This document shows positions 1 to 64,000 of a DNA stretch of 64,000 nucleotides, one piece after another; position 1 is the stretch's first letter; the number at the start of each line of letters is the position of its first letter. Under the pieces are notes generated by a model. The model was not told where the DNA came from. It saw only the letters and a program-made list of their open reading frames with translations, and searched no databases. The stretch lies in assembly GCA_963788655.1 (NCBI GenBank), contig CAWBHS010000064.1, positions 1-64,000 on the forward strand, read 5' to 3'. The DNA is from an uncultured Verrucomicrobiae bacterium. Its GTDB lineage: Bacteria > Verrucomicrobiota > Verrucomicrobiia > Limisphaerales > JAFGQR01. The translations under genes were made by a program, and so were the position numbers.

Positions 1-36
1 TGTTATGTGGTACGCATTGACTGGTACCGTATTGCT
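1..36 (+). other. Probable Oxford Nanopore ligation-adapter remnant (non-genomic)
   Basis: The window starts tgttatgtggtacgcattgactggtaccgtattgct. Its end (cgtattgct) matches the end of the ONT adapter ...GTTCAGTTACGTATTGCT. Protein-like sequence (DVICHSRGG) starts at base 37. Confidence 0.7.
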
Positions 37-717
37 GACGTGATCTGCCACAGCCGCGGCGGACTGGTGACGCGCTGGTGGCTGGAAGGCTTTGCCGATC
101 CGCGCACCAAGCTCCGCGCCGTGCTGGTCGCCTCGCCCATCGCCGGCACCAGTTTGGCGGCGCCGGCCCGGCTGAAGAACGCAATCAATTTCCTGACCAA
201 CGTCGGCGAGGTGCTCGAACACGGGACTGGCTTGTTGAGCGGCGTGCCGTTCTTTGCGTTTGCCAGTGGCATCTTGCGGATCATCAACTCGATCACGCGC
301 GTGGTGGCCAAAGCGCCACTCATTGATGCCGCGGTGGCGATGATTCCCGGATTGGCCGCGCAATCCCTGGCCGGCACCAATGGCGAGATCCTTCGCCTTC
401 GCACCTACACCGGCTCGGCCAACCTCGAGTATTACGCCGTGAAGGCGAACTTCGAGCCAACGAGTCCCGGCTGGGCGTTCTGGCGTTACTTTTCCAAACC
501 GCTGGTCCGCCTGAAAGACTGGGCCGCCGACCTCGTGTTCGAAGGCGACAACGATCTGGTGGTGGACTGCAAATCGATGGACGAGCTGGCGGACGACATT
601 CGCCTCAAGCCGGCCAACGTGCTGGACTTCGGCACCACCGATGAGGTGCATCATTCGAACTATTTCCGCCAACCCAAGACGCTGGAATTCATCCGCACCA
701 AGCTCTCGATTCCGTGA
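37..717 (+). CDS. Alpha/beta-hydrolase (lipase/esterase-like), 5'-truncated
   Basis: Nucleophile elbow CHSRGG, SPIAGT motif, NDLVV (candidate Asp) and HHSNYF (candidate His); the start lies outside the read. Confidence 0.75.
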   Translation, partial: DVICHSRGGLVTRWWLEGFADPRTKLRAVLVASPIAGTSLAAPARLKNAINFLTNVGEVLEHGTGLLSGVPFFAFASGILRIINSITRVVAKAPLIDAAVAMIPGLAAQSLAGTNGEILRLRTYTGSANLEYYAVKANFEPTSPGWAFWRYFSKPLVRLKDWAADLVFEGDNDLVVDCKSMDELADDIRLKPANVLDFGTTDEVHHSNYFRQPKTLEFIRTKLSIP

Positions 718-844
718 AGCAGAGCCGCGACCGTGAGGGAGCGCTGGAACCGTTCAAGGGAACAACGCGAACGCGGCGGAGGACCGTGCGCACTCCACGA
801 CCTAGCGGAACATAATTAGCACTGCAGCGACACTTTCACAGATA

Positions 845-934
845 GGGGCGCGGCCTTTAGGCCGCTTCAAGCACCAACAGGCCAACCAGCGGCTTGCGGG
901 ATAGGACGGTGAAGCGGCGTAAACGCCGCGCTCC
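845..934. repeat. Inverted pair of REP-like palindromes (family B)
   Basis: ggggcgcggcctttaggccgcttca (845-869) and tgaagcggcgtaaacgccgcgctcc (910-934) are near reverse complements. Each is an internal hairpin, and they differ by a compensatory C-G/G-C swap. They lie between convergent genes. Confidence 0.7.
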
Positions 935-981
935 TGCCGCGATTCGCCGGAACTGTCGCCGCAGTGTTATCCCGTGAAACA

Positions 982-1021
982 TCGCGCCAGCGTTTGGAGT
1001 GCGTCCGGCTTGCCGGCGCTT
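982..1021 (+). repeat. REP-like dispersed repeat (family A) copy 1
   Basis: tcgcgccagcgtttggagtgcgtccggcttgccggcgctt; related copies at 4114-4150, 7474-7516 (reverse) and 7538-7580. Confidence 0.8.
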
Positions 1022-1180
1022 CCAGATGGGCAGAATTCAACGAGCTTGGCGGGGAAACGTTAGCAAATTTCTTGGCAGTGCAAGCGAGGCGGCCTCGCAA
1101 GGATACCGTGCGAGAAGCCTACAACTTTCTGGCCTGCTCCCCCGAAACGAGACTCCTTACGTTGTCTCCTACGCGGAACG

Positions 1181-1695
1181 CTATTGGGGCGCCTTCTCAG
1201 GTGCGGACGGATTGTTCGTCGGTGCGGCGGCCTTGGCGGGCGTGTTACTGGCCGTTGCCGCGATATTCGAGGCCGTCATCAACGGGGTGTTGGTGGCGCT
1301 GGCCACCGCATTGCTTGCCGTCATCAGCATGGCATTGGTGGGCACAATCGCGGGGGTGGCGGTGGTATTGGACGCCGTCGGCGGGGGCTCCGGGGGGGGC
1401 ATGGTTTTGGCCGCTTGCTTTAACTGGTTCTCAAAACTCTGGCCACTGTTCTTGGCCTGGTTCGCGTTGAGCACGGTCAAGAGCATGGTCATGACCAGGA
1501 AATAGCCCGCGGTATATTTGGTCAACTTGGTCAGGGCGGTACCGCTACCGGCACCGAACAACGCATCGGTGGCCGCGCCACCAAACGCCAGGCCGATCCC
1601 GGCTTCTTTCTTGGGCAGTTGCATCAGAATCAGCAGAATCAAAACCAGACAGTCCAAGACCAGCTGAAGGTAAAAATACCAATGATGAAACTCAT
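1181..1695 (-). CDS. secG: Preprotein translocase subunit SecG with long Ala/Thr/Asn-rich C-terminal tail (1-nt indel near 1665)
   Basis: LILLILMQLPKKEAGIGLAFGG...LFGAGSGTALTKLT is the SecG signature. The likely start ATG at 1695 (MSFIIGIFTF) is out of frame with the body by one base. It sits downstream of tpiA, as is usual. Confidence 0.88.
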
Positions 1696-1706
1696 AACGG
1701 TTCAAT

Positions 1707-2469
<763 letters not shown>

Positions 2470-2507
2470 GCGTATCGTTTAAAAAGAAAACAGTTAATCA
2501 GTCGAAT

Positions 2508-3787
2508 CTACGTCCGCGGCTGGTCGGCCGCTTGGTTACCGCTCAGAAGGGCGGCGACGCCCGGCAGAACTTTGCCTTCCAGAAACTCCAGGCTCGCCCC
2601 GCCGCCGGTGCTCATGAAGGTCACTTTGTCGCCCAGCTCGGCCTTGTTCAGCGCCTTCACGCTGTCGCCGCCGCCGATGATGCTCTTGGCGCCTTTTTGC
2701 GTCGCCTCCGCCACCGCCTGGGCAACCGCGTTGGTGCCTTGCGGCAAACCGTTTGTCTTCAAACAGGCCCATCGGCCCGTTCCACAAAATCGTTTTGGCC
2801 CCGGCGAGGCGGCCGAATAGGCCTGGACCGTGGCCGGGCCAATGTCCAGCCCCGCGGCGTCGTCGGGACAATTGGCGTCGGTGTTCGCGCGCTGGTTTTG
2901 GAATTCAATGACCGGCTTGCCTTTCTTGTCCAGTTTGTCGGTCTTCACCGGCACGGCCACCACGTCGTCGGTCGGCAGCAGAAACTGCACGTTGTTGGCC
3001 TTGGCCTTTTCAGAGCTGATCGGCGGTGTCCGTCTTGTCCGGCTCCACCAGGGATTTGCCGGTCTTGCAAGCCCTGAGCCAGCCGGAACGTGTAGGCCAT
3101 CGCGCCGCCAATCAGGATGGTGTTGGCCTTTTCCAGCAGGCGGTCAATGACCAGGATCTTGTCGGACACTTTGGCGCCGCCCAGAATGACGACGAACGGC
3201 CGGGCGGGGTTCTCCAATTCCTCGCCCAGGTAACTGCAACTCGCGCTCCATCAGCAAGCCCGCCGCGCACTGGCCGCCGCGCTTGGCCACGACGCGGGCC
3301 ACGCCTTCGGTCGAGGCATGGGCGCGGTGGGCGGCCCGAACGCATCGTTCACATAAACGTCGGCCACCTTGGCCAGCTTCTCGGCAAAAGCCGGGTCATT
3401 CTTTTCTTCTTCCGTGTGAAAGCGGACGTTTTCAAGCAGCAGCACGTCGCCGGGTTGCATTCCGGACACGGTCTGTTCGACTTTCTCGCCGATGCAATCA
3501 TCGACAAAATTCACGGTCGCTCCGAGCAAATCGGCCAGTTTGGCGGCGACGGGCCGCAGGGACATCGAAGGGTCCACTTTGCCTTTGGGCCGGCCCAGGT
3601 GGGACGCCAGGATCAGCTTGGCTCCGGCTTTGACCAGCAGGTCAAGCGTCGGCAGGGTTGCTTTGATGCGCGTCGCATCCGTGATGACCATCTGGCCGTC
3701 TTTTTCTTCCATCGGCACGTTGTAATCCACGCGCACGAACACGCGTTTACCATGCACTTCCAAGTCGTTAACGGTTAATTTCGCCAT
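2508..3787 (-). CDS. pgk: Phosphoglycerate kinase (several indels, probably read errors)
   Basis: [45 protein letters not shown] and [13 protein letters not shown] occur in order across frames. Confidence 0.95.
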
Positions 3788-3940
3788 AACTCAAAACCAA
3801 CAAGAGCAGGAGAGAATATCGAAGACCGGCCATCAGTCAAAGGGAATTAACGGGCGATTTTGGGCGGGAAATTAGTGAGACAAGGTGACGCAGAGGAAGC
3901 CTCCGTGCCGCAACCCAAGTCCCTGGCACGCTGCCGTTCG

Positions 3941-3961
3941 GGACAGGCGGGACGCCTGTCC
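3941..3961. repeat. Perfect 9-bp-stem hairpin (REP-like)
   Basis: ggacaggcg-gga-cgcctgtcc in the intergenic region upstream of pgk; no clear U-tract. Confidence 0.5.
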
Positions 3962-4113
3962 TGCTGAATTGTTGGGATTAAGGTACCAGCAACACCCGAT
4001 AGAATCGATGGCCGGTTGCGGAGGCGCCATTTCGGACCGGACGTTACGAACACTTTGAGTTCTTGGCGATTAACGGAATATATTGCCACGTTGTCTGCGC
4101 CGGCGCTTCGAAG

Positions 4114-4150
4114 TCGCGGCAGCGTTGGGAGTGCGTCCGGCTGGCCGACG
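4114..4150 (+). repeat. REP-like dispersed repeat (family A) copy 2, degenerate
   Basis: tcgcggcagcgttgggagtgcgtccggctggccgacg matches 982-1021 with a few mismatches. Confidence 0.7.
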
Positions 4151-4265
4151 AACCATCGCTCCTGTTCCCCATCGCCTCCGCCATTCGGCATCTCATATCC
4201 GGCATCCGGCATCCTCCACCCCTCGACTTCAGCCACTACTTCGCCGACGGGCTCCGAAGGTTGTC

Positions 4266-5240
4266 TTATCCGAGGGCCTGGTTCACGGCGGCCTTCATTT
4301 TTTCCAAGCCCAATTTGGCGACATCAACCGCGTCTTGTTTCCAATAGTTGCGATTGAATAGCTCCAGGGACAGTACCTTGCCCGGGCCGGAAACATAAAG
4401 GTTGCGCAGGATTTCATCCATGGGTGCAACGCCGTCTCCGGGCATGACGCGATGACTGTCATTCGCCTGGTCGCGGGGCAGATCGGCGGGGTAATCGTTA
4501 ACATGGAATACCTGGATGGCCGCGCCGCTGAATTGCCGCAATCCCGCGAAGCTGGAACCGCCTTTGTAAATGTGAAAAACGTCCAGCACCACGCAGGCTT
4601 GGGGATGGCCGCTTTCAATAGCGACATACGCGACGTCGCCCAGGCGATGCAGGTTCTGCGAGAAGCCCCACAGTTCGAGCTGCGGCGTCACGCCGATCTG
4701 GTCGCCCATCTCCAGCAAAGTGCGGAACCGTTCCGCTGCTTTCAGCAAATCCAATCCCGGTTCACGCGTGGCGCCCGCCGGAGGAGCGGCCATGCGTTTG
4801 CCGCCGATCTGCGCCACCAACTCCATCTCGCGTTTGGCCTGCTCCATGCCTTTGGCGCGCGCGGCGCCGTCATCGACAATCCATTGCGGGAAACCGATCG
4901 CGCTCTCGACCGTCAAACCCAGGTCCGCAATGCGCTGGCGCAAGTCCTTTAACGAACCGCCTTCTTTGACATAGCTGTCAATGCTGCCAATCCAGGGTTC
5001 GATGGCTGTGAAGCCGCCTTTGGCCGCCGCTTCCGCTTCTTTGACGATGCCCAGTTTCTGCCCGCGAATGGTGCCGGTATTGAGGCAATACACAAACGGA
5101 GACGCGTTGGCGACCGTTGGGGGTTTGCCTTCCGCGGCGGCGGAGGTGGACCCAGAACGGCTCATCCAGGCTGCTCCCGCCAAGAGTCCCACCCGGTTCA
5201 GCGCCTGGCGGCGCGAGATTTTGTCAACGGTGTTTTGCAT
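4266..5240 (-). CDS. Tat-exported sugar phosphate isomerase/epimerase (xylose isomerase-like / AP endonuclease 2 TIM barrel)
   Basis: Twin-arginine signal SRRQAL after ATG 5240. Metal ligands in LELWG, LDVFH, FHVND, RVMPGDG and SLELF. Confidence 0.85.
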   Translation of the reverse strand: MQNTVDKISRRQALNRVGLLAGAAWMSRSGSTSAAAEGKPPTVANASPFVYCLNTGTIRGQKLGIVKEAEAAAKGGFTAIEPWIGSIDSYVKEGGSLKDLRQRIADLGLTVESAIGFPQWIVDDGAARAKGMEQAKREMELVAQIGGKRMAAPPAGATREPGLDLLKAAERFRTLLEMGDQIGVTPQLELWGFSQNLHRLGDVAYVAIESGHPQACVVLDVFHIYKGGSSFAGLRQFSGAAIQVFHVNDYPADLPRDQANDSHRVMPGDGVAPMDEILRNLYVSGPGKVLSLELFNRNYWKQDAVDVAKLGLEKMKAAVNQALG

Positions 5241-5269
5241 AATTTCAAATTGGGAAGATCCACTCGACG

Positions 5270-6085
5270 CTACAACGGGCGCACCCAGAGGTTGCGAAAG
5301 CGCACGGGGCATTCATGCCCGCTCAAGCAAAGGGGGCCCCGGGAGATTTTCTGATGATAGGCGGGGAGGATGCGGTGACCCGTTTCGCCATAAATCTCAT
5401 CGTTTAGATGGACCAGCACGCCATTGTGAAACATGGTTACCCGGGCCGGCTTGACCAATCTGTCGCCGTCAAATTTCGGAGCGGTGAAGACAAGGTCGAA
5501 CACTTCCCATTCCCCCGGTTTGCGGCAGACGTTCACCAAAGGCGGGGTTTGACCGTAAATAGCGGCGGCTTGTCCATCGGGATAAATTTTCTCGTTGTAG
5601 GAATCGAAGATCTGGATTTCGTAAAGGCCCATGAGCAAGACGCCGTTATTGCCGCGGTTGTACCAGGGACCATCGAAGTGGGCGGGCGCCATCCATTCGA
5701 GGTGAATCTGGCAATCACCAAACGGTTGCTTGCTGCTGAGGCTGCCTTTGCCCGCCTCGATGGTGCCATCGACCAATCGCCATTCATTGGCTTCCCACGC
5801 ATTCAGGTTTTTGCCGTTGAACAACACCACCGCATCAGCCGGCGCAGGTGCCGGTTGGGTCGGCGCCGGTCCGGGATTGATGCGCTTGGGCGCCGGCCGG
5901 TCCGGGTCATGCACGCGAAAGCCGCACCATGGGAGCATGGGAGTGTCGTTATAGCCATAGACTCCGGAGCCGTCTTTCGCATGGACCAGATCCGCGGCGT
6001 TCGCTCCGACGCTCAGCACGCTTACGATCAATGTGGTAAACAGTATCCAATGCGGATTGGAGACGGGGAGGTGTGCTGTTTTCAT
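5270..6085 (-). CDS. DUF1080 (3-keto-disaccharide hydrolase family) secreted protein
   Basis: Signal peptide; PADAVVLFNG, FGDCQIHLEW, RGNNGV, YEIQIFDS, GQAAAIYGQ, PGEW and PVRFRNLWVR are typical of DUF1080. Confidence 0.88.
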   Translation of the reverse strand: MKTAHLPVSNPHWILFTTLIVSVLSVGANAADLVHAKDGSGVYGYNDTPMLPWCGFRVHDPDRPAPKRINPGPAPTQPAPAPADAVVLFNGKNLNAWEANEWRLVDGTIEAGKGSLSSKQPFGDCQIHLEWMAPAHFDGPWYNRGNNGVLLMGLYEIQIFDSYNEKIYPDGQAAAIYGQTPPLVNVCRKPGEWEVFDLVFTAPKFDGDRLVKPARVTMFHNGVLVHLNDEIYGETGHRILPAYHQKISRGPLCLSGHECPVRFRNLWVRPL

Positions 6086-6130
6086 TTGCAGAAATCGTGG
6101 AGGTCCAAAATCGAAGGTGGCGTCGTCAGT

Positions 6131-7180
6131 TCACTTCATTTTTCCAGTTAATCGTTCCACCAGGAAATCACGAAAACCATCGAGGCTTTTCCACGAAGTG
6201 GCGACTTGCATCGGCTTGGCCTGGTCGTCGATTCGGGTAAAGCCCTGATCGTCCACCCGGATGCCCAACCGCTCCATGTTGCAGAAGTCCTGACGGATGG
6301 CCAGGTACACCGCCGTCGGATCGAACAGGGTGCTGGAATGGCTTTCCGCCGCCTGGTTGTTTTTATCCTTGGCCGTGCTCCAGATTCGATAATTGGCAAT
6401 GACGGCTGCCGCGACCGGGTCTTTGGAGTCGCGCACTTTCGAGTAACGTTTGCCGCTCAGGTTGACCAAGCCGCACGTGTCCAAGGGCGTGATGGTAATA
6501 TCCCAGGGCGCCGACAGCACCTTTTGACACGCCTTGGGATCCGCGCGGACGTTCCATTCGGCCGAGATGTCTTTGCTGCCACCGTAGCCCAAATGCACGC
6601 TGCCGTGCATGCCCACGAACCGCGCCCGTTGGGCGATCTTCGGCTCGCGCTTCAAAGCCTCCGCCATGTTGGGCAGCGGTCCGACCGCAATGATGGTGAT
6701 GGGTTCCGGTGACTTCATGATCATGTCGATGATCGCCTGAACTCCGTCCGGGAGCACTTGGCCGGGGTAGGATTTAAGATCGTAATCCTTGACCCACTCC
6801 GCTTGCGGTCCGGTGCCCTTGGGGTTCAACGGCAGTCCCAAACCGACGGGCACGTCGGTGCGACCGGCGGTTTCGAGCATCTTGGCAAAGATCTTGGCCC
6901 GGTACTCGGGTTTGCCGTAGTCGCCGACCACCAGTTTCAAATCCAGTTCCGGGCTCTTGAGCAACAGACCCAACGCCCACGTGTCATCGATGTCGTCGCC
7001 GATGTCCGAGTCGTAAATGACGGGAATGGATTTGGCCGCGGGCGCTTTCACGTCGCGGTCAGTGGCGGCGGTGGCCGACTCGCTGCCGGAGAGATGAAAT
7101 CCAAGACAGACGACGCCGAGGATGATGAAGGCCCGAACGATCCGGGCCGGATTTAGTTGACGAATAATCTTTGAGTTCAT
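6131..7180 (-). CDS. Secreted inosine/uridine-preferring nucleoside hydrolase family protein
   Basis: DSDIGDDIDD Ca-binding motif, AVGPLPN, MHGS, AEWNVRADP, PLD; N-terminal signal peptide. Confidence 0.85.
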   Translation of the reverse strand: MNSKIIRQLNPARIVRAFIILGVVCLGFHLSGSESATAATDRDVKAPAAKSIPVIYDSDIGDDIDDTWALGLLLKSPELDLKLVVGDYGKPEYRAKIFAKMLETAGRTDVPVGLGLPLNPKGTGPQAEWVKDYDLKSYPGQVLPDGVQAIIDMIMKSPEPITIIAVGPLPNMAEALKREPKIAQRARFVGMHGSVHLGYGGSKDISAEWNVRADPKACQKVLSAPWDITITPLDTCGLVNLSGKRYSKVRDSKDPVAAAVIANYRIWSTAKDKNNQAAESHSSTLFDPTAVYLAIRQDFCNMERLGIRVDDQGFTRIDDQAKPMQVATSWKSLDGFRDFLVERLTGKMK

Positions 7181-7473
7181 AGCTGGTCGTGCGGATTTTA
7201 TAGCGCAACCACGGCGCCGGTGGAAAGCCTATTGTTGGCCGCATTCACCGGAGGTAAAGGCCGGGGGGAAGGAAAGGACCAAGGACCAGAGAATGACCAG
7301 AAGCCAATGTCCAGGCGTTGGAGGCCACCCACGTTCCCGATACTGGCGTGAGGTCTGGAACTTCCGAATGTCGCGAGGCACTTGGGGAGCAGGGGGCTTG
7401 CGACTGCTTTCTCTGGACAGCATGAATCCCTCAAAACCGGCGGCGCTGGCAACAGGAAGTAACCCTCCTCAAT

Positions 7474-7580
7474 CGAAAGCGACGGCAAGCCGGACGCACT
7501 CCAAACGCTGGCGCGACTTGCATTGCCCATTTAAGCCTCGCGCCAGCGTTTGGAGTGCGCGGAGCTTGCTCCCGCTTTCG
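7474..7580. repeat. Inverted pair of family A REP-like repeats (copies 3 and 4)
   Basis: cgaaagcgacggcaagccggacgcactccaaacgctggcgcga (7474-7516) and tcgcgccagcgtttggagtgcgcggagcttgctcccgctttcg (7538-7580) with a 21-nt spacer. Confidence 0.82.
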
Positions 7581-7705
7581 TCGGTATCTGGAATTGGCGA
7601 ACGCAGTGCCGATTGGGAGTCGGCGAACCACCAAGTTGGGAGGCCTTCGCTACCGAGCAACGACCGGACTTCGTGCTTGAGTCTTGGGCCTTCTCTGGTG
7701 CTTGG

Positions 7706-8327
7706 TCATTGGACCTTGGTCATTAAATCCCGATCCGTGATGTGGTGAAGTATGCGTTCGAGTTGATCGCCCAGCACCGTTAGGTCGCCTTCATTCCAAA
7801 TCACGAAATGCGCGCGGGCCATTTTTTGGTCCACCGGCCATTGCGCCTGGTTGCGTTGGTCAATTTGTTCGGTCGTCCAGCCGCGGGCTTCCAGCCGCCT
7901 GGCGTTGGGTGACCGCTGAGCAAGCGACGCACAATATGTCGTCAAATTCGGCTTCAGCTTGGGTCTCGAACAACAGCGGGATTACCACCACACTCAACGC
8001 TTGCCCTTGGAGCTGCCATTGCTTCACTTGCGCCTTCCATTTGTCGCGAATGCGCGGATGCAAAATGCCTTCCAGCGTGCGGCGCATGGATTCATCCGCA
8101 AAGACCCGCCGCGCCAATTCTGCCCGACGCAGGCGGCCCTCGTCATCGACCACATCCTGGCCAAAGGCCTGACAGACTTCGCGCCAAGCCGGCTGGCCCG
8201 GTTCGACCACTTCACGCGCCAATTGGTCGGTGTCCGCCACCGGCACGCCGCGGCGGGCGAACCACTCGGCCACGGTGGATTTGCCCATGCCGATGCCGCC
8301 GGTTAAGCCGAGAATCTTCATCGCCAC
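7706..8327 (-). CDS. coaE: Dephospho-CoA kinase (indel near 7905)
   Basis: GLTGGIGMGKST P-loop, DTDQLAREVV, LEGILHP, IPLLFE. The C-terminal half (RRLEARGW...Q.PVDQK...FVIWNEG) is in a second frame. Confidence 0.92.
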
Positions 8328-8368
8328 CCGGTAGCCTAGCGTTCAATGCCGCCGGTGCGCTACCCCCG

Positions 8369-11300
8369 CTAACGATTCAACGGCTGGCTTAACCGGTAGA
8401 AGTATTGGGTGCCGGGCTGCACCCCAATGGTCACCACGTTCCAGCCTCGCAGTTCGGTGACGGGTTCTCCCACTGGGAGCCAGGAGGCCAGCGATCCCAA
8501 CCGCAGGGAGTATTCCAGCACGTAACCGTCGAATTGCGCCGGCCAGGAAACCATCAATTGGTCGCCGACCAGATCCGCTTGCAAGGACGGCAAGGGGCTC
8601 AAGGCGGTGTTCCCCAGCAGTTCCAAATCGAAGCCCGCATCCGAGTTGGTGGCCGAGCTTTGGTGGAGTTCGACCGCCAACACGTTCACGCCATTGAGGA
8701 GATTCGTCGGACTCACCGGAGCTGGGAAATAATAGTATTCGTTGACGCCGGCAACCTCAGTCAACGCCGGCGTGGTTTCATCAACCGTCCCCTCGGGCAT
8801 GTTGCTCCGGAACACCTCTTCGCCGTTGAGATAGACCACCGCGCCATCATCCCGCAGCATGCGCAGCGTCAAGTCCTGGTATAGCCCCGCATACGGCACG
8901 TCAAACGAATGCCGGAGATACGTCGTGATGTAGTGATTGGTGAAGGGCCCCATCGGCAGGAAGGTCGACTCGTCACCGCGGCCATAACCGAGAATCGCCG
9001 GCCCGCTGTTCCACAGTTGGTCGTCGAAGCCGGGTATCTGCCAGTTCGTGCCGGCATTGGTCCCGTGTGCTTCATATTTCCAGGTCGAACCGATCGAAAC
9101 CAGCGGCCCGCTCACCACCGGCACCGGGCTCGCGAACGCCGCCATCCGCAAGTCAAACGCGAGGTTGGTGCTGGCCTGGCTGGCCTGGTGGACTTCGACG
9201 GACACAATATTGGTTCCGGGCATCAGCAAGGTCGCGCTGGCATACGCCGTCTGAAAGACGTCCACCTGGTCCGGATTGACGTTGGTCAGCGCCAAGGTGC
9301 TGAACAGGACCTGGCCGGTCGGCATGTTGTTGCGGAACACCTCGTGACCGTTCAAATAAACCACCGCGCCATCATCCCGTTTCAGTTCGAAGCGCAGAAA
9401 GTCGTATTGGGCCGTCGGCGCCACGTTGAACCGCTTGCGGAAGTAGTACGTTGTAAACCGGTTGGTGGCCGGGCCGGGATTGAGCACCGTGACGGGATGA
9501 TTGCCAAAGCCCAGTTCGGCCTGTCCGAAGGACCAAACGCTGTCATCGAAGTTCAATATGGTCCAGTTGGTGCCTTGATCCAGGCCATTGTCGAGATACC
9601 GCCAGACAGCACCTTCGGGAAGCAACGTCACGGGCGGTTCCACGAGGGTGACGGTCACCGGCGTGGAGTCGCGGGTTTGGGCGCTGTTGTCGGTGGCCCG
9701 AGCCGTGATGGCATAAGTTCCGGCGTCCACGTTGGACAGCAACACACTGTACGGCGGGGTGTCGGATTGACCTAACTTGCGCGGGCCGGCGAAGTATTCG
9801 ACCAGCGTTACCAAACCATCGCTATCCGTCGCCGTCGCCGCCAGTTGCAGGCTGTCGCTTGCCAAGACTGCGTTGTCCGCCGGGCTGGTCACCGTCACGG
9901 TCGGCGAGGTATTGCTGACCGTGGCATTACCCAGCAATTCGAGGGCAAACGCCAAATCAAAACTAGTGGGCGAGCTTTGGTGGACTTCAACCGCCAGCAC
10001 GTTCACGCCATTGCTAAGGAGTAATGGACTGACTGGAGTCGCGTAATAAAGCTGTTCCGCCAAACCGGTGACATCGGACAGTGCCCGCGTGGTGTTGCCC
10101 ACCGTGCCGGTGGGCAGGTTGCTGCGGAACACTTCAACGCCATTGAGATAGACGCGCGCGCCATCGTCCCGCAAGACGCGGAGGGTCAGGTTGGAATAGA
10201 CGCCGGCATTCTCCACGGCAAAGGAACGGCGGAAATAGGTGGTGATGTAACGGAACGTTGGCGAGCCGCCGTCCACCACGGTGGCCACGTCATCCCGGCC
10301 ATAGCCAAGCAAGGCGGGACCCGCAGCCCAATCGCTGTCGTTGAAATCAGGCATCTGCCAGTTGGCGCCGGGATTGATGCCGTGATCCAGGTATTTCCAA
10401 TCTGATCCCAAAGCCACTATCGGCCCGCTGGTGGGCGGCATCACGGTGACGTTCAGCGTGGAGTTGTTGTTGGCCGAATTGGGATCGTTTTCACTCGCGG
10501 CGACGGCGGCGGTAAACGCGGCAGTGCCCGGCACACTCAGCACCACATTGAAGCTGACGTTCGTCCCGGCACCGGCAGATAGGTCACCCAATTGGACGGT
10601 CAGCACCTGGCCATTGAGCGTGGGGGTACCCAGATTCGAGTTGCTCTCCACCAGCGTAGCCCCGGCGGGCAACTGCTCGGTCAACGTGAGGGCGGTTGCT
10701 TTCGAAGGGCCGTAGTTCGTGATGCCGACATTGATGCTGAGCATCGTCTCGGCAGCCACTTGATTGCTCGAAGCAGTGGACTGGATCACCAAATCGGCCG
10801 AGCCGGGCACCGGCGTGGCGCTCAGAATACTCAGGCTCCAGCCTTGCTCGATGCTGCCCTGATCACCACTGCTGTCATCATAGACATACAATAGCCAGTT
10901 GCCGTTCGCGTTGATACCGGTGAAGGCGGACAGGTTCACTCCGTACGGCCCGTTTGTCGCCGGTGCCGGGAAGGTTTCTCCCGGCGCAAAGTCGGTCGGC
11001 CGGAACGTCCCGGAAACCAGCGGCCCGGTGCTCGTTAACCCGTTCGCACTCTGCCCGTCGAACTTCAACGTCACGTTGGTCACCGCGATGCCGCCGCCGG
11101 TATCGGACATCAAAAGCGATTTCTGACCCAAGGGCGCCACCAGTAGCACGTCGATGTCCTCCGGATAGGTGTGGGCCAATCCGTTAAGGGTGGCGGTGAC
11201 TTTGCTGATCGGGTTGGTCACACCGGCCACCGCAATGATCGACGGATACGGGGAAGCCGGGCCAAACGGCGCAATCAGGATGCGCGTCTTGTTGGTGAAG

Positions 11301-14300
11301 GATTGCTCGCGCGACAGCCCAAATTCAAACCGGGCCAAACCGAGTTGGTTGGTGCCGTCCCGCAGTTGCAAGGTAGCGACAATGTTGCCGCCGCTGACGC
11401 CAATGTTGGAGAACGTGAACAGCCGGCTTGTCACTGGGGCATCGGGTTCGAGCGCGCCATAGACCTGGCTGGACACCGCCCCCGGCAGCACGCCGTTGGT
11501 GGCCAACAGCGTGGCGGTGAAGTTTGCGCTGGTCGGCACGGCACCGATGTTGCGCAAGGCCAGATACGCGGTCACCGTTTCGCCCGGAGCAATCGAGTTG
11601 TCCGCATCGCCCGACAGCGCCGCACCGGCGGCAATGATGGTCGGGGTTGAAGAAATGACAGTGGTGACCAGGTGGGTGGTGTTGTTTGCCAACAACGGAT
11701 CGTGAACTTCCGAACCCACGGCCAGGCCGTTGGTAATCAGACCGGCCTGAGTGGGCGTTACTTCGATCACAATCTCCGTGTTCGTGAAGGCCGGCAAATC
11801 GCCCAGGGCACAATAGACCTGGCCAGCCTGGTTCGTGGCAAAGGCCAACGCATTGCTTACCGAACGCAGCGCCACTGAAGCCGGCAATGTATTGGTCAGC
11901 AGCACGGTGGTGGCGGCATTCGGCCCGCGGTTCGTCACCGTTACCCGGTAGGTCAGGTTGCTGCCCACCCGCACCGGATCCGGCTCACTCACGCCGGAGA
12001 CGGCCAAGTCCGCCGAGTGTTTGACGATGGTGCTGATGGTGGCCGTGTTGTCACTCAGGTTCAAATCGGACAGCATGGACGCCACCGTGGCAGTGCTCAC
12101 CAACGTTCCCGCAGACTGCGGTTCGACGACGACGGTGAACGTCAGGCCGGTTTGGTTGGTGATGAAACCCAGATCAAACACCAGCACGTTGCCGTCTTGT
12201 TCCGGCGGATTGGGAGCGTTGGTCGTTGACAGGAACTGCGCATTGGCCATCAGCGTATTGCTCAACGTAACGCCTTCGGCCACCGCGGTGCCACGATTCT
12301 CCACCGTCACGGTATAACTCAACGGGCTGCCCACATACGCCGTCTCAGTCAAAGCCGTCAGGGTGACGTGCAAGTCAGGCCCAGCGTTGACCGGCACCAC
12401 CGTGCTGAGGTGGAGGCTCCAACCGGAGATGTCCCCGGCGTCCAATCGCTGGTCGTCCATGACGTAGAGTTGCCAATCGCCATTAGGATTGATGCCGTTA
12501 TACACGGCCAGGGATGTGCCATACGAACCGGTGGGCGCCGGGGGCGTAAAGTAATCTCCCGGTTCGTAGTCCGTGGGCCGGTAGGTGTGCCCCGTGATCG
12601 CCGTGGTGTCGGGCAACGGTTCGCCAGCGTTCTGATCAAACGTGAAACTCCACTTGTTCAACGCATTATTGCCACCGGCATCGGACATCAAGATCACGGC
12701 CTGCCCGTCCGGCCCCACCAACAGAATATCCATGTCCCGCGGAAAGCTGTGGCTCACCTTGTTCAGGCTGACTGTGACCTGCGTCAGCACACCGGGAACA
12801 TTGGTCACGGTGATCACCGAGGGGTACGGCGTCGCCGAGGTGGCGTCGTTGACGGTGATCGTTTCGGGATTGGCGAACTCCTGATCGGTCACGCCCAGGG
12901 TAAAATGGAACTCCACTGTGCCCAGCTTGTGGCCGCCTTCGGACAGTTGCAACACCGCCCCGACGGAACCGCCGGAAGCGCCCATTGCCGTGAAGGTGAA
13001 TTCCTGCGGCGACTCCGGGCCATCGGCGACCAACACGCCATAGTTCTGCGGGCTGCTGGGAATGGAAACCCCGTTGGTTTCCAGCAATTCCGCGAGCACG
13101 TCGCCAGTGTTCGCGGTACCGATATTCTGCAGGTAAAGCCAGACGGTGACTTGTTCGCCGGGGTCAATGCCGCCGTTGCCGTTGTCATCGCTCATCAGTT
13201 CCGCCCGCGTCGCCACGATGTTGGCAACCGGTTGCACCACCTCGGTCGTCGCGATGAAGGTGTTGTCGGCCAGGTTTAAATCCCCGTTGTTGCCGCCGAC
13301 ACTGAACACATTGGTCACTGTGCCGGGGAGGCTGTTCGTCACCACGATGGTCGAGGTGGCGCTGGCGCGGGGACCGATGAGGCCGTAGTTAATGCGCAAC
13401 ACCCGGTTCAACAGCGAATAAGTGCCTTGCGAATTCGTCACAGCCACCACGTTCATGTTGGCGGGCAGGGCGTTGGTCAGCACCACGCCGCGGGCCTCGA
13501 GGGGACTGCGGTTGGTGACGGTGACGGTGTAGGTCAGGTTGTCGTTAGCCAAGACCGGATCAGGCTCAGCGGTAACGCTCACCGCCAGATCCGGGGCGCA
13601 CGGACCATGGCCTTCGTTACACTGGATGGGATACAGGGTGAGCGTCCAGCATTCCAATACGCCAACATCGAATTGGCCGGCGTCCACCACGTGCAGTTTC
13701 CAAAGCCCATTGACGGCGGCGCCGGTCTTGCCTTTGAACACCGCCAGTGGTTCTTCGGGACGATACGAGCCGAGGTACGGAGCTAGTCCCTGGTCAATCC
13801 CAACGCGAGCGCGGTCATCGAACGTGGTGCGGCTCGAGTTTGGCGAACAACCCAGTCCGAAGCCGGCACTGTAGCCGCCCCGATTGCGGACCAGAGCGAT
13901 CTCCGTCCCGTCCGGACCAATCAGGCTCACGGTCAGATCAGCGGTGTAGGTGTGCGGCAAGTGCATGGAAACGGTGACCTTGCCAACCGGATCGGCAAAG
14001 CCGAACACTTGCACGGAGGAATTCACTCCACTGGGTTTGTTATCGGGAATCGGCACCGGAGAATTGTTCGCATAACTATTGGCGTTCAGGCTTACAAACC
14101 CGGTGTTCACCACAAACTCATTGGTCCGCACTTCGAGCGAAGACGAAATCACCAGCTTGAACCAGATCGGGGCGCCACAGGGAAATTCCGGCGCGGTATA
14201 GACGCGGAAAGGCGTCAAGTTGACGCCCACCTCGGCTCCTCCCAAGGGAGGATAGGCCGACGTGCCGTCCACCACGGTCACGTAGGTGTTGGTGGTGGAC

Positions 14301-16639
14301 AAGGTGGCCACGATGTTGCCGGCCACCGAGGTCGTACCGTTGCGCAAAACGAGGTTCAACTCCGCGCATTCGTTGTAATCCAGCGTGTTGTTGCCGTTGC
14401 CGGTCAGGATATCGTTGACGACCGTGCTCACGTAACTCAGGCCGGGCATGTCAAACGCTTCCACCACGCCGATGCACGTCGTGCTGTCCGGCGACGTGGC
14501 GCTGCCGCCCATGCCACGTTTGGCAAAGGCCCGCCAAATCTCCATCTGGTTTTCGCCACCGGTGTCCACCAAGTCGGCCTGCAGAATCGCGTCGCGCAGT
14601 TGGAGGAAATTGGGATTGGCCGGCGACAGACGTTCCCCATCGTAAACCAATTGCAGGGCCAGGACGTTGCCATTGGTCCAGCCGTGTTTGGCCACCAAGT
14701 TCACGCGCATTTCCCACAAGGTCATGCACCACACTTCTCCGGCATTGTGGACTTCATCAGCCGGGCCACCAATGATCGGGCTAAGCGGAATCCCCGTGTG
14801 CGGGCTGGCCTGCAACGGATCGATATCCTTGTAGGTTAGCGGATTCTTGAGCAGGTTCGTGGAATAGGGATAGCGCCGGATGCCGAAGTAATAATTCTCC
14901 CGGAAAGGAGGTACAATATCATAAGTAACGTATCCTCCGTTCGGATAAACGCCGCCCAAATCGTCCGATGGTTCGCTCAGGGTCGTCATCGCGAAGAAGT
15001 CGGAATTGCCTTCGTGAATGGCGCCGGACTGGCCGAAATAATTCACGCCCACGCCGCCGCCGAGCGTCCGTTCGGTAATCCCGTGGGTGTGTTCGTGCAA
15101 AATCACATCGGATGTAAGCGCGCAATCCCGCCGAGGGGTGGGTCCGTCAAAGACATACATCCGCATCAAGGGAGCCGTGCCGTCCGGCGGGGTGGACATG
15201 GTGGCATTGTTGGCAAAGCCAAACAGTTCCCCCCACAGTGCCATGGCGTTGACCGGATCCTGGTCCAGGCCGCCACGGCCGAAGTTGTCCAATTGAAAAT
15301 TTCCGGCCGCTTCGGTGAAGCCCAGCCGGTATATGAAATCGTGGTACCGGTTGTTGATGTAGAACAACTGCACTACCGAGGAATCGGTGTAATTCGTCGG
15401 ATCCCCGGTAAGGTCCTGCGGAAAATCAAACACGCGAAACGGAACGCCTTGAGGCCGCGGCCCGTCGGGTTGCAAATTGCCATCACGATCGAGGAAGGCA
15501 TCCACATTGTTGCCCATGGTGGTGTTGTCGCCGTCATTGATCCAACCGTTGGGCGAGGCGTTCGTGTTCAGCGCGTCAATCACCAGCAACTGCCGCGGGG
15601 TCAGCGGCGGCTGGTTGATATTGGGGGTGAACCAACCGGGCGTGAACGGTGAGGGATCGTCACTGGTGTACACCCGGTAGGTGGCGTTGGTAAGATAGCG
15701 GGTCAGCCCCCGGCGCACGAGCATGTCGCCGTTCACCGCATCGACCAGCAGGAGGAACATTTCATGGCGGCTGCCGCTGTTGAGGATGATTTGCCAGCAC
15801 AATTTCAGGTTGGCCCGGCTCATCGGCAGCCAGACCAGTTGCGCCTGCACGGTACCCTCGAGGGCGGGCGCGGCGTTGAATTGCTGGTGCTGGGCCGCAC
15901 CTTGCGGTTGGCCAACGGCACTCACCTGCGCTGCGGTCAACGTATCGTCGCCGACGTTGCGGGCGGCCGCCACAATCGCTTGCGCAGCGGTGATCGGCGG
16001 TGCGGTCTGTACGGCGGCACGGTTCGCCACGCCGGCATCCGCGGCTGCGGCAGCGTTCGGAACAAAATGAGTGGCCAAGTTCACCAGTTCACCCTGTTTG
16101 GTAATGTTGCCGATGATGACCGCCTGGTACACCGGAATGCCGTCCAATTGCTGCTGCCAGACCGTCGTGCGCAGTCCGTTGTGCGGAGTCACATAGTCAC
16201 GTTGCACGGTCGCGCTGGCCAGAATGTCCGCGCCATAGCCGTACCATTCGGCGTGTTCGTTTAAGAAAGCTTTAACCGACCGGTGCGGATCGCTGGCCGG
16301 AATGGCCTGGGCGTAAGCCGGATCGATACCCAATCCTTCAGCCTGAGGACCACTCAGGAAGGTGAAGCGCGAGGAGACAAATCCGGGCGTGCCCAGGATC
16401 GGGTCGGTTTGCGCGTCCAAGCCCGGAACCCGTTCGGTTAAGGCGTTCACCTTTTGGCCCTGGCCCGCCGGTGCGGCTTCGATCGGCACCGGCACCGCCA
16501 ACCGCCGATCAAAATCCTGAAGCTGAGGGCGCGCAGGCGCTCGAAAGGCCCGGGCGACATTGGTTAATCCCGCGGCCAACACCAAACTGGCCGCGAGCAT
16601 AAAGAGGTTCCGTTTCGCGCTCATATTCAAATTACACAT
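8369..16639 (-). CDS. Giant secreted M36 (fungalysin-family) metalloprotease with P-domains, DUF11 repeats, Ig-like and jelly-roll modules and FYRL tail (2756 aa)
   Basis: Signal peptide; FTP/PepSY-like propeptide; HEHTH plus EGNSD zinc motif; GIRRYPYS and EVHNAGEVW. Three proprotein-convertase P-like domains (H[TS][YF]..D....L..P.G...NG.W.L.V.D), DLAV...V.N.G DUF11 units, three W[KR]Y modules, C-terminus ...QYFYRLSQPLNR. Confidence 0.9.
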   Translation of the reverse strand: MCNLNMSAKRNLFMLAASLVLAAGLTNVARAFRAPARPQLQDFDRRLAVPVPIEAAPAGQGQKVNALTERVPGLDAQTDPILGTPGFVSSRFTFLSGPQAEGLGIDPAYAQAIPASDPHRSVKAFLNEHAEWYGYGADILASATVQRDYVTPHNGLRTTVWQQQLDGIPVYQAVIIGNITKQGELVNLATHFVPNAAAAADAGVANRAAVQTAPPITAAQAIVAAARNVGDDTLTAAQVSAVGQPQGAAQHQQFNAAPALEGTVQAQLVWLPMSRANLKLCWQIILNSGSRHEMFLLLVDAVNGDMLVRRGLTRYLTNATYRVYTSDDPSPFTPGWFTPNINQPPLTPRQLLVIDALNTNASPNGWINDGDNTTMGNNVDAFLDRDGNLQPDGPRPQGVPFRVFDFPQDLTGDPTNYTDSSVVQLFYINNRYHDFIYRLGFTEAAGNFQLDNFGRGGLDQDPVNAMALWGELFGFANNATMSTPPDGTAPLMRMYVFDGPTPRRDCALTSDVILHEHTHGITERTLGGGVGVNYFGQSGAIHEGNSDFFAMTTLSEPSDDLGGVYPNGGYVTYDIVPPFRENYYFGIRRYPYSTNLLKNPLTYKDIDPLQASPHTGIPLSPIIGGPADEVHNAGEVWCMTLWEMRVNLVAKHGWTNGNVLALQLVYDGERLSPANPNFLQLRDAILQADLVDTGGENQMEIWRAFAKRGMGGSATSPDSTTCIGVVEAFDMPGLSYVSTVVNDILTGNGNNTLDYNECAELNLVLRNGTTSVAGNIVATLSTTNTYVTVVDGTSAYPPLGGAEVGVNLTPFRVYTAPEFPCGAPIWFKLVISSSLEVRTNEFVVNTGFVSLNANSYANNSPVPIPDNKPSGVNSSVQVFGFADPVGKVTVSMHLPHTYTADLTVSLIGPDGTEIALVRNRGGYSAGFGLGCSPNSSRTTFDDRARVGIDQGLAPYLGSYRPEEPLAVFKGKTGAAVNGLWKLHVVDAGQFDVGVLECWTLTLYPIQCNEGHGPCAPDLAVSVTAEPDPVLANDNLTYTVTVTNRSPLEARGVVLTNALPANMNVVAVTNSQGTYSLLNRVLRINYGLIGPRASATSTIVVTNSLPGTVTNVFSVGGNNGDLNLADNTFIATTEVVQPVANIVATRAELMSDDNGNGGIDPGEQVTVWLYLQNIGTANTGDVLAELLETNGVSIPSSPQNYGVLVADGPESPQEFTFTAMGASGGSVGAVLQLSEGGHKLGTVEFHFTLGVTDQEFANPETITVNDATSATPYPSVITVTNVPGVLTQVTVSLNKVSHSFPRDMDILLVGPDGQAVILMSDAGGNNALNKWSFTFDQNAGEPLPDTTAITGHTYRPTDYEPGDYFTPPAPTGSYGTSLAVYNGINPNGDWQLYVMDDQRLDAGDISGWSLHLSTVVPVNAGPDLHVTLTALTETAYVGSPLSYTVTVENRGTAVAEGVTLSNTLMANAQFLSTTNAPNPPEQDGNVLVFDLGFITNQTGLTFTVVVEPQSAGTLVSTATVASMLSDLNLSDNTATISTIVKHSADLAVSGVSEPDPVRVGSNLTYRVTVTNRGPNAATTVLLTNTLPASVALRSVSNALAFATNQAGQVYCALGDLPAFTNTEIVIEVTPTQAGLITNGLAVGSEVHDPLLANNTTHLVTTVISSTPTIIAAGAALSGDADNSIAPGETVTAYLALRNIGAVPTSANFTATLLATNGVLPGAVSSQVYGALEPDAPVTSRLFTFSNIGVSGGNIVATLQLRDGTNQLGLARFEFGLSREQSFTNKTRILIAPFGPASPYPSIIAVAGVTNPISKVTATLNGLAHTYPEDIDVLLVAPLGQKSLLMSDTGGGIAVTNVTLKFDGQSANGLTSTGPLVSGTFRPTDFAPGETFPAPATNGPYGVNLSAFTGINANGNWLLYVYDDSSGDQGSIEQGWSLSILSATPVPGSADLVIQSTASSNQVAAETMLSINVGITNYGPSKATALTLTEQLPAGATLVESNSNLGTPTLNGQVLTVQLGDLSAGAGTNVSFNVVLSVPGTAAFTAAVAASENDPNSANNNSTLNVTVMPPTSGPIVALGSDWKYLDHGINPGANWQMPDFNDSDWAAGPALLGYGRDDVATVVDGGSPTFRYITTYFRRSFAVENAGVYSNLTLRVLRDDGARVYLNGVEVFRSNLPTGTVGNTTRALSDVTGLAEQLYYATPVSPLLLSNGVNVLAVEVHQSSPTSFDLAFALELLGNATVSNTSPTVTVTSPADNAVLASDSLQLAATATDSDGLVTLVEYFAGPRKLGQSDTPPYSVLLSNVDAGTYAITARATDNSAQTRDSTPVTVTLVEPPVTLLPEGAVWRYLDNGLDQGTNWTILNFDDSVWSFGQAELGFGNHPVTVLNPGPATNRFTTYYFRKRFNVAPTAQYDFLRFELKRDDGAVVYLNGHEVFRNNMPTGQVLFSTLALTNVNPDQVDVFQTAYASATLLMPGTNIVSVEVHQASQASTNLAFDLRMAAFASPVPVVSGPLVSIGSTWKYEAHGTNAGTNWQIPGFDDQLWNSGPAILGYGRGDESTFLPMGPFTNHYITTYLRHSFDVPYAGLYQDLTLRMLRDDGAVVYLNGEEVFRSNMPEGTVDETTPALTEVAGVNEYYYFPAPVSPTNLLNGVNVLAVELHQSSATNSDAGFDLELLGNTALSPLPSLQADLVGDQLMVSWPAQFDGYVLEYSLRLGSLASWLPVGEPVTELRGWNVVTIGVQPGTQYFYRLSQPLNR

Positions 16640-16762
16640 TCCGAGAAAAAACTTCGTTCCCCGATTCGGAAGCCCTAATCGCTCCCGACCGGCGATCTTG
16701 CCGACGCATCCTTGCGCGTGCTGTGGACGTGATCAGTCCCGCCGGCAGCACGCCGGTTTAAT

Positions 16763-19700
16763 TCAAGGCACCATTTCCAACCGGTAATAGGCATGGACGC
16801 CGCTGCTGACCGGAAGCCGCACAACATTCCAACCGTCTTCCACCACCGATGGCGTCGCAACCGGCGATCCAGTTCACCGGGATTTCAGACGTAGGGGTGG
16901 TTTCCAGGACAAAGTTCATTCCTCCATCGAGCCAGCGAATCTCCAACGAGCCTTGATTGATCGAGAACCGCAAAGCCGGGACAAAGACTGTCGTTGTGAC
17001 TTGTGCCGCATTGTTGGCCGTAACCGGATCGAAGGAATCGTTCGTGACACTGGCCGTGTTGGTGAGGGTCAGGGAGTCTCTTATCGACGACGCCACCTCT
17101 GCCGTGACCTTGAGGACGGCGTAACCATTCACGGCCAGGTTGGTGATCAGACCGCTCACCCGGCCGGAGGAAACCTTCAGTGGCTCGGCGCTGGTGCTGC
17201 TGGTGTCCAGGCTGGCTGACTGCACATTGACGCCGGCCAATTGCGGTGACAGCGCGTCGAGAAAGAACACGTTGCTGGCCGGGTTTGGACCATGATTGGT
17301 CAGCATCATCGAATACGTCACGGTGCCGCCCGGCATGACCACTTCCGGCGCCCCGGTCAGGACCACGGACAAATCGGCCGCCAGAGCAACGGTGGTTTTG
17401 AGATGGCTCGTATTGTTCCCCAAATTCAGATCGGGCGTGTCGGCGGCCACAGTGGCGGTGAAATCCAGGGTTCCCGGCGACGCCGGCGCGGTCACCACCA
17501 ACGTCACGGTAGCCCGGCCGCCCACCGCCAGACTGCCCAGGCTCGCAATGACGTTGCGGCCGGACACCGTCAAGCTGCCCACGCTGGTATTGCTGGACTG
17601 CAAAGTCGCCCCCACGGGCAACAGGTTGGTCACCCCCACGTTCTGCGCCGTAGCCGGCCCGTGGTTGGTGACGTCCACGGTGTACGTCACCGGAGCGCCG
17701 AGGGAGGCGGTAGTCGGCGACGCGGTAACCTTCACCGACACGTCGGCCACCGGCGCGAAAGTTCCGCCGCCGTTAATCGAGATGGACCAACCGCCGGCAA
17801 TGACACCGCTATCGAGGCCGTTGTCATCAACCACATACAAGGACCAATTACCGTTGGGGTTCACGCCAACGAAATCCGTCAGTGTCGTGCCGTTGGCGAA
17901 GCCAGGACCCGGCGGCGGGAAGTAATCCGCCGGCACTTCAAAATTCGTGGGCCGATAGGTGCCAGAGGTTATCACCCCATTCTGCGGCAAGGTGTTGGTC
18001 GAGGTGTTGTCAAAGGTGAGCGTCACGTTGTCAATGGAGCCTTCCCCAGCATCGGACATGAGGATGACACTGCGCAGAATGGCGTTAGGATTGTTGGGAT
18101 CTTGCAACGCCAAAGCCATGTCAATGTCCTTGGGAAACGTATGGCGCATATTGCGAACCGTGACCGTAAGGTTGCTCACCAATCCGGCCACGTTGGAAAC
18201 GGTGATGAAGGACGGGTACGGCGAGGCCGGCGCGTTATCATTGATCGTGATCACGTCGGCGTTTTCATACGTGAGCGAGACCCGGCCGAGCGTGAACGGC
18301 ACGCGAATGATCGCGTTAATTAGATCGCCTTCCCGCAGCACCAAGACCGCCGTGAGCGTGCTGCCGATGGTGCCTTGCGCCGTGAAGGCAAAGTCGCGCG
18401 CCACGGCGTCGCCGCCCGCCGTCAACACGCCGTAATCGTTGGTGACCCCGGTGGTACTGCCGCCAAACACGACTCCGTTGGTCGCCAGCAGGGTGGCCTG
18501 GAGATTGATGGTATCGTTGGTGCCGCGATTGCGGAAGGCAAACGACACGGTCACCGCTTCGCCCGGATCAATGAAATTATTGGGCTGCGTTTCGCTCACC
18601 AGTGCCGCCCCGGCAAACTCAATGATGCCAATGTCCGCATCCCGGATGGAAACGGTCGCCTCAGCGGGGCTGCCAATAAGCACGCCGCCCTGCGGATTGG
18701 AGAGCTTGAGATTGAAGGTTTCCATGCCTTCGACCTGACCGTCCAGGTTGATCGGAATCACGAGGCTCTTCTGAGACTCGCCGTTGCCGAAAGCGACCAC
18801 GCCGGTGGCATTGGTGTAATCCACGCCCGCCGTGGCGTTGCCGCCACTGGCGGTGTACTGCACGGAAACGGCGCGATTGGTGCCGCCGGTGCGCAGCAGC
18901 GGAACGACCAGGTTGTTGCCTTCATCCACGGTGTAACTGGCGGAGGACAAGGCGATGATGCCGGCGTCGTCCACAATGTCGAGCGTGGCAAATCCGGCCG
19001 TTGGTTCAATGAAGGCGCCCACCGGGAAGGCGAGTTGGAGGTAGAGCGTCTTGACCCCTTCCACAATGGCGTTGGTGAGGATCGGCACCAGCACGGTCTT
19101 GTTCGTGAGATCCCCGTTGGCCCAGGTCACCACATTGGAGACGTTGACGTAGTCCTGGCCAGCCAGGGCGGTACCGTTGATGGTGTTGAAGACGACGGAC
19201 ACAACGCCGTCGGAGAGACCATTGCGCACCAGCGTGATCATGGCGTTGGTGCCCTTCTCGCTGACGACATAGTTGGTTTGCGCAAAGCCGACGCTCTTCT
19301 CGTCGTCCAAGATCAAAATGATGGCGGTTCCCTGGCCGCTAATCACGCCGTTGGTGGACGGATCGAGCAACGCCAAGTTGACCGTCTGGTTCCCCTCGAC
19401 GTTGAACTCGTCCAGAATCTGAACGCCAAAGGTGTTGGTAGTCTGGCCCGGCAGGTAATCCAAGACGCCATTGGCGGGCAGGTATTTCAGGAAAGCGGTG
19501 GCGGTGCCATCGCTGGTCGCGAAATTGACGGACGCCGGAAAGTTCGTGGCGCCAAACCGGTTCACCTGGATGATCAGGTTGGTGTAGGACTCGACCACCG
19601 TGTACACCGCCGAACTGAAGCTGAAGGCCGCGTCGTCATCGACAATCTTCAGCGGCACGGTGATGCGCGGGCCGAGGATCACCAAGTCGGTGGCGTTCGA

Positions 19701-22700
19701 GGACAAATTCAGCGGACTGGACAACGTTAAGTTCACCAATTCATCAATCTCCGGCAGTGAGTCGGCGATAACCGCGACGGTGAAGCTTTGATTCGTTTCG
19801 CCCGGCGCAAAGGTCAGCGTACCGTTGGTGGAGACGTAATCCAGATATTCGGGGGGTGTGCCGGCCTGCGCGGAGCCGTCAGTCGTCTCGAAATGCACCG
19901 ACACCGGGATGTTGGTGTTACCAAAACGCCGCACGTTGATGACGGCTTCCCCGCCACTTTCGACCACGGAGAATTCCGCGTCGGCGAAGGTCAGGCCCAC
20001 TTCGTCATCCACAATCTCGAGCAGGGCCGAACCCGGCGTGCCAATGATCGCCCCGCCGGTGGGTTGGGAGAGCAGCAGGCCAACCGTTTCAATGTTCTGA
20101 ACGTTGGTGTCGTTAATCAGCGGTACCGTAAACGTCTTGAACGTTTCCCCGTTCGTAAAGCTCAGCACGTTGGACACGCTGAGGTAGCGCAATCCCGGCG
20201 CGGCGGTGCCGCCGCTGGTTTGGTAGGTCACGAGGACGTTGCTGAGACTGCCGCCTACCCGTTCGACGCCAATGACCGCCGCCCCCGCATTCTCACTGGT
20301 GCGGAAGACCGCCGAGGCGAAGCGGAAGGTGCCGTTGCTGTCGTCGTCCAGAATGGTCACCATCCCAAGGTTCTGCCCCACGGTGGCACCGCCCGTGGGA
20401 TTGGACAATTGGATGAAGAAGGTCTGGTCGCCTTCGATGGCGGTTTCGTTGATGATCCCGATCGAAAAGGTTTTGTTGGTTTCGCCGTCGGCAAAAGTCA
20501 ACACGCCGGTCGTCCCGACATACTTGACGCCGGAACGGGCCGTGCCGTTGAGGGTGGCAAACCGGGCCGACACCACGCCGGAGGAACCGTTGGTGCGGAT
20601 CACCGAAACGGTCATCAATCCGCCGGGCACATTTTCATTCACATAGAAACTGTTGGTCGCCAGGGTCAAAACGCCAGGCCCGGTTTCGTCATCGATCCGG
20701 GTCAACACCGCGTGGTCCAAACCCAGTGCCGCGGGGCCCGTGACATTCGACAGAACCAGGGAAATAGTCCGGTTCCCTTCCAGGACTCCTTCATCGAGGA
20801 TCGGCACGTCGAAGGTCTGAACGTTCACCAACGGGTTGAACACCAACGTGGCCGCGACCGGGACGTAGTGCAGGAACGGCACGGCGGTGCCGTTGGTGGT
20901 GGTCGCATAGTCCACGGTCACGCGATTGTTGTTGCCGCCGTGGCGCACCACGCTGATGCGCGCGGAGGCATTGCCACCTTCGGCGACGGTGAACGTCGGC
21001 GCGCTGAAGCTGATCACGCTGTCGTTGTCCACGATGTCGGCCACCGCGATGGTTGGCTGGCCCAGCGTGGCGCCGCCGGTTTCACCGTAAAGGATGACGG
21101 CGAAATTCCGCGGAGCATTGGTGACCATATTGTCGATGATGGAAATGGGAATGACCTTGAAACTTTCCGCCGGAGCGAAGTTCAAGACGCCGTTGGTGCC
21201 CACGTAATCCCGCCCAGCCACGGCGGTGTTGTCCAAGGTGGTGAAAGTCACGGAGGCAGCCCCCGCCGTGCCGCCGGAACGCACCACCGTCAGCCACAGA
21301 TTGGTGGCGTCTTCGGTGACCGAGTAATTGGCCGCGCCGAACTGGAAGCTGCCCGCGCCAGTGCCGGCCCCATTGAAGACCCTTGCCAAGGCAATGCGCA
21401 CCTGGCCGTTGAATTCCGTGAAGCCGCCACCCACCACCACGTTGCCGTTGTAATCCTGCCGCAACACGGCATTGATGTAATTGTTGGCGCCGGTGCCAAA
21501 ACCAATGGTCGGATCGAGCGATCCGTCCGGATTCAGCCGCGCCAGGCGATTGCGCAGCAGGCCATTGTAAGTGGTGAAGGCGCCGCCGATGATGAGTTTG
21601 CCATCCGGCTGTACGGCGATCGAACTCACGTAATCGTCCGGCCCACTCTCCTGGGTATAAAGCCCGAAGGTGAAATCCAGCATGCCGGCAGCGTCCAAGC
21701 GGGCGATCCGTGGGATCGGGATGCCGGCAATCGAAGTGAACGACCCGCCGATCACGATCCGGCCGTCAGTCATCACCACGATCGATTCCACGGGACCATT
21801 GGGAGCACCCAATGGAGGGGAAGGAATTGTCCACGCTGCCGTCGGCGTTCAACCGGACGAGGTATGGTCGGCTGACTCCGTTCATCGTGGTGAAGTCGCC
21901 GCCCACGAGCACTTGGCCATTGCTTTGGAGCGCCACGGTTTTTACCGTGCCGTTCGCGCCGGTGCCCGGCGCAAAGGTGGTGTCCACCGTGCCGTTGGCA
22001 TTCATGCGGGCAATGCCGTTGCGGCTGGCGCCATAGACGGTGCTGAACACGCCGCCAATGACCAGTTTGCCATCGGGTTGAAGGGCCATGGTGGTCACCA
22101 TGCCGTTCGGACCCACACCCGGATTATACGTCTGATCCAGCAGGCCATCCTGCGTCAAACGCGCCAGGTACGGACGGGCGAAGGTGTCGAAGTTGGTAAA
22201 GGCGCCGCCAATGATGACTTTGCCGTCCGGCTGTACCGCCACAGCGCGCACCACGCCGCCGGCTCCCGCGCCAAGCTTGAAGGTTTGGTCCAGGGTACCG
22301 TCCAGGTTCAAACGGGCGATATTGTTTAGCGGGCTGACACCCACCAGCGAATTGAAATCACCACCCACGATGATCTTGCCCACCACGGCGGCTTGCGTCC
22401 GGTTGGTGTACGTAGCCAGCGCATAAACGACGTCGTTGAACGTTCCGCTGGGATAAAAGTTTGAATCCACGCCACCGTCGCTGCTCAGGACGGCAATCCG
22501 GCCGCGCGGTTCGCCGTTCATCCGGGTGAATTCGCCGCCCACCACAATCCGGTTGTCCACGAAAACCCCGGTGCCCACGGTCAGGGAATAATCCCAGAAG
22601 GCAAACGGCGCGACCCTGCCTTCGTTGATGACCACGGTCACGAGCGTTGAGAGGCCGGGGCCAAAGTTGACGACCGCCTGACCGGAACCCTGGGTCGTCA

Positions 22701-25700
22701 AGTCATAGAGCAATATCCCCTGGTAATAGAGGCGCAGGTTGTTGCTGGCGAAGTAAAAGTTGTAGTCGATGGTGAGGGTGCCACTCGTCGCCCCGGTATC
22801 CACGGTCAACCGGTCTTCCGATCCCGAGCCAGACGATTGGCGATTCACGGTAAAGAAAGACGGCACCCGCGCCAGCGTCACGGCATGAACCGGCGCGTTG
22901 GCTCCGGTGCCCACGGTCAAATTTACATCGACGGAACCGTCCGGATTGAAGCGGCCAATTCCCGAGGAGTCATTACCGTTAAGCCGGGCAAACGCGCCCC
23001 CCACCAGAATCTTGCCATCGTTTTGGACCCTGAGGGAATTGATCGGCGCATCCGCGCCGGTGCCCGGATCGAACGTCAAGTCCACGGTGGCGTCGGGATT
23101 CAACCGGACAATGTGATTGCGCGGCACGCCGTTGAACGTTTGGAAGTCGCCGGCCACAATGATCCGGCCATCGGGTTGCACGGCCACCGCCCGCACCGCC
23201 GCATCCGCGCCCACACCGGGATTAAAGGATACGTCCAGGGATCCGTCCGCGTTCAACCGCGCCAAGCGCGGCAGAAAGATGTCGTCCACCGCGAGAAAAT
23301 CACCGCCGATGATGATCTGGCCATTATCCTGACGGGCCAGGGCGTACACCGTGCGATTGGCGCCCACTCCGACATCAAACGTGGTGTCGAGTGTGCCGTC
23401 GCCATTGAGGCGGGCGACCCGGCCTCGGCTCTGCCCGTTGACCAAGGTGAAATCGCCGGCCATAAGAATCTGGCGGTCAGCCGGCGATCCCACGACAATC
23501 GTTCCCTGGTAGCGCCAGGAAATGCCATTGGTGGTGCGCTCGTTGACGGTGATGATCAGGTCGGTGGCCAGGCCGGGGCCGAAAGTCACTTGCGCCGAAC
23601 CGGTCACGGTATTGGTACCGACAAAGACGTTGGTTTGGTAGATGACCGCGTTGTCGTAATAAATCTGCAGGTCGTTAAAGATGCCCGTGACGTTGGTCGC
23701 CAGGTTGGTGGCATTGTAACCGTCGAACGTGAAGTTGATGCTCACGGTTCCAGCGTTGGCACCGACCGCGACAGTGTTGGTGTCGCTGTTCTGGACGCCT
23801 TGAGTGGAAAACCGCGAGAAATTCACCGTGGGCAACGGTTCAAGCGCGAGCGCGTACACCGGTCCGTTGGCGCCGTTGGTAAAACTGAATCCCGACACGG
23901 GTTCGCCGTTCGTTTCCAGCACAGCCACCCGGCCGAATCGTTGACCGTTGAAGTTGGTAAAGTTCCCGCCCACGACCACGGGACCATTGCTGCTGACGGC
24001 CACGGCATACACTGACCGGTCAAAACCCGTACCCAAGTCGAAGGTCCGATCGACCGTGCCGTCGGTATTCAGCCGGGCCAAACGGTTGACCGCCAAACCG
24101 TGCATCAAGGTGAAATCACCGCCCGCGTAAAGCTGCTGTCGCTGGTCGAAGGCCACGGCATACACGGTATCGTTTGCCCCGAAGTTCGCGTTGAACGTCG
24201 CGTCCACCCCCCCGGGAACGGGGGCAACGGTTTCGTTGTCCAGCACCGTAACGACGGTGTTCGAGGGGAATTCCAGGTGCGCGTTAATACCGACGGCATT
24301 CGTCAGCGCCAGGAAAATGGTTTTGTCCGGATTGAGCTGCGTATTGTCAATGATCGTCAGCTCGAAGGTTTTCGGGGCGAGGTCGTTGGAAGCCCAGTTC
24401 AGCACTCCCGTAGCCGGCACGTAGTCCAGACCGCCAATCGCTGTGCCGCCCGGCACGGTCGAATACGTTACGGAAACGTCGTTGCTGGCGATACCTTTGC
24501 GCACCACGGTGACGGTGAGGTTGGTGGCGTTTTCGTTCACGGCGTAGGCATCGGCGGAGAAGCTCAGCGTGGTGTCCTCGCTGGCGATGGTCATCACCGC
24601 ATTGGACAAGCTCAGGAAGGCATTGCCGGCGGGTTGAGGATTGCTGAGCACCAGATTGACGGTTTCATCGGGTTCGCCCAAATCGTCGTTGATCAGCGGG
24701 ACGGTAAAAGCCTTGGTCGATTCGTTCTCGTCCAGAGTCAAGATGCCGCTCACGCCCGTGTAATCCTGACCGGCCAGCGCCGTGCCGTCCTCGGTGTGGT
24801 AGGCAATCGTCACCTGGCCGCGGCGGCTGTTGGTGCGGGTCACGGTGATCACCGCAAACCCATCCACTTCGCTGACCAGGAAATTATTGGTAGCGAAGCC
24901 AATGAAACTGGGCGCAATTTCATCGTCGATGATGGTCAGCACCGCGTTGGTTTCCCCGAGCGTGGCGCCCCCGGTGGGATTAGACAGGGTCAAGTTAACC
25001 GTGCGATCGGTGTTGGTGATGGTGTTGTTGATGACGGGCACCATGAAGGTCTTCATCGTTTCGCCGTCGCCAAATGCCAGCACACCGTCGGACCCCACGT
25101 AATCCAGACCGGCCCGAGCCGTGCCATTGCTCGTAGCGTAATGCACCGACACGATGCCGTTGAAGCCATTGCGGCGGATGACGGTGATCACCGCGTTGGT
25201 GGCGTCTTCCATGACCACGTAGTTGGTGGTGCCGAAGGCGAGCACGCCGGCGGCAAAATCGTCGTCCACGATCGTCAACGTCGCGTTGCTGATCGCCAGA
25301 CTGGCGATGTTGGTGGGGAACGCATTGGTCAAGGTCAGCACCACGGTTTCGTCGCCCTCGACCAGGGTGTCGGCCACAATGGGAACAAACAGGGTTTTGT
25401 TGGTTTCGCCGGGCACAAATTGGACGAGCGTGGGCGGGACGTTCGAGTAATCGAGGCCCGCGGTGGCGGTACCGGTCGCGGCCGTGGCAAAGGTGGCTTC
25501 CACGGCACTGTTGGTGGCGCCGGCGCGCACGAACGTGATGGCGGCAAAGTGGCTTTGCACGTTCTCATTCACGCTGAACGTCTGGTTCTCGAAGCCAATC
25601 GCCGAATCATCGCTGGCAATCGTTACCGTGGCCCGTGGCTGAGCGCCCACCGCCACACCAATCGGATCGTTCAGGAACAGTTCGACGGTTTCCGGCGCTT

Positions 25701-28700
25701 CCACCAGGCTGTCGTCGATGATCGGGACGACGAAGGATTGGAACGTTTCGCCTTGCGGGAAATTAAGCCGTTGCACCATCGGCGTATAATCCACGCCGCC
25801 TTCGGCCGTGCCGTTTTGCGTATAGACTTCCACCGAGACCTCGCCGGCGGTGCCGCCGCGGCGTTGCACCGACACCGCAGCGAATCCGTCGCTCTCGTTC
25901 ACGTCGTAATTAAACCGGCTGTATTCCAGCGCGCCGGACCCGGCAATCGAACCGCCGTGCAGGCGCGCGATGCGGTTGCGCGTTTTGCTCTGCACTTCCG
26001 TGAAGCCGCCGCCGATCACAATCTTGCGATCCGGCTGGACCAGCAACGCCGCCACAAAGCCGTTGGCCCCGGCGCCGAAATTGATCGAGGGATCGGTCGA
26101 ACCGTCTTCGTTCAACCGGGTCAAGCGGTTGCGGGTCACCCCGTGGAACCGGGTGAAATTCCCGGCCACCAGCAACTTGCCGTCCGCCTGCACCGCCAGC
26201 GCGTACACCACGTCGTTGCCGCCCAATTCGCCATTCAAATACGCCGTGTCCAGGGAGCCGTTCGCGTTGAGGCGGGCGAGGTAATTTCGCGCCACCCCGT
26301 TGAAGTTGGTAAAGGAGCCGCCAATGAGAATCTTGCCGTCGGACTGCACCAGGATGGCGCGCACGGTGCCGCTGGCATCGGTGCCGGAGCCCGGATCAAA
26401 GCTGGGGTCCAACGAGCCATCCGCATTCAGCCGGGCGATGTGACTGCGGTTGGTGTTGTTGACCACGGTGAAGTCGCCGCCCAGCAGCACCTTCCCGTCC
26501 GGTTGCACGGCCAGGGCATAAACGGCGCCGTTCGGGCCGGCGCCGACATTGAACTCAGTGTTCAAGGTGCCATTGGTATTGACGCGGGCGAGGTACGGCC
26601 GGGAGACACCGTTGTAGAGCGTAAAGGAGCCGCCGACCAGCAGCCGGCCATCCGTTTGTTGCGCCAGGGCGAACACGGGATTATCCGCCCCCGCTCCCGG
26701 ATTGAAGAAAGCGTCCACGGTGCCGTCCGGATTGAGTCGCGCCAAGTGGCTGCGATTGGTATTGGCGACGGTCGCGAAGAAGCCGCCAATCACAATCCGG
26801 CCATCGGGTTGCAGGAGCATCGCCCGGATCGGGGCGTCGGGACCGGTGCCGGCGTTGAAGATCCCGTCCAGATTGGCCTCGGAGTTCAGCCGTGCGATCC
26901 GGTGCCGGGGGATCTGGTTGACGCGGGTAAAGTCGCCCGCCATGAGCATTTTGCCGTCCGGTTGCAGAGCCAGCGCATACACCGGCGCGTCCGCCCCGAT
27001 GGCGCCGTTCTCGTTGAAGGTGGTGTCGAGCGAACCGGCGGGAATGGCGCTGGATTCGTTGTCAATTATGGTCAAGAAAGCGGTTGCCGGATTGGTGAGC
27101 ATGGCGCCCCCGAGAACGTTGGTCAGGACCAGCCGCAGGTCACGGTCGCCATCAATGTTGGCGTTGTCCTTGAGTTGCACGCTGAAATTGGCGCTGACCT
27201 GGCCGTTGGTGAACACCAAAGTGCCGCTGGAAGCGTAGTAGTCGTAACCTGCCACGGCGCTGTCGTCGGCCGTGGTGTAATCAACCTGCACCGTGCCGGC
27301 AATGCCGCCGGTTCGCACCACGGTGATGATGGCGTTGGTGCCGTTTTCATCCGCCACGTATCGCGGGGAGTTGAAGCCCAGACCGCCGTACGCGTCGTCA
27401 TCGGTAATCGTCAAGGTGGCCGTATCCCGGTTGCCCAGCGCCACCGGATTGTTGGTGCCCGCCACGAAGGGATTGAGCAGGCGTAAATTGACCGTCAACG
27501 GCCCGGTGACCAGCCCGTCGTGGCGCAGGGGTATGTCAACCGTCTTGGGCGAGGAATCCGAATTGGCCCAAACCAATTCCTGGGTCACGGCCTGGAAGTT
27601 GGTGCCTGCCACGGCAGTGCCGTTGGTCGCCACCATGGTAACGCGCATTTCGGTCTGGTTGCCGCCGGTGCGGGTGACGACCACGTGCGCCACTTGGGCG
27701 TTCTCGTTGGTTTGATAGCTGGTTTGGCTGAAATTCAGCCGGCCCGGCTTGAAGTCGTCATCGATGATGATCAACGTGGCATTTTCCGTAGCCGTGGCCG
27801 GTCCTGGGTAGATCGTGGCCCCCCCCGTGGCATTGGTCAGCAGCAGCCGGATGTTCTCATCGAACTCGACCATGGTGTCGTTAAAGATGGGAATGGTGAA
27901 CGTGCGGCTGGTCTGGCCGGACAGGAACGTCAGGGTGCTGTGGGTGGGCGTGTAATCGGCCCCCGGCGTCGCGGTGGTCAACGGTGAGCTGTCTTCGGTG
28001 TAATAATCGACATTGACGGTGCCGCTGCTGCCGTTGGTGCGGATAACCGTGATGGTCGCCCGAATGCCATTCTCGTTCACTGTGAAAATCGGCTGGTTGA
28101 ACGTAAAGGAGCCGCGGCTGAAATCGTTATCGACGATGCGCACCTCGGAATAGGTGCGGGCCAGGCCGACGCCCAGCGGCACGTACTCACCGCCGAGATC
28201 CAAACTGCCGGCCGGATCGAAGAAGCCCAAATCAAAGGAGTGATCGCCTTCGATGATGTCCTCATCCAGGATGCCCACATTCAAATAATTTAAGCCCACG
28301 AAACCCACTTGCCGGGGTGCCACGTAGGCATACTCCGGCCAGATGGAATTGGTATCCACGGCCTCGTAATGAACGCCGGCGATGGCCAACCGGTTCGTGC
28401 TGCCCAAGTCCGCCGCCGCCGTGCCCAACCGGCCATCAATCCGGTGCAGGGTCACCGCCAGGTTGCCGGCGTTCTCGTCGATCGAGTAATCGCTGGTGAT
28501 GAATTCGACGTTGCCCGGACCTTGCGGGCCATTGGCCGTCACAGTGATGTTGGTGGAATTGGTGGTGGTAACGGTGCGGCTGGTCACGCCCCAGGTGCCA
28601 ATGAGGTGGGCGACGTTGTAACGGGCGATCTTGTCCGCCCGGCCCCAGGGAAGTTGGCCCAGGCGGTTGAAGGGGCTGGCGATGTTGTTGACTTCAAACG

Positions 28701-31700
28701 CCATATTCCCGCCGAGGTTGGTGAAGGAACCGCCAATGATGATGTTGCCGTTGGTTTCCAGAGAGATCGAATTGATGTAGTGCGGCGCTTCGTAGAAGTT
28801 CTTGCGGTTCAGTCCGGCAAATTGGTTGAACGCGGTATCCATGAAGCCCGTATCCAACGCGCCCGTAGTGAACAACCGCGCCAGCCCCATGCGACGGGTC
28901 TGGTTGTAACTGGTGAAAATGCCACCGATCAGCGGCTTCATGTCCGGCTGAAGCGCAATGCTGTACACCACGTCGTCAAAACCGGCGCCCGGATCAAACG
29001 TTCGATCCACCGTCCCGTCCGAATTCAGTCGCGCAATGGAATTCAGCGTTACGAAATCAAAGTCGGTAAAGGCGCCGCCGACCAGCAGCTTGCCGTCGGG
29101 TTGCACCGCCACAGTATAGACGGAGTTGTTGGCTCCGGCGCCGGGATTGAAGGTCGGATCCAGCGAGCCGTCGTCTCGCAAACGCGCCACGCCAAAACGC
29201 ACCTGGCCGTCGAAGGAGGTAAAATCACCGCCAACAAAAATGGTGCGTTGCTCAATGACGGGCGTAATGCTGGCTTTGTAGCTCCAGGCCGTACCGGGGA
29301 TGCCCTGTCCTTCATTCATGATGATGGTGACCTGACTGGAGTTGCCGGGACCATAAGGCAGCACCAACCGGCCGACGCCGGACAGTGACTGGTCCAGCAG
29401 GCGTTGCCCGTCGTAGTACACTCGAATGAGGTCAGGGATGGTCAGAAAATCGTAGTCAATGGTCACGACGCCCTGATTGGCACCGGTTTCAATGACGTTC
29501 ACATCCTCGAACTCATTGCCCTCGGCCACCCGCGGCGAAAAAATGGGAACGGGAAAATCCCGCACTTTGACGGACCAGATGGCGCCGTCGGCGCCGTCGC
29601 CCGCATTGAAGGTTGGGTCCAGGCTGCCGTCTTCGTAGAGTCGCGCAAGGTGATTGCGGTGCTGGCCGTTGAACGTGGTGAAGTCGCCGGCCACCAGGAT
29701 CTTCCCATCCAGTTGTACCGCCACAGAGAGCACCGGACCATTAGCGCCCAGACCGGGATTGAACGTGGGATCCAGCGCGCCGTTACTCAGGACGCGGGCA
29801 ATCCCATTGCGTTGATACCCGTTGTAGGAGGTGAAACCACCGCCCAGGTAAATCGAATCAAGATTGGCGGTTACAGTGTTCGTCACGTTCGCGGGATACA
29901 ATGCAATGGCCGCCACAAAACCGTCGGCGCCGGTACCGGGATTGAAGGTGGGATCGAGGAAGCCGTTGGCAAAGAGGCGCGCGACGCGATTGCGCGGCTC
30001 CGCGTTATAGGAGATGAATTCGCCACCAATCAGCGTCTTCTGGTCCGGCTGCACAACCGTGGCATAGACGGTATTGTTGGCGCCCGGAACCTGGTTAAAC
30101 GGCGGGGTGGAATAGGTGACATCCGATGGATTCCATTCCCGGTCGGCGGCGCCGGGCGGTTGTTCGTCATAGAGGATCGTGAGATTAGCGTAAGGATTGG
30201 GGCCCAGGGGACGGCCATGAGCAAGGTGCAGCCAGAGTTGAACGTCCTCGTTGAATTCAACAGTCGAGTCGTCCAAGCAAACCAAAGTGACCTGCCGCGA
30301 GGAGGTACGATCATCAAACGAAAGGACGACCGAGGTGGGCAAGTAATCCTGCGGATTGATCAAGGTCGGGGAACCGTCCGTGACCGGGGTGTTGGGAAAC
30401 TGGTATTCATTGGCATCCGCGTAATCGGAGCCTTCGTCGGGCACCAACAGACCGTAACCGTTCCACGTGCTCAACGTCACATCCACGTTGCCGCCTCCGG
30501 CGCCGGGCAAAATCACCGTGACGGTAATCGAATTCTGACCAGAACCGCTCCCGGAGTACTCGTTCATCCGGTAGTGGGCGCGTTCAATGCTGAAGCCGCC
30601 GACCACGTTGGTGCCACTGAGAACGCCATTGTCGATTTCCACGACGCCCAAAATGGCCTGACTGTTGGTCCCCAGCACGGGTTGGATGATATTGGGATCC
30701 TCTTCAGGGGCGGGACGTGGATTGGCCAACACGAGCGGAACGAGGCGGTTTACGTTGGTCAACGTAAGCGCGCCGTAGTAGCCATAACCGACCGGAACGA
30801 TAAAGTTGGTGCTCATCTGGTAGTCGTCAAACACCAGGGTGCCGCTGACGGGGGTGTAGTCGTAGAGTTCATCGGCCAAGACCATGTCCTGGGCGTTGAG
30901 GAACGCGTAGCTGGAAATGAGAAAGCTCAAGTCAAACCCATAATAATAGGGATAATAGAAGAAATAATCGATGCCCTCCCAGTAGGCGAGATCGAGCTTG
31001 TTGGTGGTGTAATAATCCACCATCACCCGCCCCCGGGCGCTGCCGGTGCGAGTCACCGTGATCAACTCGCCGGGAATATCCCGGAAGTTGTTGAAATAGG
31101 ATCCTTGCTGGTTCCAACGAGAGAGGCCGTCGGAATACTCACTCGTGGTCGCCCGGTAGAACTGCCGGCTGAACTGAATCTCACCGGCGATGTTCGGCGG
31201 CGGGACGGTCTCGTTGTCGATGATCGTCAACCGCGCCGTCCGCTGGGGTCCCAACGTGGCGCCACCGGTCACATTGCTCAGGCTGAGGTTGACCGTTTTG
31301 TTGCTGTTGATGGCGGAATTGTCCACGATCGGCACGGTAAAGCTTTTCACCGTTTCCCCGGATTGAAACACCAGCGTGCCGTGCGCGTCCACGTAATCAA
31401 TCCCCTTCAGCCCGGTTCCGTCGCTCGTGGCGTAATCCACGGTCACGGGCCCCGGTGGATTGGTGTTGTTGTAGCCCACCGTGATGGTGGCAAAACCAGG
31501 TGTGTCCTCCTGAACGGTATAATCCGCCAATAAGAACTGCACCTGGTTGGTGGTCGGCACGGCGTTCGTCGAACTGCCCGACATGTTCCAATTCAGCACA
31601 TAAAAGCCTTCGTCGTACATAAACAGGGAATTGCCGGAAAAGCCCATCAGCGCGACGAAGTACTCTTCAAAGGGCGAGGCGAAAAAAGTGACGGAACTCG

Positions 31701-32145
31701 TGCGGTTGGTTGCCGGCAATCCGGGCGGATTGTAGTCGTCATTGGCGCCGACCGGGAAGAGTTGCGCATACGTGGGGGGATTGGTGCCGTAGAATGACGA
31801 CCGCTCATAGACCGCCAGGACCGTATCCCAAGAGGTGCCCACCGTGTCGAACGTGGCGTAGCCTGAGTTGGTGGGAGTCCAACGGAACCAGACCGAATTC
31901 TGTGCGGTCTGGTACCAGTGCAAGGGTTCACCCACTTCCATGGTGGCCGAAAAATTATCGCCATTGGTCGTGCCCGCGTCTCCGACCAACTGCCAGGCAT
32001 TGGTGAGGTAGTCGTTGTTGGCAAATTGCGCCCGCGCATCAAGGCTGGCCAATGGCAGCACGGCCAGGAGGCCAAACCCGATCCAGCCGCCGCGAACCCA
32101 TCCCGGACTCCGGAGCATTTTCAAATGTCTTTCCATTGCGAACAT
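16763..32145 (-). CDS. Giant (~5130 aa) Calx-beta / delta-60-repeat surface protein; one gene split by indels at ~21809 and ~16868
   Basis: ORFs 21766..32184 and 16758..21812 join in the middle of a delta-60 repeat (SFPSI/GAPNGPVESIVV) when one G is removed from a GGG run. Signal peptide, PPC-like N-domain (ND...NA...SVWFRW), many Calx-beta domains and QPDGK...GG.F...ARLN.DG..D..F repeats, then a P-domain, DUF11 and a frameshift-masked YYRL tail. The start could be 32145, 32136 or 32118. Confidence 0.82.
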
Positions 32146-32211
32146 ATTAATTCTTCCAAAAAAACTGATTAAATCCGTCAGCACCGGCCGATCGCCAAGC
32201 CCGTCTGCGGT

Positions 32212-35200
32212 TTACGGACTCACTTGCCGCACGCGGTAGAAGCGTCCGCCGGGGGCGCCTGTATTGGTTTCGATAAAGCTGGCCAACGCACCCGTCGCCA
32301 CGTTGGTTCGGATCGCGGTCCAATCCACCAGATTGGTCGAGGTTTCCAGCGCATAGGACCACCCGGAATTACTGGGGAACGACACGGTCACGTCCGTCCC
32401 GCTCACCTCCGCGCTCAGCAGAATGGAGACATTGTGGGCCTGGTCATTGATGAGCCGGGCGATGCGGTGGCGCGGCACGCCAAACACCTGGGTAAAACTG
32501 CCGCCGATCAGAATGGCCCCATCCGGCTGCAAGGCCAGGGCATACACCGAACCATTGGCGCCTTGGGCCACTCGGAAATCCGTATCCAGCGAACCGTCGG
32601 CATTCAACCGGGCCACGCGAATGCGGCTGACGCCATCGACGTGCAAGAAGTCGCCGGCCAGCAGAATCTTGCCATCCGGCTGCATGGCCAGCGCGTACAC
32701 CGGCCCGTCCGCGCCAAAGCCCGGATCGAAGCTCGTGTCCAGCAAACCATTGGCGTTCAGGCGTGCGATTCGAGTGCGGCTGACCCCGCCCACCAGGTGA
32801 AGTCGCCGCCGATAATGACTTTGTTGTCGCTCTGAACCAACACGGCAAACACCGCGCCGGTGGTGATGGTCGGCGGCGTGAACTGATCATCCAACCCACC
32901 GTAATCATATAATCGCGCCACCCGACTGCGCGGGAGCAGGTTGACCGTGGTGAAGTCGCCGCCAATGACCAGCCGGTTGTCCTCGGGATTCTTGGCCACG
33001 GCGTTGACCACGCCATTCGCGCCCGCGCCCGGATCCAGGCTGGTGTCCTCGGCGGCATTGTTCAGAAAGCGCATGATGCCCGCGACCGGTCGGGAGAATC
33101 CGCCGCCAGCCAGCGTTTTGCCACCGGGCAACGGCCAGATGGCCGTCAGCGCCGCATTCAACGTGTTACTCTTGTAAAAGATGCTGTCCACGGAGCCATC
33201 CGATAGCAGCCGCGCGATGTGATTGCGGTTGGTCCCGTTGATCATGGTGAACGCCCCACCCAGCACAATTTTGTTCGAATCGGGCGGCACGCCGAGCGCC
33301 GACACCACCCCATCGGTGCCCTGCGCCACCAGGTTGGTCACCAGACTTTGATCGTTGGTCACCACCACCGATACTTCCAGGGTGAATTCGTTGGTGAGGT
33401 AGTTGGTGACCCACCCCACGACGTTGGTAACGTAGTAGGGCGCGAGGAAATTGGTATCCAACGTGCCATCGGCCATCAGCCGGGCCACGTAATCGTGCGG
33501 CACTCCATCCATCTGGGTGAACGCGCCCCCCACCAGCACCCGGCCATCGGCCTGCACGGCCAGCGCCCGCACCGCGTCATTTGCTCCTTCGACCGGCACG
33601 AACGTATCATCCAGCGAGCCGGACTGGAAATCGTTGTCTTCGATCACCACGGTCGCCGTGGTGGGTCCCGGCAGGATGACGCCCCCGGCCGGATCAAACA
33701 GGGTGACCAAGAAATCCTCGTTCCCCTCCACGTTATTGTCCTCGAGAATGGGGATGACAATGACCTTGTTGGTTTCGCCGTCTTCGAACGTGATGAGGTT
33801 GTCGGTTTCCGGAATGTAATCCAAGCCCGGCGTGGCGGTGCCGGGCGTGGTGATGTAATGCACCGTTACTTCACCGCTAAAACCATTCGTGCGGGCCAAC
33901 CGCACCGAGACATTGGCGGACCCTTCAGCCACCAGGTAATCGACCGGCTGGAAGACGACGTGCCCCGGATGATCGTCGTCGTCGATGATGGTCAGTGTGG
34001 CGTTGGACCGGCCCAGGGTGCCTTCCCCCACCAGATTGCTCAGGACGAGCAGCACGGTTTCATTCCCTTCATCCAGAAAATCATCGCGTATTTGCACCGA
34101 AAAACTTTGCGTGGTCTGGCCGAAGCCAAAGATCACCGTGCCGTTGGTGGGATAGAAGTCCAGGTTGGTGGTCGCGGTGCCGGGCAAGGCGGCGTAATCA
34201 ACGCTCAACAGCCGGTTGGAAACCCCGGTGCGGATCAACGTAATATTCGCCAGGAAACCAAATTCGTTGACGGAGTAATTCGCCGAACTGAACCCGACAT
34301 TGGCGTCGTAATCAATGATGGTCACCGTGGCGATGCCCGGCGGCTGGATGAGCGCGTTGTCCGACGCGTTGGTCAGCACGATGTAAAACTCGTGTTTGGG
34401 TTGCACCAGGCTGTTATTCAGGAGCGGCACGCTGATGGCTCTTCCCGTTTCGCCGGGGGCAAAGGTCAAGGTGCCGTTGGTGCCCTCGTAATCCTGACCG
34501 GCCAAGGCGAGGCCGTCCACGGTGTAATAATCGACCGTGGTGGTGCCGTTGGTGTTGAAGCTGCGCAGCACCTGCACGGTGGCATAGGGCCGGAATTCGT
34601 CCACCTCCACTGCGTTGGTGAAATACGTCAGCAGCGCCGGCGGCGGCTCGTTGTCCAACAAAGTCAGCACCGCGTTGGTCGGACTGCTCATGGTCGCGCC
34701 GCCCGTGGGGTTCTCAAGCTGCAAGAGGATCGTCTCGTTTTCCTCCCACACCGCATCGTCGAAAATGGGGACGACAAACCGGTTGATATTTTCGCCATCA
34801 GCAAACGCCAGCGTGCCGTTCACCGATTCATAGTCCACGCCCGCCTGGGCAGTGCCGCCCGTCGTCCGGTAGTTGACGGAGACGATGCCCGAGCTGCCGT
34901 TCACCCGCTGGACGGTCACCACGAAGTCCACGTTGCCTTCCGTCACTTCGTATTCGGAGGCGGAGAGGCGGAACCGGCCTTCGGCGATTTCATTATCCAC
35001 AATCGTCAGGATCCCCTGGCGGTTGGTCCCCAGGATGGCCGTGCGGCTGGGCAACGTGGCAATGGGATTAGTCAACTGGACACTCAAGGCCCGGTTCCCG
35101 TCCGGGAAAAAGTTGTCGAGGAGCGGCACAAACACGTTTTTCTGAGTTTCGCCCACCTGAAACACCAGCACGCCGTTGGTCGGGGTAAAATCCACGTTGG

Positions 35201-38200
35201 GCTCGGCCCGGCGAACGGTCGTGACCGGGAAATTGGTGCTCGTGTAGTAACTGACCGCCACCACACTATTGGTGGCAAACTGCCGCAGCACCGTCAACGT
35301 CGCGCGCCCGCTGATGGTGTTTTCCGGCTCCCGGTAACTGGCCCGGTCAAACGTGATGACACTGTCATCGCTGATGATCGTCGCGATGGCAACCGGCTGC
35401 GGTCCCAGCGTGGCGCCTTGCGGCGAATCGAGACTCAGGTTCACGGTTTCCGGATCTTCCGGAACCGCGTCGTCAATGACCGGCAGCGTAAAGGTGCGCA
35501 ACACTTCGCCCGGCGGGAAGGTGATCACGTTCGTCACGTTCACATAATCCGCGCCCGGGGTGGCCGTGCCGGCACTGGACGTTTGGCGGACCGACACCTG
35601 CCCGTCGGTGCCGCCCACGCGGCGGACGGAAATAACCGCATTGGTCACGAACTCGTTGATATTGAAATTGGCCGCACTGAATTCCAGCCGCCCGGAGCCG
35701 GTCATGGCGCCGCCATAGAGACGGGCAATTCGGACCCGCGGCTTGCCGTTAACCTGGGTAAACCCGCCGCCAATCACAATGCGGTTCAGGCTGTCCGGCG
35801 TTACCGATGTGACAAAGGCATTGGCGCCGGTGCCGAAGTTGATGGTGGCGTCGCTGGTGCCGTCCTGGTTCAAGCGCGTGATGCGGTTGCGGGTCACGCC
35901 GTTGAACTGGGAGAATTCCCCGACCACCAAAATTTTCTCATCGACTTGCAGGGCCATGCCGTACACAGCGTTGTTGCCGCCGGTCTGTCCGGCCAGGAAC
36001 GTCGTATCGAGCGTGCCGTCGGCATTGAACCGGGCCACGTAATTGCGACTGCTGCCCTGAACACTGGTGAACGAACCTCCCACCAAAATCTTGCCGTCGC
36101 TCTGCACCAGCACGCTGCGCACAGTGCCGTTGAGGGCGGTGCCGACGTCGAAGCTTGAATCCACCGAGCCATCCCGGTTCAACCGGGCCAGGTAACGGCG
36201 CGGCGCGTTGTTGACGGTTTGGAAATCACCGCCCAGCAGAACCTTGCCATTGCTTTGCAGCGCGAGGGCAAACACGGTGTCATCCGGGCCAACGCCGGGA
36301 TTGAAATCGGCGGCCACGTGACCGTTGGCATCGACCATCGCCACGTTGGGCAGGGTGATGCCATTGACGCGAGTGAAGGCGCCGCCCAAAATTACTTTGC
36401 CTTCGGGGGTGAGGGCCAGCGCGTTCACTGCGCCGTCCGCGCCGCCGCCGGGATCAAACGAATTGTCCACCGTCGCGTCCGTGTTCAACCGCGCGAGGTG
36501 GCCGCGGTTCACGCCGCCAATCGAGGTGAAGAAGCCGCCGATCAGAATCTTGCCGTCGTCCTGCAGCGCCAGGGCCCGCACCGAGGCGTCCGGCCCGCCG
36601 TTGATGTTGAAGGTGGTGTCCAAATCCCCAATGTCATTGAGGCGGGCGATCCGGCTGCGGGTGATGTTGTTCACCTGAGTGAAGTCGCCGGCCAATAGAA
36701 TGCGGCCATCGGGCTGCACCGCCACGGCATACACACTGGCATTGGCGCCGGCCTGCGTATCAAAGGTGGTGTCCACCGAACCCGCCGGCGAATTCTCGGA
36801 CTCGTTGTCGATGATCGTCAGAACGGCGGCGGCGGGCGCTCCCAATTCCGCGCCCGTCACGTCGGACAAGGTCAGGTTGACCGTGCGGTTGGGATTGCCC
36901 GTGGTGTCGTCCACGATCGTGACCCGGAAGGCCTTGCTGGATTCGCCGTCGGCAAAGTCCAGCACGCCGTTGGTGTCGTAGTAATGCGTGCCGGCCACCG
37001 CCGTGCCGGCGCTGGTGGCGAACACCACGGAAGCCGGCCCCGCGGTGCCGCCGGCGCGCGTCACGGTAATGACGGCCGAACCGCTGCTTTCGACAACGCC
37101 GTAGGCCGCCGCGCTGAACTGGAGGAAGCCGGGATAATCATCATTTTCAATCGTCAACACCGAGTTGGAAATGGTGCCCAGAGCGCCCGCAAGGGACGGA
37201 TTGTCCAGCATGAGAATCACCGATTCCAAAGGCTCGGCTTCGGTATCATTGATCAGCGGCACCACCAGGTATTTGACCTCGGAGTCCCCGTTGTTCCAAA
37301 CGAGCGTGTTCGTCACGGCCACGAAATCCACGCCGGCTTCGGCGGTACCGGCGGTGGCGCTGGCCTCGACGGTGAGGTAACCGACGTTGCCACCGCTGCG
37401 CTTGACGGCAATCAGTGCGGCCCCGGCATTCTCATTGGTGGTGTAGCCCAGCGAGGTGAAGCTCACCCGGCCGGCGCTGAAATCGTCATCCACAATCGTC
37501 AGCACGGAAGCGGCGGGACTGAGGCGGGCCAGATGCAGCCGGCTCTGATAGTCGATTTGGGAGAAATCGCCGCCAAAGATCACTTTGTTGTCGTTCTGAA
37601 TGGCCAGCGTCTTCACGTTGCCATTGGGTCCGGGCACGAGCGAAACCGCTTCATCCAGCAGATCGTCGGGCTGGAAACGGGCGAGGCGATTCCGGGGCGA
37701 ACCGTTGACCGCGGTAAACGCGCCGCCGATCATGACGCTGCCGGCATAGATGCCCACGGAGTGGACGGCGATGGCATAGACCGGCCCGTTGGGTCCGGTG
37801 CCGATGTTGAACGAGGAATCCAAATTGCCGAAGCGGTTCAGGCGCACGAAGTGGGGGGAATCTCCGGGGGCAATGTATTTTCCGCCAGCCAAAATCGTCC
37901 CGTCGCCGAGCGCGGCCACGCTATGCACGCTGGCGTTGGAAAGCAGAGCGTTGGAAAACCAAATCTCCGAACCGTCCGTCGCGAGACGCGCCACGCCGCC
38001 GGCAAAGTCGCCGCCAATCACAATCTGGCCGCCCTCCTGCAACGCAATGGCCCGCACGGGTCCATCGAGCGACGCCTGAAACGAAGTGTCCACCGCCCCG
38101 TCCGGCCCCAGGCGGACCAGATAGCCATGGTTGGCGTCATCGCTCCAGGCGGTGAAATCGCCGCCAACCAGGATATAGCCGTTGGTTTGAACGACAATCG

Positions 38201-41200
38201 CGCGGACGGTGTTATCGGGGCCATCCCCAAAATCGAAGCCGGACGTATCGAGATCACCGGTACTGGTCAGACGCGCCAAACGGTTCGCGCCCGTGCCGTT
38301 CACCTGGGTAAATTCCCCACCAATCAGCAGTCGGCCGTCGCTTTGGGTCGCCGTGGCGCGCACCGGTCCATTGGCCGTCGCCACGCTGGAAAAGTCGGCA
38401 TCCACGGTGCCGTCGGGATTCAAGCGCACAAGGTTCGCATGATCCGCGCCGTTGAAGGTGGTGAAACTGCCGCCGACGGCCACCTTGCCCCGCGCGGATT
38501 GATTGGTATAGATGGCAGTGGCAAAGACGGTTCCATCGGCACCCAGGCCCGGATTGAAGGTGGGATCGACCGAACTGAAATCGACTGCGGCGCCGCCGGT
38601 GGCGTTGGTGAGCGACAGGAAGACCGATTCCTCATCTTCAACCAGGATATCGTCGAACAGGCGCACCGTGAAAGTCCGGGTGGTCTGGCCCGGCGCGAAG
38701 AAGAGGGTGCCACTGGCCCCGGTGTAATCGGCACTGGAGGCGGTGCCGTTGGCGGTGAAATAGTCCACGCTCACGGAGCCGTCGCTCCCGCCAATACGCT
38801 CGACGGTGATGACCGCGAACCGCCCGTTCTCATTGGTACTGAAATTGGCGGTACTGTAACGGAAGCGGCCCGGCAGGAAATCGTTGTCCACGATCATCAT
38901 CGAGGCCAACGCCCGGTGCAGAGCCCCGTTGATCCCAATGTTTTCGCCGATCAGATACAGGCTGGCATAGGGCTCATACATCGTCAGGTTCGCCGTTTCG
39001 TTGCCTTCGGGGATTTGATCGTCGAGAATGGGGATGACGAAGGAAGTATTGCCGTCGCGGACCGTTTTGTCGGTGACTTCCGTATAATCCTCGCCCGGCG
39101 TCGCGGTGTTCGCGCCAGTCGAAGCCGCGGCCACGAGGTTGCCCAAGCCGCCGTTGTTGCGGGTGATGGTTACCCGCAGTTGGCTGCCATTCTCGTCCAC
39201 CGTGTAGGTCGGGTCGCGGAAGCCGACGTTGCCGGGCCCGCCGGTTCCGCCGCCGAGGATGCGCGCCACGTTCGAGCGAATCCGTTTGTCGGCGCGGGTG
39301 TAAATGGGATCACGGTAATTGCCGCCCACCTGTTGGAAGCGCCCGCCCACGATCAAGTCGCCGCTCGCCTCGATGCCGATGCCATTGACAAAGTTGTTGG
39401 GCTGGTAACTGAACTCGTTGATGAATCCCGCGAACTGATTATACGCGGCGTCCAGGAACGTGGTATCAACCGTGCCGTCCGCGTACAGCCGGGTCAATCC
39501 CTTGCGCCGGGTAAAGTTGAACGTGGTAAACGCGCCGCCGACAAAAATCCGACCGTCGGCCTGAAGCACGATGGTGTTCACCGTATCGTTGGCGCCGATG
39601 CCGGGATTAAAACTTTCATCCAGCGAACCATCGACGTTCAACCGGGCGATCCCTTGGCGGGACCGAAAATCCACCGAAGTAAAGGCGCCGCCCAAGAGAA
39701 CCCGGTTGTCCGGTTGCACGGTCAGGGCATAAACCGTAAAGTCCGCGCCGCCCCGCGGATCAAACGTTTCATCCACCTGGCCGGCTGCGGTCAACCGCAC
39801 AATGCCCGGGCGCACCAAGTCGTTAATCACGTAGAAATCACCGCCGGCCAGGATCCGCTGATTGCTGTCCAGCGCCAGCGCGTACACGGGCCAGTCCACG
39901 ACTGGTTTAAACGACGTGTCGAGGGTGCCATCGTCATTGAGCCGCGCCAAGTGCGGCTGGAAGATGCCGTTGACGGAGAGGAAATCACCACCAATCAGGA
40001 CCTTACCGTCATTCTGCAACGCCAGGGCATAGACGATACCATCCACGCCGTTGCCGGGATTGAAGGTCGAGTCAAGCGCGCCGTTGGAAAGCAGACGGGC
40101 GACGCCGCGGCGCAGGATGCCGTTGTAGGAGGTGAAGCCGCCACCGATCAGCAGCTTGCCGGTGTGATTGGGAAAACTCGTCGAATACAACGTAATGGCG
40201 TTGACCACGCTGTTGGGTCCAGTGTTGGGCGACGCCATGAAGGAACTGTCCAGGAGGCCATTGGCACTGATGCGGGTCAGGAAATTGCGGGGCACCGTGT
40301 CGTAGGCCGTGAACTGGCCGCCGATCACCGCTCGGCCATCGTCTTGAATGGCCACCGCCTGGACGATGCCGTTGGCGCCCGGATTGGGATTGCCGGGTGG
40401 GTTCTGCGACGACACAGCGTCCGGGTTCCAGGCGCGATCAATCGCGCCGGCCGGCGCCTCGTCGTACAGGATGGTTACCGACGTTTCGTAAAAATTGCCC
40501 CGCCGGTTGTTCGGGCTCAGCCGGATGACAAAGTCCTCGTTGAATTCGACCAAGTCGTCATCCACCATGTCAATGGAGAAGGTTCGGCGGGTAACGTTGG
40601 GGGGAAAGTCCAATTCGAAGGTGCGGCCGTTGGGACTGGTGTAATCCGAACCATACACCGCCCCCGACGAACCGGCCATGACCGCAAAGGGAAAGGGGTA
40701 CGGATGGACTTCGACGGTCACTTTTTCGTCCGTAACCGCCGCGGGTCGTACCACCGCAATGGTCACGTTGCGCTGGGTTTGGTCCGGGAGTGGGTCTTCG
40801 CGCACCCGATAGTTCGCGCGCTCGAAGCTGAAGGTTTGGGACAAGTTGGTACCCACTCGCGGGACGATTCATTGTAAATCTTGTCGATCCGCACGGTCGC
40901 CTCGCTGGCAAACGGATCCACCACCGGCACAATTTCCAATGGATTTTCGTCCGGCGCGGGGCGCGGGTTACCGATGCCGACATCGAAGGTCTTGTAGGCG
41001 TTGGTGCCGGGGCCGTCGAGGATGGTCACCAGGAAGCTGGCGCTCATTTGGTAGTCATCGAACACCAGCGTGTTGGTCACCACCCGATAATCACGGTTGG
41101 GGGTGGCGGTGACGAGATCGTTGGTGTCAATTTCCTCGGGCACAATCGTGAAGTAATCCAGCAGCACTTTGCCTTTGGCGCCGTTGTAGCGAGTCACCGT

Positions 41201-41434
41201 AATCAACGCGCCGAGCAAACCATTCTGGGAGACAGTATTGGGACGGCTCTCCTGATCGGTGACTTCGTAGAAGGACGAGGTAAAACCGAAGGTCCCGGCG
41301 GATTGGGCGTCGATGCCACCGTCTTGGGCCCGGACCGAAAGACCGGTCCCGGTCAACCCCGTTAGCAACATCAGGATCCCGAGCGCCAGGCGGCGGACGG
41401 CCGGCGCGGGCAGGCTTTTGCGAATGATGCACAT
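32212..41434 (-). CDS. Giant (~3074 aa) Calx-beta / delta-60-repeat surface protein; one gene split by indels at ~40860 and ~32795
   Basis: ORFs 40763..41434, 32757..40856 and 32212..32793 fuse when one C is added at each junction (GGDFT-LVGGVSRTRIARL restores a repeat). Signal peptide only on the first piece; ...GRFYRVRQVSP tail only on the last. Confidence 0.82.
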
Positions 41435-41482
41435 ATTAAGCTCTCCGAACTGAAATACAGGTCAATGGCATGGATCGGCGCC

Positions 41483-44400
41483 TCATGGTTGTTGAATCCG
41501 GACGCGATAGAACCGGGAACTGCCCGGCGGCACGGCATCGGTGATGGTCACGGGATTGCCGGAAGCGTCGCTGACAAAATTGGTCAACACCTGCCAGCTT
41601 GGCGACGACAGATCGTCCTTGTACTCGACGATGTTGGACGCACTGATCAGCGGGTTCCACGACAGCCGGGCCGTCCCGGACGGCGCCGGAACCAGTTCGA
41701 TCACCAAGCCCAGATCTTCCGGCACGATGAAGGGGGTCGCGTCGTTGGCATTGGCATAACCGTCGCCGTCCGAGTCGATGTCCTTGCTGCTGGCCAGGGC
41801 GGTGTTGAAAGGGCCGTAGGTCACACCGGAAGGATACGTGATGTTGGTGGAACTGTTCATTCCCGTGTAGCTGCTGATCCAAATCAGCCGGCCACTGTTG
41901 TGGCTGTTGAGTTTTTCGACCGGCAGATTGGCGTTGGCGAAGTAAATCTTCATCCCCGGATCAATCCGCAAGGCGGCGTTGTAGTTGGTGGGGTTGTCGA
42001 GCAACTCGAGGTAATCGACATACAGTGCGTTGTTCGTCGTGGCCGGCGAAAACACAAACAGCGAACCGGGCGTGCCGTCCAGCGTAAGCCGTCCCAAGGC
42101 GAGATTGTTGGCGTAGCCCTGGTTGTTCGGGCCGCGGTCCTCGCCCGCCCAGGTGTGATCCGCGCGCCCGGACAAGCCGGGGATGATCGATTGCAGCCGG
42201 GTGCCGAGCAAGTCGCCGAATTGCGGTTTCCGATCAAAATGGAAGCCGGACGTCACGGTCCATTCATTGTTGGCATTGGTGCCGCCGTCGGTGAGGCGGT
42301 TGGTTACGGACATGATCAAGGCGCCCAGCGCGTTCGAAACGCCGGCTTGATACCGGGTGAATTGGTTGGTGAGGTTGTCGGCAAAGATCTGAATGTCGCC
42401 ACTGGCCACCATCTGGGCATTGGTCAGATCGCCGTTTTGGGTTTCGAGGGAAAGCAAACCGCTGTTGGCGTTGATTTGACCACTGCTGGCCAGGTTGGGC
42501 GAACCGTGGTTCTCGAAGTACTCCGTGCGAATCACGTGGGTGGCCCCGTTGATCTGGCCATGGTTGACGAAGTTCTGGTACGGCGAAGCCGGTTCGGCCC
42601 CAAAGTAACCCGCCCCAGTAATGCCGATGTAGCCTTCATTGGTGAGGTTGACCAAATTCGGCACGTCGGTCTGGTTCCAATTGGTGTTCGCTGGAAAGAT
42701 CAGCGCGCCCTGCACGTCAAGGTTGGTGGCCTCCAGGTACACTGTGTTGCCGATGGAAAGCGTGTCGCCAATGACCAGGTTGGTGGCGTGCGCGGCAAAA
42801 TCATAGACCACCGTCGGCCGGATCGTGGTCAGGGCGTTCTCGACGACCAGCGCATGAAAGGCAATCTCGATGCTGTTGGTCGTCGGCGTGGCGTTGGTCC
42901 CGACCCCATTGGTCGAGACAAAGTCAGCGATGTTGGTCCAAACGCCCGACCAGGCATTCACTTCGCCGGACAGGCGCCGCACCGTTGCCGGCGCGAGATT
43001 GCTGATGACCAGCGTCGGTTCCACGGAGGCCAGGTCATATATCAGGTAGGGCGCATCAACCTGGGCCACGCGGTTGCTGGTGAGGTTGCTGGTCTTGATG
43101 CTCAGCAGCGATTCCGACCGGATGCGGGTTTGATCCAGATTGACCCGCCCGCCGACAATTTCGACGCGGCCCGGCATGTTCGTCGGGTCCGTGGTGACGC
43201 CGGTCGTGAGGAACAGCGAGTTAATGGTGCTGATCGTGCCCACCAATTCGTCGCCGATTTGGGCGCCGTAGCCGGCATACATGACCTCCACCTGATTGGA
43301 CCGGTAGCTGGGATTGACCACTAGCGTGTTGGTCCAGGGGAAGTTGTTGGTGATCGGGGTAAAGACATAGGTTCCGTTCGTAAAGATGTAGTTACCACTG
43401 TTCCAATCGTAGGGCTGGCCGCGCACGACCGCCAAGCTGGAAGGCCGGCGGGTGGTGGGGGTCAAGCCATTGCGTTGCAGGGTGATATTCGTCACCGTGG
43501 CGGTGTCATCAATCACATAGACGGAGTTGGTGATACTACGCTGCAAAACAATGTCGTAATCCGAGGTGCTAAAGCGCACCATGGCGCGATACCGACCGCT
43601 GATAGCCCCGTGGCCAGTATCCCCATTGCCGGTAGAAAAGTGGACTTCGGTGCTGAAATTCGTATCGACGCTGTTGGTGGGAGCAAACACCATTTGCACC
43701 ACCCAATTGCTGGGCGTCACCGTATTCGTCAACACCCAGACGTTCGTACAAGATCGCTGCCCAGACTAAAGCCGAAAGACCCCGCCAGGCACCACGGCGG
43801 AGTTGGTGCCCGTCGAGTTGCGGACGAAGACCTGGTGATAAGGCGAACTGGCGTAGGGCACGCCGAAGTTCGGCTGGCTAAAGGAGAGTCCATCCAACGA
43901 AATGAGCGGCATCGGCCGATTGGCGTTGTTGAGGGTGTTGTTTAGACCTTCACCCCAATAGACGTCGTTGACTCCGGCATCGTTGTAAAAGGTGTTCCCA
44001 ATGTAGATGCCGCTGGAGATAAGGGAGGTGTCGTCCGACCCACTCCGTAGTCCGGTTCGTTCGATATCCACCAGATTGGAGCCGTGCAACTTGATGATGC
44101 CCCCGGCGCTGGTCAACAAGTCCCCCGAACTGATGATGTTGGTGGCAAATACCAACAGGACGGTGCCCACGGAAATCTCGCCGCGGTTCACAAAATTGTC
44201 AGCCGCCAGGCGAATGGAATTGGTTACAAAATCAAACCGGAAGCCGGGCGAGGCAAACATGGTGCCGGAGCCGGTATTGGTGAAGTTGAGGCAGTTGGCA
44301 AAGTCGTAGAGGTACAGCGACGATGACACCGAAAAAGCGCTGCGGTTAACGAAGGCGGTCGCATCGACCTGGGGCGCAATGTCCGGCGGCGCAAGTACTG

Positions 44401-44491
44401 GCGCATCATTCTCGAAGAGCGATTGGGTGGCCAAAGCCGACGGCCCGCCCGCCAACGCGAGCAAACTCAGGATACTGACAAATCGTTTCAT
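41483..44491 (-). CDS. Secreted Asn/Thr-rich beta-rich protein (~1002 codons) with TSP3-like Ca motif and FYRV tail; interrupted by in-frame TAG at 43766-43768
   Basis: ORFs 43766..44491 and 41483..43735 are in the same frame, separated by one TAG. Signal peptide MKRFVSILSLLALAGG; DIDSDGDGYANAND; C-terminus SRFYRVRIQQP. Confidence 0.7.
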
Positions 44492-44529
44492 AATTTCAGG
44501 CTTGGTTCAGACATGGGCCAGGGCGACGG

Positions 44530-47500
44530 TTAGGGCGGGTTCACTGGGGGCGTCAGAACCTCTTCTTCAAGTTGCCGGAGGGTGACGGAGTCCGGAAATA
44601 CCACCGGGGGGTTGGTGGTGCCATCGAAAGCGCCCCAAACGAAACCGCCTAGCGTCGTCGTGCTGCTTTCATCCAGAAAGAAAGGTGTCTGGTTCTCGTA
44701 ATAGGGCAATTGATCGGAAAAACGCAGCCGGATGGGGGGGCGAATCACCCCCGGACCAAACTGCGCCGCCTGCCCATTAATCGCATCGTTATTCTCCCAA
44801 TTACCGGTTCCGCTGCGCAGGTTGAGCACCGGCGTCAAGTTATTGACCAGTCCGAGATCCTCAGCCAATAGCAGAATGTCGGGCTCCCCCACGATCCGCC
44901 GGACCACTTGGGAACGTTGCTGGTAGTTGGTAATGACATTTTCCACATACTGGTTCGTAAACGGTAAAAAGAACTGTCCGATCAGCGAGTCGTACCGGTA
45001 GGTGACGTTCTCGAAATAGAGTTTGTCCACCCCCGGCCGGATATTGACGCTGTTAGTGGTGGTCTGGAACTCGACCGGATACGCCGACGAATAAACGTTG
45101 GTCACAGAGGTGACGACAATCGGATTGGTGGTGCCGTAAATATTGGTGCCGCCGGCGTTCGTGCTGACCCCATAATACCGCTGCACCGGGTACGCGGCGA
45201 AGACATATCCCGTACCGTAAGTGACGAGTTGTTCGTTGGTGTAGCTGACCAGGTTGGTGGAGGTCACGTTGGTGCCGGTTACATTGGTGCCGACAACGTT
45301 CGTCCCCAGGAATGCGGGTTGCAGAATGTTGGTGAACTCGAGGTAATTCGTCAGGAGGGTGGAAATCAATTGGTAGCCCACCAGGTTGGTGGGAATGATG
45401 TAAATGCTCCCGTTGACGAAATTGCTTTGATACGCCTGGTTGACCACACTGGTTTGCACAGTACCTGGGGCACCAAAAGCAGGCGGATAGACTTTGATCA
45501 ACTGATGGTTGACCGGGCTGCTGGTGAAGAACGTGTTGGTGATGACATTCCCGTAGGTGTGATAGTAGTTGGTCACTAATATGTTAGTGACCACCGGCAC
45601 CGAAGCCATGATCAGGGTACCCGCCGGCGCATAGGGCGGGTTGGTCAGGTAGGTCAAATAATTGGTGAACGCCTCGGTTGACAGCGTGTAGTAGCTCGAG
45701 TTGATGATCAGGTCCGGGTAAATGGTCTGCATTGCCGCCGGGGAATTGGTTTTCGAAATCGCATTGAACTCGGCCAGGTTGGTCGTGAACACCGGCACTG
45801 GCGAATTGGTATCGACAAAATAACCCAGGTCGATGGTGGCCAAATTGGTGACCGGGACCACGTTGGTCAACAGATCCTCGATGAACTCGTAGCCATAGAG
45901 GGCGGGGGGCACAATATAGACGTTGCCATAGCCCTGGCCGACCGCGGCAAAGACCTCGGCATCGGGGGCGCCCAGCAGGTTGGGCACGGTGGGGTCCAGG
46001 CCGCCGTCAGGATTGAGCCGGGCAAAATTTGTGCGGCCATTTCCGACGCCGTTGGTGACCGCGAACACCCCGCCAACCAGTAATGCTCCATCCCAGTTCA
46101 AACCGATCGTGTTGACATGCGCCGTAGCCGACGCCTGGAAATTGGTGGCGCGAAAACCGGGATCCAAACTGCCGTCGTGATTCAAGCGGGCCAGCAGGGA
46201 GCGCTGGGTGCCGTTGACGTTGCCAAAACTGCCGCCAATAACGATTTGTCCCTGCTTATTGGTGATCACGGCATTGACCGCCGCGCTGACAAAGGCGGTA
46301 AAATTGGTGTCCACGCTGCCGTCCCCATTCAACCGCGCAAGGTGGCTTCGTGACAGCCCGTTAACGTCGGTGAAATCACCACCGATCAGCACTTGGCCCG
46401 TTTCTTGAAGCGCCATGGATTTGACGGTTGCGTTGGCCGCCGCGACGAAATTCGGGTCGAGCGTCCCATCCGCATTCAACCGCGCGAGGTTGGTGCGCGC
46501 CCCGTTGTTAACCGTGGTAAAAGCGCCGCCGATCAGCACCTGTCCGTCTCCTTGCACGGCCACCGTATGGACCGCTCCGTTCGCCGAGGTCACAAAATCG
46601 GTATCCACACTGCCATCAGCATTCAGGCGGGCGATGCCAGCTCGCGGCAGACCATTGACAGTAGCAAACTCTCCTCCTGTCAGCAGCTTGCCATCGGCTT
46701 GCACCGCAATCGCCGAAACCGGTTGATCCACCAGCGGCAAAAAGAGCACGTCCACACTGCCGTCCAAATTGAGCCGCGCCAGATGAGGCCGGTCCATGCC
46801 ATTGACCTGCGTAAAGTCGCCGCCGACCAGCACCTTGCCATCCGGTTGCACCGCGAGGGCGTGGACGGGGCCGTTGACATTGGGAGTGAAGTTGGTGTCG
46901 AAGGTTCCGTTGCCATTGAGCCGGAGCAGATTCGCCAACGGATCCGTGAAGGACCCCCCCACCAGCAACTTCACCCCGGATAAGTTGGTCAGCAGGTTGT
47001 CGAAGGTGTAATCGTAATAGGCCAGGATGTTGGTCGTGAGGTTGGTGGAGACGAATTGCGACGCCGAAACAGGCTGCGCCGGAGCGTTCGAGAAGTAATA
47101 CAGCACGTTGGTCACCACCTGCCGTTCCAAGATGGTTGAATTGGTTCCCGCGATGACCAGGTTCGTGTAGAGCGATAACAGCTCGGTGGAAGTATTGGTT
47201 GTGTGGTGGGTGTTGAAGATGAACTGCTCGAGGTCAATGTTCGTCAGCAACAGCGGAACGTCAGCCCGGTTCGTGATCGCCACCAAGCTGCCGGGCAGGA
47301 TGCGTTCGGCGGCCTGGTTACCCGGCCGGTACAGGAATCGCAAGCCGCCCACGTCATCGCGCGTTAACCCAATCCAGAATTGGCCCGTGCCGGAGGCAAA
47401 ACTGGAAACCGGCGCCGGATTGCCGTTGGCCAAGGAAATGGTGTCGAGGCTCCGTTCAATGGCATCGGCGTAATTCTGCGGCGCAATGGGCTCCCTGATG

Positions 47501-48075
47501 TCGTAGCCGTACAGTGAGCCATTGACGTAGCTCGAAGGGGCCCAAGTCACCGGATCGTAGTTCAGTTTGATGACCGTGTAGTTGGTGTAAGTGACGCCGC
47601 CGATGGTTTCCGTGTTCCGCCCGCGCAGAGCCCAGGTCCAGCGAACCGCATCCGCCAAGCCCATCTGTTCGGTCATCATCTCCAAGATTTGCGATTTGAG
47701 ATCCAGGATGCCCAGCGCGGAGGCCCGGTAATTCTGGCGCAGCGCGTCGGTCTGGGGGAATTCGGTCAGGTTGGCGCTCATTTGCGATGCCGGGGGCAGC
47801 GCGTTCAGAATGGCAAAAGCTTTGTCCGCCTCATCCATGCCTCGCGTCCCAAAATACTTCAGGAACGAGGCATCCACAGCATAGTAAATATTGGTGACGT
47901 TCCAACGGTACCCTTCGGTGAAAGTCATCGGGCCGCCGATATCGCCGGGCAGGTCGTAACCCAGCGCGGTCACCTGCCATGTCTTGTTGGTCCCAATCAA
48001 CGAAAAGGCTTGCGCCCCACCCGCCGTGGCCAACACCAGCGATACCAGCAACAGTTGTTTAATCAATCGCATCAT
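44530..48075 (-). CDS. Secreted protein with degenerate matrixin-like N-domain and inserted delta-60 repeat block (1181 aa)
   Basis: Signal peptide ending AQA-FSLIG; YRWN...IYY; DLKSQILEMMTEQMGL; LTRDDVGGLRFLY; about six Q.DG...GG.F...ARLN.DG repeats; TN-rich C-half. Confidence 0.75.
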   Translation of the reverse strand: MMRLIKQLLLVSLVLATAGGAQAFSLIGTNKTWQVTALGYDLPGDIGGPMTFTEGYRWNVTNIYYAVDASFLKYFGTRGMDEADKAFAILNALPPASQMSANLTEFPQTDALRQNYRASALGILDLKSQILEMMTEQMGLADAVRWTWALRGRNTETIGGVTYTNYTVIKLNYDPVTWAPSSYVNGSLYGYDIREPIAPQNYADAIERSLDTISLANGNPAPVSSFASGTGQFWIGLTRDDVGGLRFLYRPGNQAAERILPGSLVAITNRADVPLLLTNIDLEQFIFNTHHTTNTSTELLSLYTNLVIAGTNSTILERQVVTNVLYYFSNAPAQPVSASQFVSTNLTTNILAYYDYTFDNLLTNLSGVKLLVGGSFTDPLANLLRLNGNGTFDTNFTPNVNGPVHALAVQPDGKVLVGGDFTQVNGMDRPHLARLNLDGSVDVLFLPLVDQPVSAIAVQADGKLLTGGEFATVNGLPRAGIARLNADGSVDTDFVTSANGAVHTVAVQGDGQVLIGGAFTTVNNGARTNLARLNADGTLDPNFVAAANATVKSMALQETGQVLIGGDFTDVNGLSRSHLARLNGDGSVDTNFTAFVSAAVNAVITNKQGQIVIGGSFGNVNGTQRSLLARLNHDGSLDPGFRATNFQASATAHVNTIGLNWDGALLVGGVFAVTNGVGNGRTNFARLNPDGGLDPTVPNLLGAPDAEVFAAVGQGYGNVYIVPPALYGYEFIEDLLTNVVPVTNLATIDLGYFVDTNSPVPVFTTNLAEFNAISKTNSPAAMQTIYPDLIINSSYYTLSTEAFTNYLTYLTNPPYAPAGTLIMASVPVVTNILVTNYYHTYGNVITNTFFTSSPVNHQLIKVYPPAFGAPGTVQTSVVNQAYQSNFVNGSIYIIPTNLVGYQLISTLLTNYLEFTNILQPAFLGTNVVGTNVTGTNVTSTNLVSYTNEQLVTYGTGYVFAAYPVQRYYGVSTNAGGTNIYGTTNPIVVTSVTNVYSSAYPVEFQTTTNSVNIRPGVDKLYFENVTYRYDSLIGQFFLPFTNQYVENVITNYQQRSQVVRRIVGEPDILLLAEDLGLVNNLTPVLNLRSGTGNWENNDAINGQAAQFGPGVIRPPIRLRFSDQLPYYENQTPFFLDESSTTTLGGFVWGAFDGTTNPPVVFPDSVTLRQLEEEVLTPPVNPP

Positions 48076-48083
48076 AGGAATCC

Positions 48084-50006
48084 TTAGCGCACGCGGATCA
48101 CTCGGTAGAATTCCGCCTCGTTGAGGCTGCCCACCAGCACCGAGTCGCTCGTATCAGCCGCACGACGCAGCGAGCCGTAATTCTCCCAGCCATTAAAGTT
48201 CACCGACTTCTGCACCTGATACATGTAACCGGGTTCGCTGTTCCAAGTCAGCCGCCCGCCCTCGGGCGTCAACGTCAAGTGCGTCTGCAACACGCTCGCG
48301 GCATCGACGGGGCTGGTGCCGCTGAGGAACTCCAGCAGGTTGTTCGCTCCGTCATGGTCCGAGTCCACGTTCGGCGAGGGCCAGTTCTCCGGATTCGGCC
48401 CCCAATACATCTGCTGCCAACTGTCCGGCAATCCGTCGAAATTGGCGTCCAAGCCCCAGGTGGTGGCCTTGGCCGCGGCGGACAACGGCGAGAGCGTACC
48501 GTCCTTGAACCGATACGCCAGGTTGAGGCGATGCGCGGAACCCGGCGGCAAACCCGTCACCACATAGTAATTGTTGGTCAGGGTAATCGGGGTCGGATTG
48601 GTGTCCTTGTCGATGAACAACTCGTAATGCTGGAGGTTGAAGAAGCCGGCCAATTCCGGCCAACTGACCGCCAACTCACTCGCACTCAGCGCCACCACAT
48701 AAGGTGCGCTGGGCGGATCGGTGACCACGCCGATGCTCACATACCGTTGGGCGTATAAATCAAAGCTGCTCGACCCACCGATAAAACTGGTCCACACCAC
48801 GAGAAACCGGCCCGAGGGATCGGCCGCCACCGCCGGATGAATCTGTTTGCTCACGGTGTATTCCCGGTTGACCAGAAACTCCTCGGAGGAGGGCTGTCCG
48901 TTGTGCAGGTAGCGCCCGTAAACCCCTTCCTGCGATCCGTCCTGCCCGAGGCTGTTCCACACCACCATTTGGTCGGCGCCAATGGCGGCGATCCGCGGCG
49001 CAAACTGATCTCCGTAAGTGAAGACGTTGAGCCGCACCGGCAGGCCGTTGGTCAGACCCGTAGCCGAGAACGCTCTTCCGTAAATGTCCCAGCCGTTGTT
49101 GCGATCGAGCGTGTCACGCTGATTCCAAACCACGGTCAAGCCGCCGTCGGACAAACTGGCAATCACCGGATTGGCGCAGATGGGAACCTCGTACAAACCG
49201 GCGCGGAGGTCATCCGTAACCGGAAGACCCTGCGCGTCAAAAATACGGCAATAGACAATGGCATTGGCCGTCACCGCGTTGGTGGTATTGAAATCGGTAA
49301 CCCGCAAATTGCTCACAAATTCGGTGACCCACGCCACGGCAAAATTCCCGTTCGATAGGGCCGTCACCGCCGGGCTTCGTTGATTCTGCGCGTCGAAGCG
49401 GTTGACCTTGAATTCCGGACCCAGTTTCTGGCCCGTGGCCGAAAACCGCTGCGCCCACACGTCCAACATGGTGGGGCCGTTGCCGTAGCTCGTCCACGCC
49501 ACCACCACGCTGCCATTGGCGAGCACCGCCACTGCCGGTCCGATTTGATTCTCGCCGTTGGCGGAGTCCACTTGCACGTCGCCGGTCACGAACGTCCCAT
49601 CCGCGGCGAGGAACCGCGCATAAATGTGTTGAAAGCCGGGACGCCCGCCCTGCCACACAAACACCGCGCCGCCATCGGGGAACAACGCGAGCCGCGGATG
49701 TTCCTGATCGAGATCTCCTTGTTCATTGACTTGAAAGCTGGCGAGCTGGCCGGAAAAGGAATTGTTCAACCACCGCGCGCTGAGGCCCAAACCACTGCCG
49801 TCCGTCAGGTTGTCTTCCCACACAACATAACCACCGGAGGCCGCCACCTGGATATCGGGAAAGACCTGATCGCCGAGGAGGTTGCCGGCAATGGCATACT
49901 GTTGGGCCTGGGGGGCATAGGCGTTCTGGGCCCGTCCCCCGAACGGGAAGGCCAAAGCAAAACTCAGCAGTACCAGCTGCGAAACAAGCCGTATCGGTGA
50001 TGGCAT
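48084..50006 (-). CDS. Secreted repeat (beta-propeller-like) protein with FN3-like domain, TSP3-like Ca motifs and FYRV tail (640 aa)
   Basis: Signal peptide; repeated F.VN....Q..P.VA....G..VV.W....DVY..R units; VSWP...Y.VTGLPPGS FN3-like segment; DANFDGLPDSW and DSDHDGANNLLEF; C-terminus AEFYRVIRVR. Confidence 0.78.
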   Translation of the reverse strand: MPSPIRLVSQLVLLSFALAFPFGGRAQNAYAPQAQQYAIAGNLLGDQVFPDIQVAASGGYVVWEDNLTDGSGLGLSARWLNNSFSGQLASFQVNEQGDLDQEHPRLALFPDGGAVFVWQGGRPGFQHIYARFLAADGTFVTGDVQVDSANGENQIGPAVAVLANGSVVVAWTSYGNGPTMLDVWAQRFSATGQKLGPEFKVNRFDAQNQRSPAVTALSNGNFAVAWVTEFVSNLRVTDFNTTNAVTANAIVYCRIFDAQGLPVTDDLRAGLYEVPICANPVIASLSDGGLTVVWNQRDTLDRNNGWDIYGRAFSATGLTNGLPVRLNVFTYGDQFAPRIAAIGADQMVVWNSLGQDGSQEGVYGRYLHNGQPSSEEFLVNREYTVSKQIHPAVAADPSGRFLVVWTSFIGGSSSFDLYAQRYVSIGVVTDPPSAPYVVALSASELAVSWPELAGFFNLQHYELFIDKDTNPTPITLTNNYYVVTGLPPGSAHRLNLAYRFKDGTLSPLSAAAKATTWGLDANFDGLPDSWQQMYWGPNPENWPSPNVDSDHDGANNLLEFLSGTSPVDAASVLQTHLTLTPEGGRLTWNSEPGYMYQVQKSVNFNGWENYGSLRRAADTSDSVLVGSLNEAEFYRVIRVR

Positions 50007-50543
50007 AAGAGGTACTTTTGTTGTACCAGTGAACCCTATCGTTGTCCACGACTTCTTGGTAAAAATTCAGTTGGCACCGGGGCGATAAGGCCGTGCCTGA
50101 CAACGCCGAAGACGCGCTGGATTCGAGATTGTTGTGAATGAAGTTAAGCAAGCGCATCACGAAATTCCCGCGTTATTCTGAGTCAAGAAATTTTACGATT
50201 AGAGCAACCACAATGCCATTAAGTAATTTGAGAATATCCCCAGCGAAACGGGCACCCGCCGCGTGGGAATCACGCAAGGATGCGCGAGCCTCACGCATAA
50301 AGCGGCAACCTCGCGCGCTTGAAACCGGGGCCGGTGCTTCACGGTCCGGTACCCTGTTAGGGATTGAGGAGAAAACGCGTTGAGGTCGTTCGCGCTTGGC
50401 CGCGTGGGCCAGCTCGATCGCTCGGTCACGGCCACAACTCCGTTCCGGTCTGGGCAAGGCCACGCCGAATCCAGTCCCGCCGTTAAGCGAGCGGCTCCGA
50501 TTCAGTTGGTCAGGCACATTGGCGCCGGTAGTCATCATCGCAC

Positions 50544-51428
50544 TTAGAGCAGCAAGGGAGTTTCGTCGAGTTGCGCCAGAAGAGTTTTAAAGCCCCATTG
50601 CGCATAGAGCGGCCGGAGTTGCTGGACATCCGAGTTCCGCACCGCCAATTCATCAAAAGTGCAAGGCCGGCCGACGCGGTCATCGAGGCGAATCAACTCC
50701 TGGTTCCGCTTTACCACGTCCACCGCTGCTTGGAGGTTGTGCCGCAATTTTTCGCCGCGAACTTCCGGGCCGCGCGCCAACAAGGCCTCAAGCGAGCCAA
50801 ATTGATTCAATAATTCCGCGGCGGTCTTTGGGCCCACGCCCGGCACGCCGGGAATGTTGTCCACGCTGTCACCCACCAGGCTGAGCCAATCAACCACTTG
50901 CTCCGGCAGCACTCCCGTGCGCGCGCGCACTTCGGCCGCGGTCCAAATCCGTTCCTCCTTGTCGTTCGGGTTGAGCAGCCCGATGCGCGGTCCTACGAGT
51001 TGCATGAAATCTTTGTCCGCGCTGGCAATCACCACCTCGAAGCCGTCGGCCGCGGCGCGCCGGGCGAGGGCGGCTATCCAGTCATCCGCCTCGACTCCTT
51101 CCTCCATCAGCGAAGCAATGCGAGCCGCGCGCAAGTAGTCCTGAATACCGTCAAGTTGTGCCTCCAGCGACGGTGGCATGGGCGGACGCTGGCTTTTGTA
51201 TTCGGGCAGCGCGGCCAACCGCTCTGCCGCCAAACCCCCGTCCCAGATCACGGCTTGATGGGTGGGCGACAACCGGGCCTGCATTTTGCCCAGCATTTTG
51301 AGGAAGCCGTAAATGGCATTGGTGGGTTCCCCGGTTGGAGCGCTCAATTGCCGGATGGCATAGAACGCGCGATAGGCATAAGCGTGCCCGTCAACGATCA
51401 ACAACTTCCTTTGTGAGTTGGTGGGCAT
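50544..51428 (-). CDS. Stand-alone 5'-3' exonuclease / flap endonuclease (PolA N-terminal domain homolog)
   Basis: LLIVDG...YRAFYA, EYKSQR, EADD, SADKDFMQL, LVGDSVDNIPGVPGVGPKTA (H3TH); ends with no polymerase domain following. Confidence 0.9.
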   Translation of the reverse strand: MPTNSQRKLLIVDGHAYAYRAFYAIRQLSAPTGEPTNAIYGFLKMLGKMQARLSPTHQAVIWDGGLAAERLAALPEYKSQRPPMPPSLEAQLDGIQDYLRAARIASLMEEGVEADDWIAALARRAAADGFEVVIASADKDFMQLVGPRIGLLNPNDKEERIWTAAEVRARTGVLPEQVVDWLSLVGDSVDNIPGVPGVGPKTAAELLNQFGSLEALLARGPEVRGEKLRHNLQAAVDVVKRNQELIRLDDRVGRPCTFDELAVRNSDVQQLRPLYAQWGFKTLLAQLDETPLLL

Positions 51429-51545
51429 AAGGCATCCTGCGCACACGCCGGGCGAGCCTGGCTCGTTCCCGGCTACGCGGCGGTCAGGGCGGGAACCGGC
51501 GCGGGCCGTGAGCCGGGAGGAACCGGTCCGGTGACGGTCCCGGAC

Positions 51546-54389
51546 TTACCAGACTTTGTTCTGGTCAGGTACGGATTGTTTCGCAAAAGGCATTTCCTCT
51601 TCGGAGTGGACCCGGTTGCCGGCCGGATCAATGATGGTCGGGGTGACGAAGATGATGAGATTCTTCTTCTTCGTCAGCGCGGATTCACTGCGGAACAACC
51701 GGCCCACGAGCGGCAAGTCTCCCAGCAACGGCACCTTGTCTTTGGTCTTCTGCACGTTCTCGGAGATCAACCCGCCGAGCACCACGGTCTGGCCGTCCCA
51801 CACCACCGCGCTGGTCACCACCTGGCGCAATTGGAACTGCGGCAGCGGAGTTGGTTGCGTCAAGGCGTTGGCAATCGCCCCGCCGCTGACCGACTGCGCC
51901 TGGGCGGCGAAGATTTGCGCCGTTTCAAAATCATAACCAATGAAATCGCGCACGGTCGGGATGATGGTCATTTGGACCGTATATCCGTCCGCGCAGACGT
52001 AGGGGACCACGTCAAGCACCGGTCCCAACTCGATGGGTTCGGCAATGGGTTGAATGATGGTGCCCACGCCGCCGCCACCGGTCGTCGTGCCGACGGTGCT
52101 CACGCTGCTGCCGCCTGATGTTTGGTTGATGGACAGGTCGGTCACCACGTACTGCACATTGGCCACTTTGATTTGGGCCTGCCGTCCGCTCTGCGTGGTT
52201 ATCTTCGGCGCCACCAATACATCGACACCCTGGCGTTGCTCGAGGGCCTTGATGACGACTTTGAATTGGGGATCCGTCAAGATGCCGGTATAGGAAAATA
52301 TGGCCGGCGCGCTGTTCCGCAGTCCGGAAGTTAGAATGCTGTCCGTCGAACTCGGGTTCACCAGCGTCGAGGCCGCGCCCGAAACCGCATTGGCGGGTTG
52401 GCCGGGGAACGACCCGACCGGATTCGCCTGCGTGGACCGTCCATTCATGGAAGGCTGGGTACCACCTGACGCCGCCGTGTTGCCGCCAATGATGACGTTG
52501 CCAAGGTACCAGTCAAAGCCCAGTGCCCGGTTGTCGTTCTGGTTCACTTCCGCAAACTTGGATTCCACGGTCAGTTGCGGCGGGGACATGTTGAGCACTT
52601 GCAGGGCCTGTTCGATGATGTCCAAGTCTTGCAACGTGGCGCGCACCATCAGCATGCCGAGCCGGTCGTTGAAATAGATATTCTTGGGCGGTTCCAAGTC
52701 CACGCCACACGTAGTGAAGAAATCCCTTACCACCGTAACCACGTTCTGCATGGGCGTCACGGACGTCAGATAATCGATCCCGCCGCCGCCGGTTTGCCCG
52801 GTCGTTCCAGTGCCCGTGCCGCCCTGACCGGTTCTTCCCTGCGTGCGACCGCCTTGGCGTCCGCCACTGCCAGTCAGACTGACGCCGACGTATTCCGACT
52901 GGCCGCCACCACCGTAGCCACCGCCGCCGTAGCCGCCACCGCCGCCGCCGTAGCCGCCACCACCGCCGCCGTAACCGCCGCCGCCGTAGCCGCCGCCGCC
53001 GCCGCGCCCACCATAACCGCCGCGGCTGCCGCCGCCGTAACCGCCGCTGCCGCCGTAACCGCCGCCGCCACCGTAACCGCCGCCGCCGCCGCCGCCGGTC
53101 GTGCCGAATTGATACGCGGACACGCCCTGGAGGCCTTGGGCGAACGTATTCGGATCAATCCTGAAAAACCGGTTGTACAACGGTGGCGTTTCCGTGGTTT
53201 TGAACGAAATAAGAACATACGCGTCGTCCACCGAATACTTGATGGGCTTGTTGGCCACGGTGACGATGGCATCCAGCGCCTGCCGCAAGGTCACATCGCG
53301 AATCCCCGGTTTAAGTTTGACCAGCACGGTGTCAATATTCAAGGGTTCGGCGAGCGAAGGAATGGGCAAACCGCTGGCGGGATCAATGACCTCTTCGGTC
53401 GTGGTGGCCGGGGGATCGGCATTCTCGCTGAGGATAAAATTGAGGCCTTTCTTCTCCGGATCTCGCTTCAACGCATCATCGCTCAGTTGCGCGATCACTT
53501 CCTTGAGCGGAATCTCATCGTATTCCAACTGGTCGATGCGAATGCGATCCAATTTCTCATAAATAGCAGCCCGCGCACTGCTGGTACGGATGTAATTGGT
53601 GCGCGCGTAGGGATTGGGCTCCGGTAATTGTTGTCGTTGGATTTGTTCGCTCCAGGCCTGACCTACTTCCATGATTTTGCCCTGGGACCAGCCTTCCCGA
53701 ACGATGGTGGATTTGCGGTATTGTTTTTCCATGACCAAGCCCAGGTAATAAATCGCCCCGCGATTCAACGGGTCCCCTTTGATTGCTTCCCGCAACTTGG
53801 CTTCCGCCTGGTCATATTCCCCCGCTTCATAAAGCAGCTTGCCGTCCTGCACCAACTTGTCCACCGCGATCTTTCCTTCCATGATTTTGGGGATTTGGTT
53901 GATGGTTTCCTGGTCCGGCCGGCGGGCTTCGACCTCGAACCAGTGTTGATAAACCTTGTTGGTCACCGAACGGGCTTCGGGGTTGCCGGGCGCCACGCGT
54001 AACACGGCAAACGCCTGGTTGGTGGCTTGGATGAAATCCTGGCGGCGGTAGGCTTGCTCGGCCAGAACGTTGCGCACCGCAATGATGCCGTTGACCGCTT
54101 CCTGCCGCACCGGGCCCACCTCGTTGCCAATCTTCCGGATCAGCGCATAACACTCATCATAAACGGCGGCCGCCGCGTAGAAGGATCCCTCCCGCTGCAG
54201 CGCCTGGGCCTGGACCAGTTTATTGGTCAGTTGCACGGTCATTTCCTGGCGCCGCACCGCTTCCGCGATGGCGTCCGTCACCGCGCCCGCCCCCGTCGTG
54301 GGGCTCGGTGCTGGATTCTGATTCTGGGCCAGCGCGGAACCTAACCACAGCGGGGCCAGGGCACAGCATACTATCAAGGCTCTAATCAT
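51546..54389 (-). CDS. Outer-membrane secretin (PilQ/GspD-like; Amuc_1098-like) with TPR-like N-region and Gly/Tyr-rich loop
   Basis: PQLTVESKFAEV, VLVAPKITTQSGRQAQI, DGQTVVLGGL and KVPLLGDLPLVGRLF...NLIIFVTPTII form the secretin signature; signal peptide; TPR-like GKLLYEAGEYDQAEAKL. Confidence 0.92.
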   Translation of the reverse strand: MIRALIVCCALAPLWLGSALAQNQNPAPSPTTGAGAVTDAIAEAVRRQEMTVQLTNKLVQAQALQREGSFYAAAAVYDECYALIRKIGNEVGPVRQEAVNGIIAVRNVLAEQAYRRQDFIQATNQAFAVLRVAPGNPEARSVTNKVYQHWFEVEARRPDQETINQIPKIMEGKIAVDKLVQDGKLLYEAGEYDQAEAKLREAIKGDPLNRGAIYYLGLVMEKQYRKSTIVREGWSQGKIMEVGQAWSEQIQRQQLPEPNPYARTNYIRTSSARAAIYEKLDRIRIDQLEYDEIPLKEVIAQLSDDALKRDPEKKGLNFILSENADPPATTTEEVIDPASGLPIPSLAEPLNIDTVLVKLKPGIRDVTLRQALDAIVTVANKPIKYSVDDAYVLISFKTTETPPLYNRFFRIDPNTFAQGLQGVSAYQFGTTGGGGGGGYGGGGGYGGSGGYGGGSRGGYGGRGGGGGYGGGGYGGGGGGYGGGGGGYGGGGYGGGGQSEYVGVSLTGSGGRQGGRTQGRTGQGGTGTGTTGQTGGGGIDYLTSVTPMQNVVTVVRDFFTTCGVDLEPPKNIYFNDRLGMLMVRATLQDLDIIEQALQVLNMSPPQLTVESKFAEVNQNDNRALGFDWYLGNVIIGGNTAASGGTQPSMNGRSTQANPVGSFPGQPANAVSGAASTLVNPSSTDSILTSGLRNSAPAIFSYTGILTDPQFKVVIKALEQRQGVDVLVAPKITTQSGRQAQIKVANVQYVVTDLSINQTSGGSSVSTVGTTTGGGGVGTIIQPIAEPIELGPVLDVVPYVCADGYTVQMTIIPTVRDFIGYDFETAQIFAAQAQSVSGGAIANALTQPTPLPQFQLRQVVTSAVVWDGQTVVLGGLISENVQKTKDKVPLLGDLPLVGRLFRSESALTKKKNLIIFVTPTIIDPAGNRVHSEEEMPFAKQSVPDQNKVW
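52902..53098 (-). repeat. Low-complexity (GGC)n/TAC coding repeat giving a (G)3-8Y tract in the secretin
   Basis: Tandem ccg/ccgtag/ccgtaa units on the + strand translate to GGGGGGGYGGGGGYGGSGGYGGGSRGGYGGRGGGGGY... Confidence 0.9.
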
Positions 54390-54415
54390 AGCTATTCAGT
54401 CGTTGGGCACAAAGA

Positions 54416-55237
54416 TCAAGAAGGGAGGGTCACGACTTCTGCCAGCCGCACCGTGTACTTTTTGTTGTTTGAGCTGGCCGACAATACTACTTCGTCGGCG
54501 CTGATGGCAACGATTTTGTAGTCTTCGCCGGCAAAGTGCAGCTCGGCGCCGACGCGCACGTTGCGAAACTCCTTCCCCTCCGGAGGATACTTAAGATCCG
54601 CTTCATAACCTTCCGTGCGGACGTACGGTTTGTCCGGCGCCACGGAAACCGTTTCCTGCGTGTCGGGCAGCAGCAGGATCAATTCATCCGGCGCTTTCGG
54701 ATCGCCCTTCACATCCAGCAAGGCATAGAACTCATTGGTTTGTCCCTTGGTGGCATAACTGGGCCGCTTGCGTCGCAGCAGGGGATTTTCGGCGGCTTCC
54801 CGGGTGATGCCCAAGTAGTAGCCCCCGTTGCCGGTCGCCCGCTCGAGCGATAGGATGTAGTTCAACGGTTGCGCCTTGGTGAATTCCATCACGGCGGGGC
54901 CGACTTCGCCGCCCGTTTCGATCTTGATCAAATCACCATTGGGCTGGCGTTGCCATTTGACCGGGTTGAACAGGTTGTGGGGCAGCGAAAAATCCACGCT
55001 TAGCGGCTGCGCGGCCACCTTGAGCGCGGCTTGATGCGGTGCCATGTTCACCGGGGGCAGCGCTTTGTTGGGCTGGCGGCTGATCCCCACGAGGTAGGTT
55101 TGGATTTTGTCCGCCTCTTTCTGGCGCACGTTGTTCAGCTTCCACACGGTCGTCCCCAGTCCCAGCAGGGCCAGGATGAGAATCAGCTTCTCATAATGGT
55201 TGCGACCGGCATCAATAAGTCTGCGAAGATGTTCCAT
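54416..55237 (-). CDS. Pilus-system membrane protein (Amuc_1099-like, PilP/GspC position)
   Basis: NHYEKLIL followed by one TM helix, HNLFNP motif, C-terminal beta-rich YKIVAISADEVVL; directly upstream of the secretin. The family call rests on synteny and recalled motifs, not a search. Confidence 0.6.
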   Translation of the reverse strand: MEHLRRLIDAGRNHYEKLILILALLGLGTTVWKLNNVRQKEADKIQTYLVGISRQPNKALPPVNMAPHQAALKVAAQPLSVDFSLPHNLFNPVKWQRQPNGDLIKIETGGEVGPAVMEFTKAQPLNYILSLERATGNGGYYLGITREAAENPLLRRKRPSYATKGQTNEFYALLDVKGDPKAPDELILLLPDTQETVSVAPDKPYVRTEGYEADLKYPPEGKEFRNVRVGAELHFAGEDYKIVAISADEVVLSASSNNKKYTVRLAEVVTLPS

Positions 55238-55247
55238 GCCAAACTGG

Positions 55248-56252
55248 TTACGGGGTGGGAATCGGCTTCATGACGTCAATCACGAGCGTCACGCGGCACA
55301 GCGATTCATCCAAGACGGTTACCAACACCCCCTCTTCCGCCGTGCCGGGCGGTCGGGGCGGTAGGGGCGCGGCACGGCGCAGTTGCGCCGCGCGCGAATA
55401 GGCGCCGGGCCGCAGCCGCGAAACCGGCGCATTGCCGGCTCCCCGGCGCACGGGCCGCCGGTTGGGAGGCGGGAGCGTGCCGGATCGATTGGGCGGGGCG
55501 CCGGGAGCGGCGGAAATATCCAGTTTGTTGGGCTCGGCCTCGTGGTCCAGCGCGATCAAACGAGGGGCGAGAAATTGCTCCGCGCTACACAGCTTGTCCA
55601 ACACCTGGGCCAGCTCGGTGCTGAACGCATAGAACGTAACTTCATAGGGGAAGGCCGCCATGCCCAGGTCCGGTTTTTTGACGATCGGCAATTCATGGCA
55701 ATACGGGCTGGTGCCGGCGTCGTCCGCGGTCTTGGCCCGTTTGATACTGAGCAGGGCATTGACGTTCGCCGCGCACAATTGGGCGGTAATCAAGCGCACG
55801 TCCGCCAGTTGCTCGGCCAGTTCCGGAAAGCTGCCGGGCGCGAATTTGGCTTTGTTCATCTGTTCCTCGAAGGAGAAGGCAAAGTGGTCGCTCAGCTTCA
55901 CGCTGTGTTCCTTCGCCAAGTTATGCAGGTAGAAAAGATTGCTGTTGAGCACCGTCACGAAATCCACGCCCTGGACCTTGGCATACGGGATCGGGGTAAA
56001 ATACTTTTGCTCCTGGGAAATGACCTTACTCAACTGGTTCAAGCTGTTTCTGGCCTGATCGATGTTGGCTTGGCTGTGAGACGGATTGGCTTTAAGCAAG
56101 CCTTCCAATTGGTGTTTGGAAGCATTGATCTCCTCGTCCACACTCGAATTTTTGCCAATTCCGCTCCACAGATAAAAGCCCCCACAGGCCAGCAGAAGAA
56201 TGGCCGCCAGGCCAAACACCGCCCAAAACAAATTTCGTCGAAACCATTGCAT
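55248..56252 (-). CDS. Pilus-system membrane protein (Amuc_1100-like, PilO position)
   Basis: N-terminal TM helix, coiled coil, FAFSFEE, LAEQL, PYEVTFYAFSTELAQVL ferredoxin-like segment; between the PilM-like and Amuc_1099-like genes. Confidence 0.6.
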   Translation of the reverse strand: MQWFRRNLFWAVFGLAAILLLACGGFYLWSGIGKNSSVDEEINASKHQLEGLLKANPSHSQANIDQARNSLNQLSKVISQEQKYFTPIPYAKVQGVDFVTVLNSNLFYLHNLAKEHSVKLSDHFAFSFEEQMNKAKFAPGSFPELAEQLADVRLITAQLCAANVNALLSIKRAKTADDAGTSPYCHELPIVKKPDLGMAAFPYEVTFYAFSTELAQVLDKLCSAEQFLAPRLIALDHEAEPNKLDISAAPGAPPNRSGTLPPPNRRPVRRGAGNAPVSRLRPGAYSRAAQLRRAAPLPPRPPGTAEEGVLVTVLDESLCRVTLVIDVMKPIPTP

Positions 56253-56261
56253 GGTTAAATC

Positions 56262-58158
56262 CTAGTTTACTTGCACGGGCCGCTTCAGTTTCAACATGAT
56301 TTCAAAGTCGAACGTCAACTCGTTGGGATCCGGGTTGAACGTGCCGCTTTCCAGCGTGGTTTCTTTGGGGTCCACCCACTCGGTCATTCGCTGGAGCGCC
56401 TTGGCGACCATGTCGGCCATCTTGGTGTTTTCCGCGGGATTATGGAGATTCATCGCCTGAAACACCAATTTCACGTGGGACAACTCCACGCCCGCGCCGG
56501 GATTGTTAGGGTTTCCGTACGGCTGATTCAAACCCGGTTGCGCCCGGGGGGGCATCGGGCGCGGCCCTCGTCCGCCCGGCCGACCCGGAGCGGGTGCGAA
56601 TGAATTACGTCCCCGTCTGCCCGCATTCGGTTGGCCAGGAGCCGGAGCCTCAACTTTGACCGAGCCCGGGATAATGCCATCCGGTAATACCGGTTGAAAT
56701 CGTTCAATCCACACGCCGGTCTTGGTTCCGCTCAACTGGGCTTCTTTGGCCTTTTCCACCCCCCGCAAGGCCGTCCGAACGTCGGAAAAAAACTTGGGCC
56801 AGTAGTAACGGTCCAGAATCCAGCCCGTGTAGGTATCCGCCCGAATCTCCGTGGCAAACAATTGGTTGGTTGCCGATTTCAAGCGGTTGCCCAATTGTTG
56901 CAGCGGCCCCATTTTGCTCTGGATTTGTTCCAAGGCCTCGCGCTTTTGATCCGCCACGTTGGCGTAAAACCAGCCGGCGGCGAAAATCGCCAGAACGATG
57001 CACGCCGCCGAAGCAATAAAGTAGGGTTTCTTGGTTTCGAGTTCCTGACGGTGGAGCGAACTCTTGGGCATCAGGTTCAACTCGACCGGGCAATGGGCCA
57101 GATTGCGCAGCCCCAGGCCTACCACTTCCCCCAAGGTATGGACGCCTTTGGCCAATTCCTCGCGGTCCAGGTTCTCAGCAATCTGCACGTTGCGGAACGG
57201 ATTGAAATACTCGACCACTCCGGGGCAGATTCAGCTTCTCGGAAAAGAACTGCGCCGTATAAGGCATGACCGAAGCGCCGCCCGACAGATACAGGCGTTC
57301 CGGCGTCGAGCCGCCCTGTTGGCCGCGATAAAATTGGATCGTCTGGTTGACCTGAATGTGCAGCCGCGTCAGCACTTGCCGGGCGATTTTCGAGATCGCG
57401 GCCTGGTGCGGATTCTCCGGGTCCTCGTAAGCCCCGCCCAAACTGACAAACCCTTGCTCGATTTTGAGCTGTTCGGCGTCCGTCAAGGAGAGTTTGGCCT
57501 CGCGGGCAAACTCCTGGGTGATGGAATTGGCCCCGATATTGATGCCGCGCGAATAGACCTTGCCGTTTTCAAAAAACAACAGGTTGCTGGTCTTCGCCCC
57601 GATATCCAGCAGCATCGTGCAGCCCTCGATGTCGCCGTAATTGTAACGAAAGGCATTGCACAAGGCCGCGGGGGACACATCGACCAGTTGCAGGCGCAAG
57701 CCGGTGTTCTCGGCCACCCGCGAAAGCCCTTCGACCACGTCGGGTTTGATGGCCACCAGCAAGACCTCCAGTTCGCCGGTGGGATTGGCGCCCAGAATCT
57801 GGTAGTCCCAAACGACTTCTTCCAGCGGGAAAGGGACGTTCTGCTGCGCCTCGTATTGGATGATCTGGGTAACTTTCGAAGTATCGACCGGCGGGAGTTT
57901 GACGAACTTGGAGAAGACGTGGAACCCCGGCGCGCACAAGTTAAGGTCCTTGGAGGTGAAGGTGCCTTCGGCCAACAGCTCGGCCAGGGTTCTTTCCATG
58001 GCCGCTTCCCGGGCGCTTTCCTGCATCCCCTCCGCCCCCAAAGGCCTGAAGCCGTAGTTCTTGAGCTGCAATCCACCGTCTTCGTTCAGTTCGAATTCGG
58101 CCAATTTCAGCGTCGCCGCTCCGAAATCAACGGCCAGGAATGACTTTGAATTTAGCAC
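56262..58158 (-). CDS. pilM: Type IV pilus assembly protein PilM fused to a PilN-like region (Amuc_1101-like); split by indel near 57220
   Basis: AVDFGAATLK, YEAQQNVPFP, LLDIGAKTS and YLSGG are actin-like PilM motifs. The junction EKLNLP/VEYFNPFRN is a continuous PilM motif, followed by GLGLR, ELNLMP, a TM helix and a coiled coil typical of PilN. Confidence 0.85.
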
Positions 58159-58311
58159 GTTAAAACTATTCTGCTGTTGCCCCGCTATCGGTTCAAACGA
58201 CCACGCTTTCGTCCTGGGGTTAAGGCGGGGCAGCGTAACGCACGCCCAGGACCGATCAAATCAAAAAGCAGTATCCGCTTACAAATAAAGATAAGGCAGG
58301 GTGGCGCAATT

Positions 58312-59284
58312 TCACGCCAGAATTCTTTTTCGAAAATAGCCAATGGTCTGTTCCAACCCGTCCTCGAGCGCGACTTTCGGCGCCCAGCGCAACCAGCGCC
58401 GCGCCCGGGTGATGTCCGGCTGCCGTTGCCGCGGGTCATCTTGCGGCAGGGGTTTGAAGACGATGCGGCTGCGCGAACGGGTCAGCCGGCGAATCTCCTC
58501 GGCGAATTGCGCCACCGTCATTTCCTGCGGATTGCCGATGTTCACCGGTTCGGAGTGCGAACTCATCATCAGCCGGTAAATGCCTTCCACCAGATCGGAA
58601 CAATAACAGAAACTCCGCGTCTGGCGGCCATCGCCGAAAACCGTCAGCGGTTTGTGCTTCAAGGCCTGGCTGATGAACGCCGGCACCACCCGGCCATCGT
58701 GCAGCCGCATCCGCGGACCGTAGGTGTTGAAGATGCGCACGATGCGGGTTTCCACGCCGTGCTCCTGGCGATACGCCATGGTCATCGCCTCGGCAAAGCG
58801 TTTGGCTTCGTCATAACAACCGCGCGGGCCGATGGGATTCACGTTGCCCCAGTAGTCTTCCGTCTGCGGATGCACCAGCGGATCGCCGTAGATTTCCGAA
58901 GTGGACGCGAACAGGAACCGCGCTCCCTTGTGTTTGGCCAGGCCCAGCGCCTTGTGCGTGCCCAGCGAACCCACCTTCAACGTCTGAATCGGCAATTCCA
59001 GGTAATCCACCGGGCTGGCCGGCGAAGCAAAGTGCCAGACGTAATCCACCGGCTCGTGCAGGAAAATGAACTCCGTCACGTCCTGTTGGATGAACTTGAA
59101 ATTCGCGTTGCCGGCCAGGTGCGCGATGTTGTCCACCGACCCGGTGACAAAGTTGTCGATGCCGATCACCCGATGTCCGCGGCCCAACAGCAAATCCGCC
59201 AGATGAGATCCCAGAAACCCGGCCCCGCCGGTGACCACCGACACCGGTGTCCGTGATGTTTCGAACTCGCGATTTTCTTGCCAT
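58312..59284 (-). CDS. UDP-glucuronate decarboxylase-like NAD-dependent epimerase/dehydratase
   Basis: [66 protein letters not shown]. The start is either 59244 or ATG 59284 with an indel. Confidence 0.9.
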
Positions 59285-59393
59285 GCCTTCTTTTACAAGG
59301 GCCAGCGCAGGGGTTCAATGGGCAAAAGTGTGCCCCAGGGAGTTTCCTGGGGCGGCGAAAGTTTAAAAAATCTCCGCTTGGCGAACCAGCGAC

Positions 59394-60801
59394 CTACTTG
59401 GCGCCGGTTCCCACCATAACGACGGGGATGGTTCGCCAGAGAATCTTCAGGTCCAGCCACAATGACCAGTTATCAATATATTCCAGATCCAGGCGCACCC
59501 AGTCCTTGAAATCGCGCACTTCGTTGCGACCGCTCACCTGCCACAGACAGGTCAGGCCGGGTTTGACGCTCAAGCGCCGGCGGTGCGGACAGATCATCAA
59601 ACCGCTCGACCTCATCCACCGGCAACGGCCGGGGACCGACCAGGCTCATTTCGCCGCGGAGCACGTTGAACAACTGTGGGAACTCATCGATGCTGAACTT
59701 GCGTATCCACCGCCCCACGCGGGTGATGCGGGGATCATTGGTCACTTTGAATACCGGCCCGGACATCTCGTTGAGCGCCGCCAACTCGTGCTTGCGCTGT
59801 TCCGCGTCACTGACCATCGAGCGGAATTTGAGCATCGTGAACGGCCGGCCATTCAAGCCACAGCGTTGCTGGCGAAACAGGACCGGCCCGGGCGAAGTGA
59901 GCCGAATGGCCAGCGCCACCAAGACCAACGGCAGTGACAGCAGCAGCAGCAGAATGAAGGCGCCTACCAAATCAAGCAGTTGCTTGGTCAAACCCTGCCA
60001 GGACGCGTCGGGGGCCGAGCGAAACACCAGCACGGGTCGGCCGTAAAAGTAATCAAAACTGGTCCGCGAAATCTGCGTCTGGAAAAAGTCGGCGATCAGC
60101 CAGGCTTCAACGCCTTCGCGCTCGCAGGCTTGAATGGCCTTCTCGATTTGCCCGAAATACGTGTGCTTGGCGTTCAGGATGACCGTGTTCGCGGAGTGCT
60201 CGTGCAACACGCGGAGCAACTGTTGCACGGTCGTTTCGTTCAGGTTCAATTCGGTCAGAATCTCCGCTTCCTGCTCGGGCGCCTCGCTGAGTTCGGCACG
60301 CATTCGCGCGGTATCCTCCGGCGAGCCCACCAGAATCACCCGCCGCTTCATTTGCGACTGGGCAAATTTGCTGCGGTAGGCCAGACGCAACGCCTCCTCC
60401 GTCAGCAGCATCAGGCCAAAACTCACAATCCCAAAGAGGCCCGGCACCGATCGAGCCAGGTTTTGCTTGAATAGAAACAGCACCAACATGACCCCGGCGG
60501 TTACGATGAAACAGGACTTCAAGAGAATCCAGATCGTGACCCGTCGTGACGCCAGCAACGGCCGCTTATAGAAACCCTGCGATTCGAGCGTCAACGGAGC
60601 AGCCAGCGGGATCACCAAGTAGAGCCAGGCAAACTGGATGAACGGTTCCACCGGTTTGGGGCCTAACAAACGCTCCCAAATGTTGACAAACCAAGTCCAT
60701 TCGGTGCGCATGTAATGGGCCAGCCACAAGGCCAGCATGAAGACCGCCGCGTCCTTGAGCTGGTAAAGCTGAATGCGAAGTTGTTGGTCGCGCCGTAACA
60801 T
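59394..60801 (-). CDS. Exopolysaccharide priming polyprenyl glycosylphosphotransferase (WcaJ/CpsE-like); indel near 59585
   Basis: N-terminal TM helices; KFRSM, DPRITRVGRWIRKFSIDEFPQLFNVLRGEMSLVGPRP; second frame VKPGLTCLWQVSGRN...LDLEYIDNWSLWLDLKIL. Confidence 0.92.
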
Positions 60802-60870
60802 AATCCGTCAGCCGACCACCCTTTCACGGACTGGCCCCACGCCCGTTGAAGCAACGCCCCGCTCGGGCCT

Positions 60871-60950
60871 TCTTGCTCCTGCTCATACTCTTGCTCGTGC
60901 TCGGCCAGCGTTTAAGCGGCGCAAGCGCATGAGTATGAGCAAGAGCAAGA
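60871..60950. repeat. 20-bp inverted repeat made of hexamer units
   Basis: tcttgctcctgctcatactc (60871-60890) pairs with gagtatgagcaagagcaaga (60931-60950), with one mismatch and a 40-nt loop. Confidence 0.7.
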
Positions 60951-61072
60951 ACCAGAACAGTTGCCTCGCGGTTATTCACCGCGCCCAAGCTTGCTTCAAT
61001 CGTACGGCAATCCGGCCGGCGCTTGCGCTCCCAACGACCCCCAACTGTCTCTGCTACCACGTTCACCATAAC

Positions 61073-61828
61073 TCAAGGCCGCCGCGCCACCGTGGTCGGC
61101 GTACCTGCTGCCAACTGAAATTTCGGAACCGCCGCCGTGATCAACTGTTTCATCCGCTCGTACGTCGCGTCTTCCTGGCCCGGCCGGCAAACCGAAAAAC
61201 AGGCCACGTACGCCCACCGCTGCCAGATGCCCAGGCGGATCATGTCGCGCGCCATCCACCACATCCGTTGCAGATGGTCCGCCGAAAGCTCATCGTCTGC
61301 CACGAACCAATACACATACAATCCATGCCGCAATTCACTGGTCCCATCGAGCTTGGGGAACTGCCGTGCCAAAGTCAATTTCATGACCGGCAAGGAATAC
61401 GCACGCGGCTTGCGGATGCTGATAGCCGTCTTTTCCGTCTTCTGAATCCGCCATCCCGCGCCCGTCAGACAATACTGCGGCTTATGAATGCTGGTCCGGT
61501 CCCGGCCCATGAGCACCACGTTCAGCGCCGCCTCGAAACCGCGTTCATCGCGGTAAAGCCTCTGGCCGTAGGTCGTGTCTTTCGGCAGCCAGTTGAGCAC
61601 GATATGTTCAACCGGCAGTTCTTGGGATTCGAAGTCCAGCACGCGCTCCGGCAAGTCCACCCGGTTCGTACCGGCCACGTTGCCTTCGGGATCGTACACC
61701 GGCTCAGCCACCACGCGCACACCGGGTTGGCCCATTGTTTGGAACGACTGAAGGCGCCCCAAAAACACCGCCGCCACCGTCATGATCGACAACGCAGTGA
61801 ATAAACTGAGTTTAACCTGACGACTCAT
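61073..61828 (-). CDS. Exosortase-associated EpsI family protein
   Basis: Starts MSRQVKLSLF at ATG 61828, overlapping the repaired exosortase TGA (ATGA); one TM helix; SIHKPQYCLTGAGW motif; YVYWFV. Confidence 0.8.
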   Translation of the reverse strand: MSRQVKLSLFTALSIMTVAAVFLGRLQSFQTMGQPGVRVVAEPVYDPEGNVAGTNRVDLPERVLDFESQELPVEHIVLNWLPKDTTYGQRLYRDERGFEAALNVVLMGRDRTSIHKPQYCLTGAGWRIQKTEKTAISIRKPRAYSLPVMKLTLARQFPKLDGTSELRHGLYVYWFVADDELSADHLQRMWWMARDMIRLGIWQRWAYVACFSVCRPGQEDATYERMKQLITAAVPKFQLAAGTPTTVARRP

Positions 61829-62809
61829 GCGCCGTGCCCCGTTTCTGCCAAGCCCCCCGGAAACGGTTGGCCTTTGTTCTCCCGCAGCCAATACCCCAGC
61901 GCCATAATGGCCACGAACGCCACCACGTAACGGCAGGATGCTCATGCCAGTGCTTTCATGCACGTAATTGCCCGCCGCTTTGCCGAAGGTCTGCGCGGCG
62001 AGAATGATCGAGTTCAAACGCACGACGTTGGCCGCCACGGCCACGGGAAACGCCGAGGCAATGATGAGCAGTCGCCGCCAGGGCGATCGCAAATAGACAA
62101 AAGCATAAATGATGGCGATGGCAAAGGTGACCGTCAGGCTGCGCAGACCGCTGCACGCCGCGGCCACGTCATACTGGTAACCGCCATTCGGAGCGAAGAT
62201 ACGCGTGCCATCCTGGATGACGTTGATTCCCAACACGACGTGACAGAGAGCCGTGGTAATTTTTACGGCCAGCATCCGCAACGGGAAGGAAATCGTCTCG
62301 GTTAGCGTTCCCAATGGCACGCAAAAGACAAACAAACAGAAGGGGAAGAAACTGTCCCGCAACCAGCGCCAGCCCCAGATCATTCCCGTCAGCGCGTAAA
62401 TCCCCAGAAAGAAGCCCACGATGGAAATGCGCGTCTGCTGGATCATGTAACCGAAAATGTGAATCAGCAGCGCCACCGCGAACAATCCAATGCCCGGTGC
62501 CCAGGGCTGCTTGGGCAATGCCAACAATTCCTTGCGTTTCCACCAGAACAACACCAGCACCACCAGGGGAATCAACCGCCCGTGCGCGTCATCGGACGAC
62601 ATGCTGTAGGCATATTCCATCCAGCCAAACAAGGAATGGGTGTCCGTGTAACCCAAGGTTGAGTTGCCGAAGAACAGGAACAAGCCCACCCACGCCGCCA
62701 ACAACACGAAGAACGCGGTCTTGTTCGGCAAACGACGCCAGCCCTGGGCCAATTCCTCGCGGAACTGGTCCACCGAATCCGCGGCATGCTGTTGGCGCTG
62801 GCTTTCCAT
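61825..62809 (-). CDS. Exosortase (EpsH/archaeosortase family); indel near 61930
   Basis: Multi-TM protein with DVAAACSGLRS (Cys), ANVVR (Arg) and VHE (His). Removing one T restores the last TM helix PYVVAFVAIMALGYWL and a stop at 61825. Confidence 0.88.
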
Positions 62810-62854
62810 TCGTGCTTTAGAGTTGGGAGGGAATCCTCCGCCGGTTCGTTCAAT

Positions 62855-64000
62855 CTAATACTTGCGGTTTTCCGTTGACAACGTCCCGCCGTAGGCGCGC
62901 CGCAGTTGCTCGACCGACCGTTCCCAGTTCAATTGGGTCGTGAACCGTTCGGTGGCCAGACGCGACATCCGCTCCCGCGCCGGCAGGTCATCCAGCAGCC
63001 CCGCGATACCCTCGGCCAGTTTGTCGGCTGAATTCTCCGCCACATACCGGGCCGCGTCCCCGGCGGAAGCCCGGCCTTCCCGCAAGTCAAACATCACTTG
63101 CGGTTTACCGAAGGCCATGTATTCCAACACTTTATTCATCGTGCAATGGTCGTTGTACGAGTTGATCGGGTCACAGGATACGCCAAGGTCCATCGTCTGC
63201 AAGGCGCTGAACAGGTATTCGTTCGACACCCGGCCCGGCAAGTCCACCACCGCCTGCAAGCCCAACCGGTCTCGCTGCTCGAGCAACCGAGCATATTCCG
63301 GCCCGGTTCCCATCAACAGGAATTGGATGTCCTGCCGTCCAAGCCGATGCACCAGGTGCGCGGCGGCCTCGATCAGGAAATGGACTCCATCAGCGTTCCC
63401 CATGACACCGACGTACCCAACCAGAAATTTCCGGTCCTTCCGCAAGGCCGGATTGGCCGGCCACTCCCCGCGGTTGAGCTGGGGAGCAGTCCGGACGACA
63501 TAGACAGCATCGGGCGATTTATGGCCGCGCTGAACCGCAATTTGCCGGATGGATTCATTGGTCGCCAGGTACGGTATGGGCGCACGAATAAGTCAATCGT
63601 TCCGCCAACCGCACGATCCAATAAAACAAACCACGCCGGCCAAACTTGGCTTCAAACATCTCGGGCCAGGCATCGTGAACATCGTAAATCACTTTGACGC
63701 CGAACAGCCATTTGAACGGCCACGCCACCAGGAACAGCAAGTCCGGCGGATTGCACAGGTGAATCAATCGGAACCGGTGCCGCCGCCAGGCTTTCCAAGC
63801 CAATCGGGTTTCTCCCCCAAGGGCGGAAGCGTATTCGCGGAAGAACCCAATGAACCCACCGGCTTCCTCGCTGATCCAATGCCGGTAAATCTGGATGCCC
63901 TCCAGTCGCTCTTCGGGAATTGTGTGCCCGCGCATCTGCGGGCAGATCACCACCACCTCGTAGCCCGCATCCCGCAACGCGCACGACTCCTGCCAAACCC
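62855..64000 (-). CDS. Glycosyltransferase family 4, 5'-truncated, indel near 63570
   Basis: IHLCNPPD, YDVHD, GYVGVMG..DGV, MNKVLEYMAFGKP, WE motif; continues off the window edge. Confidence 0.87.

Follow-up and report, generated by a model that had tools for sequence, protein, structure and literature searches.

About 200 unrelated proteins encoded by the genome of an uncultured Verrucomicrobiae bacterium share one uncatalogued C-terminal domain of ∼75 residues that ends flush with the polypeptide chain. This domain (hereafter the tail) occupies the slot of a sorting signal in these proteins. We give slightly less than an even chance to the reading that it is a folded tag by which Sec-exported proteins reach the cell surface via a T2SS-like secretin channel.

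The tail genes of the window

The window, i.e. the whole stretch of 64,000 nucleotides that was analysed, contains five tails, all of which were recovered where a preliminary description had placed them.

8369..16639, minus strand: gene 1, a 2756-residue M36 metallopeptidase with P-domains and DUF11 repeats, terminated by a tail
8369..8590, minus strand: tail domain 1 (40 bits)
16763..32184, minus strand: gene 2, a ∼5140-residue Calx-beta/DUF5122 propeller/DUF11 adhesin-like protein with frameshifts near 21800 and 16870
16763..16975, minus strand: tail domain 2, interrupted by the frameshift at about 16870 (29 bits when read through with X)
32212..41434, minus strand: gene 3, a ∼3070-residue Calx-beta/DUF5122 protein, paralogue of gene 2, with frameshifts near 40860 and 32790
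32212..32430, minus strand: tail domain 3 (62 bits)
41483..44491, minus strand: gene 4, a ∼1000-residue secreted protein of no known family, broken near 43744–43774
41483..41710, minus strand: tail domain 4, the one folded with AlphaFold2
48084..50006, minus strand: gene 5, a 640-residue secreted repeat protein
48084..48305, minus strand: tail domain 5 (39 bits)

Tails 1, 3, 4 and 5 score 39–62 bits against the family profile. Tail 2 scores 7.8 bits unrepaired and 29 bits (E = 5.6e-6) when read through with X, against a model that never contained it. The homology of the five tails rests on this profile because their pairwise similarity is weak: in a shuffle test, in which tail 2 was joined two residues off, four of the ten pairs were equalled or exceeded by no more than one of 500 shuffles, and none of the four pairs involving tail 5 was significant. 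The ending [FY]YR[LV] that had been ascribed to all five is present in frame in four, with the stop codon 4–6 residues later, while tail 2 is frameshift-split. The proteins had also been called giant and otherwise diverse. Three are indeed giant, but those of genes 4 and 5 are not. The diversity was overstated as well, genes 2 and 3 being paralogues that share 44% identity across 1253 residues.

Signal peptides are visible by eye at all five N-termini, as had been claimed, but in this assembly the ORFs that carry those of genes 2, 3 and 4 are not the ones that carry the tails. On sequence comparison gene 4 is one gene, because an orthologue contained in one ORF can be aligned through the break without a change of frame, and three single bases are absent at this point from one contig of a relative. 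In another genome (G193) intact homologues with tails occupy the same slot, and by this comparison genes 2 and 3 are each probably a single gene as well. No DNA sequencing run containing the window was found, and the one RNA run that was found (share 0.07) contains relatives only and does not demonstrate transcription.

A C-terminal domain family

A profile grown from the tails of the window gives 241 matches genome-wide, 208 of which end within 20 residues of a stop codon; reversed sequences, used as decoys, give none. In ORFs of at least 300 residues 136 of the 156 matches are C-terminal, against 5.6 expected, and the tail is terminal in 60 of 61 database homologues, in agreement with the expectation that matches should almost always be C-terminal. 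A homologue search among short proteins gave only three matches. Tail-bearing ORFs account for 475 kb of the 8.96 Mb genome. The 95,028 library matches include cross-matches to classical fibronectin type III (FN3) domains and are not a measure of family size.

Conserved features of the tails are an R-F-Y-R end and a terminal proline (the latter in 106 of 208); the median identity across passengers is 21%. The earlier view that the tail contains no transmembrane helix holds, because only one of 208 tails has a hydrophobic 19-residue window (mean hydropathy ≥1.6). On this count the tail does not show the combination of motif, transmembrane helix and basic tail that marks PEP-CTERM or LPXTG-type signals, an assignment that was correctly dismissed. 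No model in Pfam or NCBIfam describes the domain: the four in-frame tails matched no NCBIfam family, and in Pfam only CemA at chance level (E = 0.26). The literature searched, to which subscription papers, InterPro and supplements did not belong, holds no description of it, which does not establish its absence from print.

Among the Verrucomicrobiota, the phylum covered by our genome-by-genome count, the tail is present in 81 of 150 sampled genomes and in 25 of 25 from the order to which the bacterium of the window belongs, and its distribution is patchy. Atlas clusters and the source names of homologues likewise point to Verrucomicrobiota. As far as searched, the tail is thus lineage-specific at the scale of the phylum, as had been proposed, albeit patchily.

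The domain types found on the passengers are extracellular. Among the passengers are GloVer choice-of-anchor repeats, as well as autotransporter-associated repeats for which no barrel is listed. M36 families dependent on T9SS, on myxosortase or on rhombosortase are catalogued in NCBIfam; gene 1 encodes an M36 protein that ends in a tail, as do 74 of 120 M36 homologues with varied middles. As to the expectation that tails reside on signal-peptide proteins, a heuristic finds signal peptides in 39 of 50 database tail proteins versus 4/33, 1/12 and 9/23 of cytoplasmic controls. In this frameshifted genome the same heuristic gives no separation (63 of 147 tail ORFs versus 1317 of 3458 in the background), which weakens the export reading.

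Predicted fold and relation to FN3 domains

The AlphaFold2 model of tail 4 (pLDDT 86.6) contains six strands, and the tail is predicted to adopt an FN3-like sandwich without strand G. The top fold matches are mostly FN3 domains (PF00041; for example PDB entries 3mpc and 4u3h), with Z-scores of 7.0–7.7 and r.m.s.d. values of 2.0–2.8 over ∼70 residues; the best of these, 7.7, falls in the range that the tool calls middling. Weak sequence matches to FN3con and 3mpc are also obtained. Unlike FN3, the tail lacks strand G, the alignments stopping ∼14–17 residues short of the ends of single-domain FN3 chains, and the tyrosine corner is replaced by arginine (Arg in 74% versus Tyr in 84%). It is also nearly always terminal.

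The tail could in principle be a shortened FN3 domain without a sorting role, spread by domain shuffling, whose function is either to cap and shield the C-terminus or to bind a common ligand. Its FN3 ancestry and the cross-matches of its profile to classical FN3 repeats are consistent with this, and the terminal proline could simply confer resistance to exopeptidases. We nevertheless regard it as improbable: classical FN3 copies picked up by the same searches are internal and retain strand G, the R-F-Y-R motif is common to tails on different passengers despite their low identity, and the tail is located where known sorting signals are located.

Of the 241 genome matches, 33 are non-terminal. 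About 20 of these were judged by eye to be genuine copies lacking strand G, and about half of these 20 stand directly after the signal peptide. Genuine N-terminal, internal and tandem copies are thus on record. Tandem arrays contain 3–10 copies, and 102 of 109 array proteins end in one. The array period is 78 residues versus 92 in classical FN3, and therefore the unit without strand G is a repeatable module. A strict signal is less easily reconciled with the ∼8% of non-terminal copies and the tandem arrays. Such copies would suit an avidity module, and the tail may instead be a dockerin-like anchor, the main alternative, which we consider appreciable but doubtful. The strand-deficient domain would then bind a surface scaffold or glycan, perhaps accepting a β-strand in place of strand G, and export would take a route that depends on other features of the proteins. 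Calcium-loop-type motifs (DxDxDG or GTxP) precede 45 of 208 tails, and together with the short array period and the exchange of the tail for another terminal domain at three loci (see below) they favour an anchor. Against this, clustering of the neighbours of tail genes gave mainly other passenger families and pilin-like genes, with no candidate scaffold or repeated partner family, and the giant passengers would still need an export route, for which only secretins were found.

A conserved gene block behind a secretin operon

The tail genes of the window are accompanied by the following genes.

7860..8327, minus strand: coaE, the conserved gene that closes the slot of tail genes
44530..48075, minus strand: secreted protein that lacks a tail and has an N-terminal domain specific to the order; its place between genes 5 and 4 is conserved
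50544..51446, minus strand: 5′–3′ exonuclease gene, an optional operon member
51546..54389, minus strand: Amuc_1098-like secretin with an N-terminal TPR region (NF042912, 335 bits, below its cut-off of 750)
54416..55237, minus strand: membrane-anchored protein that occupies the Amuc_1099 position (assigned from gene order alone; no match to the NCBIfam model)
55248..56252, minus strand: Amuc_1100-like protein (NF038287, E = 1.6e-14, below cut-off)
56262..58158, minus strand: Amuc_1101-like PilM-type fusion protein, split here by a frameshift

Directly behind the Amuc_1101–1098 secretin operon, genomes of this order have a conserved block of two tail genes and one gene without a tail. Gene 5 is the conserved first gene after the secretin or the exonuclease gene, and its orthologue follows the secretin in all 22 informative loci (24 in total). 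Gene 4 is a further conserved member, and the block order is identical in three of three near-complete genomes. The tail terminates 18 of 21 complete gene 5 orthologues and 15 of 17 complete gene 4 orthologues. At three loci another terminal domain replaces the tail of gene 5 and, where observed, that of gene 4; the genomes concerned hold 100–140 tails, and the alternative domain was not found in the present genome.

The middle gene has a signal peptide and carries a tail in none of 22 cases. Its N-terminal domain is present in 57 of 61 genomes of the order and in none of 80 elsewhere, and a role as universal machinery was rejected on the latter count. Pfam and PDB sequence searches with this domain gave nothing convincing, its predicted fold has a pLDDT of 43.5 and nothing supports its being an inactive matrixin-like domain. 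The export-tag reading is weakened by this tail-less gene and by the exchange of terminal domains at the three loci.

Outside the order a tail gene is located behind the secretin in four of 20 loci overall. In family f4 a protein of 1500–4600 residues with a tail-like end follows the secretin in three of four genomes, while tail-positive genomes outside this class have no tail gene there (8/8, one locus being incomplete). The lack of an operon link in the sister class is a further point against a strict signal.

The gene order (Amuc_1101, Amuc_1100, the gene in the Amuc_1099 position, secretin and then coaE) is that of the Akkermansia MUL2 locus (Amuc_1098–1102), as given in the accessible text of PMC13174399. 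Different from that locus, tail proteins form a variable array between the secretin and coaE in the window. In addition, the epimerase and Amuc_1101-homologue genes are adjacent here, a spot at which other lineages carry one gene more. The same text makes no mention of a cargo or sorting domain. Published work regards the Akkermansia locus as a system for pili or for attachment, which weakens the secretin-export reading.

The position of the block behind a locus described as pilus-like would also fit a tail that hooks proteins to the pilus or pseudopilus of the Amuc_1098-type machine via adjacent pilin-like adaptors, with export and display in one step. Ten of 35 genes with a prepilin motif lie within 1.5 kb of a domain gene (background 9.8%, p = 0.0015), compared with ten of 70 sulfatase-motif genes. 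A pilin-like neighbour is found at only ∼10 of ∼240 domain genes, though, and pilin-like genes may cluster with any secreted gene, the comparison sets being background genes and sulfatase-motif genes. We consider such a hook improbable.

Co-occurrence with secretion machinery

All 43 tail-positive panel genomes contain an Amuc_1098-type secretin. The eight secretin-negative genomes are also tail-negative. The secretin is also present in 29 of 37 tail-negative genomes, and this, together with the origin of the eight double negatives from only three families, weakens the secretin route.

The present genome has eight secretin matches and two Omp85 proteins. The window contains platform-like genes, and the T2SS combination of a secretin with inner-membrane platform genes is present. 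Five GspE/PilB/PilT-like ORFs were found by motif in the genome, none of them in this secretin operon. PorV gave no match in the genome (86% complete), the control being positive in Bacteroides, and the 12-stranded autotransporter barrel (PF03797) likewise gave none, with a control positive in three. The SprA search also gave no match, but its control matched nowhere.

Three of the eight secretins of this genome are followed by a tail gene (p = 0.02). A general link of the tail to all secretins was rejected, with a tail gene behind other secretins in three of 20 loci (p = 0.22), about background. Within family f6 one genome (G081) has 79 tails and one autotransporter and the seven panel genomes of genus g6 have 0–1 tails and 3–20 autotransporters, which speaks for the export reading. 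A general anticorrelation of tails with autotransporters is unsupported, though: many tail-negative genomes have neither and G071 has both.

A possible route through the secretin

Terminal placement in the genome (208/241), in database homologues (60/61) and in array proteins (102/109) argues for an export tag. That its route is the secretin is suggested by the conserved block, by the secretin in every tail-positive panel genome and by a genome with two Omp85 proteins and eight secretin matches but no PorV or autotransporter barrel. The signal peptide would export the protein to the periplasm, where the tail would fold. A periplasmic part of the secretin machine could recognise the exposed edge of strand F together with the free C-terminus, candidate readers being the TPR/N-terminal region of the secretin and the membrane-anchored protein of the Amuc_1099 position. 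The exported protein would then pass through the secretin, by analogy with type II secretion.

A precedent is provided by PelI/Pel3 of Dickeya and Pectobacterium, in which loops of the Fn3 domain are T2SS secretion signals that contact GspC and GspD (accessible text of PMC7949064). As in our reading of the tail, an Fn3 module on an exoprotein is there a determinant of T2SS secretion, and the structure of Pel3 (PDB entry 4u49) matches the tail fold with a Z-score of 6.8, not above other FN3 entries. That domain differs in being seven-stranded, N-terminal, confined to one enzyme family and insufficient alone for secretion; it is not a shared modular tag.

The tail resembles the T9SS type A CTD of Bacteroidota (Por_Secre_tail; TIGR04183/PF18962), a C-terminal β-sandwich of ∼70–80 residues found on unrelated signal-peptide proteins, in tens to hundreds per genome and on shared passenger families such as M36. 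It differs in its predicted FN3-derived six-stranded fold, and an assignment as T9SS CTD was rejected: neither these models nor those of type B match, no PorV was found in the genome and genuine N-terminal, internal and tandem copies exist. PEP-CTERM, GlyGly-CTERM and MYXO-CTERM are also C-terminal signals on varied passengers, but they combine a transmembrane helix with a dedicated protease, whereas the tail has no helix, and no protease partner for it was found. GlyGly-CTERM and MYXO-CTERM need T2SS to reach the surface (accessible part of 10.1101/2023.06.07.544157).

Implications

Signals for T2SS are considered to be of a structural, composite kind that lacks a common linear sequence (accessible text of PMC7949064), and therefore direct tests of substrate recognition would become possible with a domain tag that can be transferred. 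In the boldest form of the proposal, which we think less likely than not, Verrucomicrobiota would possess a system of their own equivalent to type IX secretion, in which an Amuc_1098-type (MUL2) secretin machine recognises a transferable FN3 tag that is short of one strand and is present on up to ∼200 proteins per genome. If true, a type II-like system would have a modular sorting domain, and the Akkermansia 'pilus' locus would be recast as the main exporter of surface enzymes and adhesins of the phylum. A few Akkermansia-like f6 genomes carry 1–2 tail proteins and the secretin locus, and would offer a genetically tractable test case.

Verrucomicrobiota are abundant polysaccharide degraders that place large enzymes and adhesins beyond the outer membrane by the hundred, and in genomes such as this one neither T9SS nor autotransporters account for this placement. 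The tail profile would predict the surface proteome of the phylum.

Terminal domains of the window genes

The preliminary description had placed five tails (a C-terminal domain of about 70 residues ending in [FY]YR[LV]) between 8369 and 48290 of the window, and all five are present there, on the minus strand. Its picture of five diverse giant proteins holds in part: genes 1 (M36 peptidase), 2 and 3 (Calx-beta/DUF5122) are giant, genes 4 (no known family) and 5 (repeat protein) are not, and genes 2 and 3 are paralogues. Neither Pfam nor NCBIfam has a model for the window tails.

The window is C64:1-64000 of the genome under study (G000), whose 8.96-Mb, 86%-complete assembly has numerous frameshifts. 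Genes 1 and 5 are intact, while in genes 2, 3 and 4 signal peptide and tail are united only by read-through. Tail 2 scores 29 bits when read with X and 7.8 unrepaired, and the same slot in the sampled genome G193 holds intact tail-bearing homologues of genes 2 and 3. An orthologue of gene 4 encoded by a single ORF can be aligned through the break without a change of frame, and three single bases are missing at this site in one contig of a relative. The breaks throughout the window suggest assembly errors rather than decay, because a conserved PilM-like gene (56262–58158, minus strand) is frameshifted as well.

Family size and terminal placement

An iterated profile seeded with four window tails gave 17, 153, 209 and 215 matches in successive rounds. 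A windowed search of G000 yielded 241 matches at E < 0.01, 208 of them at most 20 residues from a stop, and none in reversed decoys. The expectation that matches would be almost always C-terminal was borne out: 136 of 156 are terminal in ORFs of at least 300 amino acids, against 5.6 expected. At 80% identity 201 of the 208 tails are distinct, and the median pairwise identity is 21% (153 aligned tails). Most stop 3–5 residues past the motif, and the final residue is proline in 106 of 208 (background 9.3%).

Outside G000, 60 of 61 homologues carry the tail at their end, as do 74 of 120 M36 homologues; many of the remaining 46 appear by eye to be truncated or frameshifted. The passenger types, with 43 of the 61 homologues scanned for domains, comprise among others subtilases, M36, GH2, amylase, GDSL, cadherin, Ig and LamG as well as GloVer choice-of-anchor and autotransporter-associated repeats. 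Among the best 150 library matches, a ranking that favours repeats, 109 proteins contain only G-less copies (FN3-like without strand G), 14 are pure FN3, 22 mixed and five unclassified; 102 of the 109 have a copy at the end.

The 33 non-terminal matches in G000 count against strictly terminal use. By eye, classical FN3-type cross-hits and frameshifted ends account for about five each; the genuine copies number about 20, and half of them sit immediately after the signal peptide. In a recurring exception to terminal placement, non-terminal copies at C39:43870, C49:292904, C21:47239 and C78:3229 of G000 are followed by another domain, which we take to be formylglycine-enzyme-like.

Predicted fold

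An AlphaFold2 model of the tail has six strands (pLDDT 86.6). Its matches are mostly FN3 domains both in Foldseek, with no E under 0.001, and in VIA-align, where Z values are middling (best Z 7.7, r.m.s.d. 2.0, 71 aligned). The last FN3 strand is left unaligned, for example in 3mpc (residues 9–79 of 96 aligned). The tail profile matches FN3con, and this sequence comparison agrees with the predicted FN3-like fold despite the middling Z. Where classical FN3 has Y-x-Y-R-V-x-A-x-N, the tail has R-F-Y-R-[LV] and then ends; the array period is 78 residues rather than 92. By sequence and predicted fold the tail is an FN3 derivative, one that lacks the seven strands by which FN3 is defined. The edge of strand F, left exposed in the model, is a putative binding site. 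The tail could also be read as a dockerin-like anchor, which we regard as possible if rather doubtful.

A conserved block behind the secretin

The window tail genes are preceded on their 5' side by counterparts of the Akkermansia MUL2 locus: Amuc_1101 and Amuc_1100 homologues, then a gene that occupies the position of Amuc_1099, and an Amuc_1098-like secretin.

Features of the window and of related loci
7860..8327, minus strand: coaE, closing the tail-gene slot
44530–48075, minus strand: secreted, tail-less protein, between genes 5 and 4
51546..54389, minus strand: Amuc_1098-like secretin
58312–63977: genes for exosortase, EPS sugar transferase, epimerase and glycosyltransferases, adjoining the secretin operon on its upstream side
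L089:10374-10793, L090:3678-4097, L109:15086-15505 and 22207-22626: second C-terminal domain (about 140 amino acids), present instead of the tail in orthologues of genes 5 and 4

We found 24 loci with the secretin, which are kin and non-independent. The gene 5 orthologue follows the secretin in all 22 with enough downstream DNA, an exonuclease gene intervening in some and absent in others. Where the contig reaches, the tail-less gene and gene 4 come next, mostly followed by coaE; three near-complete genomes show the same block order. G193 and G197 have additional tail proteins in the slot, like the window. Among complete orthologues the tail ends 18 of 21 for gene 5 and 15 of 17 for gene 4, and none of the machinery genes of these loci has a terminal tail. 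This secretin-linked gene context is a new result. In three loci the different domain of about 140 residues ends gene 5, and in one of them gene 4 too; the end module of these genes is therefore exchangeable. The second domain has no NCBIfam match and was not found in G000.

The tail-less protein has an N-terminal domain of about 245 amino acids without Pfam or PDB match. Of 61 genomes from the order 57 have this domain, mostly in single copy; it was not found in 80 other genomes searched. The gene is a candidate marker and secretin-operon accessory. G157 and G184, members of the order with only one or two tails each, have several divergent, dispersed copies of the gene, which lie away from the secretin operon in the loci covered (L151–L154). 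The gene order upstream of the secretin operon is repeated in L088, L100, L101 and L109.

Distribution and linkage outside the order

The genome-level search covered the phylum Verrucomicrobiota. Three profiles together detect the tail in 81 of 150 genomes (72 with the first, eight more when a broader one was run on the 78 negatives, and one of the remaining 70 with the third). In the order of G000 all 25 genomes chosen from 60 have it, with one to at least 150 matches each. In an 80-genome panel all 43 tail-positive genomes have the secretin, as do 29 of the 37 tail-negative ones (Fisher p = 0.0013, overstated since the eight double negatives represent only three families). Divergent, tandemly duplicated Amuc_1098-like secretins occur in tail-negative G010, G013, G016, G022, G049, G064, G082 and G085 (families f13, f20 and f30).

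Outside the order the link between tail and secretin genes is partial. A tail-like-ended protein lies near the secretin in four of 20 cases, directly after it in G141, G138 and G054 and two genes further in G081; some tail-like ends score only 5–13 bits. Eight tail-positive genomes outside the class have no tail protein after the secretin. In G060 a 1364-residue protein directly after the secretin (L123:7923-12014) carries a third kind of terminal domain, presumably one recurrent in Opitutaceae. Tail-negative G048 has two autotransporters just beyond coaE (L128:938-9838), near the tail-protein position of other lineages. Other secretins, in loci of G000 and other genomes, show no clear link to tail genes; in some genomes only, tail genes directly follow them (G000 C89:78818-89446 and C43:26919-32904; L171; L177).

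Export routes and interpretation

In where it sits and in the variety of its passengers the tail is like a T9SS CTD, but it does not belong to that type. Searches of the 86%-complete G000 found no PorV and no autotransporter barrel; they found two Omp85 proteins and eight secretin matches. An exosortase is encoded in the window, and G000 has only five PEP-CTERM-like ends by a crude pattern. The secretin operon encodes a PilM–PilN-type fusion, and the partner before the secretin is membrane-anchored, not a lipoprotein; we consider these closer to GspL and GspC of type II secretion than to type IVa pili. Genes with a prepilin motif neighbour domain genes more often than background genes do (10 of 35 against 9.8%). 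Published work describes the Akkermansia locus as pilus-like, reports that it matters for mucin acquisition and likens it to a secretion system (10.64898/2025.12.30.696933; PMC13174399). Display of the tail proteins on a pilus is, in our estimate, unlikely. In PelI/Pel3, loops of the Fn3 domain serve as T2SS signals and touch GspC and GspD (PMC7949064), and two other C-terminal signals depend on the T2SS (10.1101/2023.06.07.544157).

The best reading, a tentative one, is that the tail is a folded export tag for a secretin route; that it is without a sorting role we consider improbable. Terminal placement and gene context are observed; beyond them, the tail would be recognized by the machinery and its passengers would pass through the secretin. 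We found no description of the domain in the literature searched, which lay mostly outside subscription papers; by sequence and model it appears to be an FN3 derivative in T9SS-CTD-like placement. Since export tag, anchor and pilus display all imply one, some role of the tail in localisation is likely.
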